Positions 1 through 64,000 of a DNA stretch of 64,000 bases are shown here, in pieces. Both the position numbers and the translations under genes were made by a program. The DNA is taken from positions 27,528,001-27,592,000 of the forward strand of contig NW_025964372.1 of NCBI RefSeq assembly GCF_023055435.1. The letters are read 5' to 3'. The notes under the pieces are model-generated. The model worked only from the letters and a program-made list of their open reading frames with translations, was not told the DNA's origin and made no database searches. This DNA comes from Haliotis rufescens (lineage: Eukaryota). Position 1 is the stretch's first letter, and the number at the start of each line of letters is the position of its first letter.

Positions 1-1150
1 ACACAGCATGCACTAAGTTCAAAAGCACGAAGCAAGGGCAATAATACCATTTACCAAACTCTTTTAAGATCATAACAAGTAAGGTGAGTGTGTTAAATTT
101 CATTTGTCCAACTTCAATAGTCTATAAGAAAAATGTCCCCATTGTGAAGTGGGCATGCATACAAATGACACATATATTGTTCTTCGTGGCGGGGATAAAA
201 CATTATTAGTTTGTTGTAACTGAACCTTAGGGAACCTGCATTTAGGTATAAAACGTCATTGCCAGACAATAACCAGTCATACGAAAGAGAAAGGCAAAAT
301 AGTGTTGAAAATATTTGACTGCATCGCTGAAAATCAGTGATGACGCCAGGCATTTGCGAAATGGGTTAGCATGTTCTACCCACGACTTGTTAAGACGGAG
401 GTGTAATCCTCTCTTGACTACCGAAATAATGGCCATTCCGAAACATCCTCAGTAATATCAACCTATCCTAATCTTTGCCTGATTCGAGCTTTAGGGCTGC
501 TTTGAAAACAACAGGAGAGCTGCAATAGCACACCCATAATGAACTGAGGACCCTCCAAACTATAAGTCGATCAGGGTTGCTTGGTCGTTTGTTGTTTAAC
601 GCAGCCCTCAATAATATGCCACCTATAAATTGAGTTCGGACAAGACAATCCAGTGAGTGACATTAACACCAATCCATAGTTTGGAATATGACACTGGATC
701 AACCATGGCCCCGATCATATCAATGAATATGATATATACTACTCAAGGCGAGTTAAAAGGGGATGTTTTTCATTTGACAGATTAAACAGATTTAACAACT
801 TTTTGTGGGAGGTTTAGCACATAAAAGGCTGGAGTAGAGACACACCATTGGTCATATCCAACTTATCGGTAACTCATTTTGGACAAGTGGTTATTTTAAC
901 TCACTAGCTTTGGCGAAAAAACAAAAAGCCAGACTACATTTTCACTAGCTTCGGACTCACGGACAACTGGCCGTGCCTGTCCCTTAAAGGGTGGAATATG
1001 ATTAAGTTGAAGTCATTTTTCATTGGCACAACTCAAATTGATTGTTCGATTTTGATAGGAAAGCGACATTTTGTCACTGGAGAAGAGGCCAATTAAATTG
1101 TTGAACCCTAAGTTAATTGTAGAGATAGGAGAGCAAAGTGATAGCAAATT

Positions 1151-1305
1151 AACTTGGTTGATGCATGTCATTATATCCCAGTTGCGTGGATCGATGCCCA
1201 TGATTCAATCACTGGATTGTCTGGTCCAGACTCTATTATTCACAGACCGCCGTCATAAATTTAGCTGGACTATTGCTGAGTGCGGCGTTAAAAAAACAGC
1301 AACAA
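1151..1305 (+). mobile_element. 5'-truncated copy of the same SINE-like family
   Basis: Aligns by eye to 1490-1635. Confidence 0.7.
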
Positions 1306-1383
1306 TGGAATATTGCTGACTGATGTGTTAAGCAACAAACACACATTCGAAACCCATACCTGTCGAGTTGATCATACCAATGA

Positions 1384-1635
1384 GACCTGTGAAGATCCGG
1401 GGTAGAATAGGTCTTCACCATGCTTGCTGTAAAAGGCGACTATGCTTGTCGTAAAAGGCGACTAACGGGATCGGGTGGTCAGGCTCGCTGACTTGGTTGA
1501 TGCATGTCATCGATCCCAATTGCGTGGATCGATGCTCATGATATCAATCACTGGATTGTCTGGTCCAGACTCGATTATTTACAGACCACCATCATATAGC
1601 TGGAATATTGCTGAGTGCGGCGTTAAACAACAAAC
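1384..1635 (+). mobile_element. SINE-like interspersed repeat (also 22756-23007 and 44103-44354)
   Basis: Core cactggattgtctggtccagactcgattatttacagacc...gctgagtgcggcgttaaacaacaa recurs in diverged form at ~588-706(-), 1151-1305, 2080-2254, 15559-15670 and 20997-21228(-); simple-repeat tail. Confidence 0.75.
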
Positions 1636-2079
1636 CACCACCAAATCACCACACCTATGGTTGAAACAAATGATACCATGGGATGACACTGTTCCACTTC
1701 CTTTGTGGGAAGCTTTGTATCAGATATTAATCCTTTGCCAGGTTGACACTTTTTTCTTTTCTTTTGTGAAAGGATCGGGGGAAAAGCTTGCCACAAATAA
1801 ATAAATAATTTAAACTGATATTTATTTTCAAGTTAATAGAATTAGCAAAATGAAACTGATCTGAAATATTAATTGGCCAAATACATTGTATATAGTCCCT
1901 GACCACTACAAAAACTTCATAATGAGTAAATATCCTTCTCTAGCAGAAGTAAACATACATGTATATACATGTTATGGTTTAAATATCCTTAGGGATTCCG
2001 GATTGAATTGGTCCCTTGGGCCGTTGGCTAAATATCTAACATCATCATAAACCCTATAGCAACCTATAGAAGCTAAATA

Positions 2080-2254
2080 GATCGGGTGGTCAGACTCAGT
2101 GACTTGGTCAGTGTCGTGTCTTTGTCGTGCTGCGACGGCGTGGATCGTTGCTCAAAATACCAATCACTGGATTGTCTGGTCTAGATTCGATTATTTACAG
2201 GCTGCCATCATATAGGTTGAACACTGATGGGTGTGGCTTTAGGCAACAGACACA
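2080..2254 (+). mobile_element. Degenerate SINE-like copy whose 3' tail is the LTR-element insertion site
   Basis: atcgggtggtcagactc...cactggattgtctggtctagattcgattatttacagg...ggctttaggcaacagacaca directly abuts the LTR. Confidence 0.7.
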
Positions 2255-2676
2255 TGTAACACAACACAAGAAGGCGGTTTGAGGATTACGTAGTTTTAAT
2301 CACAATGGCATATGTACAAGTCAAAGGAAGTGTGCCGTCCTTCCTTCCTCCCTCTAGATACTCACCTGTACCTTAGGGTGCTGAGACCAAGTCTGCCGGT
2401 ATTTGGAAGTCGCCCGGTAAATATATAGTAATGACGGAATGCCAAGCATTTTGTTTTGCACAGGTACTAAAATTTGGTGTGGTCAACTTGAGATTAAATT
2501 GACCATCAAGTGGTGTCCATGACGAGGCACTTAAAATTGTTCCCCTTAAGGTGACATGAAACCACCACTCACTGGTCCACTTGATATGTACTTGACATAT
2601 CCACGGGGTCAGTCGTATTTGGCAAACACTGATAGTGTTACATTAGTCGTATTTGGCAAACACTGATAGTGTTACA
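2255..2676 (-). repeat. 3' LTR (422 bp), copy 1
   Basis: Direct repeat of 10056-10545; TG...CA termini; adjacent PPT; TATA-like tract near 2418-2428 and ATTAAA near 2295 on the minus strand. Confidence 0.95.
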
Positions 2677-2689
2677 TCCGCCCCTTTCT
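2677..2689 (-). promoter_or_regulatory. Polypurine tract (also 24204-24216 and 45551-45563)
   Basis: Minus-strand AGAAAGGGGCGGA immediately precedes the TGTAAC of the 3' LTR. Confidence 0.9.
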
Positions 2690-2928
2690 ACTTGGAAATA
2701 TTGTTGATATTTCCAGGCCTCATAAGTCGATCTTAAAAATACACACAGTTCCATATATACATAAACAAAAAAAAGAGTGTAAATATTTTACAACGATCAT
2801 GCTGTCCGTGACCGGACTTAATCGCTTTTAAAATGTCACTTCGTCACAATCTTGGCCCTCGACCGGCTACAGACACACCATTTTGGTCATCTGTGATCGT
2901 CAGTTCTGCGTTGTGTTCTTCTTTTCAA

Positions 2929-3012
2929 TATATGTATTATGTTCAACTATTGATAGTCACGATATGGCTGAAATATTGCCGATGTGACTTAAAATTTAAC
3001 TCACTCACTCAC
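2929..3012 (+). mobile_element. 84-bp 5'-truncated non-LTR retroposon insertion inside the LTR element
   Basis: (TCAC)n tail; 12-bp TSD tcttcttttcaa at 2917-2928 and 3013-3024; related sequence at ~16529-16584. Confidence 0.8.
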
Positions 3013-3099
3013 TCTTCTTTTCAACTTAGTTCAACTTTATGGTCGTCACCACAAGTTCCAATATGGCCGCCGTCCATCTTCGTCACCAGCCTGTTCATC

Positions 3100-5028
3100 T
3101 TAGTTCATGCAGCAACAATATCGCAACACTGTACTGTTTAGTAGTGGGCATCCAGGCCAGGGTACAGGCGTCGTATGGATGACGTTGTTGGAGGCGCCGA
3201 AGTCTGATCCCCCGTCATCAGTGGTGCAGGTCGCTAAGCCGCTCCTGGAGTCGGTACTCGCGACCTGGATCACATCAGATCCCATCAACTCGAATTCGGG
3301 TGTTTCCCGGGTGTGCTTTCCCCAAGTGAGCATTTTGGATAGCCAAAATTTTCTATATCTTAAAACCATTATCAATATTATTATGACTAGTAACATGATA
3401 CCCCCAACTAACCACTTTTTCCAGTTAATTTTCTTATCCCAACTAATTTCAGTGTTTACACTATGTAATTCATCAATTAAATGACTCATGGATACCGTAT
3501 CTATATTCTGGAGGTGGCTTGGAACTTTCGATATCGTCACATTTCTTAATTTTTCCTTAAAGGGTTTCCATAACAGCATATCTAAAACGTTTGGCATATG
3601 AGGTAGCTGAGCCCAGATCTCATTTAATTCAAACCTGCTTTCATTACGATAAAATGGTAGTAATGTCAAATGATTGTTTGAAGCTGTACAAGAGACGTTT
3701 ACTCGTAACATACCTATTGGTGGGTAAATAGTTATTATCTGTGGATATACTTTTTAACATACTATAGTAAAGTCTAGTTGTTCAGCGGTCGCAATGACCC
3801 ATTGGCCTTCCCAAATATTATCTGCCCTAGGCAGTATCATGTGCATGGTAACTTCCCGTTTACACAAGCTCTTGACTTTATCTAAATCTTTCATGAAGAG
3901 CGCGATCATGAACATCTGACTAAGATTTAGGGGATAAGTCGGGCTGCTTATCATGCGTGATTCTAATTTATATGTGGCAACCATGCCAGCTACTTTAGTA
4001 AATTCATGCGTTTTATCTGAGAGGAGAGGTAGTGGTAAATTATGAATTTTATAAATTTCGTATTGCCCATTATAATCTAATAGTGGAAGTGATATTATTA
4101 TCAAAATCTTTTCCTCATAAACTAAGGTCGAGCATGTTAATGTTCGATAATAATTCCATAATTCCTTTTTCTGGATCTTTTGCCAGTTTATAGCCACTTG
4201 GTAAATGAATATTTATTTCACGTAATAATACTAATAATTCACTTGGAGTGACAGTGCCTGGCGACAAGTGTCCGAGTGATAGAGCATTAAATTGTAATTG
4301 GAGGTGATTGATATAAGACATCAATGTTTGTATTGTTTGTCTTACGTCTTCAATTACTAAATCTATCTTGAGATAATTGTTAGTAGCCCATTCAAGTTTA
4401 TCTATACGCCCCGCAAGAATTCGGGAGATGTTTGCTACATTTACCTCTACTTCCTTGAGATTATCAATAACTGCATTAATTGTTTGTCGGTTCTTCTGAA
4501 CTTGAATCCTTGTTACATTCAAAATAGTGAGTTCTTCATGAACTACATGCGATATGGTTTCTTGGTTCTTAGCAATTTTGTTGATATTGTTTTTGATTGA
4601 ATTTAAATCAGACTCGGATACTGTTCCAAATAGATAACTTAAAGCATCGCCAATAAATGGGATTAATGATCGCTTTGGTCTTATCAACTTCCTGTATTCT
4701 AGAAAACTAACTTCTAGCGAACTTAGTGTATTATTTAGACCCGTAATTTCCTTGTCTAACCTGTAGAAGGTTCCTTCTACTTTGTTAACATCAGTGCTGC
4801 TATGGTAGCGACTGATCAGTCTACGCAAAACTAATGCAACTTCTTCGATATCCTTCCTACATCTTTGAATATAGTCAATATAAGGTTTCATGTCTATTAC
4901 TAGTGCTACAAGCCATTTTGAACAAGTTGTAGAAATATCATTGACCTTTTGAAAAAACACGTTTTCAGAAACTAATAGACTAATAAACCACCAAAACACA
5001 ACACTGTTAATATGGTAAACACACCCAT
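3100..5028 (-). pseudogene. env: env, F-type (baculovirus F/errantivirus-like) class I fusion glycoprotein, disrupted, copy 1
   Basis: ATG at 5028 with hydrophobic leader MGVFTILTVLCF; furin site RPKR followed by fusion peptide SLIPFIGDALSYLFG; heptad-rich region; TM WLVGGIMLLVIIILIMVL; frameshifts near 5000 and 4170; in-frame TAA at 3754-3756. Confidence 0.88.
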
Positions 5029-8000
5029 TTCCTGCAAATATACAGAATAAAAAAACTATATAAAACTGTGACTAACCAAGACTACATACAACTATAATCA
5101 TCAGTTGTACTCAAACATGAATACCATATATGCTCAATACCATATATACAAAACAAACAAGATATGCATGCAGTGCCCGATTATACTACGAAGCCTTATA
5201 GTAACCCGGCTACTGCCTCAAACAACTTCTTAACCTTATCATCAGGGGTTAATTGACGTGTCTCTTTAACTTCATTTACGGATACATTATCATTATCTGA
5301 TGATTCACTTGATCCGTTGTCCTCCGTCGAATTGTCAATAGAGTCACGTCGCCTAGCACTCAAGCGTTTGGCAAGTTGGGCTAACGGAACGTCATTCTCT
5401 GAGTCTGAGTCTGAACGTTCCTGTCTATACCGCTTTGTGATCCTTGACATGGGATCCTTTGATCCTTGTACCTCCTCGTCCGAGGTTGATTCTGAGGATA
5501 GTGATATAACATTATGTTGTTTTCTTCGAGGTCTACCTTCTGTGTCCTTGGGAATTTCCCAATCATCTAGATTAGCAATCCTAAGATGTTCTGCATGAGC
5601 TCGTGTAGTTGATCCATCAAGCTGATTTCGTATGATGTAAGTTACTGGCGATGTTTGTTCAATAACCCTGTAGAACGGCTTCCACCTGTTCTGTAGCTTA
5701 CTCTTCCTTTGATGAAATCTATAGTAGACAGGGTCGCCAACCTTGATTTTGTTTACTGCTCCTGTCGGCATATCGGGCCTGTCTTTCTTTGCTTTCTTCA
5801 TGTTCTTGTGTACTAGAACGAATGCCTTGTGCTGCTGTTGCAGTGCTGTTTTATGTTCTTCGTCACCTGCATACTTACGTCTCGGTCGTAGCAGGTTGTC
5901 AACAGGAAGAACGACGTCACGATTGTACAACAAGAAGTATGGCGAAAACTTGGATGATTCACAGATGTAGAAACGAATTGCAGCCAAGGTTTGATTTAGG
6001 TATAAGTCCCATGTTGTTACGTTGTCATTCAGCTTTTTCGCAAGGACATCATGTAATGTACGATGAAATCGCTCAACTCTTGCATTGGACTGGGGGTGAT
6101 AAAATGACGTCCTGACGTGGTTGATCCCTAATGCTGACAATGTTTCACTGACAACCTTGTTAATATTCTCTGTCCCGTTATCTGTGACAATCTGTAGTGG
6201 ACAGCCAAACCTCGGGAATATCTCCTCTAGTATCAGATGGGCAACTGTCTCTGCTGATTTATCAGGTACTGCATACGCCTCAGGCCAACCGCTGAAGTGG
6301 TCAACGAAGCCGATGATATATTTATTCCCAGATAATGTTGTCGGATAGGGTCCTGAGAGATCCATACTTACCTTCGCAAATGGGTAGGGCGGAATCTCAG
6401 TTTCCTGCAAAGCTGGTTTCTGGGCCTTCATGGTTCTAGATTGACAAGTGATACATTTGCCGATACACTCAGTTATCTCCCTGTAGAGGTTGGGCCAATA
6501 ATATTTCAGTTTTATTGCCTCAAATGTCTTGTCAATCCCCATGTATCCGTTTGCATCATGATATTGCGTGACCACGATCTGTTTGAACTTTTCGGGTACA
6601 TATAACCTGGGCGATGGATCATCCTCAATTGCACTGACATAGTACAATAGATCATTTATGACTAAGTACCTTTTTAAGTGTGACTTGTCACCGTGACCTT
6701 TTTCCAGTTGTTCTTTGATGCTCGTGATGTTTTCATCCCTATCCTGCTCTTTCTGCATGTCTATATCCATTTCCATTCTGCGTGGCAATGAAGATGCCTC
6801 GGGAATTGGCAAATCGCAGCTAGCAAAATTCTTAGGGTTGAATTTGGTGGGGTTCAATGCCTCAATCCTCAGACTGTTGTCGGGTCGATCAATCTCAATG
6901 TCTTCCTCATTAGGCCCGCAGCCGTTATCTGTGTTTGATTTGCCCCGAGATAGTAGATCTGCACAAGTGTTGTTCTTTCCTGCCATATACCCGATCTTAC
7001 AGGTATAGCCCGCGATTCCCAGTGCCCATAGTTTTTCTACCTGTTCACCCTCACTTTCATGTGTCTGAACCAGACACGCCCCTATACAGCTGTTACTGGC
7101 GTCCGTGTACAGAGTGTATGGCCTATTCGGGTCGGGATAGGTCAGTAATGGTACAACCGTCAGACTGTCTTTCAAGAAATCAAAAGACTTTTGACATTCT
7201 TCAGACCACGAGAATCTCGCAAATCTCTTGGTAAGTTTTACCATGGGTTCAGCAATATTTGAGAAATTGGGGATAAATCGGCGGTAATAACTGCACATCC
7301 CTATGAACCCTCGTACTTCTTTTACTGACCTTGGGGCTTCCATTGACCTAATGGCCTCTACCTTTTGGTTGTCAGGTTTTATTCCATCTTGATTGATGAC
7401 AAAACCTAAGTACTGAGTTTCCTCCTTGGCAAAGCTACATTTTGACAACTTGAGTTTTAGTGAATGTTGGCGGAGTCGTTCATAAACTGTCTCGATATGA
7501 AGTAAATGTTGTTCTTCCGACTTTGAGAATATCAAAATATCGTCTAGGTAGGCTATTGCAAATGCATCGAGACCCTGTAAAACTTCATTCATAAGTTCCA
7601 TAAAAACTGCTGGAGCATTACAAAGTCCAAAAGGCATCACGTTAAATTCAAAAAGACCTCTATGACAAGCAAAAGCAGTTTTTTCTTTATCTTCATCATC
7701 CATTTGAGGGGTAAAGTCGTTGAAATAGGACGGCTAATTTTGTTCAAAACCCTAAAGTCTACACAAAAACGCTTCGATCCCTATTTTTTGTCAACGTCGA
7801 CAATGGGGAAACTCCATGGTGACCTAGAACGTCGAATGATCTGAGCATCTAACATGTCATCGATCGCCTTATCTACAACTTTGCGTTTGTTAAGAGGAGT
7901 TCGATATGGCTTCATCTTGATCGGAACATTGTCACCTGTGTCTATCTTCATACGTACAGTTTCTGTCTGCCCTAAGTCTAAATCACTCTTTGCAAATAAA

Positions 8001-8777
8001 CCCTTGTTTTGAGACACTAAATCAGTTAACCTTGATTTCAAATTAACTGGAGCGTCAATGTCAACATTGAGATCACAGGATATGTCCCTATCAGCTAATT
8101 CATCGCTACGCTCCTTAGCGTCCCTAGTACGCAACCTCTCTTCAACCTAAATGTACGGTTGGTATTGTTGACTAGCAGTAATGGGACATTCCTATGTTTG
8201 TCAATCTTAACAATAGAATTTCCTATGAGTAGACCTGGTTCATTTGCTGGGTAACTCTTTTCAATTGTGGAGATTTCATACGTGCTTGATGTTTCAAAAT
8301 ATGGTCTATTTTTAATCTTTGCCCTTAAGATATTTCTACACTGAGGTTTTACTGTTGTATCCGCTGCTAACCTGACTAGAGAAGATATATGGATATCTTC
8401 CTCTAGCGGTACATAAGTTTTCCCTACTGTTAAGCTACCCAAGTCGAAATACACCCTAACACCTGCCTGTGTCAACCAATCGTGTCCTAATATAAGATTT
8501 CTGTTCATGTTTCCTACAACATAGAAGGTATAGGAAAGATTGACGCCTCTCATCCTAAAGTGAACTTTCACATTCCCATCTACCTGTAACGAATTCCCAT
8601 TAACCCCTTGTAAAGCGACTTTCTTTTTGTTTAACGGAAATCTATCTTTTATTGAATCGTACACCCTACGATGCATTATCGACACTTCAGCGCCAGAATC
8701 AATTAAACACCTCCATTGTTTTTTTCCTATTTTGATACTACACGAATTTGGTCTCCCCACTTCATTTATTGAATGTA

Positions 8778-8923
8778 CTGGGCCATTTGTCGCCTTCTCT
8801 CCCTCATCGGCTTCTGGGCCATTTGTCGCCTTCTCTCCCTCATCGGCTTCTGGGCCATTTGTCGCCTTCTCTCCCTCATCGGCTTCTGGGCCATTTGTCG
8901 CCTTCTCTCCCTCATCGGCTTCT
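8778..8923. repeat. 36-bp x4 perfect tandem repeat at the start of pol (EADEGEKATNGP); also 30107-30252 and 51454-51599
   Basis: ctgggccatttgtcgccttctctccctcatcggctt repeated four times. Confidence 0.95.
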
Positions 8924-8949
8924 TTATGAGGAAGAGAATTTAGTTTCCC
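8903..8949 (-). promoter_or_regulatory. gag-pol -1 ribosomal frameshift signal (G GGA AAC slippery heptamer plus stem-loop)
   Basis: Minus strand CAG GGA AAC TAA ends gag; pol is open in the -1 frame; 12-13 bp stem UCUCUUCCUCAU/AUGAGGGAGAGA begins 4-5 nt downstream. Confidence 0.8.
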
Positions 8950-9899
8950 TGGTTTTGTTTTCTTGGTGGTCTGTTTGGACAATTTCGTTTAAAGTGGCCC
9001 GATTGATTGCATAGCCAATATACCCTGATCTCTTGCTCTCTCTCATTAACCGCATAAACACGTTTTGATCTGCAATCCTAAGCCCGGTGACCTGGCTTCC
9101 CGCATGAGAAACAATTACGACGCTGTCTAGCATGATCAACGTCCATAGGCACTTCTCGCCTCCCGCTATTCGAATCGTGCCCTCTACTATTAAAATCATG
9201 CCCTCGGCTACTCGGTTTTCCCAACCTGAGTTCGAATCTAGCCCTAATGTTTTGTTCACGCGTGGCCGAGGCCACTGCTTCTTTGAGGGATGTGGGGTTT
9301 TCCCTCATAAGTTTTTTTCTGCATGTACTCATGACTCAAGCCATCTCTGAAAAAACCTATCAATTGTCTTTGGATGGCGGGATTATCTTCACCGTCCTGC
9401 CCTAATCCTTCATAAGCCTCTTCGGCCAAGTTTAGTAGTCTTTCAGCATAAATCTGAACACCCTCACTATGTTTTTGTTTGACCGCCCTTAAAAACATAA
9501 ATGCGTGTTGTGGGTCGCTTATTTCAGCAAACCTGCTCGTTAGCTCTGCCCTTAACTCCTTCCATGTTTTGGCAGGATTATCATCCATATAGCATTGCAC
9601 GAAGTCGCTTACAGCGCCATCACAACTCTGAAAAGCAATTAGCTTTTTACTGGCGTCTTGATTTGCGCCAGTTAGCAATGCATACTTTTCTACAGATTTG
9701 ATCCATTTTTTTAAATCTTTCGGGTTCCCCACAAATGTTTTATAGCTTGATTCACGCCCTGTGCGCTTAGCGTTGTATTTACAGCAGCTAGCCTCCCGTT
9801 TATTTCATTTCCCTGTGCCCCTAATGTTGAAGTTACTGTTGATAACTGCCCCGTTATTTCTCCCGCTAACCCTTGTAAGAATTGTGCATATTCTGCCAT
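8940..9899 (-). pseudogene. gag: gag with two CCHC zinc knuckles, disrupted, copy 1
   Basis: ATG at 9899 (MAEYAQFLQG); capsid-like region WKELRAELTSRF; CFSCGKPGHRA*DC and (Y)WLCNQSGHFKRNC; two frameshifts and one premature stop. Confidence 0.9.
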
Positions 9900-10014
9900 T
9901 TTGCTCACTTAAGTACTTGCAAAAACCCAAAGAATCACCTTTTTGCGAGTCCCGGGACCAATTCCCTCGATCCTAGTCGTTTCCTGGGATCCCTCTCCTT
10001 CTCTCCTTAAGGTG

Positions 10015-10032
10015 ATCCTGGTCTCGGCACCA
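10015..10032 (-). promoter_or_regulatory. Primer binding site, tRNA-His-like (also 31344-31361 and 52692-52709)
   Basis: Minus-strand TGGTGCCGAGACCAGGAT; from memory 17/18 match to the complement of an invertebrate tRNA-His 3' end; tRNA-Phe is the next candidate. Confidence 0.7.
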
Positions 10033-10055
10033 GTTTACGTAACCCCGCCCCTTCT

Positions 10056-10545
10056 TGTAACACAACACAAGAAGGCGGTTTGAGGATTACGTAGTTTTAA
10101 TCACAATGGCATATGTACAAGTCAAAGGAAGTGTGGCGTCCTTCCTTCCTCCCTCTAGATACTCGCCTGTACTTTAGGGTGCTGAGACCAAGTCTGCCGG
10201 TATTTGGAAGTCGCCCGGTATATATAGTAATGATGGAATGCGAAGCATTTTGTTTTGCACAGGTACTAAAATTTGGTGTGGTCAACTTGAGATTAAATTG
10301 TCCATCAAGTGGTGTCCATGACGAGGCACTTAAAAATGTTCCCCTTAAGGTGACATGAAACCACCACTCACTGGTCCACTTGATATGTACTTGACATATC
10401 CATGGGGTCTTCACGGGGTCAGTCGTATTTGGCAAACACTGATAGTGTTACATCAGTCGTATCTGGCAAACACTGATAGTGTTATGATATGTACTTGACA
10501 TATCCACGGTGTCAGTCGTATCTGGCAAACACTGATAGTGTTACA
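10056..10545 (-). repeat. 5' LTR (490 bp), copy 1
   Basis: Direct repeat of 2255-2676 with extra U3 duplications; followed by CACA TSD. Confidence 0.95.
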
Positions 10546-11824
10546 CACAACAATAATTACGTTGAAATATCAAACAACCTGCAGCTGTTTCCACTAAATC
10601 GAGCGACTACATTACTTAATGTGTGCAACATCTTACAAGGCAATAAGTGAACAGAGCTCACAATAATACTCCCACATTGAACATATTTCTAAGTTCGTGA
10701 ACCGTAAAAACGAAGAGGATTGATATAATCCTATGGCGATTTTGCATTTAGATTGGTTGTGTAGAACAGCGTGGTCCCACAGTCATTGAATTGATTAAAA
10801 AGATAAAGGATATTTGGATAATGTTGCCAAATAAGATGTTGATCTCATCGGCGCCATAATGGGTGAGGTTATTTCATCAAACGTCTGAATTTCCTGGTCA
10901 AAAGGCGTCGAAACTGTTTTTTTATAAATTAAACTGTGTTTCATACTTATGTTGAAGTACACAATGGCTGAATATACAGTGCCAGGTAAATAAATATGTA
11001 CAAAGGACATAAATATAAAACACCCCTCTATGATTAATTAGCAGGGGTACAGATAAGTTGATGTTTTGAGACATTTTTGTAATGTTATTTAAATTTTTCT
11101 GAATATATAATTTATTTTTAATTTGAAAGAATATAGGTAATAAAAGCGAAAAAACACTTTACATTTTAGTAAGACATGTCCATTGTAAGATTACGACTCT
11201 ATCGTGAGGATGTGAAGAATCTCCAAAAAATATCCTAATACCATTTTTCTGTAGAAAAAATAGTGCTCTATTCTTCTTCACAAATACGGCTTATAAAACG
11301 ATTAAACAAACATTCAAGAAATATTCATTCGGTTATGATAAATACCCTGAGTATCCTTCCTCAAAGCAAAGTTAGCGCATATATAGTTACGTCCTTTGAT
11401 CCATGTAATCTTTTAAATTTTAGTGCATATTGTCTGCAATGGGGAAAGTAAAATCAGATATTCTCATGACACCAAACCACCCTAGTGCCTGTCTCTTCTA
11501 AGGGAGATTTATTTGCTTGTTGCTTATCGCTGCTCTCAACACTGTTCCTTTTGTAATGGAGGATTGGTATACAGCCATATAGTACTTTGTATCTGAAGTC
11601 CGTTCAGCATCATTCGAACAATGTGAACTTTATTATCAAATTGTATCACATATGTCATGTGACTGACACCAATCAGAATGAACACCTGTTTAATTAAACT
11701 TAATTAAACGTAGTTAATAGCTTAATTTCTGCACCGTAAATCATATCAAACTGTCAGGTAAATAGAAATTACACATGGCCCACTGTGGTTAATTCTGCCT
11801 CGTCGAGATGATTAAAATCTTTGG

Positions 11825-11831
11825 TATAAAT
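11825..11831 (+). promoter_or_regulatory. TATA box of the lectin gene (also 33154 and 54502)
   Basis: TATAAAT 52 nt upstream of the signal-peptide ATG. Confidence 0.6.
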
Positions 11832-11876
11832 ATAGAGACACCAACCCTATCTGACAAATCATCCCGATTGTCTACA

Positions 11877-14800
11877 ATGCTGCTCATCTCTCTGTTCGTG
11901 GTTGTGTTGGGGGTTGCTGAGACACATGGTAAGTATTTCAACCGAATTTTCTACCATAATTTTCCAACTCTTATTAGGAATAGTTCGGTGTTGACATGAA
12001 ACTGCAGGTTAAGTCATAATTGTGTATCCCAGTTATACATATATTATATACAGGTAGAGACGGATCATGCTAAAAGTTGCTTTGCTCGGACAAATACACA
12101 ATGTTTATGTTCATGATCATGTATGAAAGGTTACTTTAGAACTATATACTCGCCAACAGGCATATAACCATGCATATACATACGTATGTATCAGTTTTAC
12201 TGTGTAGCTAGAATGTGTGTAAACTGTCGGGCACAAGACTTGTTTGATGGTTTGATGGTGACTAAACATGCTGTAATTGATATGGGTATCATAGTTGTGT
12301 TTCGGATCTCAAGTAATGTTTCGGATCTACATATATAATTTTAAGGTATGACTAAGATACCACAAGCATGGTATAAGAACACTGTATACGTTTCCCCAGA
12401 ATCCAGGGTCGCAGATAATGCAGGGTTTTGCAACATTGGCGCTAATGGAGTTTTAACCATTGAGGCCACCCTTGCTCTGTGTTTGAAGGTATAGAGGAAA
12501 ATATAGGTTTTTAGCTTTGGGATTTAATTTACCTACAGCTGTGATTGTTTGTCCCCAGGTGCTATGATCCCTGTCCTTGGGTCACAGGTCACTTCCTCCT
12601 CAGTCTTCACCTTCGGCTCCACGAACTTCGTTCCACAGTTTGCCGTTGACGGCGGATTTGGCACCGACTTCATCGCTGACAACACTACGTTTGCAACGGC
12701 TGTTGGAGACACAATGCCCTACATGGACATTGATCTGGGCAGCAACTTCCTTCTCGTCTCCGTCACCATCACCAACAGGGGTGACTGCTGTGGTAAGTAG
12801 AGTGAGATGGTTAGGTGTATTTATTTCTTTTAAAGACAGATAAATAGAATTACATACTGTCAAATGATCTGATTGTCCACAGATTCGTCCTCACATCATG
12901 AAACCCATATCGCCACTTTTTGGGCATTTCATCGATGTTTTGAGCTTGAAAGTAGTTCTTGCTCGATGACCTTATTTGAATATTTATTGGGTCAAATACT
13001 GAACAACAAAAGTTTTTTATCTAATCTGAAACAATTTCAGTTTGCAACAGACTCCTGTAAGTGTTCAAATGGTTTAATTTGCCATACTGACTTCAGAAAA
13101 TGCGTGATTTCATAAAAATAACATGAACATGCCAAAATGTCAGTTTACAAATCAATAGCATGTGTGTCCACCTCTGGTTGCAAAGCAAGCAACACATCTT
13201 CGTCACATGGAATGGACCAGGCGTCGCACATAGTCCTGTGGGATATCTGTCCATAACTGCTGGAGCATGTTTCGAAGTTCCTGGAGTGTCTGTGGAACAC
13301 GTGGTTGACGTCGAAGGCGCCGATCCATCTCATCCCACATGTGCTCGATTGGTGAGAGATCAGGGGAGCGAGCCGGCCAGGGGATGACATTCACGTTGTT
13401 TTAAATCCTGAACAAGCCGAGCAATATGAGGCCGGGCGTTGTCATGTTGAAAGGTAATGCCTGGACCATGATGACGCAAAAACGGTAGAACAAAAGGGCC
13501 GATGATCTCGTCGAGGTAGCGTTTTCCATTGAGATTTCCCTCTACCACTATCAAACGGGTCCTCTGTCTTGCTGTCATCCCACCCCATACCACAACGCTG
13601 CCGTTCCCGAACCGATCTTCTTCCATGCCACAATGATTAACGTAACGTTCACCTCGACGTCCGTCAATCGCTTAGGCTGAGGTGAAAACGAGAATCTTCA
13701 ATGAATAGAACTTGTCCCCACTGCATGGCCGTCCAGCGTAGACGCTGTCTGCACCACTGTAGACATGCTTTACAGTGGATTTCTGTCAAAATTGGACGCC
13801 TGGCGGGTCTTCTGGCGACAATCCCTGCACATCCAGTTGTCTTGTCGATTATTAGTTACGCGTGACTGCCACTCCGAGGACGGTCTCTGACTGCATTCGT
13901 CTGTAGGCAACGTTACCATAAACACCAAATGTTGTTTCTGTGGACGTTAAATTGTCTTGCAACATCACTTTGACTCGATCCTGCTTCAAGCATACCAATG
14001 GCTCGCAGACGCTCATTTTCGGGCAGGCGTGGCATTTCGTAATGTTGAATAATTGCGTAATTTTGTTGTTTTTCTGAGTGGTTGTTGTCAGCACGATGCT
14101 AAACAATGCATATGGAATCCCGTTAACGCACGTGTTTTTATACCTATTCTTCGGAAGTGAAATGCATGGGACTTGCATAAAAGTCATCTTTTGCTTGGAA
14201 TGCATGCTTTTCTGGAGCAGTTGCGTTTTTGTGACTTGATTCCATACATGTACTACAATAGTGAAACCAAACTTTACTTGTTTGAAATATACACTAAAAT
14301 ATTGGTGTCACAGGAACTTTTGTTTTTGAGTATAGTAACAAGTTGATTGGATTGCTTTTTCACATCAATAACACTATGATATTTATCACATATTACCTAA
14401 ATAAATAGAACGGTGTCACGTTTAACTTTCTCTATCGTTCTCAATGCTGTTCTTTGCTACCACCAAAGCAGTCTATTCAGATTAAGGCGTGTTGGTTGAC
14501 TTATTCTGCCCTTGGTAAACAGTAAGGTAGACTCGGGATGATTATCGTGGTCCCTCATAGCTGTAGATTTCTTTTACATCAGAAACATGTACAGAACTGA
14601 GATCATACAAAGCATATATATCTTCAAGAACATTCTATGGAGAGCGTAGACCTAGAATTACAACACATTCCTGCTGAACTTGATATCAGTCATCAACGCT
14701 CCAGTTCCCAAGTCACAGTATGTCCACAGGACCCTGTGTTAAACTGTGTAACCTGGCAGATTGTATGGTATGGTGTCATGCCCCGACGGCGTGGATATTT

Positions 14801-17800
14801 GGACCAAGTGTTCCTGACTTATACTATTTGAGGCTACCACGATATTGCTGCATAAGATATCATCATCATCACCCACTCTTTCCATCTTCGCAGCCGAGCG
14901 TTTTAGCATGTCTGAAGAAACTTATATTAGAAACAAAGGTCATTATCGACTACCCAAATTTGCATAAAAGGCTGAAAGACAATAATCGACTGAAGGGGTT
15001 GTGTTGTACATGTGTATATCTCTCCACCTTGGCAGCTGATCGTCTTCGAAACATCCGAATCGAGGTGTACAATAACGATCCAACACTCGGAGGAACGCCT
15101 CAAGTCTGCACCACAATCGGCAGCACCGCCCCTGCCGCCAGTTCCAACACCACGTTCACCTGTTCGGCCATGGCATTCGGAAGGTACATCCGTTTTAACA
15201 AGTTCAGCATGGTCGACGCAAATGACATCCTTCAGTTTGTAGAGGTGGTCCTTGATGGCGTTCCGCTAAGTAAGTATATAACTGTATATATATGATGGTA
15301 AGATGAGGCTAACAAAAATAGTATCACAAAAATAGTGCCACATTTACCTACTTTATCGGTGATATTTTCCATTCTGTTTAACTGTGAATGCTTCTAATGA
15401 ATGAAAAATTAGTTCTCGTAAAAAGAATGCCGATGCAATGTTAAAAAATGGCCACTCAATAGAAACATTGAAAGTATTCGTGTGTTCTAGTGGAAGCAAG
15501 CGCCATGCGATTATAAATACACTTGACGACACGGATGGCTCAGTGACTTCCAGTTTTCAGATCGATGTTCATGATGTCAATCACTGGATTGTCTGGTCCA
15601 GACCCAATCATTTATAGACCGAGGTCATATAACTTGAATATTTCTGAGTGTTACATTAAACAACAAACAAATGGCCTTGGATTCGAGCGAACGTTCAGAG
15701 GATCAGCAAGGGGTCGCAACTATCGACGGTGAACTCGGAGTTTTTGACCATTGGGCCACCCAAGCGCTGTGTTTGGAGGAAAAGAGGAAACTATAGGTTT
15801 ATATGTTTTGAAATGAGATTTACCTACAGCTGTGATTGTTTGTCCCCCAGGTGCTGTGATCCCCGTCGGCGGGTCACAGGTCTCTTCCTCCTCAGTCTTC
15901 ACCTTCGGCTCCACGGACTTCGTTCCACAGCTTGCCGTTGACGGCGGATTTGGCCCCGACTTCGTCGTTGACAACACTACATTTGGAACAGCTGTCGAAG
16001 ACACTATGCCTTATATGGACATCGATTTGGGCAGCAACTTCCTTCTCCGCTCAGTCACCATCACCAACAGGGCTGACTGCTGTTGTAAGTAGAGTGAGAT
16101 GGGGAGGTTGGTTTAACGCCGATTTGAACAGTATCTTAAAAAGTATGTTAAAGACGGCGTTTCAGTTCAATGCAGGAGGAAAGCCAATAGAGATCAAGCC
16201 TGGTTTTGCCACTTGAATGGATCCAAAAATAACAAACAAGGCGAATCTGTCATACCAAGTCACGATCAGCAGATCGAGGTACGCCGAAGGGATGCAATTC
16301 TTGGCGGATTGCAGGAAGCAGAAGTCCCCATGGTCCCTAGTATGGTTGCCTAACTTTAGTTGCTGGTGATCTCTAGCCCATTTTTATTATGTATTGTTTA
16401 GAATAGTCACATTTTTATGGTAACATACTAATTTTAAATCTATATCTGTGATATTCTAGTGCTTTTACTGTCCTTTGTCGACAGATTTCAATGTCTATAT
16501 CAATGTATTATTACTGTATAATTTGATTTAGTCACTATATGGCTGAAATATTGCCAACGTGACTATAAATGTTAACTCACTCACTTGACGAATTGTGGCA
16601 TTCATTTGAAGTAACCCTATGATGTAGCGTTGGCCCTGTTAGATATTCATCAATGTAAAGCAAATATTCACCAATAGGCTTCAACGATTCTCAGTCGAAG
16701 AACCAGAAGCATATATTTTGGAAGAGCTTGAAATCAGACATAAATAAATGCAAACATACACAATTGATTCCTTTTGGCCAGGGTTGATACCCATGTAGTG
16801 TGTAAAATATCACGGTGGGAGATGTAAACTGCGCATGAATACAATGCTTGAGTGAACCGCCCTATTAATCATACATTAACAGACATAATGACACTCCTAT
16901 CGTAACTAAATGGCCATTATATCGGTGTAAAGCACTTGATAGTAGTTCCTGCTAGATAACCTCATTTGAATATTTATTGCATCATGACAAGTTTGTCCGA
17001 TTTCGCAAGTCACAATATGACTCCAGGACCCCGTGTTATACGGAATTGACTGGTAGATTGTTGCCCTGGCCCAGACTAATTGAGACTACCTCGTTGTTTT
17101 TGTTCAGTAAGACATTATCACTAAATCATCCGAAAATTCACAGCCGAGCGTCTTCGAAACATCATCATCGAGGTATATGACAACAACGCAACTCTTGGAG
17201 GAACGCCTCAAGTGTGCACCACAATCGGCAGCACCGCCCCCGCCGCCGGGTCGACCACGACCTTCAACTGCACAGGGACGCCAATCGGAAGGTACATCCG
17301 TCTTAAAAAGAGCTCCAAGGTCGACGCTACTGATATCCTTCAGTTAGTAGAGGTGGTCCTAGAAGGCGTCCAGCTACGTAAGTATATGACTGTATTTATC
17401 TGATGGTAAGACAAATGAGGATAAAATAGCATCACATGGTAGTTTCATTTATCTACTTGTAATCCCTGGTTTTCCAGGTGTGTGATCCGACTTGGTTGCA
17501 CCAAAGTGTACGCACCTACTTAGTGCAGTCATTGTTATAAAGAAGTTGTATATCCATTGAGTGAAATACTTGTTAGGACGGCGTTAAACCCATCTCACTC
17601 ACTCCTCCACAGAATGTCCTTGCAACCACTTCCAGCTGGACGAGAACTGTTTCTACTTCTCTGGATTCCAAGCAAGCTATGCCGACGCGAAGGTAAACAA
17701 CGACACCGCTTTCCTCCCATATTAAGCTGACACGCCGAGATATAACTGGAATACTGTTAAAAGCGGCCTTAAACCAAACTCACTCACTCACTCACTTAAG

Positions 17801-19077
17801 GGTGGTCGGAGGATACGTTTGGCCCAATGGGTAAGGGACCTTTATTCAAAGAAAGTTGCGTCCCATGGCCAAGCCAGCATTATGTAGTTTGGACTGAAAT
17901 CTCAGATACCGAACCTTTCTCGTGGGTTGAACAAAATATGTCAACGACTAAACCCTGCGTCTGTCCTGGCTTGCCTCTCACGACCTGAACCAAACTCACA
18001 CAATCAGTCACTCAATCACTCACTCACACACTCAGTCATTCACTCACTCACTCTCTCTCAATAACTGAGATAATGTTAAACTATGCGTTAAACCAGATTC
18101 ACTCAATAACCTTTAGTGTATTCAGTACTCTAGGATGATACTTTGCGTGTTTGAAGTCTGAATGAATACTGAAGTACAGAGATTCTTGTTACAGGAATAC
18201 TGTGACATCATCGGAAGCAATCTGGCCATGATCCGAACCCAGGCTCAGAGCGACTTTGTCAACGGTGTTCTCGCTGCAAATGCTAAAAAAGGTAATTCAT
18301 AGCTCGCTTATACTGTTTCGTGGCCATTCTATATCCAATTAACAGAACAACAAAGGTTTCCACTTGGACCTGTGGCAGTGTTAGATAACAGTATGAGTTC
18401 CACCCAAGAAAGCGTTTTTATCAACGGGGTCTATGATAAAAGGTTATGTTTCAGATCAAATCAATTTCAATTTCGATTTCAGCGGTTCACACACGGTACA
18501 GGTAAGGCTCGTCTTTACCTGGACGAGACATAGGCCCAGACATCAGCTCCCTCTTTAGGCTAAGCTATGCATCATCTAACTGCATCTTTTTCTCTTGTCC
18601 TCATTTGCAGGACTTCACGAAATAAACATTAGCGACGATTAATTGGATCTGGAGGTCAGTCTCGGAGAACTTGTTGCTTGTCAATGTACCCTGACGTCGC
18701 GAGATGTTACTGATAACATCAACCACTCGTTGGTCTGGCTACGAGTGGATTATTTACCGCCCACCATGTAATGGCTTAAGAGTTACACACTTCATATTTT
18801 CTGTCACTCAGGTCAAGAATACTGGATTGGGGTGACCAATCTTTTGGACCGGTTCCAGTGGCGATATCTGCTTGGTGACATTGTTCCCCTAAATGGCTTC
18901 ACCTCCCCACTCGTGAACGGCACGGGCACTTGCAGCACCTCTACCTCTGAGAAGCACCCACATAACTGTGCCGTCCTGGAGAAGAACGACGCCGGCCAAT
19001 GGGAGTGGGAGGAAGAACGGTGTTACAGGAAGGAGAACTTCATCTGTCTGGCAACCCTGCCAATACCTGCGCCCTAG
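11877..19077 (+). CDS. Secreted mosaic lectin, signal peptide + 2 F-type lectin (fucolectin-like) domains + C-type lectin domain, 476 aa, 8 exons, copy 1
   Basis: Exons 11877-11928, 12559-12792, 15036-15269, 15851-16084, 17144-17377, 17613-17692, 18195-18291, 18812-19077; all introns GT-AG with compatible phases; 1431 nt with no internal stop; MLLISLFVVVLGVAETHG signal; AVDG, NRxDCCxxRL and GRYIR F-lectin motifs; CFYF, YC, YWIG and C..W..C..FIC C-type lectin motifs. Confidence 0.9.
12997..14332 (-). mobile_element. Tc1/mariner DNA transposon (dead) in lectin intron 2; transposase relic 13152-14035
   Basis: MPRLPENERLRAIGMLEAG HTH start; VVVWGG, FQHDNARPH, WPARSPDLSPIEHMW and GGHTCY* motifs, with stops and frameshifts; imperfect terminal IRs TACTGAACAACAAAAGTT / AACTTTTGTTTTTGAGTA with TA ends; flanks align to the empty intron 4. 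Confidence 0.88.
15559..15670 (+). mobile_element. SINE-like fragment in lectin intron 3 (also ~36888 and ~58236)
   Basis: gatcgatgttcatgatgtcaatcactggattgtctggtccagac...ttaaacaacaaacaa. Confidence 0.7.
17992..18060. repeat. Degenerate (TCAC)n simple repeat in intron 6
   Basis: cactcaatcactcactcacacactcagtcattcactcactcactc. Confidence 0.75.
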
Positions 19078-19153
19078 GTTCTTTAAGGATACACGTATTG
19101 GTAATTTAGTTTACAGTCGTCATGATTAAGGTATCTTGTCTAAAATAGGTTGT

Positions 19154-19159
19154 AATAAA
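19154..19159 (+). promoter_or_regulatory. Candidate polyadenylation signal of the lectin gene (second AATAAA at 19288-19293)
   Basis: AATAAA 77 nt after the stop codon. Confidence 0.55.
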
Positions 19160-19510
19160 TTCATCTGTCTACAAAAGTAGTGTCCAACCTAAGATCATTT
19201 GAAAAGTAATCAAATCAATCGTACAAAGGCACCTCTAAATACAATCATTGTGTTAAACACACCTACTATTATACCAATGTACTCGTAAATAAAGAATTAC
19301 CAATATCATTGTGTTGTGTTATGGTCGAACACTGGTTGTATTATGATATATTTTAGTGAAATAACAAATTGACATGTGTTAGTCAAAAAAAAGTTAAAGA
19401 ACACCCGATTCTTTCATCATAGTTAATCGTGTTTCCTTTACCTTCTTTTGAGAAGGATATAATACTAATACAACACACATAAGCTTTGTTAGCGTGTGAC
19501 GTAAACTCTC

Positions 19511-19803
19511 AACAAAACTGAATGATGAAAGGGATGAACTTTCATTTTGTGCCGAGCAATATTCCAGCAGCTCCAGTGTTTGGTGTCTACTTTTTACTTT
19601 AGTTGTTTGATCAAGATTACAACATTCAAATCTTAAGCAACGCTTTCAAAATGGTTTATGGAAGAAATGTGGAGGATATTTCCATATTTGATGTATCAGT
19701 GACAAAAATATGGCCGGTTTCCTATTGTGACTTGTGTCATATGTTTCCGTGTTTTTAGGGACCAATTGACTTGCCTTTGCGTGTGTTGTGATTGGTGGAG
19801 CAG
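19511..19803 (+). mobile_element. Penelope-like retroelement RT relic (also ~40840-41132 and ~62186-62480)
   Basis: Broken translations TKLNDERDELSF, SNIPAAPVFGVY and LFDQDYNIQILSNAFKMVYGR resemble the KLYDKRDDF..SNIP..PAYGVYISQLIRY..KFYGR C-terminal RT region. Confidence 0.6.
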
Positions 19804-20130
19804 GAAACGCTCACTTTTTCGCAAACACCTAATGTCGTCACTAATTGATATTGATTCATCAACATAAACATGCTGATGATACAATCTGAATCGTAAAATC
19901 TATTCAGCATTTGGTCGAGATTGGAGTGTTTCTGTGTCGGGAGGTCGATCCCGACCCCAGGCCTCATCATACCAAAAGATATGTATTGTTAAGATAAGTA
20001 TGTGTTGTTACCTTGCCTGGCGCTCGGAATTAACAGGCGAAAACAAGGACTGTTTGGCTACTCTGTCTGAGTTGGGTATTCATGTTAAATTGCGGCATGA
20101 TATTTCAGTGGGCTGGCATTATATAATCGT

Positions 20131-20334
20131 NNNNNNNNNNNNNNNNNNNNNNNNNNNNNNNNNNNNNNNNNNNNNNNNNNNNNNNNNNNNNNNNNNNNNN
20201 NNNNNNNNNNNNNNNNNNNNNNNNNNNNNNNNNNNNNNNNNNNNNNNNNNNNNNNNNNNNNNNNNNNNNNNNNNNNNNNNNNNNNNNNNNNNNNNNNNNN
20301 NNNNNNNNNNNNNNNNNNNNNNNNNNNNNNNNNN
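20131..20334. other. N run (204 nt), assembly gap or masked tract
   Basis: Seen directly. Confidence 0.99.
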
Positions 20335-20996
20335 TACATTGAAAACACGGTATGTTTATCTCCATTTTACCATGACTAAATAAAACGCAAACTCTTTGGT
20401 GGTAGCAATTGTACACACATGAGGTGGGCACGCCTAAAGAAAATTAAGCAAGCTTTCCAAAGTTTCCGTTCTACACTGCACGTCACAATTATGACGTCAT
20501 GTCGCTCATTGTGACGCAAACGATATGATGTGACAGTTGTATATAGAGAAACGCCAAATTCCAAGTTATCTGTTGTCCCCAAAACTTAAAATATATTCTC
20601 TTTGAAGATTTCTGTCGTGTTTTCTGCACGAAATGTATTGCCACACATCCTTTGAATATTGTTATTACCTCAACTATGCAATTTGTAAAATAATTATTTA
20701 AATATGCCTACCGACAATGACTGAAAAAAGGACTATTCTATGAATATTAGCTTCTGCAGTTTTGCGGCCGTCAAATCAGCTGTTTCAATCAGAGGGGGCT
20801 TATAGTAATTTAATAGCCTCTGATTGACCAGACAAAATCGAGTAATTTCAATATGCATGTTAGAATTATCATTATGAATATGGACAGTTTTTTGTCACTT
20901 TTATATTAATATTCAAGACGGTATAGATAAAAACAGCTAATCTGTCAATACCAACGTGCTAAGAAAGACCTTGCTTACCGCCTATTAGTAACTTTA

Positions 20997-21228
20997 GTTT
21001 GTTTGTTTGTTGTTTAACGCCGCACTCTGTAATTATCCAGTTATGTGACGGCAGTCTGTAAATCAGACAATATAGTGATTGACATCATAAGCATTGATCC
21101 ACGCAATCGGGATACGATGACAAGCATCAACCAAGTAAGCGAGCCTGACCACCCGATCCCGTTAGTCGCCTCTTCCAACAAACATTGTCGCCTTTTACGG
21201 CAAGGCCTCTTCTACCTCGGATCTTCAC
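20997..21228 (-). mobile_element. SINE-like copy, reverse orientation (also 42344-42575; partial at ~63890-64000)
   Basis: Reverse complement of the 1384-1635 family (gagcctgaccacccgatcccgttagtcgcc); (TTTG)n tail. Confidence 0.75.
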
Positions 21229-23560
21229 TGATCTGAAAATCACGGTACAAGAGCAATAACTCTGTAAAAAAATTACGGTACCAATTTTGACAAGTCTTGA
21301 CAAGAATCTTTTAGATAAGCATGTACACTTTCATTCATGTAACTGTTGTAAGAGAAAACATGTTACCATTTCACACAGCATGCACTAAGTTCAAAAGCAC
21401 GAAGCAAGGGCAATAATACCATTTACCAAACTCTTTTAAGATCATAACAAGTAAGGTGAGTGTGTTAAATTTCATTTGTCCAACTTCAATAGTCTATAAG
21501 AAAAATGTCCCCATTGTGAAGTGGGCATGCATACAAATGACACATATATTGTTCTTCGTGGCGGGGATAAAACATTATTAGTTTGTTGTAACTGAACCTT
21601 AGGGAACCTGCATTTAGGTATAAAACGTCATTGCCAGAGAATAACCAGTCATACGAAAGAGAAAGGCAAAATAGTGGTGAAAATATTTGACTGCATCGCT
21701 GAAAATCAGTGATGACGCCAGGCATTTGCGAAATGGGTTAGCATGTTCTACCCAAGACTTGTTAAGACGGAGGTGTAAGCCTCTCTTGACTACCGAAATA
21801 ATGGCCATTCCGAAACATCCTCAGTAATATCAACCTATCCTAATCTTTGCCTGATTCGAGCTTTAGCGCAGCTTTGAAAACAACAGGAGAGCTGCAATAG
21901 CACACCCATAATGAACTGAGAACCCTCCAAACTATAAGTCGATCAGGGTTGCTTGGTCGTTTGTTGTTTAATGCAGCCCTCAATAATATGCCACCTATAA
22001 ATTGAGTTCGGACAAGACAATCCAGTGAGTGACATTAGCACCAATCCATAGTTTGGAATATGACACTGGATCAACCATGGCCCCGATCATATCAATGAAT
22101 ATGATATATACTACTCAAGGCGAGTTAAAAGGGGATGTTTTTCATTTGACAGATTAAACAGATTTAATAACTTTTTGTGGGAGGTTTAGCACATAAAAGG
22201 CTGGAGTAGAGACACACCATTGGTCATATCCAACTTATCGGTAACTCATTTTGGACAAGTGGTTATTTTAACTCACTAGCTTTGGCGAAAAAACAAAAAG
22301 CCAGACTACATTTTCACTAGCTTCGGACTCACGGACAACTGGCCGTGCCTGTCCCTTAAAGGGTGGAATATGATTAAGTTGAAGTCAGTTCTCATTGGCA
22401 CAACTCAAATTGATTGTTCGATTTTGATAGGAAAGCGACATTTTGTCACTGGAGAAGAGGTCAATTAAATTGTTGAACCCTAAGTTAATTGTAGAGATAG
22501 GAGAGCAAAGTGATAGCAAATTAACTTGGTTGATGCATGTCATTATATCCCAGTTGCGTGGATCGATGCCCATGATTCAATCACTGGATTGTCTGGTCCA
22601 GACTCTATTATTCACAGACCGCCGTCATAAATTTAGCTGGACTATTGCTGAGTGCGGCGTTAAAAAAACAGCAACAATGGAATAGTGCTGACTGCTGTGT
22701 TAAGCAACAAACACACATTCGAAACCCATACCTGTCGAGTTGATCATACCAATGAGACCTGTGAAGATCCGGGGTAGAATAGGTCTTCACCATGCTTGCT
22801 GTAAAAGGCGACTATGCTTGTCGTAAAAGGCGACTAACGGGATCGGGTGGTCAGGCTCGCTGACTTGGTTGATGCATGTCATCGATCCCAATTGCGTGGA
22901 TCGATGCTCATGATATCAATCACTGGATTGTCTGGTCCAGACTCGATTATTTACAGACCACCATCATATAGCTGGAATATTGCTGAGTGCGGCGTTAAAC
23001 AACAAACCACCACCAAACCACCACACCTATGGTTGAAACAAATGATACCATGGGATGACACTGTTCCACTTCCTTTGTGGGAAGCTTTGTATCAGATATT
23101 AATCCTTTGCCAGGTTGACCCTTTTTTCTTTTCTTTTGTGAAAGGATCGGGGGAAAAGCTTGCCACAAATAAATAAATAATTTAAACTGATATTTATTTT
23201 CAAGTTAATAGAATTAGCAAAATGAAACTGATATGAAATATTAATTGGCCAAATACATTGTATATAGTCCCTGACCACTACAAAAACTTCATAATGAGTA
23301 AAAATCCTTCTCTAGCAGAAGTAAACATACATGTATATACATGTTACGGTTTAAATATCCTTAGGGATTCCGGATTGAATTGGTCCCTTGGGCCGTTGGC
23401 TAAATATCTAACATCATCATAAACCCTATAGCAACCTATAGCAGCTAAATAGATCGGGTGGTCAGACTCAGTGACTCGGTCAGTGTCGTGTCTTTGTCGT
23501 GCTGAGACGGCGTGGATCGTTGCTCAAAATACCAATCACTGGATTGTCTGGTCTAGATTC

Positions 23561-23715
23561 GATTATTTACAGGCTGCCATCATATAGGTGGAACACTGAT
23601 GAGTGTGGCTTTAGGCAACAGACACAACAATAATAATCAAACACCCTGCATCTGTTTCCACTAAATCGAGCGACTACATTACTTAATGTGTGCAACATCT
23701 TACAAGGCAATAAGT
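23561..23715. repeat. 155-bp local tandem duplication holding the empty LTR-element target site (also 44908-45062)
   Basis: ggcaacagaCACAacaataat...caataagtga joins the left and right proviral flanks with a single CACA (23623-23626). Confidence 0.9.
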
Positions 23716-24626
23716 GATTATTTACAGGCTTCCATCGTATAGGTGGAACATTGATGAGTGTGGCTTTAGGCAACAGACACATGTAACACAACACAAGAAG
23801 GCGGTTTGAGGATTACGTAGTTTTAATCACAATGGCATATGTACAAGTCAAAGGAAGTGTGCCGTCCTTCCTTCCTCCCTCTAGATACTCACCTGTACCT
23901 TCGGGTGCTGAGACCAAGTCTGCCGGTATTTGGAAGTCGCCCGGTAAATATATAGTAATGATGGAATGCGAAGCATTTTGTTTTGCACAGGTACTAAAAT
24001 TTGGTGTGGTCAACTTGAGATTAAATTGACCATCAAGTGGTGTCCATGACGAGGCACTTAAAATTGTTCCCCTTAAGGTGACATGAAACCACCACTCACT
24101 GGTCCACTTGATATGTACTTGACATATCCACGGGGTCAGTCGTATTTGGCAAACACTGATAGTGTTACATTAGTCGTATTTGGCAAACACTGATAGTGTT
24201 ACATCCGCCCCTTTCTACTTGGAAATATTGTTGATATTTCCAGGCCTCATAAGTCGATCTTAAAAATACACACAGTTCCATATATATATATACAAAAAAA
24301 AGAGTGTAAATATTTTACAACGATCATGCTGTCCGTGACCGGACTTAATCGCTTTTAAAATGTCACTTCGTCACAATCTTGGCCCTCGACCGGCTACAGA
24401 CACACCATTATGGTCATCTGTGATCGTCAGTTCTGCGTCGTGTTCTTCTTTTCAATATATGTATTATGTTCAACTATTGTTAGTCACGATATGGCTGAAA
24501 TATTGCCGATGTGACTTAAAATTTAACTCACTCACTCACTCTTCTTTTCAACTTAGTTCAACTTTATGGTCGTCACCACAAGTTCCAATATGGCCGCCGT
24601 CCATCTTCGTCACCAGCCTGTTCATC

Positions 24627-26357
24627 TTAGTTCATGCAGCAACAATATCGCAACACTGTACTGTTTAGTAGTGGGCATCCAGGCCAGGGTACAGGCGTCG
24701 TATGGATGACGTTGTTGGAGGCGCCGAAGTCTGATCCCCCGTCATCAGTGGTGCAGGTCGCTAAGCCGCTCCTGGAGTCGGTACTCGCGACCTGGATCAC
24801 ATCAGATCCCATCAACTCGAATTCGGGTGTTTCCCGGGTGTGCTTTCCCCAAGTGAGCATTTTGGATAGCCAAAATTTTCTATATCTTAAAACCATTATC
24901 AATATTATTATGACTAGTAACATGATACCCCCAACTAACCACTTTTTCCAGTTAATTTTCTTATCCCAACTAATTTCAGTGTTTACACTATGTAATTCAT
25001 CAATTAAATGACTCATGGATACCGTATCTATATTCTGGAGGTGGCTTGGAACTTTCGATATCGTCACATTTCTTAATTTTTCCTTAAAGGGTTTCCATAA
25101 CAGCATATCTAAAACGTTTGGCATATGAGGTAGCTGAGCCCAGATCTCATTTAATTCAAACCTGCTTTCATTACGATAAAATGGTAGTAATGTCAAATGA
25201 TTGTTTGAAGCTGTACAAGAGACGTTTACTCGTAACATACCTATTGGTGGGTAAATAGTTATTATCTGTGGATATACTTTTTAACATACTATAGTAAAGT
25301 CTAGTTGTTCAGCGGTCGCAATGACCCATTGGCCTTCCCAAATATTATCTGCCCTAGGCAGTATCATGTGCATGGTAACTTCCCGTTTACACAAGCTCTT
25401 GACTTTATCTAAATCTTTCATGAAGAGCGCGATCATGAACATCTGACTAAGATTTAGGGGATAAGTCGGGCTGCTTATCATGCGTGATTCTAATTTATAT
25501 GTGGCAACCATGCCAGCTACTTTAGTAAATTCATGCGTTTTATCTGAGAGGAGAGGTAGTGGTAAATTATGAATTTTATAAATTTCGTATTGCCCATTAT
25601 AATCTAATAGTGGAAGTGATATTATTATCAAAATCTTTTCCTCATAAACTAAGGTCGAGCATGTTAATGTTCGATAATAATTCCATAATTCCTTTTTCTG
25701 GATAATTGTTAGTAGCCCATTCAAGTTTATCTATACGCCCCGCAAGAATTCGGGAGATGTTTGCTACATTTACCTCTACTTCCTTGAGATTATCAATAAC
25801 TGCATTAATTGTTTGTCGGTTCTTCTGAACTTGAATCCTTGTTACATTCAAAATAGTGAGTTCTTCATGAACTACATGCGATATGGTTTCTTGGTTCTTA
25901 GCAATTTTGTTGATATTGTTTTTGATTGAATTTAAATCAGACTCGGATACTGTTCCAAATAGATAACTTAAAGCATCGCCAATAAATGGGATTAATGATC
26001 GCTTTGGTCTTATCAACTTCCTGTATTCTAGAAAACTAACTTCTAGCGAACTTAGTGTATTATTTAGACCCGTAATTTCCTTGTCTAACCTGTAGAAGGT
26101 TCCTTCTACTTTGTTAACATCAGTGCTGCTATGGTAGCGACTCATCAGTCTACGCAAAACTAATGCAACTTCTTCGATATCCTTCCTACATCTTTGAATA
26201 TAGTCAATATAAGGTTTCATGTCTATTACTAGTGCTACAAGCCATTTTGAACAAGTTGTAGAAATATCATTGACCTTTTGAAAAAACACGTTTTCAGAAA
26301 CTAATAGACTAATAAACCACCAAAACACAACACTGTTAATATGGTAAACACACCCAT
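24627..26357 (-). pseudogene. env: env, F-type fusion protein, disrupted, copy 2
   Basis: As copy 1, minus 66 codons. Confidence 0.87.
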
Positions 26358-26524
26358 TTCCTGCAAATATACAGAATAAAAAAACTATATAAAACTGTGA
26401 CTAACCAAGACTACATACAACTATAATCATCAGTTGTACTCAAACATGAATACCATATATGCTCAATACCATATATACAAAACAAACAAGATATGCATGC
26501 AGTGCCCGATTATACTACGAAGCC

Positions 26525-29500
26525 TTATAGTAACCCGGCTACTGCCTCAAACAACTTCTTAACCTTATCATCAGGGGTTAATTGACGTGTCTCTTTAACT
26601 TCATTTACGGATACATTATCATTATCTGATGATTCACTTGATCCGTTGTCCTCCGTCGAATTGTCAATAGAGTCACGTCGCCTAGCACTCAAGCGTTTGG
26701 CAAGTTGGGCTAACGGAACGTCATTCTCTGAGTCTGAGTCTGAACGTTCCTGTCTATACCGCTTTGTGATCCTTGACATGGGATCCTTTGATCCTTGTAC
26801 CTCCTCGTCCGAGGTTGATTCTGAGGATAGTGATATAACATAATGTTGTTTTCTTCGAGGTCTACCTTCTGTGTCCTTGGGAATTTCCCAATCATCTAGA
26901 TTAGCAATCCTAAGATGTTCTGCATGAGCTCGTGTAGTTGATCCATCAAGCTGATTTCGTATGATGTAAGTTACTGGCGATGTTTGTTCAATAACCCTGT
27001 AGAACGGCTTCCACCTGTTCTGTAGCTTACTCTTCCTTTGATGAAATCTATAGTAGACAGGGTCGCCAACCTTGATTTTGTTTACTGCTCCTGTCGGCAT
27101 ATCGGGCCTGTCTTTCTTTGCTTTCTTCATGTTCTTGTGTACTAGAACGAATGCCTTGTGCTGCTGTTGCAGTGCTGTTTTATGTTCTTCGTCACCTGCA
27201 TACTTACGTCTCGGTCGTAGCAGGTTGTCAACAGGAAGAACGACGTCACGATTGTACAACAAGAAGTATGGCGAAAACTTGGATGATTCACAGATGTAGA
27301 AACGAATTGCAGCCAAGGTTTGATTTAGGTATAAGTCCCATGTTGTTACGTTGTCATTCAGCTTTTTCGCAAGGACATCATGTAATGTACGATGAAATCG
27401 CTCAACTCTTGCATTGGACTGGGGGTGATAAAATGACGTCCTGACGTGGTTGATCCCTAATGCTGACAATGTTTCACTGACAACCTTGTTAATATTCTCT
27501 GTCCCGTTATCTGTGACAATCTGTAGTGGACAGCCAAACCTCGGGAATATCTCCTCTAGTATCAGATGGGCAACTGTCTCTGCTGATTTATCAGGTACTG
27601 CAAACGCCTCAGGCCAACCGCTGAAGTGGTCAACGAAGCCGATGATATATTTATTCCCAGATAATGTTGTCGGATAGGGTCCTGAGAGATCCATACTTAC
27701 CTTCGCAAATGGGTAGGGCGGAATCTCAGTTTCCTGCAAAGCTGGTTTCTGGGCCTTCATGGTTCTAGATTGACAAGTGATACATTTGCCGATACACTCA
27801 GTTATCTCCCTGTAGAGGTTGGGCCAATAATATTTCAGTTTTATTGCCTCAAATGTCTTGTCAATCCCCATGTATCCGTTTGCATCATGATATTGCGTGA
27901 CCACGATCTGTTTGAACTTTTCGGGTACATATAACCTGGGCGATGGATCATCCTCAATTGCACTGACATAGTACAATAGATCATTTATGACTAAGTACCT
28001 TTTTAAGTGTGACTTGTCACCGTGACCTTTTTCCAGTTGTTCTTTGATGCTCGTGATGTTTTCATCCCTATCCTGCTCTTTCTGCATGTCTATATCCATT
28101 TCCATTCTGCGTGGCAATGAAGATGCCTCGGGAATTGGCAAATCGCAGCTAGCAAAATCCTTAGGGTTGAATTTGGTGGGGTTCAATGCCTCAATCCTCA
28201 GACTGTTGTCGGGTCGATCAATCTCAATGTCTTCCTCATTAGGCCCGCAGCCGTTATCTGTGTTTGATTTGCCCCGAGATAGTAGATCTGCACAAGTGTT
28301 GTTCTTTCCTGCCATATACCCGATCTTACAGGTATAGCCCGCGATTCCCAGTGCCCATAGTTTTTCTACCTGTTCACCCTCACTTTCATGTGTCTGAACC
28401 AGACACGCCCCTATACAGCTGTTACTGGCGTCCGTGTACAGAGTGTATGGCCTATTCGGGTCGGGATAGGTCAGTAATGGTACAACCGTCAGACTGTCTT
28501 TCAAGAAATCAAAAGACTTTTGACATTCTTCAGACCACGAGAATCTCGCAAATCTCTTGGTAAGTTTTACCATGGGTTCAGCAATATTTGAGAAATTGGG
28601 GATAAATCGGCGGTAATAACTGCACATCCCTATGAACCCTCGTACTTCTTTTACTGACCTTGGGGCTTCCATTGACCTAATGGCCTCTACCTTTTGGTTG
28701 TCAGGTTTTATTCCATCTTGATTGATGACAAAACCTAAGTACTGAGTTTCCTCCTTGGCAAAGCTACATTTTGACAACTTGAGTTTTAGTGAATGTTGGC
28801 GGAGTCGTTCATAAACTGTCTCGATATGAAGTAAATGTTGTTCTTCCGACTTTGAGAATATCAAAATATCGTCTAGGTAGGCTATTGCAAATGCATCGAG
28901 ACCCTGTAAAACTTCATTCATAAGTTCCATAAAAACTGCTGGAGCATTACAAAGTCCAAAAGGCATCACGTTAAATTCAAAAAGACCTCTATGACAAGCA
29001 AAAGCAGTTTTTTCTTTATCTTCATCATCCATTTGAGGGGTAAAGTCGTTGAAATAGGACGGCTAATTTTGTTCAAAACCCTAAAGTCTACACAAAAACG
29101 CTTCGATCCCTATTTTTTGTCAACGTCGACAATGGGGAAACTCCATGGTGACCTAGAACGTCGAATGATCTGAGCATCTAACATGTCATCGATCGCCTTA
29201 TCTACAACTTTGCGTTTGTTAAGAGGAGTTCGATATGGCTTCATCTTGATCGGAACATTGTCACCTGTGTCTATCTTCATACGTACAGTTTCTGTCTGCC
29301 CTAAGTCTAAATCACTCTTTGCAAATAAACCCTTGTTTTGAGACACTAAATCAGTTAACCTTGATTTCAAATTAACTGGAGCGTCAATGTCAACATTGAG
29401 ATCACAGGATATGTCCCTATCAGCTAATTCATCGCTACGCTCCTTAGCGTCCCTAGTACGCAACCTCTCTTCAACCTAAATGTACGGTTGGTATTGTTGA

Positions 29501-30278
29501 CTAGCAGTAATGGGACATTCCTATGTTTGTCAATCTTAACAATAGAATTTCCTATGAGTAGACCTGGTTCATTTGCTGGGTAACTCTTTTCAATTGTGGA
29601 GATTTCATACGTGCTTGATGTTTCAAAATATGGTCTATTTTTAATCTTTGCCCTTAAGATATTTCTACACTGAGGTTTTACTGTTGTATCCGCTGCTAAC
29701 CTGACTAGAGAAGATATATGGATATCTTCCTCTAGCGGTACATAAGTTTTCCCTACTGTTAAGCTACCCAAGTCGAAATACACCCTAACACCTGCCTGTG
29801 TCAACCAATCGTGTCCTAATATAAGATTTCTGTTCATGTTTCCTACAACATAGAAGGTATAGGAAAGATTGACGCCTCTCATCCTAAAGTGAACTTTCAC
29901 ATTCCCATCTACCTGTAACGAATTCCCATTAACCCCTTGTAAAGCGACTTTCTTTTTGTTTAACGGAAATCTATCTTTTATTGAATCGTACACCCTACGA
30001 TGCATTATCGACACTTCAGCGCCAGAATCAATTAAACACCTCCATTGTTTTTTTCCTATTTTGATACTACACGAATTTGGTCTCCCCACTTCATTTATTG
30101 AATGTACTGGGCCATTTGTCGCCTTCTCTCCCTCATCGGCTTCTGGGCCATTTGTCGCCTTCTCTCCCTCATCGGCTTCTGGGCCATTTGTCGCCTTCTC
30201 TCCCTCATCGGCTTCTGGGCCATTTGTCGCCTTCTCTCCCTCATCGGCTTCTTTATGAGGAAGAGAATTTAGTTTCCC
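26525..30278 (-). pseudogene. pol: pol, disrupted, copy 2 (835-aa ORF 26525-29032)
   Basis: As copy 1. Confidence 0.95.
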
Positions 30279-31228
30279 TGGTTTTGTTTTCTTGGTGGTC
30301 TGTTTGGACAATTTCGTTTAAAGTGGCCCGATTGATTGCATAGCCAATATACCCTGATCTCTTGCTCTCTCTCATTAACCGCATAAACACGTTTTGATCT
30401 GCAATCCTAAGCCCGGTGACCTGGCTTCCCGCATGAGAAACAATTACGATGCTGTCTAGCATGATCAACGTCCATAGGCACTTCTCGCCTCCCGCTATTC
30501 GAATCGTGCCCTCTACTATTAAAATCATGCCCTCGGCTACTCGGTTTTCCCAACCTGAGTTCGAATCTAGCCCTAATGTTTTGTTCACGCGTGGCCGAGG
30601 CCACTGCTTCTTTGAGGGATGTGGGGTTTTCCCTCATAAGTTTTTTTCTGCATGTACTCATGACTCAAGCCATCTATGAAAAAACCTATCAATTGTCTTT
30701 GGATGGCGGGATTATCTTCACCGTCCTGCCCTAATCCTTCATAAGCCTCTTCGGCCAAGTTTAGTAGTCTTTCAGCATAAATCTGAACACCCTCACTATG
30801 TTTTTGTTTGACCGCCCTTAAAAACATAAATGCGTGTTGTGGGTCGCTTATTTCAGCAAACCTGCTCGTTAGCTCTGCCCTTAACTCCTTCCATGTTTTG
30901 GCAGGATTATCATCCATATAGCATTGCACGAAGTCGCTTACAGCGCCATCACAACTCTGAAAAGCAATTAGCTTTTTACTGGCGTCTTGATTTGCGCCAG
31001 TTAGCAATGCATACTTTTCTACAGATTTGATCCATTTTTTTAAATCTTTCGGGTTCCCCACAAATGTTTTATAGCTTGATTCACGCCCTGTGCGCTTAGC
31101 GTTGTATTTACAGCAGCTAGCCTCCCGTTTATTTCATTTCCCTGTGCCCCTAATGTTGAAGTTACTGTTGATAACTGCCCCGTTATTTCTCCCGCTAACC
31201 CTTGTAAGAATTGTGCATATTCTGCCAT
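30269..31228 (-). pseudogene. gag: gag, disrupted, copy 2
   Basis: As copy 1. Confidence 0.9.
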
Positions 31229-33205
31229 TTTGCTCACTTAAGTACTTGCAAAAACCCAAAGAATCACCTTTTTGCGAGTCCCGGGACCAATTCCCTCGAT
31301 CCTAGTCGTTTCCTGGGATCCCTCTCCTTCTCTCCTTAAGGTGATCCTGGTCTCGGCACCAGTTTACGTAACCCCGCCCCTTCTTGTAACACAACACAAG
31401 AAGGCGGTTTGAGGATTACGTAGTTTTAATCACAATGGCATATGTACAAGTCAAAGGAAGTGTGGCGTCCTTCCTTCCTCCCTCTAGATACTCGCCTGTA
31501 CTTTAGGGTGCTGAGACCAAGTCTGCCGGTATTTGGAAGTCGCCCGGTATATATAGTAATGATGGAATGCGAAGCATTTTGTTTTGCACAGGTACTAAAA
31601 TTTGGTGTGGTCAACTTGAGATTAAATTGTCCATCAAGTGGTGTCCATGACGAGGCACTTAAAAATGTTCCCCTTAAGGTGACATGAAACCACCACTCAC
31701 TGGTCCACTTGATATGTACTTGACATATCCATGGGGTCTTCACGGGGTCAGTCGTATTTGGCAAACACTGATAGTGTTACATCAGTCGTATCTGGCAAAC
31801 ACTGATAGTGTTATGATATGTACTTGACATATCCACGGTGTCAGTCGTATCTGGCAAACACTGATAGTGTTACACACAACAATAATTACGTTGAAATATC
31901 AAACAACCTGCAGCTGTTTCCACTAAATCGAGCGACTACATTACTTAATGTGTGCAACATCTTACAAGGCAATAAGTGAACAGAGCTCACAATAATACTC
32001 CCACATTGAACATATTTCTAAGTTCGTGAACCGTAAAAACGAAGAGGATTGATATAATCCTATGACGATTTTGCATTTAGATTGGTTGTGTAGAACAGCG
32101 TGGTCCCACAGTCATTGAATTGATTAAAAAGATAAAGGATATTTGGATAATGTTGCCAAATAAGATGTTGATCTCATCGGCGCCATAATGGGTGAGGTTA
32201 TTTCATCAAACGTCTGAATTTCCTGGTCAAAAGGCGTCGAAACTGTTTTTTTATAAATTAAACTGTGTTTCATACTTATGTTGAAGTACACAATGGCTGA
32301 ATATACAGTGCCAGGTAAATAAATATGTACAAAGGACATAAATATAAAACACCCCTCTATGATTAATTAGCAGGGGTACAGATAAGTTGATGTTTTGAGA
32401 CATTTTTGTAATGTTATTTAAATTTTTCTGAATATATAATTTATTTTTAATTTGAAAGAATATAGGTAATAAAAGCGAAAAAACACTTTACATTTTAGTA
32501 AGACATGTCCATTGTAAGATTACGACTCTATCGTGAGGATGTGAAGAATCTCCAAAAAATATCCTAATACCATTTTTCTGTAGAAAAAATAGTGCTCTAT
32601 TCTTCTTCACAAATACGGCTTATAAAACGATTAAACAAACATTCAAGAAATATTCATTCGGTTATGATAAATACCCTGAGTATCCTTCCTCAAAGCAAAG
32701 TTAGCGCATATATAGTTACGTCCTTTGATCCATGTAATCTTTTAAATTTTAGTGCATATTGTCTGCAATGGGGAAAGTAAAATCAGATATTCTCATGACA
32801 CCAAACCACCCTAGTGCCTGTCTCTTCTAAGGGAGATTTATTTGCTTGTTGCTTATCGCTGCTCTCAACACTGTTCCTTTTGTAATGGAGGATTGGTATA
32901 CAGCCATATAGTACTTTGTATCTGAAGTCCGTTCAGCATCATTCGAACAATGTGAACTTTATTATCAAATTGTATCACATATGTCATGTGACTGACACCA
33001 ATCAGAATGAACACCTGTTTAATTAAACTTAATTAAACGTAGTTAATAGCTTAATTTCTGCACCGTAAATCATATCAAACTGTCAGGTAAATAGAAATTA
33101 CACATGGCCCACTGTGGTTAATTCTGCCTCGTCGAGATGATTAAAATCTTTGGTATAAATATAGAGACACCAACCCTATCTGACAAATCATCCCGATTGT
33201 CTACA

Positions 33206-36200
33206 ATGCTGCTCATCTCTCTGTTCGTGGTTGTGTTGGGGGTTGCTGAGACACATGGTAAGTATTTCAACCGAATTTTCTACCATAATTTTCCAACTCT
33301 TATTAGGAATAGTTCGGTGTTGACATGAAACTGCAGGTTAAGTCATAATTGTGTATCCCAGTTATACATATATTATATACAGGTAGAGACGGATCATGCT
33401 AAAAGTTGCTTTGCTCGGACAAATACACGATGTTTATGTTCATGATCATGTATGAAAGGTTACTTTAGAACTATATACTCGCCAACAGGCATATAACCAT
33501 GCATATACATACGTATGTATCAGTTTTACTGTGTAGCTAGAATGTGTGTAAACTGTCGGGCACAAGACTTGTTTGATGGTTTGATGGTGACTAAACATGC
33601 TGTAATTGATATGGGTATCATAGTTGTGTTTCGGATCTCAAGTAATGTTTCGGATCTACATATATAATTTTAAGGTATGACTAAGATACCACAAGCATGG
33701 TATAAGAACACTGTATACGTTTCCCCAGAATCCAGGGTCGCAGATAATGCAGGGTTTTGCAACATTGGCGCTAATGGAGTTTTAACCATTGAGGCCACCC
33801 TTGCTCTGTGTTTGAAGGTATAGAGGAAAATATAGGTTTTTAGCTTTGGGATTTAATTTACCTACAGCTGTGATTGTTTGTCCCCAGGTGCTATGATCCC
33901 TGTCCTTGGGTCACAGGTCACTTCCTCCTCAGTCTTCACCTTCGGCTCCACGAACTTTGTTCCACAGTTTGCCGTTGACGGCGGATTTGGCACCGACTTC
34001 ATCGCTGACAACACTACGTTTGCAACGGCTGTTGGAGACACAATGCCCTACATGGACATTGATCTGGGCAGCAACTTCCTTCTCGTCTCCGTCACCATCA
34101 CCAACAGGGGTGACTGCTGTGGTAAGTAGAGTGAGATGGTTAGGTGTATTTATTTCTTTTAAAGACAGATAAATAGAATTACATACTGTCAAATGATCTG
34201 ATTGTCCACAGATTCGTCCTCACATCATGAAACCCATATCGCCACTTTTTGGGCATTTCATCGATGTTTTGAGCTTGAAAGTAGTTCTTGCTCGATGACC
34301 TTATTTGAATATTTATTGGGTCAAATACTGAACAACAAAAGTTTTTTATCTAATCTGAAACAATTTCAGTTTGCAACAGACTCCTGTAAGTGTTCAAATG
34401 GTTTAATTTGCCATACTGACTTCAGAAAATGCGTGATTTCATAAAAATAACATGAACATGCCAAAATGTCAGTTTACAAATCAATAGCATGTGTGTCCAC
34501 CTCTGGTTGCAAAGCAAGCAACACATCTTCGTCACATGGAATGGACCAGGCGTCGCACATAGTCCTGTGGGATATCTGTCCATAACTGCTGGAGCATGTT
34601 TCGAAGTTCCTGGAGTGTCTGTGGAACACGTGGTTGACGTCGAAGGCGCCGATCCATCTCATCCCACATGTGCTCGATTGGTGAGAGATCAGGGGAGCGA
34701 GCCGGCCAGGGGATGACATTCACGTTGTTTTAAATCCTGAACAAGCCGAGCAATATGAGGCCGGGCGTTGTCATGTTGAAAGGTAATGCCTGGACCATGA
34801 TGACGCAAAAACGGTAGAACAAAAGGGCCGATGATCTCGTCGAGGTAGCGTTTTCCATTGAGATTTCCCTCTACCACTATCAAACGGGTCCTCTGTCTTG
34901 CTGTCATCCCACCCCATACCACAACGCTGCCGTTCCCGAACCGATCTTCTTCCATGCCACAATGATTAACGTAACGTTCACCTCGACGTCCGTCAATCGC
35001 TTAGGCTGAGGTGAAAACGAGAATCTTCAATGAATAGAACTTGTCCCCACTGCATGGCCGTCCAGCGTAGACGCTGTCTGCACCACTGTAGACATGCTTT
35101 ACAGTGGATTTCTGTCAAAATTGGACGCCTGGCGGGTCTTCTGGCGACAATCCCTGCACATCCAGTTGTCTTGTCGATTATTAGTTACGCGTGACTGCCA
35201 CTCCGAGGACGGTCTCTGACTGCATTCGTCTGTAGGCAACGTTACCATAAACACCAAATGTTGTTTCTGTGGACGTTAAATTGTCTTGCAACATCACTTT
35301 GACTCGATCCTGCTTCAAGCATACCAATGGCTCGCAGACGCTCATTTTCGGGCAGGCGTGGCATTTCGTAATGTTGAATAATTGCGTAATTTTGTTGTTT
35401 TTCTGAGTGGTTGTTTTCAGCACGATGCTAAACAATGCATATGGAATCCCGTTAACGCACGTGTTTTTATACCTATTCTTCGGAAGTGAAATGCATGGGA
35501 CTTGCATAAAAGTCATCTTTTGCTTGGAATGCATGCTTTTCTGGAGCAGTTGCGTTTTTGTGACTTGATTCCATACATGTACTACAATAGTGAAACCAAA
35601 CTTTACTTGTTTGAAATATACACTAAAATATTGGTGTCACAGGAACTTTTGTTTTTGAGTATAGTAACAAGTTGATTGGATTGCTTTTTCACATCAATAA
35701 CACTATGATATTTATCACATATTACCTAAATAAATAGAACGGTGTCACGTTTAACTTTCTCTATCGTTCTCAATGCTGTTCTTTGCTACCACCAAAGCAG
35801 TCTATTCAGATTAAGGCGTGTTGGTTGACTTATTCTGCCCTTGGTAAACAGTAAGGTAGACTCGGGATGATTATCGTGGTCCCTCATAGCTGTAGATTTC
35901 TTTTACATCAGAAACATGTACAGAACTGAGATCATACAAAGCATATATATCTTCAAGAACATTCTATGGAGAGCGTAGACCTAGAATTACAACACATTCC
36001 TGCTGAACTTGATATCAGTCATCAACGCTCCAGTTCCCAAGTCACAGTATGTCCACAGGACCCTGTGTTAAACTGTGTAACCTGGCAGATTGTATGGTAT
36101 GGTGTCATGCCCCGACGGCGTGGATATTTGGACCAAGTGTTCCTGACTTATACTATTTGAGGCTACCACGATATTGCTGCATAAGATATCATCATCATCA

Positions 36201-39200
36201 CCCACTCTTTCCATCTTCGCAGCCGAGCGTTTTAGCATGTCTGAAGAAACTTATATTAGAAACAAAGGTCATTATCGACTACCCAAATTTGCATAAAAGG
36301 CTGAAAGACAATAATCGACTGAAGGGGTTGTGTTGTACATGTGTATATCTCTCCACCTTGGCAGCTGATCGTCTTCGAAACATCCGAATCGAGGTGTACA
36401 ATAACGATCCAACACTCGGAGGAACGCCTCAAGTCTGCACCACAATCGGCAGCACCGCCCCTGCCGCCAGTTCCAACACCACGTTCACCTGTTCGGCCAT
36501 GGCATTCGGAAGGTACATCCGTTTTAACAAGTTCAGCATGGTCGACGCAAATGACATCCTTCAGTTTGTAGAGGTGGTCCTTGATGGCGTTCCGCTAAGT
36601 AAGTATATAACTGTATATATATGATGGTAAGATGAGGCTAACAAAAATAGTATCACAAAAATAGTGCCACATTTACCTACTTTATCGGTGATATTTTCCA
36701 TTCTGTTTAACTGTGAATGCTTCTAATGAATGAAAAATTAGTTCTCGTAAAAAGAATGCCGATGCAATGTTAAAAAATGGCCACTCAATAGAAACATTGA
36801 AAGTATTCGTGTGTTCTAGTGGAAGCAAGCGCCATGCGATTATAAATACACTTGACGACACGGATGGCTCAGTGACTTCCAGTTTTCAGATCGATGTTCA
36901 TGATGTCAATCACTGGATTGTCTGGTCCAGACCCAATCATTTATAGACCGAGGTCATATAACTTGAATATTTCTGAGTGTTACATTAAACAACAAACAAA
37001 TGGCCTTGGATTCGAGCGAACGTTCAGAGGATCAGCAAGGGGTCGCAACTATCGACGGCGAACTCGGAGTTTTTGACCATTGGGCCACCCAAGCGCTGTG
37101 TTTGGAGGAAAAGAGGAAACTATAGGTTTATATGTTTTGAAATGAGATTTACCTACAGCTGTGATTGTTTGTCCCCCAGGTGCTGTGATCCCCGTCGGCG
37201 GGTCACAGGTCTCTTCCTCCTCAGTCTTCACCTTCGGCTCCACGGACTTCGTTCCACAGCTTGCCGTTGACGGCGGATTTGGCCCCGACTTCGTCGTTGA
37301 CAACACTACATTTGGAACAGCTGTCGAAGACACTATGCCTTATATGGACATCGATTTGGGCAGCAACTTCCTTCTCCGCTCAGTCACCATCACCAACAGG
37401 GCTGACTGCTGTTGTAAGTAGAGTGAGATGGGGAGGTTGGTTTAACGCCGATTTGAACAGTATCTTAAAAAGTATGTTAAAGACGGCGTTTCAGTTCAAT
37501 GCAGGAGGAAAGCCAATAGAGATCAAGCCTGGTTTTGCCACTTGAATGGATCCAAAAATAACAAACAAGGCGAATCTGTCATACCAAGTCACGATCAGCA
37601 GATCGAGGTACGCCGAAGGGATGCAATTCTTGGCGGATTGCAGGAAGCAGAAGTCCCCATGGTCTCTAGTATGGTGGCCTAACTTTAGTTGCTGGTGATC
37701 TCTAGCCCATTTTTATTATGTATTGTTTAGAATAGTCACATTTTTATGGTAACATACTAATTTTAAATCTATATCTGTGATATTCTAGTGCTTTTACTGT
37801 CCTTTGTCGACAGATTTCAATGTCTATATCAATGTATTATTACTGTATAATTTGATTTAGTCACTATATGGCTGAAATATTGCCAACGTGACTATAAATG
37901 TTAACTCACTCACTTGACGAATTGTGGCATTCATTTGAAGTAACCCTATGATGTAGCGTTGGCCCTGTTAGATATTCATCAATGTAAAGCAAATATTCAC
38001 CAATAGGCTTCAACGATTCTCAGTCGAAGAACCAGAAGCATATATTTTGGAAGAGCTTGAAATCAGACATAAATAAATGCAAACATACACAATTGATTCC
38101 TTTTGGCCAGGGTTGATACCCATGTAGTGTGTAAAATATCACGGTGGGAGATGTAAACTGCGCATGAATACAATGCTTGAGTGAACCGCCCTATTAATCA
38201 TACATTAACAGACATAATGACACTCCTATCGTAACTAAATGGCCATTATATCGGTGTAAAGCACTTGATAGTAGTTCCTGCTAGATAACCTCATTTGAAT
38301 ATTTATTGCATCATGACAAGTTTGTCCGATTTCGCAAGTCACAATATGACTCCAGGACCCCGTGTTATACGGAATTGACTGGTAGATTGTTGCCCTGGCC
38401 CAGACTAATTGAGACTACCTCGTTGTTTTTGTTCAGTAAGACATTATCACTAAATCATCCGAAAATTCACAGCCGAGCGTCTTCGAAACATCATCATCGA
38501 GGTATATGACAACAACGCAACTCTTGGAGGAACGCCTCAAGTGTGCACCACAATCGGCAGCACCGCCCCCGCCGCCGGGTCGACCACGTCCTTCAACTGC
38601 ACAGGGACGCCAATCGGAAGGTACATCCGTCTTAAAAAGAGCTCCAAGGTCGACGCTACTGATATCCTTCAGTTAGTAGAGGTGGTCCTAGAAGGCGTCC
38701 AGCTACGTAAGTATATGACTGTATTTATCTGATGGTAAGACAAATGAGGATAAAATAGCATCACATGGTAGTTTCATTTATCTACTTGTAATCCCTGGTT
38801 TTCCAGGTGTGTGATCCGACTTGGTTGCACCAAAGTGTACGCACCTACTTAGTGCAGTCATTGTTATAAAGAAGTTGTATATCCATTGAGTGAAATACTT
38901 GTTAGGACGGCGTTAAACCCATCTCACTCACTCCTCCACAGAATGTCCTTGCAACCACTACCAGCTGGACGAGAACTGTTTCTACTTCTCTGGATTCCAA
39001 GCAAGCTATGCCGACGCGAAGGTAAACAACGACACCGCTTTCCTCCCATATTAAGCTGACACGCCGAGATATAACTGGAATACTGTTAAAAGCGGCCTTA
39101 AACCAAACTCACTCACTCACTCACTTAAGGGTGGTCGGAGGATACGTTTGGCCCAATGGGTAAGGGACCTTTATTCAAAGAAAGTTGCGTCCCATGGCCA

Positions 39201-40406
39201 AGCCAGCATTATGTAGTTTGGACTGAAATCTCAGATACCGAACCTTTCTCGTGGGTTGAACAAAATATGTCAACGACTAAACCCTGCGTCTGTCCTGGCT
39301 TGCCTCTCACGACCTGAACCAAACTCACACAATCAGTCACTCAATCACTCACTCACACACTCAGTCATTCACTCACTCACTCTCTCTCAATAACTGAGAT
39401 AATGTTAAACTATGCGTTAAACCAGATTCACTCAATAACCTTTAGTGTAGTCAGTACTCTAGGATGATACTTTGCGTGTTTGAAGTCTGAATGAATACTG
39501 AAGTACAGAGATTCTTGTTACAGGAATACTGTGACATCATCGGAAGCAATCTGGCCATGATCCGAACCCAGGCTCAGAGCGACTTTGTCAACGGTGTTCT
39601 CGCTGCAAATGCTAAAAAAGGTAATTCATAGCTCGCTTATACTGTTTCGTGGCCATTCTATATCCAATTAACAGAACAACAAAGGTTTCCACTTGGACCT
39701 GTGGCAGTGTTAGATAACAGTATGAGTTCCACCCAAGAAAGCGTTTTTATCAACGGGGTCTATGATAAAAGGTTATGTTTCAGATCAAATCAATTTCAAT
39801 TTCGATTTCAGCGGTTCACACACGGTACAGGTAAGGCTCGTCTTTACCTGGACGAGACATAGGCCCAGACATCAGCTCCCTCTTTAGGCTAAGCTATGCA
39901 TCATCTAACTGCATCTTTTTCTCTTGTCCTCATTTGCAGGACTTCACGAAATAAACATTAGCGACGATTAATTGGATCTGGAGGTCAGTCTCGGAGAACT
40001 TGTTGCTTGTCAATGTACCCTGACGTCGCGAGATGTTACTGATAACATCAACCACTCGTTGGTCTGGCTACGAGTGGATTATTTACCGCCCACCATGTAA
40101 TGGCTTAAGAGTTACACACTTCATATTTTCTGTCACTCAGGTCAAGAATACTGGATTGGGGTGACCAATCTTTTGGACCGGTTCCAGTGGCGATATCTGC
40201 TTGGTGACATTGTTCCCCTAAATGGCTTCACCTCCCCACTCGTGAACGGCACGGGCACTTGCAGCACCTCTACCTCTGAGAAGCACCCACATAACTGTGC
40301 CGTCCTGGAGAAGAACGACGCCGGCCAATGGGAGTGGGAGGAAGAACGGTGTTACAGGAAGGAGAACTTCATCTGTCTGGCAACCCTGCCAATACCTGCG
40401 CCCTAG
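33206..40406 (+). CDS. Secreted 2x F-type lectin + C-type lectin protein, 476 aa, copy 2
   Basis: Exons 33206-33257, 33888-34121, 36365-36598, 37180-37413, 38473-38706, 38942-39021, 39524-39620, 40141-40406; splice sites intact. Confidence 0.9.
34326..35661 (-). mobile_element. Tc1/mariner relic, copy 2 (transposase 34481-35364)
   Basis: As copy 1. Confidence 0.88.
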
Positions 40407-41459
40407 GTTCTTTAAGGATACACGTATTGGTAATTTAGTTTACAGTCGTCATGATTAAGGTATCTTGTCTAAAATAGGTTGTAATAAATTCATCTGTCTA
40501 CAAAAGTAGTGTCCAACCTAAGATCATTTGAAAAGTAATCAAATCAATCGTACAAAGGCACCTCTAAATACAATCATTGTGTTAAACACACCTACTATTA
40601 TACCAATGTACTCGTAAATAAAGAATTACCAATATCATTGTGTTGTGTTATGGTCGAACACTGGTTGTATTATGATATATTTTAGTGAAATAACAAATTG
40701 ACATGTGTTAGTCAAAAAAAAGTTAAAGAACACCCGATTCTTTCATCATAGTTAATCGTGTTTCCTTTACCTTCTTTTGAGAAGGATATAATACTAATAC
40801 AACACACATAAGCTTTGTTAGCGTGTGACGTAAACTCTCAACAAAACTGAATGATGAAAGGGATGAACTTTCATTTTGTGCCGAGCAATATTCCAGCAGC
40901 TCCAGTGTTTGGTGTCTACATTTTACTTTAGTTGTTTGATCAAGATTACAACATTCAAATCTTAAGCAACGCTTTCAAAATGGTTTATGGAAGAAATGTG
41001 GAGGATATTTCCATATTTGATGTATCAGTGACAAAAATATGGCCGGTTTCCTATTGTGACTTGTGTCATATGTTTCCGTGTTTTTAGGGACCAATTGACT
41101 TGCCTTTGCGTGTGTTGTGATTGGTGGAGCAGGAAACGCTCACTTTTTCGCAAACACCTAATGTCGTCACTAATTGATATTGATTCATCAACATAAACAT
41201 GCTGATGATACAATCTGAATCGTAAAATCTATTCAGCATTTGGTCGAGATTGGAGTGTTTCTGTGTCGGGAGGTCGATCCCGACCCCAGGCCTCATTATA
41301 CCAAAAGATATGTATTGTTAAGATAAGTATGTGTTGTTACCTTGCCTGGCGCTCGGAATTAACAGGCGAAAACAAGGACTGTTTGGCTACTCTGTCTGAG
41401 TTGGGTATTCATGTTAAATTGCGGCATGATATTTCAGTGGGCTGGCATTATATAATCGT

Positions 41460-41681
41460 NNNNNNNNNNNNNNNNNNNNNNNNNNNNNNNNNNNNNNNNN
41501 NNNNNNNNNNNNNNNNNNNNNNNNNNNNNNNNNNNNNNNNNNNNNNNNNNNNNNNNNNNNNNNNNNNNNNNNNNNNNNNNNNNNNNNNNNNNNNNNNNNN
41601 NNNNNNNNNNNNNNNNNNNNNNNNNNNNNNNNNNNNNNNNNNNNNNNNNNNNNNNNNNNNNNNNNNNNNNNNNNNNNNNNN
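41460..41681. other. N run (222 nt)
   Basis: Seen directly; same flanks as the 20131-20334 run. Confidence 0.99.
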
Positions 41682-44600
41682 TACATTGAAAACACGGTAT
41701 GTTTATCTCCATTTTACCATGACTAAATAAAACGCAAACTCTTTGGTGGTAGCAATTGTACACACATGAGGTGGGCACGCCTAAAGAAAATTAAGCAAGC
41801 TTTCCAAAGTTTCCGTTCTACACTGCACGTCACAATTGTGACGTCATGTCGCTCATTGTGACGCAAACGATATGATGTGACAGTTGTATATAGAGAAACG
41901 CCAAATTCCAAGTTATCTGTTGTCCCCAAAACTTAAAATATATTCTCTTTGAAGATTTCTGTCGTGTTTTCTGCACGAAATGTATTGCCACACATCCTTT
42001 GAATATTGTTATTACCTCAACTTTGCAATTTGTAAAATAATTATTTAAATATGCCTACCGACAATGACTGAAAAAAGGACTATTCTATGAATATTAGCTT
42101 CTGCAGTTTTGCGGCCGTCAAATCAGCTGTTTCAATCAGAGGGGGCTTATAGTAATTTAATAGCCTCTGATTGACCAGACAAAATCGAGTAATTTCAATA
42201 TGCATGTTAGAATTATCATTATGAATATGGACAGTTTTTTGTCACTTTTATATTAATATTCAAGACGGTATAGATAAAAACAGCTAATCTGTCAATACCA
42301 ACGTGCTAAGAAAGACCTTGCTTACCGCCTATTAGTAACTTTAGTTTGTTTGTTTGTTGTTTAACGCCGCACTCTGTAATTATCCAGTTATGTGTCGGCA
42401 GTCTGTAAATCAGACAATATAGTGATTGACATCATAAGCATTGATCCACGCAATCGGGATACGATGACAAGCATCAACCAAGTAAGCGAGCCTGACCACC
42501 CGATCCCGTTAGTCGCCTCTTCCAACAAACATTGTCGCCTTTTACGGCAAGGCCTCTTCTACCTCGGATCTTCACTGATCTGAAAATCACGGTACAAGAG
42601 CAATAACTCTGTAAAAAAATTACGGTACCAATTTTGACAAGTCTTGACAAGAATCTTTTAGATAAGCATGTACACTTTCATTCATGTAACTGTTGTAAGA
42701 GAAAACATGTTACCATTTCACACAGCATGCACTAAGTTCAAAAGCACGAAGCAAGGGCAATAATACCATTTACCAAACTCTTTTAAGATCATAACAAGTA
42801 AGGTGAGTGTGTTAAATTTCATTTGTCCAACTTCAATAGTCTATAAGAAAAATGTCCCCATTGTGAAGTGGGCATGCATACAAATGACACATATATTGTT
42901 CTTCGTGGCGGGGATAAAACATTATTAGTTTGTTGTAACTGAACCTTAGGGAACCTGCATTTAGGTATAAAACGTCATTGCCAGAGAATAACCAGTCATA
43001 CGAAAGAGAAAGGCAAAATAGTGGTGAAAATATTTGACTGCATCGCTGAAAATCAGTGATGACGCCAGGCATTTGCGAAATGGGTTAGCATGTTCTACCC
43101 AAGACTTGTTAAGACGGAGGTGTAAGCCTCTCTTGACTACCGAAATAATGGCCATTCCGAAACATCCTCAGTAATATCAACCTATCCTAATCTTTGCCTG
43201 ATTCGAGCTTTAGCGCAGCTTTGAAAACAACAGGAGAGCTGCAATAGCACACCCATAATGAACTGAGAACCCTCCAAACTATAAGTCGATCAGGGTTGCT
43301 TGGTCGTTTGTTGTTTAATGCAGCCCTCAATAATATGCCACCTATAAATTGAGTTCGGACAAGACAATCCAGTGAGTGACATTAGCACCAATCCATAGTT
43401 TGGAATATGACACTGGATCAACCATGGCCCCGATCATATCAATGAATATGATATATACTACTCAAGGCGAGTTAAAAGGGGATGTTTTTCATTTGACAGA
43501 TTAAACAGATTTAATAACTTTTTGTGGGAGGTTTAGCACATAAAAGGCTGGAGTAGAGACACACCATTGGTCATATCCAACTTATCGGTAACTCATTTTG
43601 GACAAGTGGTTATTTTAACTCACTAGCTTTGGCGAAAAAACAAAAAGCCAGACTACATTTTCACTAGCTTCGGACTCACGGACAACTGGCCGTGCCTGTC
43701 CCTTAAAGGGTGGAATATGATTAAGTTGAAGTCAGTTCTCATTGGCACAACTCAAATTGATTGTTCGATTTTGATAGGAAAGCGACATTTTGTCACTGGA
43801 GAAGAGGTCAATTAAATTGTTGAACCCTAAGTTAATTGTAGAGATAGGAGAGCAAAGTGATAGCAAATTAACTTGGTTGATGCATGTCATTATATCCCAG
43901 TTGCGTGGATCGATGCCCATGATTCAATCACTGGATTGTCTGGTCCAGACTCTATTATTCACAGACCGCCGTCATAAATTTAGCTGGACTATTGCTGAGT
44001 GCGGCGTTAAAAAAACAGCAACAATGGAATAGTGCTGACTGCTGTGTTAAGCAACAAACACACATTCGAAACCCATACCTGTCGAGTTGATCATACCAAT
44101 GAGACCTGTGAAGATCCGGGGTAGAATAGGTCTTCACCATGCTTGCTGTAAAAGGCGACTATGCTTGTCGTAAAAGGCGACTAACGGGATCGGGTGGTCA
44201 GGCTCGCTGACTTGGTTGATGCATGTCATCGATCCCAATTGCGTGGATCGATGCTCATGATATCAATCACTGGATTGTCTGGTCCAGACTCGATTATTTA
44301 CAGACCACCATCATATAGCTGGAATATTGCTGAGTGCGGCGTTAAACAACAAACCACCACCAAACCACCACACCTATGGTTGAAACAAATGATACCATGG
44401 GATGACACTGTTCCACTTCCTTTGTGGGAAGCTTTGTATCAGATATTAATCCTTTGCCAGGTTGACCCTTTTTTCTTTTCTTTTGTGAAAGGATCGGGGG
44501 AAAAGCTTGCCACAAATAAATAAATAATTTAAACTGATATTTATTTTCAAGTTAATAGAATTAGCAAAATGAAACTGATATGAAATATTAATTGGCCAAA

Positions 44601-45973
44601 TACATTGTATATAGTCCCTGACCACTACAAAAACTTCATAATGAGTAAAAATCCTTCTCTAGCAGAAGTAAACATACATGTATATACATGTTACGGTTTA
44701 AATATCCTTAGGGATTCCGGATTGAATTGGTCCCTTGGGCCGTTGGCTAAATATCTAACATCATCATAAACCCTATAGCAACCTATAGCAGCTAAATAGA
44801 TCGGGTGGTCAGACTCAGTGACTCGGTCAGTGTCGTGTCTTTGTCGTGCTGAGACGGCGTGGATCGTTGCTCAAAATACCAATCACTGGATTGTCTGGTC
44901 TAGATTCGATTATTTACAGGCTGCCATCATATAGGTGGAACACTGATGAGTGTGGCTTTAGGCAACAGACACAACAATAATAATCAAACACCCTGCATCT
45001 GTTTCCACTAAATCGAGCGACTACATTACTTAATGTGTGCAACATCTTACAAGGCAATAAGTGATTATTTACAGGCTTCCATCGTATAGGTGGAACATTG
45101 ATGAGTGTGGCTTTAGGCAACAGACACATGTAACACAACACAAGAAGGCGGTTTGAGGATTACGTAGTTTTAATCACAATGGCATATGTACAAGTCAAAG
45201 GAAGTGTGCCGTCCTTCCTTCCTCCCTCTAGATACTCACCTGTACCTTCGGGTGCTGAGACCAAGTCTGCCGGTATTTGGAAGTCGCCCGGTAAATATAT
45301 AGTAATGATGGAATGCGAAGCATTTTGTTTTGCACAGGTACTAAAATTTGGTGTGGTCAACTTGAGATTAAATTGACCATCAAGTGGTGTCCATGACGAG
45401 GCACTTAAAATTGTTCCCCTTAAGGTGACATGAAACCACCACTCACTGGTCCACTTGATATGTACTTGACATATCCACGGGGTCAGTCGTATTTGGCAAA
45501 CACTGATAGTGTTACATTAGTCGTATTTGGCAAACACTGATAGTGTTACATCCGCCCCTTTCTACTTGGAAATATTGTTGATATTTCCAGGCCTCATAAG
45601 TCGATCTTAAAAATACACACAGTTCCATATATATATATACAAAAAAAAGAGTGTAAATATTTTACAACGATCATGCTGTCCGTGACCGGACTTAATCGCT
45701 TTTAAAATGTCACTTCGTCACAATCTTGGCCCTCGACCGGCTACAGACACACCATTATGGTCATCTGTGATCGTCAGTTCTGCGTCGTGTTCTTCTTTTC
45801 AATATATGTATTATGTTCAACTATTGTTAGTCACGATATGGCTGAAATATTGCCGATGTGACTTAAAATTTAACTCACTCACTCACTCTTCTTTTCAACT
45901 TAGTTCAACTTTATGGTCGTCACCACAAGTTCCAATATGGCCGCCGTCCATCTTCGTCACCAGCCTGTTCATC

Positions 45974-47704
45974 TTAGTTCATGCAGCAACAATATCGCAA
46001 CACTGTACTGTTTAGTAGTGGGCATCCAGGCCAGGGTACAGGCGTCGTATGGATGACGTTGTTGGAGGCGCCGAAGTCTGATCCCCCGTCATCAGTGGTG
46101 CAGGTCGCTAAGCCGCTCCTGGAGTCGGTACTCGCGACCTGGATCACATCAGATCCCATCAACTCGAATTCGGGTGTTTCCCGGGTGTGCTTTCCCCAAG
46201 TGAGCATTTTGGATAGCCAAAATTTTCTATATCTTAAAACCATTATCAATATTATTATGACTAGTAACATGATACCCCCAACTAACCACTTTTTCCAGTT
46301 AATTTTCTTATCCCAACTAATTTCAGTGTTTACACTATGTAATTCATCAATTAAATGACTCATGGATACCGTATCTATATTCTGGAGGTGGCTTGGAACT
46401 TTCGATATCGTCACATTTCTTAATTTTTCCTTAAAGGGTTTCCATAACAGCATATCTAAAACGTTTGGCATATGAGGTAGCTGAGCCCAGATCTCATTTA
46501 ATTCAAACCTGCTTTCATTACGATAAAATGGTAGTAATGTCAAATGATTGTTTGAAGCTGTACAAGAGACGTTTACTCGTAACATACCTATTGGTGGGTA
46601 AATAGTTATTATCTGTGGATATACTTTTTAACATACTATAGTAAAGTCTAGTTGTTCAGCGGTCGCAATGACCCATTGGCCTTCCCAAATATTATCTGCC
46701 CTAGGCAGTATCATGTGCATGGTAACTTCCCGTTTACACAAGCTCTTGACTTTATCTAAATCTTTCATGAAGAGCGCGATCATGAACATCTGACTAAGAT
46801 TTAGGGGATAAGTCGGGCTGCTTATCATGCGTGATTCTAATTTATATGTGGCAACCATGCCAGCTACTTTAGTAAATTCATGCGTTTTATCTGAGAGGAG
46901 AGGTAGTGGTAAATTATGAATTTTATAAATTTCGTATTGCCCATTATAATCTAATAGTGGAAGTGATATTATTATCAAAATCTTTTCCTCATAAACTAAG
47001 GTCGAGCATGTTAATGTTCGATAATAATTCCATAATTCCTTTTTCTGGATAATTGTTAGTAGCCCATTCAAGTTTATCTATACGCCCCGCAAGAATTCGG
47101 GAGATGTTTGCTACATTTACCTCTACTTCCTTGAGATTATCAATAACTGCATTAATTGTTTGTCGGTTCTTCTGAACTTGAATCCTTGTTACATTCAAAA
47201 TAGTGAGTTCTTCATGAACTACATGCGATATGGTTTCTTGGTTCTTAGCAATTTTGTTGATATTGTTTTTGATTGAATTTAAATCAGACTCGGATACTGT
47301 TCCAAATAGATAACTTAAAGCATCGCCAATAAATGGGATTAATGATCGCTTTGGTCTTATCAACTTCCTGTATTCTAGAAAACTAACTTCTAGCGAACTT
47401 AGTGTATTATTTAGACCCGTAATTTCCTTGTCTAACCTGTAGAAGGTTCCTTCTACTTTGTTAACATCAGTGCTGCTATGGTAGCGACTCATCAGTCTAC
47501 GCAAAACTAATGCAACTTCTTCGATATCCTTCCTACATCTTTGAATATAGTCAATATAAGGTTTCATGTCTATTACTAGTGCTACAAGCCATTTTGAACA
47601 AGTTGTAGAAATATCATTGACCTTTTGAAAAAACACGTTTTCAGAAACTAATAGACTAATAAACCACCAAAACACAACACTGTTAATATGGTAAACACAC
47701 CCAT
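45974..47704 (-). pseudogene. env: env, F-type fusion protein, disrupted, copy 3
   Basis: As copy 2. Confidence 0.87.
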
Positions 47705-47871
47705 TTCCTGCAAATATACAGAATAAAAAAACTATATAAAACTGTGACTAACCAAGACTACATACAACTATAATCATCAGTTGTACTCAAACATGAATAC
47801 CATATATGCTCAATACCATATATACAAAACAAACAAGATATGCATGCAGTGCCCGATTATACTACGAAGCC

Positions 47872-50800
47872 TTATAGTAACCCGGCTACTGCCTCAAACA
47901 ACTTCTTAACCTTATCATCAGGGGTTAATTGACGTGTCTCTTTAACTTCATTTACGGATACATTATCATTATCTGATGATTCACTTGATCCGTTGTCCTC
48001 CGTCGAATTGTCAATAGAGTCACGTCGCCTAGCACTCAAGCGTTTGGCAAGTTGGGCTAACGGAACGTCATTCTCTGAGTCTGAGTCTGAACGTTCCTGT
48101 CTATACCGCTTTGTGATCCTTGACATGGGATCCTTTGATCCTTGTACCTCCTCGTCCGAGGTTGATTCTGAGGATAGTGATATAACATAATGTTGTTTTC
48201 TTCGAGGTCTACCTTCTGTGTCCTTGGGAATTTCCCAATCATCTAGATTAGCAATCCTAAGATGTTCTGCATGAGCTCGTGTAGTTGATCCATCAAGCTG
48301 ATTTCGTATGATGTAAGTTACTGGCGATGTTTGTTCAATAACCCTGTAGAACGGCTTCCACCTGTTCTGTAGCTTACTCTTCCTTTGATGAAATCTATAG
48401 TAGACAGGGTCGCCAACCTTGATTTTGTTTACTGCTCCTGTCGGCATATCGGGCCTGTCTTTCTTTGCTTTCTTCATGTTCTTGTGTACTAGAACGAATG
48501 CCTTGTGCTGCTGTTGCAGTGCTGTTTTATGTTCTTCGTCACCTGCATACTTACGTCTCGGTCGTAGCAGGTTGTCAACAGGAAGAACGACGTCACGATT
48601 GTACAACAAGAAGTATGGCGAAAACTTGGATGATTCACAGATGTAGAAACGAATGGCAGCCAAGGTTTGATTTAGGTATAAGTCCCATGTTGTTACGTTG
48701 TCATTCAGCTTTTTCGCAAGGACATCATGTAATGTACGATGAAATCGCTCAACTCTTGCATTGGACTGGGGGTGATAAAATGACGTCCTGACGTGGTTGA
48801 TCCCTAATGCTGACAATGTTTCACTGACAACCTTGTTAATATTCTCTGTCCCGTTATCTGTGACAATCTGTAGTGGACAGCCAAACCTCGGGAATATCTC
48901 CTCTAGTATCAGATGGGCAACTGTCTCTGCTGATTTATCAGGTACTGCAAACGCCTCAGGCCAACCGCTGAAGTGGTCAACGAAGCCGATGATATATTTA
49001 TTCCCAGATAATGTTGTCGGATAGGGTCCTGAGAGATCCATACTTACCTTCGCAAATGGGTAGGGCGGAATCTCAGTTTCCTGCAAAGCTGGTTTCTGGG
49101 CCTTCATGGTTCTAGATTGACAAGTGATACATTTGCCGATACACTCAGTTATCTCCCTGTAGAGGTTGGGCCAATAATATTTCAGTTTTATTGCCTCAAA
49201 TGTCTTGTCAATCCCCATGTATCCGTTTGCATCATGATATTGCGTGACCACGATCTGTTTGAACTTTTCGGGTACATATAACCTGGGCGATGGATCATCC
49301 TCAATTGCACTGACATAGTACAATAGATCATTTATGACTAAGTACCTTTTTAAGTGTGACTTGTCACCGTGACCTTTTTCCAGTTGTTCTTTGATGCTCG
49401 TGATGTTTTCATCCCTATCCTGCTCTTTCTGCATGTCTATATCCATTTCCATTCTGCGTGGCAATGAAGATGCCTCGGGAATTGGCAAATCGCAGCTAGC
49501 AAAATCCTTAGGGTTGAATTTGGTGGGGTTCAATGCCTCAATCCTCAGACTGTTGTCGGGTCGATCAATCTCAATGTCTTCCTCATTAGGCCCGCAGCCG
49601 TTATCTGTGTTTGATTTGCCCCGAGATAGTAGATCTGCACAAGTGTTGTTCTTTCCTGCCATATACCCGATCTTACAGGTATAGCCCGCGATTCCCAGTG
49701 CCCATAGTTTTTCTACCTGTTCACCCTCACTTTCATGTGTCTGAACCAGACACGCCCCTATACAGCTGTTACTGGCGTCCGTGTACAGAGTGTATGGCCT
49801 ATTCGGGTCGGGATAGGTCAGTAATGGTACAACCGTCAGACTGTCTTTCAAGAAATCAAAAGACTTTTGACATTCTTCAGACCACGAGAATCTCGCAAAT
49901 CTCTTGGTAAGTTTTACCATGGGTTCAGCAATATTTGAGAAATTGGGGATAAATCGGCGGTAATAACTGCACATCCCTATGAACCCTCGTACTTCTTTTA
50001 CTGACCTTGGGGCTTCCATTGACCTAATGGCCTCTACCTTTTGGTTGTCAGGTTTTATTCCATCTTGATTGATGACAAAACCTAAGTACTGAGTTTCCTC
50101 CTTGGCAAAGCTACATTTTGACAACTTGAGTTTTAGTGAATGTTGGCGGAGTCGTTCATAAACTGTCTCGATATGAAGTAAATGTTGTTCTTCCGACTTT
50201 GAGAATATCAAAATATCGTCTAGGTAGGCTATTGCAAATGCATCGAGACCCTGTAAAACTTCATTCATAAGTTCCATAAAAACTGCTGGAGCATTACAAA
50301 GTCCAAAAGGCATCACGTTAAATTCAAAAAGACCTCTATGACAAGCAAAAGCAGTTTTTTCTTTATCTTCATCATCCATTTGAGGGGTAAAGTCGTTGAA
50401 ATAGGACGGCTAATTTTGTTCAAAACCCTAAAGTCTACACAAAAACGCTTCGATCCCTATTTTTTGTCAACGTCGACAATGGGGAAACTCCATGGTGACC
50501 TAGAACGTCGAATGATCTGAGCATCTAACATGTCATCGATCGCCTTATCTACAACTTTGCGTTTGTTAAGAGGAGTTCGATATGGTTTCATCTTGATCGG
50601 AACATTGTCACCTGTGTCTATCTTCATACGTACAGTTTCTGTCTGCCCTAAGTCTAAATCACTCTTTGCAAATAAACCCTTGTTTTGAGACACTAAATCA
50701 GTTAACCTTGATTTCAAATTAACTGGAGCGTCAATGTCAACATTGAGATCACAGGATATGTCCCTATCAGCTAATTCATCGCTACGCTCCTTAGCGTCCC

Positions 50801-51625
50801 TAGTACGCAACCTCTCTTCAACCTAAATGTACGGTTGGTATTGTTGACTAGCAGTAATGGGACATTCCTATGTTTGTCAATCTTAACAATAGAATTTCCT
50901 ATGAGTAGACCTGGTTCATTTGCTGGGTAACTCTTTTCAATTGTGGAGATTTCATACGTGCTTGATGTTTCAAAATATGGTCTATTTTTAATCTTTGCCC
51001 TTAAGATATTTCTACACTGAGGTTTTACTGTTGTATCCGCTGCTAACCTGACTAGAGAAGATATATGGATATCTTCCTCTAGCGGTACATAAGTTTTCCC
51101 TACTGTTAAGCTACCCAAGTCGAAATACACCCTAACACCTGCCTGTGTCAACCAATCGTGTCCTAATATAAGATTTCTGTTCATGTTTCCTACAACATAG
51201 AAGGTATAGGAAAGATTGACGCCTCTCATCCTAAAGTGAACTTTCACATTCCCATCTACCTGTAACGAATTCCCATTAACCCCTTGTAAAGCGACTTTCT
51301 TTTTGTTTAACGGAAATCTATCTTTTATTGAATCGTACACCCTACGATGCATTATCGACACTTCAGCGCCAGAATCAATTAAACACCTCCATTGTTTTTT
51401 TCCTATTTTGATACTACACGAATTTGGTCTCCCCACTTCATTTATTGAATGTACTGGGCCATTTGTCGCCTTCTCTCCCTCATCGGCTTCTGGGCCATTT
51501 GTCGCCTTCTCTCCCTCATCGGCTTCTGGGCCATTTGTCGCCTTCTCTCCCTCATCGGCTTCTGGGCCATTTGTCGCCTTCTCTCCCTCATCGGCTTCTT
51601 TATGAGGAAGAGAATTTAGTTTCCC
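47872..51625 (-). pseudogene. pol: pol, disrupted, copy 3 (835-aa ORF 47872-50379)
   Basis: As copy 1. Confidence 0.95.
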
Positions 51626-52575
51626 TGGTTTTGTTTTCTTGGTGGTCTGTTTGGACAATTTCGTTTAAAGTGGCCCGATTGATTGCATAGCCAATATACC
51701 CTGATCTCTTGCTCTCTCTCATTAACCGCATAAACACGTTTTGATCTGCAATCCTAAGCCCGGTGACCTGGCTTCCCGCATGAGAAACAATTACGACGCT
51801 GTCTAGCATGATCAACGTCCATAGGCACTTCTCGCCTCCCGCTATTCGAATCGTGCCCTCTACTATTAAAATCATGCCCTCGGCTACTCGGTTTTCCCAA
51901 CCTGAGTTCGAATCTAGCCCTAATGTTTTGTTCACGCGTGGCCGAGGCCACTGCTTCTTTGAGGGATGTGGGGTTTTCCCTCATAAGTTTTTTTCTGCAT
52001 GTACTCATGACTCAAGCCATCTATGAAAAAACCTATCAATTGTCTTTGGATGGCGGGATTATCTTCACCGTCCTGCCCTAATCCTTCATAAGCCTCTTCG
52101 GCCAAGTTTAGTAGTCTTTCAGCATAAATCTGAACACCCTCACTATGTTTTTGTTTGACCGCCCTTAAAAACATAAATGCGTGTTGTGGGTCGCTTATTT
52201 CAGCAAACCTGCTCGTTAGCTCTGCCCTTAACTCCTTCCATGTTTTGGCAGGATTATCATCCATATAGCATTGCACGAAGTCGCTTACAGCGCCATCACA
52301 ACTCTGAAAAGCAATTAGCTTTTTACTGGCGTCTTGATTTGCGCCAGTTAGCAATGCATACTTTTCTACAGATTTGATCCATTTTTTTAAATCTTTCGGG
52401 TTCCCCACAAATGTTTTATAGCTTGATTCACGCCCTGTGCGCTTAGCGTTGTATTTACAGCAGCTAGCCTCCCGTTTATTTCATTTCCCTGTGCCCCTAA
52501 TGTTGAAGTTACTGTTGATAACTGCCCCGTTATTTCTCCCGCTAACCCTTGTAAGAATTGTGCATATTCTGCCAT
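51616..52575 (-). pseudogene. gag: gag, disrupted, copy 3
   Basis: As copy 1. Confidence 0.9.
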
Positions 52576-54553
52576 TTTGCTCACTTAAGTACTTGCAAAA
52601 ACCCAAAGAATCACCTTTTTGCGAGTCCCGGGACCAATTCCCTCGATCCTAGTCGTTTCCTTTGGATCCCTCTCCTTCTCTCCTTAAGGTGATCCTGGTC
52701 TCGGCACCAGTTTACGTAACCCCGCCCCTTCTTGTAACACAACACAAGAAGGCGGTTTGAGGATTACGTAGTTTTAATCACAATGGCATATGTACAAGTC
52801 AAAGGAAGTGTGGCGTCCTTCCTTCCTCCCTCTAGATACTCGCCTGTACTTTAGGGTGCTGAGACCAAGTCTGCCGGTATTTGGAAGTCGCCCGGTATAT
52901 ATAGTAATGATGGAATGCGAAGCATTTTGTTTTGCACAGGTACTAAAATTTGGTGTGGTCAACTTGAGATTAAATTGTCCATCAAGTGGTGTCCATGACG
53001 AGGCACTTAAAAATGTTCCCCTTAAGGTGACATGAAACCACCACTCACTGGTCCACTTGATATGTACTTGACATATCCATGGGGTCTTCACGGGGTCAGT
53101 CGTATTTGGCAAACACTGATAGTGTTACATCAGTCGTATCTGGCAAACACTGATAGTGTTATGATATGTACTTGACATATCCACGGTGTCAGTCGTATCT
53201 GGCAAACACTGATAGTGTTACACACAACAATAATTACGTTGAAATATCAAACAACCTGCATCTGTTTCCACTAAATCGAGCGACTACATTACTTAATGTG
53301 TGCAACATCTTACAAGGCAATAAGTGAACAGAGCTCACAATAATACTCCCACATTGAACATATTTCTAAGTTCGTGAACCGTAAAAACGAAGAGGATTGA
53401 TATAATCCTATGACGATTTTGCATTTAGATTGGTTGTGTAGAACAGCGTGGTCCCACAGTCATTGAATTGATTAAAAAGATAAAGGATATTTGGATAATG
53501 TTGCCAAATAAGATGTTGATCTCATCGGCGCCATAATGGGTGAGGTTATTTCATCAAACGTCTGAATTTCCTGGTCAAAAGGCGTCGAAACTGTTTTTTT
53601 ATAAATTAAACTGTGTTTCATACTTATGTTGAAGTACACAATGGCTGAATATACAGTGCCAGGTAAATAAATATGTACAAAGGACATAAATATAAAACAC
53701 CCCTCTATGATTAATTAGCAGGGGTACAGATAAGTTGATGTTTTGAGACATTTTTGTAATGTTATTTAAATTTTTCTGAATATATAATTTATTTTTAATT
53801 TGAAAGAATATAGGTAATAAAAGCGAAAAAACACTTTACATTTTAGTAAGACATGTCCATTGTAAGATTACGACTCTATCGTGAGGATGTGAAGAATCTC
53901 CAAAAAATATCCTAATACCATTTTTCTGTAGAAAAAATAGTGCTCTATTCTTCTTCACAAATACGGCTTATAAAACGATTAAACAAACATTCAAGAAATA
54001 TTCATTCGGTTATGATAAATACCCTGAGTATCCTTCCTCAAAGCAAAGTTAGCGCATATATAGTTACGTCCTTTGATCCATGTAATCTTTTAAATTTGAG
54101 TGCATATTGTCTGCAATGGGGAAAGTAAAATCAGATATTCTCATGACACCAAACCACCCTAGTGCCTGTCTCTTCTAAGGGAGATTTATTTGCTTGTTGC
54201 TTATCGCTGCTCTCAACACTGTTCCTTTTGTAATGGAGGATTGGTATACAGCCATATAGTACTTTGTATCTGAAGTCCGTTCAGCATCATTCGAACAATG
54301 TGAACTTTATTATCAAATTGTATCACATATGTCATGTGACTGACACCAATCAGAATGAACACCTGTTTAATTAAACTTAATTAAACGTAGTTAATAGCTT
54401 AATTTCTGCACCGTAAATCATATCAAACTGTCAGGTAAATAGAAATTACACATGGCCCACTGTGGTTAATTCTGCCTCGTCGAGATGATTAAAATCTTTG
54501 GTATAAATATAGAGACACCAACCCTATCTGACAAATCATCCCGATTGTCTACA

Positions 54554-57500
54554 ATGCTGCTCATCTCTCTGTTCGTGGTTGTGTTGGGGGTTGCTGAGAC
54601 ACATGGTAAGTATTTCAACCGAATTTTCTACCATAATTTTCCAACTCTTATTAGGAATAGTTCGGTGTTGACATGAAACTGCAGGTTAAGTCATAATTGT
54701 GTATCCCAGTTATACATATATTATATACAGGTAGAGACGGATCATGCTAAAAGTTGCTTTGCTCGGACAAATACACGATGTTTATGTTCATGATCATGTA
54801 TGAAAGGTTACTTTAGAACTATATACTCGCCAACAGGCATATAACCATGCATATACATACGTATGTATCAGTTTTACTGTGTAGCTAGAATGTGTGTAAA
54901 CTGTCGGGCACAAGACTTGTTTGATGGTTTGATGGTGACTAAACATGCTGTAATTGATATGGGTATCATAGTTGTGTTTCGGATCTCAAGTAATGTTTCG
55001 GATCTACATATATAATTTTAAGGTATGACTAAGATACCACAAGCATGGTATAAGAACACTGTATACGTTTCCCCAGAATCCAGGGTCGCAGATAATGCAG
55101 GGTTTTGCAACATTGGCGCTAATGGAGTTTTAACCATTGAGGCCACCCTTGCTCTGTGTTTGAAGGTATAGAGGAAAATATAGGTTTTTAGCTTTGGGAT
55201 TTAATTTACCTACAGCTGTGATTGTTTGTCCCCAGGTGCTATGATCCCTGTCCTTGGGTCACAGGTCACTTCCTCCTCAGTCTTCACCTTCGGCTCCACG
55301 AACTTTGTTCCACAGTTTGCCGTTGACGGCGGATTTGGCACCGACTTCATCGCTGACAACACTACGTTTGCAACGGCTGTTGGAGACACAATGCCCTACA
55401 TGGACATTGATCTGGGCAGCAACTTCCTTCTCGTCTCCGTCACCATCACCAACAGGGGTGACTGCTGTGGTAAGTAGAGTGAGATGGTTAGGTGTATTTA
55501 TTTCTTTTAAAGACAGATAAATAGAATTACATACTGTCAAATGATCTGATTGTCCACAGATTCGTCCTCACATCATGAAACCCATATCGCCACTTTTTGG
55601 GCATTTCATCGATGTTTTGAGCTTGAAAGTAGTTCTTGCTCGATGACCTTATTTGAATATTTATTGGGTCAAATACTGAACAACAAAAGTTTTTTATCTA
55701 ATCTGAAACAATTTCAGTTTGCAACAGACTCCTGTAAGTGTTCAAATGGTTTAATTTGCCATACTGACTTCAGAAAATGCGTGATTTCATAAAAATAACA
55801 TGAACATGCCAAAATGTCAGTTTACAAATCAATAGCATGTGTGTCCACCTCTGGTTGCAAAGCAAGCAACACATCTTCGTCACATGGAATGGACCAGGCG
55901 TCGCACATAGTCCTGTGGGATATCTGTCCATAACTGCTGGAGCATGTTTCGAAGTTCCTGGAGTGTCTGTGGAACACGTGGTTGACGTCGAAGGCGCCGA
56001 TCCATCTCATCCCACATGTGCTCGATTGGTGAGAGATCAGGGGAGCGAGCCGGCCAGGGGATGACATTCACGTTGTTTTAAATCCTGAACAAGCCGAGCA
56101 ATATGAGGCCGGGCGTTGTCATGTTGAAAGGTAATGCCTGGACCATGATGACGCAAAAACGGTAGAACAAAAGGGCCGATGATCTCGTCGAGGTAGCGTT
56201 TTCCATTGAGATTTCCCTCTACCACTATCAAACGGGTCCTCTGTCTTGCTGTCATCCCACCCCATACCACAACGCTGCCGTTCCCGAACCGATCTTCTTC
56301 CATGCCACAATGATTAACGTAACGTTCACCTCGACGTCCGTCAATCGCTTAGGCTGAGGTGAAAACGAGAATCTTCAATGAATAGAACTTGTCCCCACTG
56401 CATGGCCGTCCAGCGTAGACGCTGTCTGCACCACTGTAGACATGCTTTACAGTGGATTTCTGTCAAAATTGGACGCCTGGCGGGTCTTCTGGCGACAATC
56501 CCTGCACATCCAGTTGTCTTGTCGATTATTAGTTACGCGTGACTGCCACTCCGAGGACGGTCTCTGACTGCATTCGTCTGTAGGCAACGTTACCATAAAC
56601 ACCAAATGTTGTTTCTGTGGACGTTAAATTGTCTTGCAACATCACTTTGACTCGATCCTGCTTCAAGCATACCAATGGCTCGCAGACGCTCATTTTCGGG
56701 CAGGCGTGGCATTTCGTAATGTTGAATAATTGCGTAATTTTGTTGTTTTTCTGAGTGGTTGTTTTCAGCACGATGCTAAACAATGCATATGGAATCCCGT
56801 TAACGCACGTGTTTTTATACCTATTCTTCGGAAGTGAAATGCATGGGACTTGCATAAAAGTCATCTTTTGCTTGGAATGCATGCTTTTCTGGAGCAGTTG
56901 CGTTTTTGTGACTTGATTCCATACATGTACTACAATAGTGAAACCAAACTTTACTTGTTTGAAATATACACTAAAATATTGGTGTCACAGGAACTTTTGT
57001 TTTTGAGTATAGTAACAAGTTGATTGGATTGCTTTTTCACATCAATAACACTATGATATTTATCACATATTACCTAAATAAATAGAACGGTGTCACGTTT
57101 AACTTTCTCTATCGTTCTCAATGCTGTTCTTTGCTACCACCAAAGCAGTCTATTCAGATTAAGGCGTGTTGGTTGACTTATTCTGCCCTTGGTAAACAGT
57201 AAGGTAGACTCGAGATGATTATCGTGGTCCCTCATAGCTGTAGATTTCTTTTACATCAGAAACATGTACAGAACTGAGATCATACAAAGCATATATATCT
57301 TCAAGAACATTCTATGGAGAGCGTAGACCTAGAATTACAACACATTCCTGCTGAACTTGATATCAGTCATCAACGCTCCAGTTCCCAAGTCACAGTATGT
57401 CCACAGGACCCTGTGTTAAACTGTGTAACCTGGCAGATTGTATGGTATGGTGTCATGCCCCGACGGCGTGGATATTTGGACCAAGTGTTCCTGACTTATA

Positions 57501-60500
57501 CTATTTGAGGCTACCACGATATTGCTGCATAAGATATCATCATCATCACCCACTCTTTCCATCTTCGCAGCCGAGCGTTTTAGCATGTCTGAAGAAACTT
57601 ATATTAGAAACAAAGGTCATTATCGACTACCCAAATTTGCATAAAAGGCTGAAAGACAATAATCGACTGAAGGGGTTGTGTTGTACATGTGTATATCTCT
57701 CCACCTTGGCAGCTGATCGTCTTCGAAACATCCGAATCGAGGTGTACAATAACGATCCAACACTCGGAGGAACGCCTCAAGTCTGCACCACAATCGGCAG
57801 CACCGCCCCTGCCGCCAGTTCCAACACCACGTTCACCTGTTCGGCCATGGCATTCGGAAGGTACATCCGTTTTAACAAGTTCAGCATGGTCGACGCAAAT
57901 GACATCCTTCAGTTTGTAGAGGTGGTCCTTGATGGCGTTCCGCTAAGTAAGTATATAACTGTATATATATGATGGTAAGATGAGGCTAACAAAAATAGTA
58001 TCACAAAAATAGTGCCACATTTACCTACTTTATCGGTGATATTTTCCATTCTGTTTAACTGTGAATGCTTCTAATGAATGAAAAATTAGTTCTCGTAAAA
58101 AGAATGCCGATGCAATGTTAAAAAATGGCCACTCAATAGAAACATTGAAAGTATTCGTGTGTTCTAGTGGAAGCAAGCGCCATGCGATTATAAATACACT
58201 TGACGACACGGATGGCTCAGTGACTTCCAGTTTTCAGATCGATGTTCATGATGTCAATCACTGGATTGTCTGGTCCAGACCCAATCATTTATAGACCGAG
58301 GTCATATAACTTGAATATTTCTGAGTGTTACATTAAACAACAAACAAATGGCCTTGGATTCGAGCGAACGTTCAGAGGATCAGCAAGGGGTCGCAACTAT
58401 CGACGGCGAACTCGGAGTTTTTGACCATTGGGCCACCCAAGCGCTGTGTTTGGAGGAAAAGAGGAAACTATAGGTTTATATGTTTTGAAATGAGATTTAC
58501 CTACAGCTGTGATTGTTTGTCCCCCAGGTGCTGTGATCCCCGTCGGCGGGTCACAGGTCTCTTCCTCCTCAGTCTTCACCTTCGGCTCCACGGACTTCGT
58601 TCCACAGCTTGCCGTTGACGGCGGATTTGGCCCCGACTTCGTCGTTGACAACACTACATTTGGAACAGCTGTCGAAGACACTATGCCTTATATGGACATC
58701 GATTTGGGCAGCAACTTCCTTCTCCGCTCAGTCACCATCACCAACAGGGCTGACTGCTGTTGTAAGTAGAGTGAGATGGGGAGGTTGGTTTAACGCCGAT
58801 TTGAACAGTATCTTAAAAAGTATGTTAAAGACGGCGTTTCAGTTCAATGCAGGAGGAAAGCCAATAGAGATCAAGCCTGGTTTTGCCACTTGAATGGATC
58901 CAAAAATAACAAACAAGGCGAATCTGTCATACCAAGTCACGATCAGCAGATCGAGGTACGCCGAAGGGATGCAATTCTTGGCGGATTGCAGGAAGCAGAA
59001 GTCCCCATGGTCCCTAGTATGGTTGCCTAACTTTAGTTGCTGGTGATCTCTAGCCCATTTTTATTATGTATTGTTTAGAATAGTCACATTTTTATGGTAA
59101 CATACTAATTTTAAATCTATATCTGTGATATTCTAGTGCTTTTACTGTCCTTTATCGACAGATTTCAATGTCTATATCAATGTATTATTACTGTATAATT
59201 TGATTTAGTCACTATATGGCTGAAATATTGCCAACGTGACTATAAATGTTAACTCACTCACTTGACGAATTGTGGCATTCATTTGAAGTAACCCTATGAT
59301 GTAGCGTTGGCCCTGTTAGATATTCATCAATGTAAAGCAAATATTCACCAATAGGCTTCAACGATTCTCAGTCGAAGAACCAGAAGCATATATTTTGGAA
59401 GAGCTTGAAATCAGACATAAATAAATGCAAACATACACAATTGATTCCTTTTGGCCAGGGTTGATACCCATGTAGTGTGTAAAATATCACGGTGGGAGAT
59501 GTAAACTGCGCATGAATACAATGCTTGAGTGAACCGCCCTATTAATCATACATTAACAGACATAATGACACTCCTATCGTAACTAAATGGCCATTATATC
59601 GGTGTAAAGCACTTGATAGTAGTTCCTGCTAGATAACCTCATTTGAATATTTATTGCATCATGACAAGTTTGTCCGATTTCGCAAGTCACAATATGACTC
59701 CAGGACCCCGTGTTATACGGAATTGACTGGTAGATTGTTGCCCTGGCCCAGACTAATTGAGACTACCTCGTTGTTTTTGTTCAGTAAGACATTATCACTA
59801 AATCATCCGAAAATTCACAGCCGAGCGTCTTCGAAACATCATCATCGAGGTATATGACAACAACGCAACTCTTGGAGGAACGCCTCAAGTGTGCACCACA
59901 ATCGGCAGCACCGCCCCCGCCGCCGGGTCGACCACGACCTTCAACTGCACAGGGACGCCAATCGGAAGGTACATCCGTCTTAAAAAGAGCTCCAAGGTCG
60001 ACGCTACTGATATCCTTCAGTTAGTAGAGGTGGTCCTAGAAGGCGTCCAGCTACGTAAGTATATGACTGTATTTATCTGATGGTAAGACAAATGAGGATA
60101 AAATAGCATCACATGGTAGTTTCATTTATCTACTTGTAATCCCTGGTTTTCCAGGTGTGTGATCCGACTTGGTTGCACCAAAGTGTACGCACCTACTTAG
60201 TGCAGTCATTGTTATAAAGAAGTTGTATATCCATTGAGTGAAATACTTGTTAGGACGGCGTTAAACCCATCTCACTCACTCCTCCACAGAATGTCCTTGC
60301 AACCACTACCAGCTGGACGAGAACTGTTTCTACTTCTCTGGATTCCAAGCAAGCTATGCCGACGCGAAGGTAAACAACGACACCGCTTTCCTCCCATATT
60401 AAGCTGACACGCCGAGATATAACTGGAATACTGTTAAAAGCGGCCTTAAACCAAACTCACTCACTCACTCACTTAAGGGTGGTCGGAGGATACGTTTGGC

Positions 60501-61754
60501 CCAATGGGTAAGGGACCTTTATTCAAAGAAAGTTGCGTCCCATGGCCAAGCCAGCATTATGTAGTTTGGACTGAAATCTCAGATACCGAACCTTTCTCGT
60601 GGGTTGAACAAAATATGTCAACGACTAAACCCTGCGTCTGTCCTGGCTTGCCTCTCACGACCTGAACCAAACTCACACAATCAGTCACTCAATCACTCAC
60701 TCACACACTCAGTCATTCACTCACTCACTCTCTCTCAATAACTGAGATAATGTTAAACTATGCGTTAAACCAGATTCACTCAATAACCTTTAGTGTAGTC
60801 AGTACTCTAGGATGATACTTTGCGTGTTTGAAGTCTGAATGAATACTGAAGTACAGAGATTCTTGTTACAGGAATACTGTGACATCATCGGAAGCAATCT
60901 GGCCATGATCCGAACCCAGGCTCAGAGCGACTTTGTCAACGGTGTTCTCGCTGCAAATGCTAAAAAAGGTAATTCATAGCTCGCTTATACTGTTTCGTGG
61001 CCATTCTATATCCAATTAACAGAACAACAAAGGTTTCCACTTGGACCTGTGGCAGTGTTAGATAACAGTATGAGTTCCACCCAAGAAAGCGTTTTTATCA
61101 ACGGGGTCTATGATAAAAGGTTATGTTTCAGATCAAATCAATTTCAATTTCGATTTCAGCGGTTCACACACGGTACAGGTAAGGCTCGTCTTTACCTGGA
61201 CGAGACATAGGCCCAGACATCAGCTCCCTCTTTAGGCTAAGCTATGCATCATCTAACTGCATCTTTTTCTCTTGTCCTCATTTGCAGGACTTCACGAAAT
61301 AAACATTAGCGACGATTAATTGGATCTGGAGGTCAGTCTCGGAGAACTTGTTGCTTGTCAATGTACCCTGACGTCGCGAGATGTTACTGATAACATCAAC
61401 CACTCGTTGGTCTGGCTACGAGTGGATTATTTACCGCCCACCATGTAATGGCTTAAGAGTTACACACTTCATATTTTCTGTCACTCAGGTCAAGAATACT
61501 GGATTGGGGTGACCAATCTTTTGGACCGGTTCCAGTGGCGATATCTGCTTGGTGACATTGTTCCCCTGAATGGCTTCACCTCCCCACTCGTGAACGGCAC
61601 GGGCACTTGCAGCACCTCTACCTCTCAGAAGCACCCACAAAACTGTGCCGTCCTGGAGAAGAACGACGCCGGCCAATGGGAGTGGGAGGAAGAACGGTGT
61701 TACAGGAAGGAGAACTTCATCTGTCTGGCAACCCTGCCCATACCTGCGCCCTAG
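54554..61754 (+). CDS. Secreted 2x F-type lectin + C-type lectin protein, 476 aa, copy 3
   Basis: Exons 54554-54605, 55236-55469, 57713-57946, 58528-58761, 59821-60054, 60290-60369, 60872-60968, 61489-61754; last exon reads SQKHPQNC instead of SEKHPHNC. Confidence 0.9.
55674..57009 (-). mobile_element. Tc1/mariner relic, copy 3 (transposase 55829-56712)
   Basis: As copy 1. Confidence 0.88.
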
Positions 61755-62640
61755 GTTCTTTAATGATATATGTATTGGTAATTTTTACAGTCGTCATGAT
61801 TAGGGTATCTTGTCTAAAATAGGTTGTAATATATGCATCTGTCTACAAAAGTAGTGTCCAACCTAAGATGATTTGAAAAGTAATCAAATGAATCGTACAA
61901 TGGCACCTCTAAATACAATCGTTGTGTTAAAAACACCTACTATTATACCAATGTACTCGTAAATAAAGAATTACCAATATCATTGTGTTGTGTTATGGTC
62001 GAACACTGGTTGTATTATGATATATTTTAGTGAAATAACAAATTGACATGTGTTACTCAAAAGAAAGTTAAAGAACACCCGATTCTTTCATCATAGTTAA
62101 TCGTGTTTTCCTTTAACTTCTTTTGAGCAGGATATAATACCAATACAACACACATAAGCTTTGTTAGCGTGTGACATAAACTCTCAACAAGACTGAATGA
62201 TGAAAGGGATGAACTTTCATTTTGTGCCGAGCAATATTCCAGCAGCTCCAGGGTGTGGTGTCTACCTTCATTTAAGTTGTTTGATCAAGATTACAACATT
62301 CAAATCTTAAGCAACGCTTTCAAAATGGTTTATGGAAGAAATGTGGAGGATATTTCCATATTTGATGTAGTAGTGACAAAGATATGTCCGGTTTCCTATT
62401 CTGACTTGTGTCATATGTTTCCGTGTTTTTAGGGACCAATTGACTTGCCTTTGCGTGTGTTGTGATTGGTGGAGCAGCAAACGCTCACTTTTTCGCAAAC
62501 ACCTAATGTCGTCACTCATTGATAGTGAATCATCAACATAAACATGCTAATGATACAATCTGAATCGTAAAATCTATTCAGCATTTGGTCGAGACTGGAG
62601 TGTTTCTGTGTCGGGAGCTTGATCCCGATCCCAGGCCGCA

Positions 62641-62641
<1 letters not shown>

Positions 62642-62700
<59 letters not shown>
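62642..62700. repeat. (CA)~29 microsatellite
   Basis: Seen directly. Confidence 0.98.
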
Positions 62701-62704
<4 letters not shown>

Positions 62705-62759
62705 TCATTCACTAACTCTCACACATTGCGTACATACGCAAAGTCAAATTTCTTTTTGT

Positions 62760-63014
62760 GCCTTTGGCGTCTACATTTCACTTTTGAGGTACACTCTAAG
62801 AAGATTTCAAAGAGCGACATACGACTCTCCTTTCTTTACTTGTTTCATTAAGGTTACAACATTGAAACTGGTTTACACATGGAGGACATTCCTTAAACTG
62901 ATATATCAGATGCAAATAAGAAGCAATTCCCTATTTTGACTTGTACCGTATGTTCCCGAGGTTTTAGCTGAAAAATTGACTTGCCTTTGTATGTGTTTGT
63001 GACGGGTGGAGCAG
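62760..63014 (+). mobile_element. Second, diverged Penelope-like 3' fragment
   Basis: Encodes AFGVYISLLRY; aligns by eye with 62258-62478 (aattgacttgcctttg...ggtggagcagc). Confidence 0.55.
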
Positions 63015-64000
63015 CGGTTAAATCTAAAGGTAACCTAGCTCTACATTGAAAACACAGTATGTTTATCTCCATTTTACCATGACTAAATAAAACGCGAAGT
63101 CTTTGGTGGTAGCAATTATATTGTGTAAAGTGTCGTGGGTTAGTTCATTGTCTTGAGTGGGTTGTTGATCTGAATTACGGAATCACAGACAACAGCCTAT
63201 AAACAAAATATGGCGCTGTTTATTCTCAAGCAGTTAATTCACTCCGTAATAAGTCACTCGAACATATGCTAGGCAGTGAAAGGGTATAAGCACAGCAACT
63301 TGATCAACTAACACGAGGTGGGCACGCCTAAAGAAAATTTAACAAGCTTTCCAAAGTTTCCGTTCTACACTGCACGTCACCATCATGACGTCATGTCGCT
63401 CATTGTGACGCAAACGATATGATGTGACAGTTGTATATAGAGAAACGCCAAATTCCAAGTTCTCTGTTGTCCCCAAAACTTAAAATATATTCTCTTTGAA
63501 GATTTCTATCGTGTTTTCTGCACGAAATGTATTGCCAAACATCCTTTGAATATTGTTATGACCTCAACTTTGCAATTTGTAAAATAATTATTTAAATATG
63601 CCTACAGACAATGACTAAAAAAAGGACTATTCTATGAATATTAGCTTCTGCAGTTATGCGGCAGTCAGACCAGCTGTTTCAATCAGAGGGTTTATTGTAA
63701 TTTAATAGCCTCTGATTGACCAGTCAAAATCGAGTAATTTCAATATGCATGTTAGAATTATCATTATGAATATGGAATTTTTTTTGTCATTTTGATTTTA
63801 ATATGCAAGACGGTATAGATAAAAACAGCTAATCTGTCAATACCAACGTGTTAAGAAAGACCTTGCTTACCACGTATTATTAACTTTAGTTTGTTTGTTT
63901 GTTTGTTGTTTAACGCCGCACTCTGTAATTATCCAGTTATGTGACGGCAGTCTGTAAATAATAGTGTCTGGACCAGACAATATAGTGATTGACATCATAA

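Follow-up and report, generated by a model that had tools for sequence, protein, structure and literature searches.

How did a stretch of the Haliotis rufescens genome come to hold three almost identical copies of an intact lectin gene, each beside a dead provirus, and was it the provirus, the lectin or neither that drove the amplification? In the 64,000-bp stretch of DNA analysed here (the window), three tandem units of about 21.35 kb lie head to tail with periods of 21,329-21,392 bp, each pairing an intact lectin gene with a broken Ty3/gypsy provirus that bears env. Together with these periods, a pairwise identity of 99.6-99.9% across 15-21 kb upholds the three near-identical units described in an earlier note. 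That note had extended the array over positions 1 to 64000, which it does not match: the array starts in the upstream paralog's exon 8, about 2.5 kb before the window opens, and unit 3 diverges from units 1 and 2 at its own exon 8 (~61,570), the alignment ending at 62,641. The lectin genes (u1 to u3) and a transposon remnant are placed as follows.

11877..19077, + strand: lectin gene copy u1, 8 exons, 476 aa, chimeric, translation identical to P0016; exons 1-4 at 11877-11928, 12559-12792, 15036-15269 and 15851-16084; exons 5-8 at 17144-17377, 17613-17692, 18195-18291 and 18812-19077
33206..40406, + strand: lectin gene copy u2, intact, chimeric as u1 (crossover ~40,041-40,219), identical to P0012
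54554..61754, + strand: lectin gene copy u3, intact, retaining its own exon 8 and 3' flank, identical to P0017
13050..14330, - strand: Tc1/mariner remnant in intron 2, bounds approximate, common to paralogs A and C

All three lectin genes are intact, as had been claimed, with GT-AG introns, zero internal stops and translations that each equal a database protein. The protein has a signal-peptide-like start (secreted type), two F-type domains and one C-type domain. A proximal, frameshifting splice acceptor for exon 2 was rejected, since paralogs differ freely in the length of the C run that separates the two AGs (3, 4 or 5) and the distal model reproduces the database proteins. The Tc1 remnant, which shows no 14-base exact terminal inverted repeat, had been counted among the lesions of the unit; it is not specific to it, intron 2 being equally long in paralogs A and C. 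Two presumed RNA runs with the same species label (X15, X16) gave unspliced pieces only, at depth 3-10, and were set aside as expression evidence.

The proviruses lie on the opposite strand, upstream of the lectin genes.

2255..10545, - strand: provirus copy 1, env-bearing Ty3/gypsy, 8,291 bp, gag, pol and env broken, target duplication CACA
2255..2676, - strand: its 3' LTR, TG...CA ends, polypurine tract immediately inside
10056..10545, - strand: its 5' LTR, 1.33 kb upstream of the lectin start codon and pointing away from the gene
10016..10032, - strand: primer-binding site, 17 nt, 23 nt inside the LTR end
5199..9804, - strand: gag, protease, RT, shortened RNase H and integrase, across several frames
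3103..5071, - strand: env in three pieces, with an RPKR basic cleavage-type motif, then a hydrophobic stretch, and a C-terminal hydrophobic segment
4174..4371, - strand: 198-bp env segment of unit 1 only, missing in units 2 and 3
23782..31874, - strand: provirus copy 2, 8,093 bp
45129..53222, - strand: provirus copy 3, 8,094 bp
23627..23781, no strand: 155-bp local duplication that contains an empty target site and abuts the left side of provirus copy 2
44974-45128: unit 3 counterpart of the 155-bp duplication

LTRs with TG...CA ends, a short target duplication and a polypurine tract are all present, and the Pfam domain order is gag, PR-RT-RNase H-integrase, env. The primer-binding site is complementary to the 3' end of the host tRNA-His(GTG) plus CCA, with 14 bases identical to the gene ends; the host tRNA-His array was identified through one-mismatch matches to this site, a tRNA scan of the nine exact-match loci and L036 having found no tRNA. 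The env match to PF07253 is weak (24.4, below the cut-off of 27.5), and a PDB sequence search with an env piece gave nothing significant (E 0.7-0.8 at best). CACA flanks both sides of all three proviruses (a 4-bp target duplication), and clean empty insertion sites were found at the paralogous loci L004, L008 and L012. No copy keeps an intact reading frame, and the provirus is without stretches of RT, RNase H and env that a related copy retains. The claim that all lesions are common to the three copies stands for the frame breakage of gag, pro, pol and env, which is the same in 3/3 units, and fails for the 198-bp env segment and for the 155-bp flank duplication, confined to units 2 and 3.

The two LTRs of a provirus are about 2% apart: aligned over 421 bases, they show 9 (unit 1) or 8 (units 2 and 3) substitutions, and 3 indels besides. 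Between units, the right LTR shows 0 differences in 491 bases in every pair and the left LTR 0 or 3 in 423, confirming that the LTRs of one provirus differ more from each other than the same LTR does between units. The cores of the units diverge by 0.08-0.11% (22 substitutions and one 1-bp indel, nesting as (u1,(u2,u3))). The ages assume 8.6e-9 per generation, the rate for white abalone, and a generation time of 6 years; they borrow another species' rate and ignore gene conversion, and on this basis the provirus would be roughly 15-25 times older than the triplication. These ages support the previous proposals that insertion and decay preceded the expansion and that the array expanded recently, and a provirus so much older than the triplication would be its passenger, as the empty sites in the paralogs and the breakpoint described below also indicate.

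The breakpoint was mapped by comparing the units with paralog E, the upstream neighbour.

18712..18890, no strand: inferred crossover interval of unit 1 (179 bp, intron 7/exon 8), with copy-3-type alleles to the left and paralog E alleles to the right

At sites where E differs from u3 and u1 equals u2, the u3 base is found at 415 of 418 positions left of 18,800; to the right, 43 of 51 carry the E base, 7 the u3 base and 1 neither. Most of those seven look like alleles private to the E copy seen. Alleles exclusive to u1, u2 and u3 lie at or left of 18,697 in 73 of 74 cases, the exception, at 19,300 and thus right of the breakpoint, needing later conversion, and all ten alleles exclusive to E, u1 and u2 lie at or right of 18,891. 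Both signs of non-allelic homologous recombination (NAHR) are therefore seen: the left and right array ends coincide at the same homologous point of two paralogs, and the junction genes u1 and u2 are chimeric. Since copies 1 and 2 equal copy 3 left of the breakpoint and paralog E right of it, the pattern is that expected of unequal crossing-over between lectin genes and not between LTRs. We consider it probable that unequal crossing-over between neighbouring lectin paralogs made the triplet, with the provirus as a passenger and the extra copies most likely tolerated.

Such a history would begin with an old cluster of lectin units of ~12-13 kb, some with the Tc1 remnant in intron 2. The env-bearing Ty3/gypsy element would next have landed 1.33 kb in front of one gene, some 5-7 million years ago, before decaying. 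Misaligned chromosomes would later have exchanged at intron 7/exon 8 of the provirus-linked gene and its neighbour E, duplicating the intervening 21.35 kb and creating a chimeric gene, and a second unequal exchange would have given three copies roughly 0.3-0.4 million years ago. Positions 1-2953 of the window differ from their counterpart in units 2 and 3 by 33 substitutions (1.1%, 10x the core rate), and this different left end of unit 1 could come from allelic recombination inside env or from an assembly phase switch.

That the provirus itself drove the amplification, through LTR-LTR recombination or transposition of the unit, is extremely unlikely. Among the nine genes of the cluster recent amplification is confined to the provirus-bearing unit, and the second haplotype switch sits inside env. 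However, the array ends in lectin intron 7/exon 8, a point separated by more than 8 kb from any LTR of the same unit, and this position of the breakpoint led us to reject LTR-driven amplification. LTR-LTR exchange would leave either a solo LTR or proviruses in tandem and would not copy the gene, whereas every copy here retains both LTRs and the same CACA flanks, in an element broken in all its genes.

It is also very unlikely that the triplet is, wholly or partly, a product of assembly, made of tandem-joined haplotypes or a false duplication. The array is known from assembled sequence; both inter-unit spacers contain N runs (two in all), which may be gaps, and the left 2.95 kb of unit 1 resembles another haplotype. 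Against this, three distinct sequences are more than the two possible from a one-copy diploid, the unit differences are nested substitutions rather than homopolymer indels, and no gap interrupts the sequence around the breakpoint, the N run coming 1.2 kb after it. Furthermore, in other DNA runs the shared exon 5 region is 2.2-3.3x as deep as the provirus contigs (9-10 genes to 3 proviruses being predicted), and a contig from elsewhere, recovered in every one of the four runs, reaches 0.25-0.38 of their depth. The read-depth check suggested earlier thus favours a real array of three copies, roughly so, the depths being those of assembled contigs, which do not equal copy number. Among the matches listed from other individuals, no contig bridges the 198-bp deletion point or the crossover interval.

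The array belongs to a larger cluster of nine intact tandem paralogs (A-E, u1-u3 and F) at C594:27.468-27.602 Mb. The six outside the array are without provirus, and exon-8 spacing is 11.9-13.2 kb without provirus and 21.3-21.4 kb with it. Whole-gene distance is 0.13% between u1 and u2 and 2.3-8.9% among A-F. Over the nine genes dN/dS is 0.24 (P=6e-8 vs neutrality), with 26 nonsynonymous variants against 34 synonymous ones, so that purifying selection acts on them. The triplicated unit represents a single step of turnover in a lectin cluster that already existed.

Under a selective reading, which we regard as unlikely, the recombination was the same, and selection for more lectin, or for a chimeric one, then spread the three-copy haplotype, the LTR perhaps having altered expression. 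The provirus is covered in 4/4 other DNA runs at depths roughly fitting three copies, with contigs of 1,474 and 1,920 bp free of differences. Among these four individuals pol is near-invariant, against 1-2% variation in env (8/690, 8/884 and 12/625 bases differing from the window in three runs). This near-absence of pol variation could reflect a sweep instead of drift, but contigs drop minor alleles, so it may be a majority effect. The exon-8 swap alters two residues (435 and 439) in the C-type long loop, and the stretch 434-452, an interval picked post hoc, takes in 6 of the 25 residues that vary across the nine genes (P=4e-4), although paralog D alone gives 3/6 of these loop variants. With its 5' LTR 1.33 kb away from the start codon, the unit recalls the proposal made for the ERV beside primate AMY1. 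Dosage was already supplied by six other intact, near-identical genes, and the u copies compared with A-F give dN/dS of 0.27-0.58, never >1. No test here supports the suggestion that lectin dosage or diversification drove the expansion, in a cluster that already had nine near-identical intact genes, and the extra copies were most likely tolerated rather than selected. A sweep of the three-copy haplotype in the last few hundred thousand years, through a new dose or specificity brought by the LTR or the exon-8 swap, is quite improbable; if true, it would be an invertebrate parallel of the ERV-AMY1 amplification in an abalone-specific F-type/C-type recognition protein.

As to what the protein does, its predicted model (pLDDT mostly 70-90 for residues 20-328, the F-type part; low confidence in the C-type part) has the F-type jellyroll fold, with 3cqo as top Foldseek match and 1k12 at TM 0.77 and rmsd 2.9. 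The C-type domain scores 26.6 bits for PF00059 (cut-off 22.6) with exon 8 alone and has many C-type sequence matches. The C-type calcium-sugar motifs are EPN/QPD and WND, in whose place the abalone loop has HPH/HPQ and WEE. Of the fucose motif HX24RXDX4(R/K), RXDX4R is present (RGDCCADR, RADCCSER) and the His is Phe in both domains, which makes this an F-type domain protein and not a canonical fucolectin, with a fucose site predicted to be altered or lost. The F-type cation motif is given in the consulted part of PMC5712786 as h2DGx, x being N, D or S; both domains have AVDGG, matching h2DG with x = Gly. Two F-type domains followed by a C-type domain were found in Haliotis proteins only, among 36 matches. 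From their sequence the lectins are predicted to be secreted proteins of glycan-recognition type, most likely with a putative role in self/non-self recognition at surfaces. A shell-matrix role, as once suggested, found no support: the H. laevigata shell proteome, in the part of PMC6003135 consulted, lists one fucolectin-domain protein, of different architecture.

The mechanism is ordinary gene-cluster turnover, with a well-mapped breakpoint, and its importance would grow only if selection or LTR-driven expression held. It offers a clean, dated example of invertebrate lectin cluster growth, in which the crossover is narrowed to 179 bp, two genes are chimeric and the dead provirus serves as clock. 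The genes belong to an unstudied abalone F-type/C-type family where the fucose histidine is lost, yet purifying selection persists. The provirus supplies copy-specific markers, so copy number, per-copy expression and a possible sweep are directly testable.

Among known proteins, the best sequence matches are striped bass FBP32 (PDB 3cqo; E 4.5e-20) and the eel agglutinin AAA (PDB 1k12; 8.7e-13), with which the abalone protein shares two tandem F-type domains, R-x-D-C-C-x-x-R and AVDG. Unlike them, it has Phe aligned to the fucose-triad His in both F-type domains, has lost the neighbouring Cys along with the Cys of the C-terminal strand, and carries a C-type domain fused C-terminally. Drosophila CG9095/furrowed, in the consulted part of PMC5712786, also has both domain types in a single polypeptide, and its sugar residues are non-canonical; the abalone protein differs in being without CCP repeats or a transmembrane segment and in its two F-type domains coming first. 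The provirus resembles the 'Ancient errantiviruses', env-carrying Ty3/gypsy elements with an F-type env reported from molluscs (PMC13524379, whose main text has 0 occurrences of Haliotis): both have the layout LTR-gag-pol(PR-RT-RH-IN)-env-LTR with a tRNA primer site, and an env cleavage-type motif with a hydrophobic peptide. The abalone element, however, is broken in all its genes, and its kinship with them is putative, judged from layout and motifs. A parallel to the array as a whole is the primate amylase locus, of an unrelated gene family and lineage; in the abalone, an effect of the provirus on expression would be hypothetical. At the amylase locus, according to the part of PMC12363942 consulted, the ERV-AMY1 segment was duplicated and later copies arose by non-allelic homologous recombination. 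As in the abalone, a provirus upstream of a gene was duplicated with it, and recombination between paralogs left mosaic copies.

Self-alignment of the window (G000:C594:27,528,001-27,592,000, from a host genome of 1.33 Gb) gave three units with 99.6-99.9% identity across 15-21 kb, in agreement with the three near-identical head-to-tail copies described in the earlier note. Over the 14,340 bases of the core (4372-18,711), 16 substitutions separate units 1 and 2 (15 were used in calculating the ages); units 2 and 3 also differ at 16 positions, in ~21,100 bases, and by a 1-bp indel. Of the core sites, twelve split unit 1 from the other two; unit 2 has four private ones, and unit 3 has six, or seven when the one adjoining the indel is counted. 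The left end of unit 1 is divergent (33 substitutions over 1-2953, 1.1%) and lacks a 155-bp flank duplication, while unit 3 diverges at its right end, starting at exon 8 of the lectin gene.

The surroundings of the array alter how it is read. In the 200 kb of flanks inspected, five further intact tandem lectin copies (A-E) were found upstream, and downstream one intact copy (F) and a truncated one, together with at least five inverted paralogs, among them an intact one (G). The unit length without the provirus is 11.9-13.2 kb. The nine tandem genes have a dN/dS of 0.24 (26 nonsynonymous and 34 synonymous changes), and in the corresponding protein cluster of 17 members H. cracherodii accounts for 6 of the 15 listed. 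At L012-L013 (C594:27,608,500-27,622,000) the plus-strand run closes with the truncated copy, which has exon 1 only; after it come a LINE-like element, with 358-, 378- and 717-aa ORFs, and then the inverted paralogs. A more distant F-type exon match (79%) lies 360 kb downstream (G000:C594:27,956,409-27,956,767).

When the nine genes were aligned, the lectin genes of units 1 and 2 (u1 and u2) tracked that of unit 3 (u3) through 18,711 and the upstream neighbour E from 18,891. Of the discordant sites, 415 of 418 on the left follow u3 and 43 of 51 on the right follow E; at the breakpoint divergence from E drops from ~4% to ~1% and that from u3 rises from 0% to >3%, with one exclusive allele (19,300) on the wrong side. 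Both N runs are in spacers and the breakpoint falls outside them. The genes u1 and u2 are chimeras, in which the exon-8 swap changes residues 435 and 439 with respect to u3, and the true duplicated unit runs from exon 8 to intron 7. This allele switch points to an unequal exchange in which the provirus-flanked lectin gene crossed over with E, and a second such exchange would have produced the three copies. We conclude that the array most likely arose by unequal crossing-over within the lectin cluster and that the provirus is a passenger, as had been proposed, since the breakpoints are within the lectin gene and the LTRs are absent from them.

The first copy of this env-bearing Ty3/gypsy provirus is located as follows:
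2255-10,545, minus strand, provirus copy 1, with LTRs TG...CA and CACA flanks

CACA is found on both sides in all three copies, and three paralog units have empty insertion sites. The gene order is gag, protease, RT, RNase H, integrase and env; the element also has a polypurine tract, and its primer site matches host tRNA-His. Tandem tRNA-His genes with a period of ~1,015 bp (~50 among the matches listed) occur at L035 (C57:11.79-11.85 Mb). The 23 nt between the 5' LTR and the primer site (10033-10055) resemble the polypurine tract of this element plus an LTR-end-like motif, and a perfect 36-bp repeat (4.1 copies, 8778-8923) directly precedes the protease in frame in all three units. Every gene is fragmented. 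The lesions had been considered common to all copies, which holds for the pattern of gene breakage but not for a 198-bp env segment, present in unit 1 and missing from units 2 and 3. The family is small, with at least one other long copy (C556, 93-97% identical) and at least about a dozen LTR matches (86-97%). The LTR pair of the C556 copy differs at 4 of 470 bases; in its LTR (L021, C556:46,679,025-46,681,150) a 59-bp unit is expanded to >20 repeats, where the window LTRs have just one or two related units. Env-carrying Ty3/gypsy elements of this kind are known from molluscs, according to the available text of PMC13524379.

The provirus LTRs differ by 1.9-2.1% (1.4% without two sites inside a 34-bp repeat). 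With a rate of 8.6e-9 per generation and a generation of 6 years, as stated in the accessible part of bioRxiv 2024.09.16.613283, the insertion would be roughly 5-7.5 Myr old (range 1.8-14), the split of units 2 and 3 0.26 Myr (0.15-0.43) and that of units 1 and 2 about 0.4 Myr, all rough values that apply another species' rate and leave conversion out of account. The order suggested previously, insertion and decay before a recent expansion, is consistent with these ages.

The lectin gene has 8 exons coding for 476 aa and is intact, as had been noted: the translations of u1-u3 are 100% identical to the Haliotis rufescens (red abalone) database proteins P0016, P0012 and P0017. These are obtained with the distal of two possible exon 2 acceptors; the proximal one would break the reading frame, and the C run between the two has 3, 4 or 5 bases across paralogs and is therefore intronic. 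In run X18 (guessed RNA, other species label) one contig (record 31) links exons 5 and 8 through 175 letters that match exons 6 and 7 (177 nt minus a 2-base overlap), and run X17 (third species label) has exon-limited contigs (depth 44-96, ~88% identity), so that in relatives the splicing of this family conforms to the model.

The protein has a hydrophobic, signal-peptide-like N-terminus, two F-type domains, each spread over two 234-bp exons, and one C-type domain. The fucose-binding motif, as given in the available portion of PMC5712786, includes a triad His and RXDX4R. Both F-type domains retain RXDX4R and the vicinal cysteines, and the alignment places Phe at the triad His. This position (within 12528-12792, 15817-16084 and paralogs) is Phe in this clade and Ser in the more distant sister abalone clade (P0023-P0032); the Phe clade has jointly lost the Cys adjoining it and the C-terminal-strand Cys. 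The C-type loop is without the usual calcium-sugar motifs. The products are therefore F-type domain proteins and not canonical fucolectins. The C-type long loop (18940-19000, residues 434-452) holds 6 of the 25 variable residues of the nine tandem genes, three of them supplied by paralog D.

For comparison with 17 kb of unit 3 we took four runs (X1, X5, X6 and X8; four samples from four studies) out of 14 catalogued as DNA or as being of unknown type. The provirus was evenly covered in all four, and X1 and X5 gave contigs of 1,474 and 1,920 bp with zero differences from unit 3, so that the 96% C556 copy is not their source. The promoter contig of the unit had the depth of the provirus in the three runs showing it (35, 49 and 192 against ~42, 48 and 185). 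At the exon 5 site the depth was 2.2-3.3 times that of the provirus; one contig from elsewhere, present in all four runs, had 0.25-0.38 of the provirus depth. Read depth had been put forward as a check, and both ratios fit ~3 provirus copies per haploid set beside 9 or 10 genes, although contig depth is not copy number and the comparison contig is not a validated single-copy control. There may instead be one provirus with three genes. We consider it very probable that the array of three units is real. The undeleted env form was seen in X8 (depth 76). In X1 the protease region (50944-50992) carries a cluster of five differences that resembles a tract converted from another member of the family. 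The env side showed 1-2% variation in three runs, against almost none in pol. This may hint at recent spread, less strongly so because minor alleles are lost from contigs; selection may or may not have been involved.

The lectin genes are annotated as uncharacterized, and our search, which covered mainly open-access papers and in part only titles and the beginnings of abstracts, found no description of this locus or family. Each component of the array is of a known kind, and the closest precedent for its mechanism, in the accessible text of PMC12363942, is the primate amylase locus.

Follow-up and report, generated by a model that had tools for sequence, protein, structure and literature searches.

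Errantiviruses in the wide sense of Chary and Hayashi (eLife 2026; PMC13524379) carry, after pol, a third open reading frame with an F-type or gB-type ENV. Their survey lists 1512 of these across metazoans; the 46 from molluscs are all F-type. For elements outside insects it draws on genome sequence and on predicted structure. All 10 mollusc elements given there as His_GUG fall in RT clade G. The element table has no Haliotis row, and of the three Haliotis assemblies in the genome list, two are marked 'yes - No intact copies'. In the main text, neither 'splic' nor 'subgenomic' occurs and env expression is unaddressed. In Drosophila errantiviruses (gypsy, ZAM, Idefix), an F-type env likewise follows the integrase, and a spliced subgenomic env RNA is the rule (PMC4276936; bioRxiv 2023.08.03.551782), with the env frame spliced onto an upstream AU or Gag peptide (bioRxiv 2023.08.03.551782).

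The locus described here lies in a stretch of 64,000 nt of Haliotis rufescens (contig NW_025964372.1, positions 27,528,001 to 27,592,000; hereafter the window). With a probability of about 0.88, it is a dead copy of a gag-pol-env Ty3/gypsy element that likely belongs to the molluscan 'ancient errantivirus' group and whose third gene, now broken, is homologous to F-type proteins and was likely expressed from a spliced message in the active ancestor. By itself, the element is one further, decayed member of an already published class; the view of an earlier note on this DNA, that the lineage is poorly described outside insects, is outdated by the numbers of the survey. The new point is a copy of a sister family, L050, which appears to be a re-integrated spliced copy and, as such, evidence at the DNA level for transcription and splicing of env.

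Structure and integration of the element

The element reads on the minus strand, as do its genes and signals below, and occupies positions 2255–10545. These limits, already proposed in the earlier note, are exact, with an LTR pair inside them and CACA on both sides. The 5′ LTR (10056–10545; 490 bp, with 34-bp tandem repeats) and the 3′ LTR (2255–2676; 422 bp) align with 411 matches and 9 mismatches (97.9% alike) and have the termini TGTAAC..GTTACA. Together with a primer-binding site (PBS), a polypurine tract (PPT, 2677–2693), and a target-site duplication, these TG..CA ends are those of a Ty3/gypsy LTR element, and the layout is LTR-PBS-gag-PR-RT-RH-IN-env-PPT-LTR. The duplication is the 4-bp CACA at 2251–2254, with its twin at 10546–10549, and a neighboring repeat unit (L072) shows the empty site, with one CACA. 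The agreement between duplication and empty site rules out an assembly gap or a chimeric element.

The PBS (10015–10032, 23 nt inside the LTR end) is of the tRNA-His(GUG) type, as assigned via supplement 1 of PMC13524379, where the same 12-mer is classed His_GUG with one mismatch; it is the 12-mer of Tcro_errantivirus_1. In the His-type rows of that source, the offset from the LTR end is 8–21 nt in 9 out of 10 and 0 in the remaining one. A search of the genome with the Rfam tRNA model gave 11 matches among 63 scored candidates, and the primer tRNA was assigned independently of that result. Insect errantiviruses, in contrast, rely chiefly on Ser, Lys or Leu tRNAs, and their RNase H is duplicated. 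In the 'ancient errantivirus' clade, a 'mini' domain instead of a pseudo-RNase H comes after RNase H; in the sister pol L053, ~135 residues separate the RNase H and H2C2 domains, with no second RNase H match in that sequence. The closest known systems, by features rather than by direct sequence comparison, are the mollusc 'ancient errantiviruses' with ENV_F, tRNA-His(GUG), RT clade G and IN clade Z (Gmag_errantivirus_1, Scin_errantivirus_1, Tcro_errantivirus_1; PMC13524379). As described there, they share with the window element the gag-pol-env order, an env of the F type that has a furin site and a fusion peptide, a size of ~8.5–9 kb, and a mollusc host. The likely clade placement relies on PBS type and molluscan neighbors.

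Through a 21-kb segmental duplication, the insertion is found three times within the window. The second copy (23782–31874, minus strand) has lost ~198 nt more in env; the third is at 45129–53222 (minus strand), also with further env loss. The same site and the same lesions rule out three independent insertions, and neighboring repeat units are without the insertion. The element lies ~1.3 kb upstream of a signal-peptide exon of an F5/8-type-C (fucolectin-like) gene.

gag and pol

The gag gene (8970–9899) retains a capsid-like part and a CCHC knuckle, with two frame changes (near 9810–9741 and near 9300). The start of pol (8095–8988) contains a 36-bp tandem repeat (4.1 copies, 8778–8923) and an aspartic protease (RVP, E = 5e-8), followed by RT, RNase H and integrase (5196–8146), with YLDD and the integrase D-D-E present. 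The order of domains is that of gypsy-type pol: RVP, RVT_1, RT_RNaseH_2, Integrase_H2C2, rve, and Integrase_p58_C. In pol, there are a frame change near 8090 and losses of ~79 nt near 7705 and of ~190 nt in RNase H near 7031. Unlike the intact elements of PMC13524379, defined there by continuous, untruncated GAG, POL and ENV frames, the window copy is broken in all three genes. Judged from its reading frames, it is a decayed member, none of whose proteins can be made whole.

The env gene and its relatives

The third open reading frame sits after the integrase. Its signal-peptide-like start, MGVFTILTVLCFGGLLVY (5028–4972), is in a frame different from the rest of env and ends at a stop. Piece 1 (4166–4966) holds F2-like helices, the furin site RPKR (4681–4670), directly followed by the fusion peptide SLIPFIGDALSYLFG (4669–4625), and a long HR1-like helix (~4507–4280), predicted over 76 residues (model residues 154–229) with block-mean pLDDT mostly 87–98. 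Piece 2 (3100–4161) contains a Cys-rich region, a TM segment (3414–3355, hydropathy 2.75) and the tail. The signal peptide, the RPKR directly before a fusion peptide and the TM anchor proposed in the earlier note are all in place; its Cys-containing region is present in a damaged form. It counted three lesions, but there are four, which split the gene: a change of frame near 4975 and another near 4165, a stop at 3754–3756, and a ~30-codon deletion near 3948. Three of the six conserved Cys (P0001 positions 379–478) are lost, two in the deletion and one by replacement.

Unbroken env relatives in Haliotis, including the same genome, are 53%–55% identical to the window env, and the nearest named ones are Haliotis proteins (about 52%–55% identity). 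In the best 120 of 192 matches, all those named are molluscan or from bacterial bins of 'Ca. Thiodiazotropha', which are clam symbionts. In the env tree, the window row groups with Haliotis rows at a support of 93–94, under the starred level. The furin site and the Cys pattern are kept in the relatives, with R/K-x-x-R at the aligned cleavage site in 95 out of 109 rows. Scored one by one against a profile built from 110 natural homologues, the two env pieces reach E-values of 1e-99 and 1e-81.

The earlier note had claimed that a Ty3/Gypsy element in an apparently non-insect genome carries the gene of an F-type class I fusogen, to be checked against Baculo_F and by structure prediction. With the relatives, both checks come out in its favor. 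Baculo_F is passed by all six unbroken relatives tested (E 1e-17 to 6e-21) and by both sister-family frames, whereas the window pieces (one of them translated through its stop, written as X) match no env family of Pfam above its cut-off. Their best match is PF07253 Gypsy (E 1e-5, 24.7 bits vs. a cut-off of 27.5), a weak likeness to Drosophila errantivirus env over the cleavage site and HR1. The fold evidence comes from a model of P0001, a relative 55% identical to the window env (pLDDT 78.8). Against a viral library, this model places baculovirus F at ranks 1, 2 and 5 (E 6e-23 to 4e-21) and, against the PDB, it matches RSV F (E 4e-10). In the VIA search, the model aligns with RSV/hMPV F over 365–383 residues (Z 9.3–10.2); the top rank there goes to an unrelated helical bundle (Z 10.4 over 99 residues), in a tie with RSV F. 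Piece 1 of the window alone (267 residues, predicted as mostly long helices) gave no row at E ≤ 0.001 out of 266. The alignment profile of env also matches PDB 9w4d and 9w4c, 'fusion protein' (E 2e-19 and 2e-17); a search of the open-access literature listed nothing that names these entries, and another listed nothing on the abalone herpesvirus protein.

By profile and by the predicted fold of its relative, the third gene of the element is a broken homologue of F-type class I fusion proteins. It would share with baculovirus F and pneumo/paramyxovirus F the predicted fold of the relative, the furin site with fusion peptide, the long HR1 helix, the Cys-rich beta region and the C-terminal TM. Unlike them, it is retrotransposon-borne, with 10%–16% identity and a predicted fusion role. 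Within two sister families, env dN/dS is 0.11–0.28 in all eight pairs, and it is 0.23 between piece 1 of the window and L064; over piece 1, dS from the window family to the sister family is saturated. Within its own family, the C-terminal piece of the window is under weak or no constraint (dN/dS 0.83 and 0.51), as expected after decay.

Splice signals and a spliced copy

In the window element, the leader has two candidate donors within 9907–9938 (AAG|GTGAT at 9938 and GTGAG at 9908), and a candidate acceptor, a pyrimidine tract with CAG, lies at 5032–5033, 4 nt before the env ATG; all are predicted only. Both donors are kept in the five copies of the family examined, and the acceptor context recurs in L062 and L066. 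Unlike in Drosophila, the env ATG and signal peptide would lie wholly past the acceptor.

The donor of the window family is less canonical than that of the sister family, where the unspliced copy L049 has TTGG|GTAAGT at 4623 and TTTCAG|AGAG at 6767. Another copy of the sister family, L050, joins leader to env exactly at these GT..AG sites, and the intervening stretch is missing. In the 2.2-kb stretch of L049, the acceptor is the sole pyrimidine-rich YAG and the donor one of four GTAAG. L050 keeps both full LTRs (562 matches, 2 mismatches and one gap), the PBS, and a CTTG duplication; full LTRs with a 4-bp duplication rule out a LINE-made processed copy. Of the 14 elements with a PBS match, 13 have a donor-like site 75–94 nt downstream of the PBS start; the one without is L050. 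By its sequence, L050 reads as the DNA trace of an env message that had been spliced. As it lacks exactly one intron-like stretch, env was likely made from a spliced message, and the same expression is likely for the active ancestor of the window family.

Genome searches, whose counts are lower bounds, gave no spliced copy of the window family among 5 env starts and 10 leaders and none in a distant family. The leader-to-env join is absent from the listed contigs of four sequencing runs, and such contigs can show presence, not absence. Unspliced contigs that span the L049 donor and acceptor come from three runs whose RNA nature is a guess; among the sequencing runs matching L049, none is listed as RNA and 14 are only guessed to be so. 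Judged by titles and abstract openings, the open-access papers listed do not report a spliced copy of env in any mollusc. L050 would imply env splicing of the kind found in insect errantiviruses and in vertebrate retroviruses, with the RNA reaching the germ line, and it bears on the env expression of the surveyed elements. It gives an exact junction traceable in RNA and a simple screen elsewhere, a PBS within ~100 nt of the env start.

Life cycle and alternative readings

In the active ancestor, a full-length RNA would give Gag and Gag-Pol, with reverse transcription primed by tRNA-His, and a spliced RNA would give Env with its signal peptide. Cleavage by furin at RPKR would expose the fusion peptide, and Env may then refold like RSV or baculovirus F and fuse particles with neighboring cells, for example of the germ line. 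Integration with a 4-bp duplication was followed by lesions in all three genes and, later, by the triplication inside the 21-kb host repeat. A potentially infectious ancestor is a reasonable reading of the purifying selection on env and of the spliced-copy fossil.

The join in L050 could be a chance DNA deletion that says nothing on env expression. Internal deletions are common in these families, only one of 35 matches spans the join (a single locus, in the sister family, with one base ambiguous), and the sequencing contigs listed for the four runs do not contain it. But the two ends of the missing stretch coincide exactly with a GTAAGT donor and with the region's sole pyrimidine-rich YAG, with the env ATG 7 nt downstream, at rough odds of a few per million for a random deletion and a few per 100,000 over about ten deleted copies; the other deleted copies (L049, L052, L054, L055) keep donor and acceptor. 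We consider such a deletion improbable. Still less probable is domestication of this env by the host, or a regulatory role of the locus for the neighboring lectin-like gene array: the element was retained through triplication at its distance from the fucolectin-like exon, but its env has four lesions, with more lost in copies 2 and 3, and other repeat units do without the insertion altogether.

Less easily set aside, though still unlikely in our view, is an env that acted only inside the cell or in passage between cells of the gonad, or that had already become a passenger, so that the ancestor would not have been infectious as a particle in any wider sense. In favor of this reading, the evidence here consists of gene sequences and predicted structures, and the discussion of PMC13524379 gives infectivity outside insects as a possibility. 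Against a mere passenger stand the purifying selection on env across copies, the furin site and Cys pattern kept in relatives, and the spliced-copy fossil, evidence that fits soma-to-germline and between-animal passage alike. With a spliced, F-type env in the ancestor as the preferred reading, we suggest very tentatively that molluscan errantiviruses package and re-integrate spliced env RNA, and that pol-less, env-keeping satellites lately spread most env here and may supply Env in trans to pol-carrying helpers, as a split two-component endogenous retrovirus. Pol-less copies that keep env in this genome are the spliced L050, a gag-PR-env copy with identical LTRs (L049) and a short form shared by L052, L054 and L055.

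Organization and decay of the element

A single LTR element has integrated at positions 2255–10545 of the window, on the minus strand, and has decayed. Its LTRs (10056–10545 and 2255–2676) end in TGTAAC..GTTACA and show 9 mismatches over 420 aligned positions, with three gaps; CACA flanks the element on both sides and an empty insertion site with one CACA is present in a neighbouring host repeat unit. The 18-nt primer-binding site lies 23 nt inside the LTR (10015–10032, minus strand) and a polypurine tract just before the 3′ LTR (minus strand). Pfam domains occur in the gypsy order (gag, CCHC knuckle, protease, RT, RNase H, integrase), with every gene broken: gag carries two frame changes, and pol a frame change near 8090 and losses of about 79 nt in RT and about 190 nt in RNase H. 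The start of pol holds an in-frame 36-bp repeat (4.1 copies, 8778–8923). Elsewhere in the genome, an LTR-internal repeat of a related element has, in the 3′ LTR, grown into an extended array (L062:9145–10000), and six primer-site matches at an exact spacing of 4152 bp (G000:C13:4200418–4221195) mark, judging by sequence, tandemly repeated copies of a fragment of an element.

Env-carrying Ty3/gypsy elements are not, as the earlier note had it, poorly described outside insects: the survey of Chary and Hayashi (PMC13524379), in the parts drawn on here, catalogues 1512 across metazoans. Its 46 mollusc rows all have ENV_F and 10 have a His_GUG primer site, these 10 all in RT clade G; in its classification a 12-mer of the window primer site is His_GUG with one mismatch. 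Within those same parts, the element table contains no Haliotis element and the main text no mention of splicing. The kind is therefore already known, and the window copy is a new decayed member.

An F-type envelope protein

All the features named in the earlier note are found in env, the third gene: a hydrophobic start (5028), RPKR followed by SLIPFIGDALSYLFG (4681–4625), a long helix and a TM segment (3414–3355), all on the minus strand. Its three lesions become four (two frame changes, one stop and about 30 lost codons); the deletion removes two conserved cysteines, and a third is substituted. The proposed match to Baculo_F is missed by the two window fragments, for which no Pfam env family exceeds its cut-off (best, Gypsy env, E 1e-5), but is made by all six unbroken relatives tested. 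Piece 1 folded alone gave no significant match in a fold search. The family assignment thus rests on natural unbroken relatives.

Homologues are numerous (2690 cluster representatives at E ≤ 0.001), and a profile of 110 relatives matches the window pieces at E 1e-99 and 1e-81. The structure compared was an AlphaFold model of the unbroken relative P0001 (pLDDT 78.8), in place of the window's own Env. Its best match among viral models is baculovirus F (E 6e-23), and among solved structures RSV F is matched at E 4e-10. VIA with this model gave Z 10.2 across about 380 residues (rmsd 5.4–5.6), tied by a 99-residue helical-bundle match. Homologue profile, Baculo_F in relatives and modelled fold together argue that the F-type reading is correct. 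Rank 11 of the fold search is A0A145VUZ2 of Abalone herpesvirus Taiwan/2005, an uncharacterised protein of 801 residues (E 5e-18, 12% identity), no closer to the P0001 fold than baculovirus F; a literature search for this protein found no paper.

The nearest named relatives are molluscan for both env and pol, and the closest for env are Haliotis proteins (52–55%). A 22-row env tree places the window piece in a group (support 93–94) together with sister copies, unnamed rows and Haliotis proteins. An abalone-type gastropod is the likely host. Some close pol/env relatives (P0163, P0174, P0182, P0301 and similar) carry the label of bacterial metagenome bins ('Ca. Thiodiazotropha') and are likely mis-binned host-mollusc DNA.

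A sister copy with an exact loss

The locus L050:6158–9821 (G000:C605) reads LTR, PBS, short leader, env, LTR. It is flanked by a CTTG duplication, its LTRs differ at 2 of 564 positions, and env remains open up to and including the TM, after which its tail is altered. Compared with its relative L049, precisely 4623–6767 (L049 numbering) is absent, a stretch bounded by GT..AG that starts with GTAAGT and ends with a pyrimidine tract and CAG; the env ATG follows 7 nt later. The acceptor is the sole pyrimidine-rich YAG in that stretch, the donor one of four GTAAG. The likely source of L050 is a spliced env RNA that enzymes of the element itself copied and integrated. Of the 14 elements in which a PBS was matched, 13 have a donor-like site at a similar position, and all three families are represented; in the window, candidate donors are predicted at 9938 and 9908 and a candidate acceptor, clear by sequence, at 5033–5032 (minus strand).

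L050 alone spans the join among 35 matches, and it alone among the loci scanned has a PBS 85 nt from an env start. Against this reading, L050 is one locus, of the sister family. Three runs guessed to be of RNA have contigs that cross the L049 donor and acceptor unspliced, and none listed in four sequencing runs has the leader-to-env join.

By analogy with Drosophila errantiviruses and F proteins (PMC4276936 and bioRxiv 2023.08.03.551782, each in part), the env message of the active ancestor would have been spliced and its Env cut by furin and refolded as a class I protein; as in the errantiviruses, particles may have passed into the germ line. The infectious ancestor envisaged earlier is unproven. 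Through the spliced sister copy and the pol-less, env-keeping copies, expression of env outside insects can be tested directly.

Env-carrying families in the genome

Piece 1 has at least 69 matches in the genome (125 of 221 candidates scored); families were sorted from 19 sequence stretches that surround 18 of the matched loci. Copies of the window's family share about 90–97% DNA identity, and the search for intact ones returned, among those examined, only broken or deleted copies. The sister family (about 54% env identity) has open env frames of 641–697 codons at four loci; env identity to the distant family is about 29%. Env is under constraint among relatives, with dN/dS of 0.11–0.28 in every one of the eight pairs formed within the sister or the distant family; the window's own family gives 0.23 over piece 1, but 0.51 and 0.83 over the C-terminal piece. 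Distant-family loci (L058, L059, L067, L112) have a similar primer site and, in some copies, long open frames; at E 0.01 the L058 env did not match Baculo_F.

L049:3917–9766 (G000:C79) is a gag-protease-env element with RT, RNase H and integrase absent; its 605-bp LTRs are identical and its env frame is open over 676 codons. In run X9 (organism B), one contig continues for 82 letters beyond the position at which L049 departs from the full-length sequence, so this pol-less form seems present in another sample too. Four loci (L052, L054, L055, L085) share a short internal form (PBS to env 1.41–1.46 kb; longer in L057), with env and both splice sites retained, pol entirely absent and gag largely so. 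L052 is 91–92% identical to L054 and L055, and the form is, on these sequences, a spread non-autonomous sublineage.

The host repeat array

Duplication of the 21.3-kb unit that contains it (98.9–99.9% identity) has left the element in three copies in the window; older units without it, 88–97% alike, lie on either side. The left 4 kb of unit 1 is 98.9–99.3% identical, compared with 99.9% elsewhere, which suggests unequal crossing-over or conversion. Units of about 21 kb are arrayed in tandem across the window (1–64000) and L068–L072, and they carry a fucolectin-like gene of F5/8 type C (weak Pfam match) with several exons, the first of them near 11877. A short frame at 13360–13671 (minus strand) is, from motifs judged by eye, what we take to be a Tc1/mariner transposase fragment.

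Follow-up and report, generated by a model that had tools for sequence, protein, structure and literature searches.

As a rule, the primer binding site (PBS) of LTR elements abuts the LTR, and integrase trims about 2 nt. How, then, does an element whose PBS lies well outside its LTR prime the synthesis of its DNA and keep the additional nucleotides out of its insertions? Such an element is present in the window examined here, a 64,000-nt stretch of the Haliotis rufescens genome, where it lies on the minus strand; all coordinates given below without further label are window positions. Its 5′ LTR (10056–10545, TGTAACA...TGTTACA) and 3′ LTR (2255–2676) are identical through ...TGTTACA and diverge one base further, and a TGTG target site duplication (TSD) flanks the element, with the upstream copy at 10546–10549 and the downstream copy at 2251–2254. 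The polypurine tract (PPT), AGAAAGGGGCGGA, directly abuts the 3′ LTR (2677–2689). Between the LTR end and the 18-nt PBS (10015–10032) there is a 23-nt spacer (10033–10055), so the preliminary description was exact in placing the PBS 23 nt beyond the TSD-defined LTR end.

The coding regions follow the order gag, protease, RT, RNase H, integrase and then an F-type env, which is the order of Ty3/gypsy elements (Metaviridae), and the TG...CA LTRs, the TSD and the PPT abutting the 3′ LTR are hallmarks of that group. The gag region (9256–9899; Retrotrans_gag) has a frame that is broken near 9750. The protease frame (8095–8988) and the pol frame (5196–7733), which contains part of RT, a shortened RNase H and integrase, were identified from their ORFs and by domain search, and env (3100–5071) extends across three frames; the window copy is broken in all three of gag, pol and env. 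For env, the Pfam Gypsy match had an E value of 1.3e-5 (below cut-off), the top Atlas matches were Baculo_F/Gypsy clusters at 0.95–0.96, and the translation includes a basic cleavage-like site and a C-terminal hydrophobic stretch; comparison of env with PDB sequences returned no significant match. Judged by these sequence features, the element is an env-bearing Ty3/gypsy element and an F-type errantivirus in the operational sense of PMC13524379. The protease frame includes a 36-bp in-frame repeat present in four copies (8742–8959) upstream of the protease domain. The start of U3 consists of a repeat of approximately 59 bp (10389–10545; L011); LTRs of the family differ in its copy number, the lowest being 1 and the highest at least 23. 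A segment of approximately 21.3 kb that includes the whole element is found in three tandem copies in the window (1–64000) that share 96–100% identity, with the PBS and spacer of copies 2 and 3 at 31344–31384 and 52692–52732, respectively. As the three near-identical elements are due to this triplication, they were counted as one insertion.

A DNA search for the family represented by this element, here named family 1, returned 21 matches; 10 of them include the internal region, which the other 11, all LTR ends, lack. All 10 copies with an internal region, three of which are from the triplication in the window, have the 23-nt spacer, and this contradicts the possibility that the spacer is an insertion private to one copy. 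None of the other 11 LTR ends runs into the spacer; 10 stop exactly at the CA and the eleventh match stops short. Three independent insertions have perfect TSDs (TGTG, TGTA and AATG), and two have a TSD with one mismatch.

Searches with gag and integrase recovered three relatives in H. rufescens, families 2–4, and env similarity was detected in all four families. The spacer is 23–25 nt in family 2 (TSDs CACT and ACTT), where one copy has lost the PBS region, 16 nt in family 3 (TSD GTGA/GAGA, one mismatch) and 27–30 nt in family 4 (TSD GAAT). Across the four families, LTR ends are backed by a 3′ LTR and 4-bp TSDs, with no mismatch in 6 independent insertions and a single mismatch in 3 others. 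In integrase (IN) and RT trees (25 rows each, midpoint root; short matches led to the omission of one family-2 row from IN and one metagenome row from RT), families 1–4 form a single clade (IN 97/99; RT 87/93) that does not include the env-less His-primed elements, in which LTR and PBS are 2–4 nt apart. A genome-wide scan for exact tRNA-His PBS sites, which misses sites with C at the anchor position, produced 52 hits: 17 in families 1–4, 2 in an env remnant, approximately 31 with short gaps and 2 that were unclear. The short-gap hits have TTACA-like ends at 2–5 nt, and one of these elements was verified by its TSD. Because env-less His-primed gypsy elements of the same genome have gaps of only 2–5 nt, the use of tRNA-His does not itself demand a displaced PBS. 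In tRNA-primed elements the PBS is expected to lie no more than a few nt from the LTR; the distance is 23 nt here and 16–30 nt across the clade, and the displaced PBS is fixed in family 1 and clade-wide.

In an env-only remnant (L135; G000:C557) found as two inverted copies, 12 nt separate the His PBS from an end that reads TGTTGCA, and as no second LTR was found to confirm that end, the 12-nt gap is a possible one only. A first search with a spacer pattern gave 16 hits compared with 15 for the control, which is chance level apart from the family copies, and a looser version returned pure noise.

The preliminary description had suggested that priming in this family might be non-standard, and this part of its proposal is not supported. 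The 3′ end of the host tRNA-His(GTG) gene, followed by the CCA that is added post-transcriptionally, is an exact complement of the PBS (18/18 nt), specifically in the form of isodecoder a. The host genes form a tandem array (168 pattern matches) of two isodecoders, distinguished by two linked positions that pair with the PBS, and both linked PBS alleles are present within families 1, 2 and 4. The 52 PBS alleles comprise 33 that match isodecoder a, 13 that match isodecoder b, 5 mosaics and 1 other, a pattern that would be expected from re-templating off the primer tRNA. As the PBS alleles track the two host isodecoders, tRNA-His appears to prime at the PBS and plus-strand DNA to cross the spacer. 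The isodecoders alternate along the array (L038, 1450–1521 and 1831–1902; G000:C57). In one of them the acceptor stem contains a U-U mismatch and the T-stem a compensated change; this isodecoder seems to be the commoner primer because it matches 33 of the 52 His PBS sites.

The reading that we prefer, and to which we assign a probability of roughly 0.55, is that tRNA-His primes at a PBS lying 23 nt outside the LTR (16–30 nt in the clade), that the cDNA consequently carries a tail, and that an integrase nick after the terminal CA removes it. The tRNA would anneal to the 18-nt PBS, as the perfect match and the isodecoder-tracking alleles argue. Under the standard model, minus-strand synthesis would begin beside the PBS and copy the spacer before reaching the LTR end. 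Plus-strand strong-stop DNA would then pass the spacer and copy the tRNA end, as suggested by the re-templated PBS alleles, and the finished right end would be made up of U5 plus the spacer. It had been claimed at the outset that priming at the displaced site leaves a long extension on the cDNA, and as an implication of the standard model this is upheld. As insertions end at the CA with a 4-bp TSD, the tail is removed, and end processing, rather than priming, is likely to be the non-standard step. We propose that integrase most likely makes its 3′ cleavage at the internal CA and that the long 5′ flap is left to host repair, and an internal nick and flap repair of this kind require no new chemistry. 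Lengthening of the ends of HIV-1 DNA reduces 3′ processing in vitro (PMC13332604), so the integrase step would need an unusually tolerant enzyme; that LTR elements can tolerate terminal extras is shown by Tf1 (PMC11042837). A search of the genome assembly for LTR-LTR junctions found none.

The spacer would likely have been retained to serve initiation at the level of RNA, as a module located beyond a very short U5. In the window, a sequence resembling a poly(A) signal, ATTAAA (10096–10101), is 40 nt upstream of the LTR end, and across families 1–3 the hexamer is 36–44 nt from the LTR end and followed by a GU-rich tract, which leaves U5 short of room; among seven short-spacer elements, the four in which a hexamer is present have it at 110–187 nt. 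The longer U5 of family 4 (85–101 nt) is at odds with this short-U5 rationale and counts against our preferred reading. The module is predicted to pair with parts of the primer tRNA that are freed on annealing, on the T-arm side in families 1 and 2 and at the 5′ end in family 4, and in family 1 the box concerned is predicted to be masked by a hairpin.

The main rival to the integrase nick is that the tail is made and then trimmed, or is never completed, before integrase acts, either because plus-strand synthesis stalls near the CA or because the end folds back as a cruciform that is cut by a host or RT-linked nuclease. We consider this unlikely, and much of the evidence concerns the hairpin between spacer and U5 that was noted in the preliminary description. 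As RNA, the segment 10093–10036 does fold significantly in family 1, at −29.8 kcal/mol with a z of −6.2 and none of 200 shuffles doing as well, and as DNA it is equally stable on both strands (−14.2 kcal/mol, z −4.7 and −5.0), which favours fold-back of both strands. The LTR end is within or next to a small loop in the minimum free energy folds of families 1–3. In addition, single-stranded PBS tails are kept on the cDNA of Tf1, so unfinished ends do exist (PMC11042837). However, z values of −3.7 to −5.9 in four of four family-1 copies contrast with −2.1 to +0.9 in 12 of 12 copies of families 2–4, where the hairpins are no stronger than those of shuffles. Compensatory pairs, the covariation that a conserved stem should display, were absent: with 11 copies of family 2, RNAalifold returned five weak pairs and no compensatory change, and across families 1–3 it returned no pairs at all. 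The exact ends at CA in 10 of the 11 non-5′ LTR ends also fit sequence-specific cutting by integrase.

The long hairpin was dropped as a conserved feature, being private to family 1 and without compensatory pairs, and two details of its original description need adjustment. The LTR terminus, which had been placed at the loop, is near it, but the terminal CA is on the 3′ side of the loop, 3–4 bp into the stem. The 5′ arm had been assigned to U5, and its outer part is probably R instead since ATTAAA is just 40 nt before the LTR end. The likeness of the spacer to the PPT, which had been reported as close, was borne out in family 1 (p=0.02, 2000 spacer shuffles) but not in four relatives (p=0.27–0.80), and PPT mimicry as a general mechanism was dropped. 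The PPT-like G-rich strand may simply be the complement of the tRNA T-stem and the partner of a pyrimidine-rich U5.

Alternatively, the spacer could be a neutral linker that a permissive integrase disregards, with the hairpin, the PPT likeness and the boxes complementary to the tRNA all incidental. This is improbable, though the spacers do vary widely in length and sequence between families (16–30 nt here, 8–21 nt in the rows of PMC13524379), lack any shared structure and have boxes that differ from family to family. Counting against it, spacer length is fixed within families, a GGG(G) run is found at an aligned position in families 1–3, and the family-1 hairpin has a z of about −6. The boxes themselves, complementary to the body of tRNA-His and present in the spacers of three of the four families, argue in the same direction; they are strong in one family and weak in family 1. 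The strongest is in family 4, where the spacer matches tRNA-His nt 3–15, a different part of the tRNA from that matched in families 1 and 2, with 12 nt exact in one copy (p=0.002); for two of three copies, 0 of 60 shuffles were as good with either control. In family 2, 8 of the 10 spacers scored have an exact 8–9-nt complement of nt 42–50 (p 0.002–0.01), and exact complements, including those of 9 nt, occur in both isodecoder forms. The family-1 box, CGGGGTT (10041–10047), is complementary over 7 nt to nt 45–51, in the variable loop and 5′ T-stem (p about 0.02); 4/60 and 13/60 shuffles were as good for one copy and 0/60 and 9/60 for another. In family 3 a box is absent or requires a bulge and is not significant (56/60 and 57/60 shuffles as good in one case, 1/60 and 37/60 in another). 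All of these p-values are per spacer and uncorrected, and the copies are related. Shuffled tRNA-His served as control because a search for other host tRNAs as a panel found only tRNA-like repeats. RNAcofold predicted additional pairing between spacer and tRNA in 0 of 12 complexes; this result, the weak box of family 1, the bulged or missing box of family 3 and the different target in family 4 also count against our preferred reading.

In two short-gap lineages, U5 itself contains a 10–11-nt complement of tRNA-His nt 23–35. Env-less His-primed gypsy families (loci L130, L131, L138–L141, L150 and L151, metagenome elements among them) have within U5 a box of 9–11 nt or longer that is complementary to the D-stem and anticodon arm of this tRNA. 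The simplest account would be that the initiation signals that flank the PBS sit outside the LTR in the clade of families 1–4.

A role chiefly in silencing the poly(A) site of the 5′ LTR is less probable still. The spacer is found behind the 5′ LTR only and could base-pair both to the cleavage region and to the GU-rich element; the close spacing of hexamer, GU-rich tract and LTR end in families 1–3 would suit this, as would the fact that the family-1 hairpin covers the hexamer region. Pairing with the GU tract was, however, no better than for spacer shuffles in family 1 (19/40 and 10/40 as good), family 3 and family 4, with only a modest excess in family 2 (1–15/40), and the tail would still need processing. 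As it was not above shuffles in most families, poly(A) occlusion was dropped.

Self-priming of the kind known from Tf1/sushi elements, with the RNA 5′ region (10192–10178) or the U5 arm as primer and tRNA-His unused, was dropped as very improbable: the segment at 10178–10192, which is complementary to 15 nt of the PBS with one mismatch and one G-U pair, does lie approximately 30 nt behind a TATA-like box (10219–10226) and its pairing with the PBS has an energy of −25.5 kcal/mol, lower than for 15 of 15 shuffles, but this complement in R is private to family 1 and missing from families 2–4, the PBS is an exact tRNA-His match with alleles that track the host isodecoders, self-priming at the PBS would produce the same tail, and the template would be lost if U5 were cut so as to allow priming at the LTR end. 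The segment fits isodecoder a better than b and could shield the PBS.

Insect errantiviruses are known for a 1-nt overlap of the PBS with the LTR. The errantivirus table of PMC13524379 (supplementary file 1) gives LTR and PBS coordinates, the LTR ends being BLAST self-matches rather than TSD-defined, and its insect rows are mostly −1, which is the known overlap and calibrates the subtraction used here to obtain gaps. We compared 15 His_GUG rows with 84 non-His rows from parts 1, 2, 17, 30 and 31 of the 34 parts of the table, the latter with no more than one mismatch; two further His_GUG rows of the 17 present were excluded for two mismatches (gaps 9 and 12). Gaps of at least 8 nt were found in 11 of the 15 His rows (8–21 nt) and 3 of the 84 others (Fisher p 3e-9), and in molluscs and annelids alone in 10/12 and 3/24, respectively (p 6e-5), the rows in both comparisons being related and not independent. 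The gaps in the remaining four His rows are 0–2 nt, and one long-gap His row is an HSV-type wasp element. These published long-gap His-primed elements may belong to the same clade as families 1–4, and displacement of the PBS is probably widespread among the His-primed errantiviruses of lophotrochozoans. In the main text of PMC13524379, term searches found no comment on the gap between LTR and PBS. Nor did the literature searched, the coverage of which left out most subscription journals, include a paper describing a displaced PBS; its mechanism is here inferred rather than demonstrated.

The elements described here resemble the F-type env-bearing 'ancient errantiviruses' of molluscs and annelids, which share the gag-pol-env organization, the tRNA-His PBS and, in the His rows, gaps of 8–21 nt (PMC13524379), and differ from them in having TSD-verified spacers of up to 30 nt. 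The PBS-flanking modules of retroviruses, namely PAS/anti-PAS of HIV-1, the U5 hairpin and T-stem pairing of HIV-2, and the U5-TψC pairing and U5-IR stem of RSV (PMC3185550, PMC3601003), likewise involve a hairpin immediately 5′ of the PBS and a short, stem-masked box for the freed 5′ strand of the T-stem, to which the box in the present elements is a candidate counterpart. The retroviral modules are within U5, which the PBS abuts (PMC13332604), whereas here the module would be located beyond the LTR, with the att site on one side and the PBS on the other. Ty1 and Ty3 have a bipartite PBS with extra boxes in the genome for T- and D-arm parts of the primer; these leave the cDNA end unlengthened (PMC5371799), while the box described here would be copied into the U5 end. 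As proposed for the elements studied here, Tf1 cDNA of Schizosaccharomyces pombe may extend past the LTR end, and about half of the molecules keep a single-stranded PBS (PMC11042837). However, Tf1 is self-primed and its tail is the PBS, single-stranded and optional; the tail proposed here would be obligatory, likely double-stranded and 16–30 nt long.

A broader proposal, which we offer tentatively and at slightly worse than even odds, is that a lineage of His-primed errantiviruses across molluscs and annelids has uncoupled the att site from the primer site, so that integrase cuts U5 out of an 8–30-nt flank, resembling a DDE transposase that nicks inside flanking DNA more than a retroviral integrase that trims two bases, and the linker has become a family-specific module that captures the tRNA. 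A clade that has transposed repeatedly with tails of 16–30 nt would be a natural system in which to study how deep inside a DNA end an intasome can cut, and it raises the question of whether the adjacency of PBS and LTR reflects integrase chemistry or mere history. In retroviral U5 the RNA signals for priming overlap with the DNA signal for integration; here the two would be separated. Annotation that requires an adjacent PBS will misplace the LTR ends of such elements or miss their primer.

A metagenome scan produced seven hits. Three are a His-primed gypsy element whose gap is 1 nt, two may have a gap of 11 nt but lack a second LTR by which the end could be confirmed, and two show no pol match. 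A search of viral contigs returned a single hit. Three 7.4-kb metagenome contigs (L150, L151 and L154) resemble circularly permuted gypsy elements with a single LTR, and in them 1 nt separates the His PBS from the end of the LTR.

Small RNAs that map to the LTR of the window element were found on both strands at 10162–10213 (50 reads in three runs), with none of the 50 mapping to the spacer. In one run, eight sense reads, which may represent few molecules, share 10192 as their start, and the bin depths point to an antisense partner with a 10-nt overlap, which would form a ping-pong-like pair.

What the first reader, a model, noticed from the sequence alone, without database searches (positions are those of the whole stretch)
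11877..19077. Hidden 8-exon gene: secreted FTLD-FTLD-CTLD mosaic lectin
Seen: a splice-consistent 1431-nt CDS in all three units that the ORF track shows only as fragments. It combines two different lectin folds in one small soluble protein with no TM segment. Established: F-type lectins serve in innate immunity and in oyster sperm bindin; C-type lectin domains serve in immunity and shell matrix (for example perlucin). Inference: a bifunctional cross-linking recognition protein; this exact architecture may be undescribed.
Basis: partly seen in the sequence, partly recalled or inferred. Interest (0 to 1): 0.72.

Follow-up and report, generated by a model that had tools for sequence, protein, structure and literature searches.

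The report
Abalone mosaic lectin-like gene array
This is a real eight-exon abalone gene, already in public annotation and repeated in a tandem array, whose predicted secreted protein joins two F-type and one C-type lectin-like domains but lacks the standard sugar-gripping residues, so it likely binds something other than the usual fucose or mannose.

Summary
The gene is real. Eight GT-AG exons give a 1431-nt open frame (476 aa) in all three 21.3-kb units. Each product is identical to a RefSeq Haliotis rufescens 'uncharacterized' protein, so it is hidden only from an ORF track. A probable RNA contig joins exon 5 to exon 8 with exactly the length of exons 6+7 between. Pfam, PDB and fold searches confirm signal-like N-terminus, FTLD, FTLD, CTLD, with no clear TM segment. 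All 34 subfamily FTLDs replace the fucose-binding His (Thr/Ser) and its neighbouring Cys but keep Arg-x-Asp-Cys-Cys-x-x-Arg. The CTLD has no EPN/QPD or WND. FTLD+CTLD mosaics are in print. The F-F-C order also occurs in salmonid membrane proteins, and small F-C proteins form chordate clusters. The window holds 3 of 14 clustered genes (11 F-F-C, 2 F-F, 1 F-C) under purifying selection (dN/dS 0.27-0.57). F-F-C likely arose by exon-pair duplication in the rufescens/cracherodii lineage. Best reading: a secreted, multivalent, non-canonical recognition protein; ligand and tissue untested. The scan's earlier notes held nothing on this DNA. New variant of a known kind, modest interest.

The parts
11825..11830 (+). 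TATAAA box, 52 nt before the ATG
   Evidence: sequence; promoter role inferred
11877..11928 (+). exon 1: ATG and signal-peptide-like segment (aa 1-17)
   Evidence: identical to RefSeq model
12559..12792 (+). exon 2: first half of FTLD1 (AVDGG cation motif, Thr64 in the His slot, R91-G-D-C-C)
15036..15269 (+). exon 3: second half of FTLD1 (R98, C120, C138)
15851..16084 (+). exon 4: first half of FTLD2 (Thr220 in the His slot, R247-A-D-C-C); paralogue of exon 2
17144..17377 (+). exon 5: second half of FTLD2; paralogue of exon 3
17613..17692 (+). exon 6: start of the CTLD (C331, C333, C342)
18195..18291 (+). exon 7: CTLD helices
18812..19077 (+). exon 8: CTLD WIG motif, long loop, W-E-E in the WND slot, stop
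19154..19159 (+). candidate polyadenylation signal
   Evidence: sequence; use inferred
33206..40406 (+). second copy U2 (= XP_048245491.1)
54554..61754 (+). third copy U3 (= XP_046368463.1)
2255..10484 (-). Ty3/gypsy-type LTR retroelement 1.4 kb upstream of U1, frames broken; copies at 23782-31813 and 45129-53161; accounts for most of the extra length of these units over the 12-13 kb of the other repeats
12996..14333 (-). decayed Tc1/mariner-type element in intron 2 (19-nt inverted ends)

Best explanation
The gene encodes a 476-residue protein, predicted to be secreted, with two F-type lectin domains and one C-type lectin-like domain; it likely works as a multivalent recognition adaptor at body surfaces or in haemolymph and likely binds a ligand other than plain fucose or mannose. 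Shown: gene structure, domain folds, motif changes, purifying selection, array. Inferred: the signal peptide is cut after about Gly18. Each FTLD keeps the Asp-Gly core of the cation site and the Arg-x-Asp-Cys-Cys-x-x-Arg half of the sugar pocket, but has Thr in place of the His and has lost both Cys of the pair beside the pocket, so it would grip a modified or non-fucose glycan, with avidity from the tandem pair. The CTLD lacks most Ca2+ site-2 ligands and varies between paralogues mainly in the long loop and beta-4 region, so it would act as a variable, probably Ca-independent contact surface. History (inferred from the tree): an F-C ancestor, still present in H. rubra, H. asinina and in this cluster, duplicated its two phase-1 FTLD exons in the rufescens/cracherodii lineage; unequal crossing-over then made the array, raising dosage; two copies dropped the CTLD through a stop in exon 6; an LTR element inserted into one unit before its last triplication.
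For: Fold: model matches striped-bass F-lectin 3cqo (Z 25.1, 290 aligned, rmsd 4.2) and eel lectin 1k12 (Z 21.1, 145 aligned, rmsd 1.8), above CBM32-type folds (Z 17.5 or less); CTLD part matches Mincle (TM 0.82 by target). Motif: 34 of 34 subfamily FTLDs from 19 proteins of 4 Haliotis species keep R, D, C, C, R and the cation Asp; His slot Thr 32, Ser 2; Cys slot Phe 34; T64-R91 spacing 27 equals His52-Arg79 (PMC5712786 section 6). FTLs with altered motifs that bind other sugars are known: bryohealin, ranaspumin-4 (PMC12221842, passages). Selection: dN/dS U1 vs five paralogues 0.27-0.57; pN/pS F1 0.31, F2 0.34, CTLD 430-466 0.67 vs 0.30 for the rest, Fisher p 0.022, segment chosen after seeing the alignment. 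Tree: subfamily on a long stem (1.78, 100/100); all F1 and F2 domains inside a rufescens+cracherodii group (90/89) that excludes rubra and asinina. Exon pairs flanked by phase-1 introns match the striped-bass FTL gene (PMC12221842 figure legend). Array: 14 genes; 6 listed H. cracherodii proteins of the same cluster.
Against: No ligand, tissue or induction data; runs are coded and RNA status is a guess. Mollusc CTLs use many motif variants and still bind microbes (PMC5877582, passages), so the missing EPN/WND does not prove loss of Ca-dependent sugar binding. His replacement is common: of 724 FTLDs retrieved, 491 were parsed, 196 had His, 158 had no parsable Cys, 137 had another residue, so the change is not special to this gene. 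CTLD variation stays below 1, so relaxed constraint fits as well as diversifying selection. The CTLD long loop (415-438) is modelled with pLDDT under 50 and pTM is 0.48. The rufescens+cracherodii branch is below the 95/80 support mark and only four Haliotis species were sampled.
Confidence: 0.5

Rival explanations
1. Canonical double lectin: FTLDs bind fucose, the CTLD binds mannose or galactose with Ca2+, and the protein cross-links microbes to host cells.
For: Both folds are intact; two of three basic residues and the vicinal cysteines are kept; mollusc CTL motifs vary (PMC5877582).
Against: No His anywhere in either FTLD (His only at 17, 335, 437, 439), no EPN/QPD/WND-like motif. In the window copies the Glu before the third conserved Cys (kept as E-N-C in the H. 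rubra, H. asinina and single-FTLD proteins) is His or Gln.
Confidence: 0.13
2. Non-lectin extracellular matrix component (shell, mucus or egg coat), where acidic Ca-binding domains act on mineral or gel structure and the array serves dosage.
For: Acidic domains (pI 4.1-4.9), six N-glycosylation sequons; near-identical copies; perlucin is an abalone shell CTL (PMC6003135, passages); FTLs occur in clam shell (PMC12221842).
Against: Five subfamily motifs were found in 0 of 24 supplementary files, and with a sixth general FTLD motif in 0 of 27 files, of the H. laevigata shell proteome; this is another species and a term search, so weak, and says nothing on mucus or egg coat. The invariant Arg-Asp-Cys-Cys-Arg pocket argues for a retained ligand site.
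Confidence: 0.2
3. Gamete-recognition protein in the manner of oyster bindin.
For: Oyster bindins are tandem FTLD proteins with variable repeat number (PMC12221842); F-C, F-F-C and F-F forms coexist here.
Against: Bindin is a single-copy gene under positive selection (same passage); here there are 14 genes with dN/dS 0.27-0.57 and rufescens and cracherodii proteins fall in one 90% cluster.
Confidence: 0.07
4. The gene is real but the three near-identical units are partly an assembly duplication (alleles laid in tandem).
For: Units are 99.6-99.9% identical; N stretches lie at the same place in units 1 and 2 and their nature cannot be told.
Against: Three distinct versions exist (U1-U2 18 mismatches in 15,759; U1-U3 62 in 15,598), more than one diploid locus gives; six other tandem copies flank them; H. 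cracherodii has its own multi-copy set.
Confidence: 0.1

Closest known systems
Tandem F-type lectins: striped bass MsaFBP32 (PDB 3cqo) and eel AAA (PDB 1k12)
   Same: F-type fold (Z 25.1 and 21.1), two tandem FTLDs, each on a pair of exons with phase-1 introns, Arg-x-Asp-Cys-Cys-x-x-Arg, secreted layout.
   Different: Thr for His, Phe and Val for the two Cys beside the pocket, DGG for DG(N/D/S), an added C-terminal CTLD; about 26% identity.
Drosophila furrowed / CG9095 (FTLD + CTLD + CCP + TM; PMC5712786 sections 8 and 13)
   Same: FTLD and CTLD in one chain, both departing from the sugar-binding motifs.
   Different: Furrowed is a membrane adhesion protein with CCP repeats; this protein is small, soluble, has two FTLDs and keeps both Arg.
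Fish FTLD(n)-CTLD proteins (salmonid LOC115150032-type; Fugu ANZG004 in PMC514892; Siniperca LOC122869731)
   Same: Same domain order, including F-F-C (5 salmonid-group proteins).
   Different: Most have a hydrophobic anchor near residue 47 and a neck, intact Cys-x-His motifs and often WND; database models, not characterised; no orthology shown.
Gastropod F-C proteins (H. rufescens LOC124143480 and fucolectin-5-like, H. asinina fucolectin-1-like, H. rubra LOC124269864, Gigantopelta LOC121384023)
   Same: F then C order, His slot already Ser/Thr/Met; two of them lie in the same cluster.
   Different: One FTLD only; the more distant ones keep both Cys that this subfamily lost. None is functionally characterised in what I read.
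Perlucin and mollusc single-domain CTLs
   Same: Secreted CTLD protein of abalone.
   Different: No FTLD; perlucin has galactose/mannose specificity by its cited title; no sign of this family in the shell proteome files.

Membership tests
F-type lectin (fucolectin) | F-type jelly-roll fold | tested here: met
   Pfam PF22633/PF00754 twice; model vs 1k12 Z 21.1, rmsd 1.8, 145 aligned
F-type lectin (fucolectin) | Fucose motif His...Arg-x-Asp-x4-Arg/Lys | tested here: not met
   Arg-x-Asp-x4-Arg present at 91 and 247, His slot Thr64/Thr220; 0 of 34 subfamily domains have His
F-type lectin (fucolectin) | Vicinal Cys-Cys at the pocket | tested here: met
   C94-C95, C250-C251; 34 of 34
F-type lectin (fucolectin) | Cation motif h2-D-G-x (x = N, D, S) | tested here: inconclusive
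   AVDGG in both domains: h2DG kept, x is Gly (motif from PMC5712786 section 8)
F-type lectin (fucolectin) | Binds L-fucose | not testable with these tools
   needs glycan array or ITC
[quoted passage not shown] | CTLD fold with WIG motif and two core disulfides | tested here: met
   PF00059 50.5 bits vs cut-off 22.6; C359, C441, C459, C467 align with CLEC4C cysteines; Mincle fold match
Ca2+-dependent C-type lectin (sugar-binding) | EPN or QPD and WND at Ca2+ site 2 | tested here: not met
   no such motif; W-E-E in the WND slot; mollusc variants exist (PMC5877582), so function is not excluded
Ca2+-dependent C-type lectin (sugar-binding) | Ca2+-dependent sugar binding | not testable with these tools
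   needs assay
FTLD+CTLD mosaic proteins | Both domain types in one spliced chain | tested here: met
Furrowed/CG9095 | CCP repeats and transmembrane segment | tested here: not met
   no Sushi hit; no clear TM segment
Oyster bindin | Single-copy gene under positive selection | tested here: not met
   14 genes, dN/dS 0.27-0.57
Oyster bindin | Sperm acrosome expression | not testable with these tools
   run tissues are not given

The most novel reading that the evidence does not exclude
An abalone-specific family of two-headed recognition proteins in which the F-type pocket was rebuilt (His to Thr, flanking disulfide removed, both Arg kept) to bind a new ligand class, such as modified algal or microbial glycans, and then doubled for avidity, while the CTLD loop diversifies among array copies: a constant-F, variable-C receptor set recently expanded in red and black abalone.
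Probability: 0.12. Interest if true: 0.6.

Novelty: new variant of a known kind. Interest (0 to 1): 0.3.

Why it matters
Modest. It corrects a likely mis-annotation (these 'fucolectin-like' proteins probably do not bind fucose in the standard way) and offers a clean natural series (F-C, F-F-C, F-F in one cluster) for seeing a mosaic lectin gain and lose domains by exon-pair duplication and a stop codon. If the rebuilt pocket binds a new glycan, it would add a specificity to the F-type family and give a candidate recognition locus in two abalone species. It does not open a new kind of system.

Tried and rejected
Trimer of FTLD1-2 (residues 19-330, three copies): no verdict, score 0.00, not used either way. 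No listed run is on record as RNA: 'no RNA holder listed', not used as evidence. A second laying of reads for junctions 1-5 gave no answer, so junction 1-2 rests on RefSeq identity and conservation. Exon 8 alone found no PDB sequence match; the full protein did. Exons 3, 5 and 6 alone gave no relevant Pfam hit; Endothelin (E 0.1), AIDA and Defensin hits were treated as chance. Positive selection: not shown, all ratios under 1. Alternative splicing as a source of forms: one joint 12791-17144 in run X5 fits either skipping or a single-FTLD paralogue or exon 2/4 cross-mapping; not resolved. Literature: accession prefixes gave 0 papers; searches listed no paper on this abalone family by title or abstract start. 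Bishnoi 2015 (PMID 25943580), Khairnar 2019 (PMID 30566276) and PMC6454436 are not held; the first may list this architecture and the second bears on His-less domains. PMC13594953, PMC7333891, PMC10140915, PMC8878817, PMC3269628: passages read, nothing on this family. Earlier scan notes: 0 near, 0 by sequence, 8 listed by words, none bearing.
Full report
Observation. The window is three head-to-tail units of about 21.3 kb, 99.6-99.9% identical over their long blocks. In unit 1, eight exons (11877-11928, 12559-12792, 15036-15269, 15851-16084, 17144-17377, 17613-17692, 18195-18291, 18812-19077) join through seven GT-AG introns to 1431 nt, 476 aa. The frame is open in 3 of 3 units and the CDSs differ by 3-6 nt. 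None of 200,000 random chains of the same exon sizes was stop-free.

It is annotated. A search with exon 8 for longer proteins returned 4 hits among 40 candidates, all Haliotis. The three products match RefSeq H. rufescens proteins XP_048245481.1, XP_048245491.1 and XP_046368463.1 with no differences, all named 'uncharacterized'. The gene is hidden only from a prokaryote-style ORF track.

Splicing. Four runs were laid, all contigs, RNA status guessed by the tool. X1 and X2 cross intron-exon borders and look like DNA. In X6, one 587-nt contig lies on 17218-17377 and then 18810-19061; the unlisted middle equals exons 6+7 to the base (177 nt), which joins FTLD2 to the CTLD in one molecule of this gene or a close paralogue. 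Other X6 contigs end exactly at the donors of exons 3 and 4. An X5 contig starts at the exon 5 acceptor. Junction 1-2 was not seen, and tissues are not given.

Domains. Pfam gives PF22633/PF00754 twice and PF00059 once, above cut-offs. Best PDB sequence hits are striped-bass FBP32 (E 2.9e-20) and eel lectin 1k12, then many CTLDs. The AlphaFold2 model (33-row alignment, mean pLDDT 76, pTM 0.48; residues 415-438 under 50) matches 3cqo at Z 25.1 and 1k12 at Z 21.1, rmsd 1.8, and Mincle for the third domain. The N-terminus is the most hydrophobic window; the next (1.64) is on a predicted strand. [quoted passage not shown]

Binding sites. The F-type fucose motif is His...Arg-x-Asp-x4-Arg/Lys, and the triad His52, Arg79, Arg86 holds the sugar (PMC5712786, sections 6 and 8). 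Here Arg91/Asp93/Cys94/Cys95/Arg98 and their domain-2 partners are present, but the residue 27 before the first Arg is Thr and neither FTLD contains a His. In 34 FTLDs from 19 subfamily proteins of four species, R, D, C, C, R and the cation Asp are invariant, the His slot is Thr (32) or Ser (2), and the Cys two before it is Phe (34). The second Cys that FBP32 shows in LTLCEV is Val in 14 of 14 cluster genes; that these two Cys form a disulfide in AAA is recalled, not from a call. His loss is not rare: of 724 FTLDs retrieved, 491 were parsed, 196 with His, 137 with another residue, 158 without a parsable Cys. The CTLD has no EPN/QPD/WND-like motif; the WND slot reads W-E-E. Mollusc CTLs use many variants of both motifs (PMC5877582, passages), so sugar binding is doubtful rather than excluded. 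FTLs with changed motifs can bind other sugars (PMC12221842).

Genomic setting. Searches of G000 and 26 fetched stretches show 14 close relatives on C594 between 27.47 and 27.96 Mb: nine tandem plus-strand F-F-C genes (the window has the 6th to 8th), two minus-strand F-F-C frames (one starts ATA), two F-F genes with TGA at the third CTLD codon and lost or decayed later exons (a 332-aa RefSeq protein fits this form), and one F-C gene. The stretch 27.692-27.945 Mb was not fetched; the searches listed no close hit there. More distant FTLD genes, one of them F-C, follow at 27.98-28.08 Mb. The 90% cluster has 17 members, 15 listed: 9 H. rufescens, 6 H. cracherodii.

Evolution. dN/dS of U1 against five paralogues is 0.27-0.57. 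Counting distinct codons, pN/pS is 0.31 (F1), 0.34 (F2), 0.30 for most of the CTLD and 0.67 for residues 430-466 (Fisher p 0.022; segment picked after seeing the alignment). That is localised variation, not shown positive selection. A 40-row FTLD tree puts the subfamily on a long stem (1.78, 100/100), with all F1 and F2 domains in a rufescens+cracherodii group (90/89, under the tool's star mark) outside which lie the single FTLDs of H. rubra and H. asinina. So F-F-C likely came from F-C by exon-pair duplication. An LTR retroelement lies in the three window units and in no other fetched copy; its LTRs differ at 10-11 of about 420 sites while the units differ by 0.1-0.4%, so it likely inserted before the triplication.

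How common is the architecture. Reviews list CTLDs among frequent partners of FTLDs, with Drosophila furrowed/CG9095 as an example with degenerate sites (PMC5712786 section 13; PMC12221842 section 11). A Fugu CTLD+FTP protein was tabulated in 2004 (PMC514892, table row). Of 321 proteins retrieved, 55 had both domains: 21 F-F-C, 14 F-C, 12 F-F-F-C, 6 F-F-F-F-C, 2 others. The F-F-C set is 16 Haliotis proteins and 5 salmonid-group proteins, four of the five with a hydrophobic anchor and all with intact Cys-x-His. F-C also occurs in Gigantopelta. The ESM Atlas gives three chordate F+C clusters of 68-99 members at 0.92-0.93. These searches were capped and word-based, so a soluble F-F-C elsewhere is not excluded. 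Ten paper searches listed nothing on this abalone family; Bishnoi 2015 and Khairnar 2019 could not be read and may bear on novelty.

Mechanism. Most likely (0.5) a secreted multivalent recognition protein whose tandem FTLDs keep a working but re-shaped pocket for a non-fucose or modified glycan, and whose CTLD is a variable, probably Ca-independent contact surface; the array raises dosage. Rivals: matrix component (0.2; family motifs in 0 of 27 supplement files of the H. laevigata shell proteome, PMC6003135, weak), canonical double lectin (0.13), bindin-like (0.07). Separately, there is about a 0.1 chance that part of the triplication is an assembly effect. Ligand, tissue and oligomer state are untested.

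Verdict. Observation confirmed, interpretation partly supported. A real, annotated but uncharacterised lineage variant of a known mosaic type. Interest 0.3.

Noticed in passing
window 2255-10484, 23782-31813, 45129-53161 (- strand): Ty3/gypsy-type LTR retroelement with gag, protease, RT, RNase H, integrase and a weak env-like hit (PF07253, E 1.3e-5, under the cut-off); frames are broken into six ORFs. Present only in the three window units among the fetched copies.
   Followed up: partly
window 12996-14333: Decayed Tc1/mariner-type element in intron 2 with 19-nt inverted ends; present, complete or deleted to different extents, in some cluster copies and absent in others.
   Followed up: partly
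G000:C594:27640700-27656200 and 27672900-27679700 (L023-L024, L026): Two paralogues share a TGC-to-TGA stop at the third CTLD codon, giving F-F proteins with intact FTLDs and decaying CTLD exons.
   Followed up: yes
G000:C594:27608528 (+) and 27640456 (-): Lone copies of exon 1 (97-100% identical) with no downstream exons matched.
   Followed up: no
G000:C594:27668085-27668156 (L025): Paralogue g12 has an open F-F-C frame but starts ATA, while its H. cracherodii counterpart P0002 starts with Met; possible recent loss of the start.
   Followed up: partly
G000:C594:27.98-28.08 Mb: A second cluster of more distant FTLD genes (F-F and one F-C) with Ser in the His slot but both Cys kept.
   Followed up: partly
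window 15555-15620, 16530-16580, 17560-18060: Very high-copy short interspersed repeats ending in ACTC runs inside introns 3-6.
   Followed up: no
P0099, P0212-P0238: Salmonid CD209-like membrane proteins carry 1-4 canonical FTLDs before a CTLD, with repeat number varying among isoforms and species.
   Followed up: no
protein residues 333 and 429: Two extra CTLD cysteines are kept in all 19 subfamily proteins aligned; they may pair with each other or between chains.
   Followed up: no
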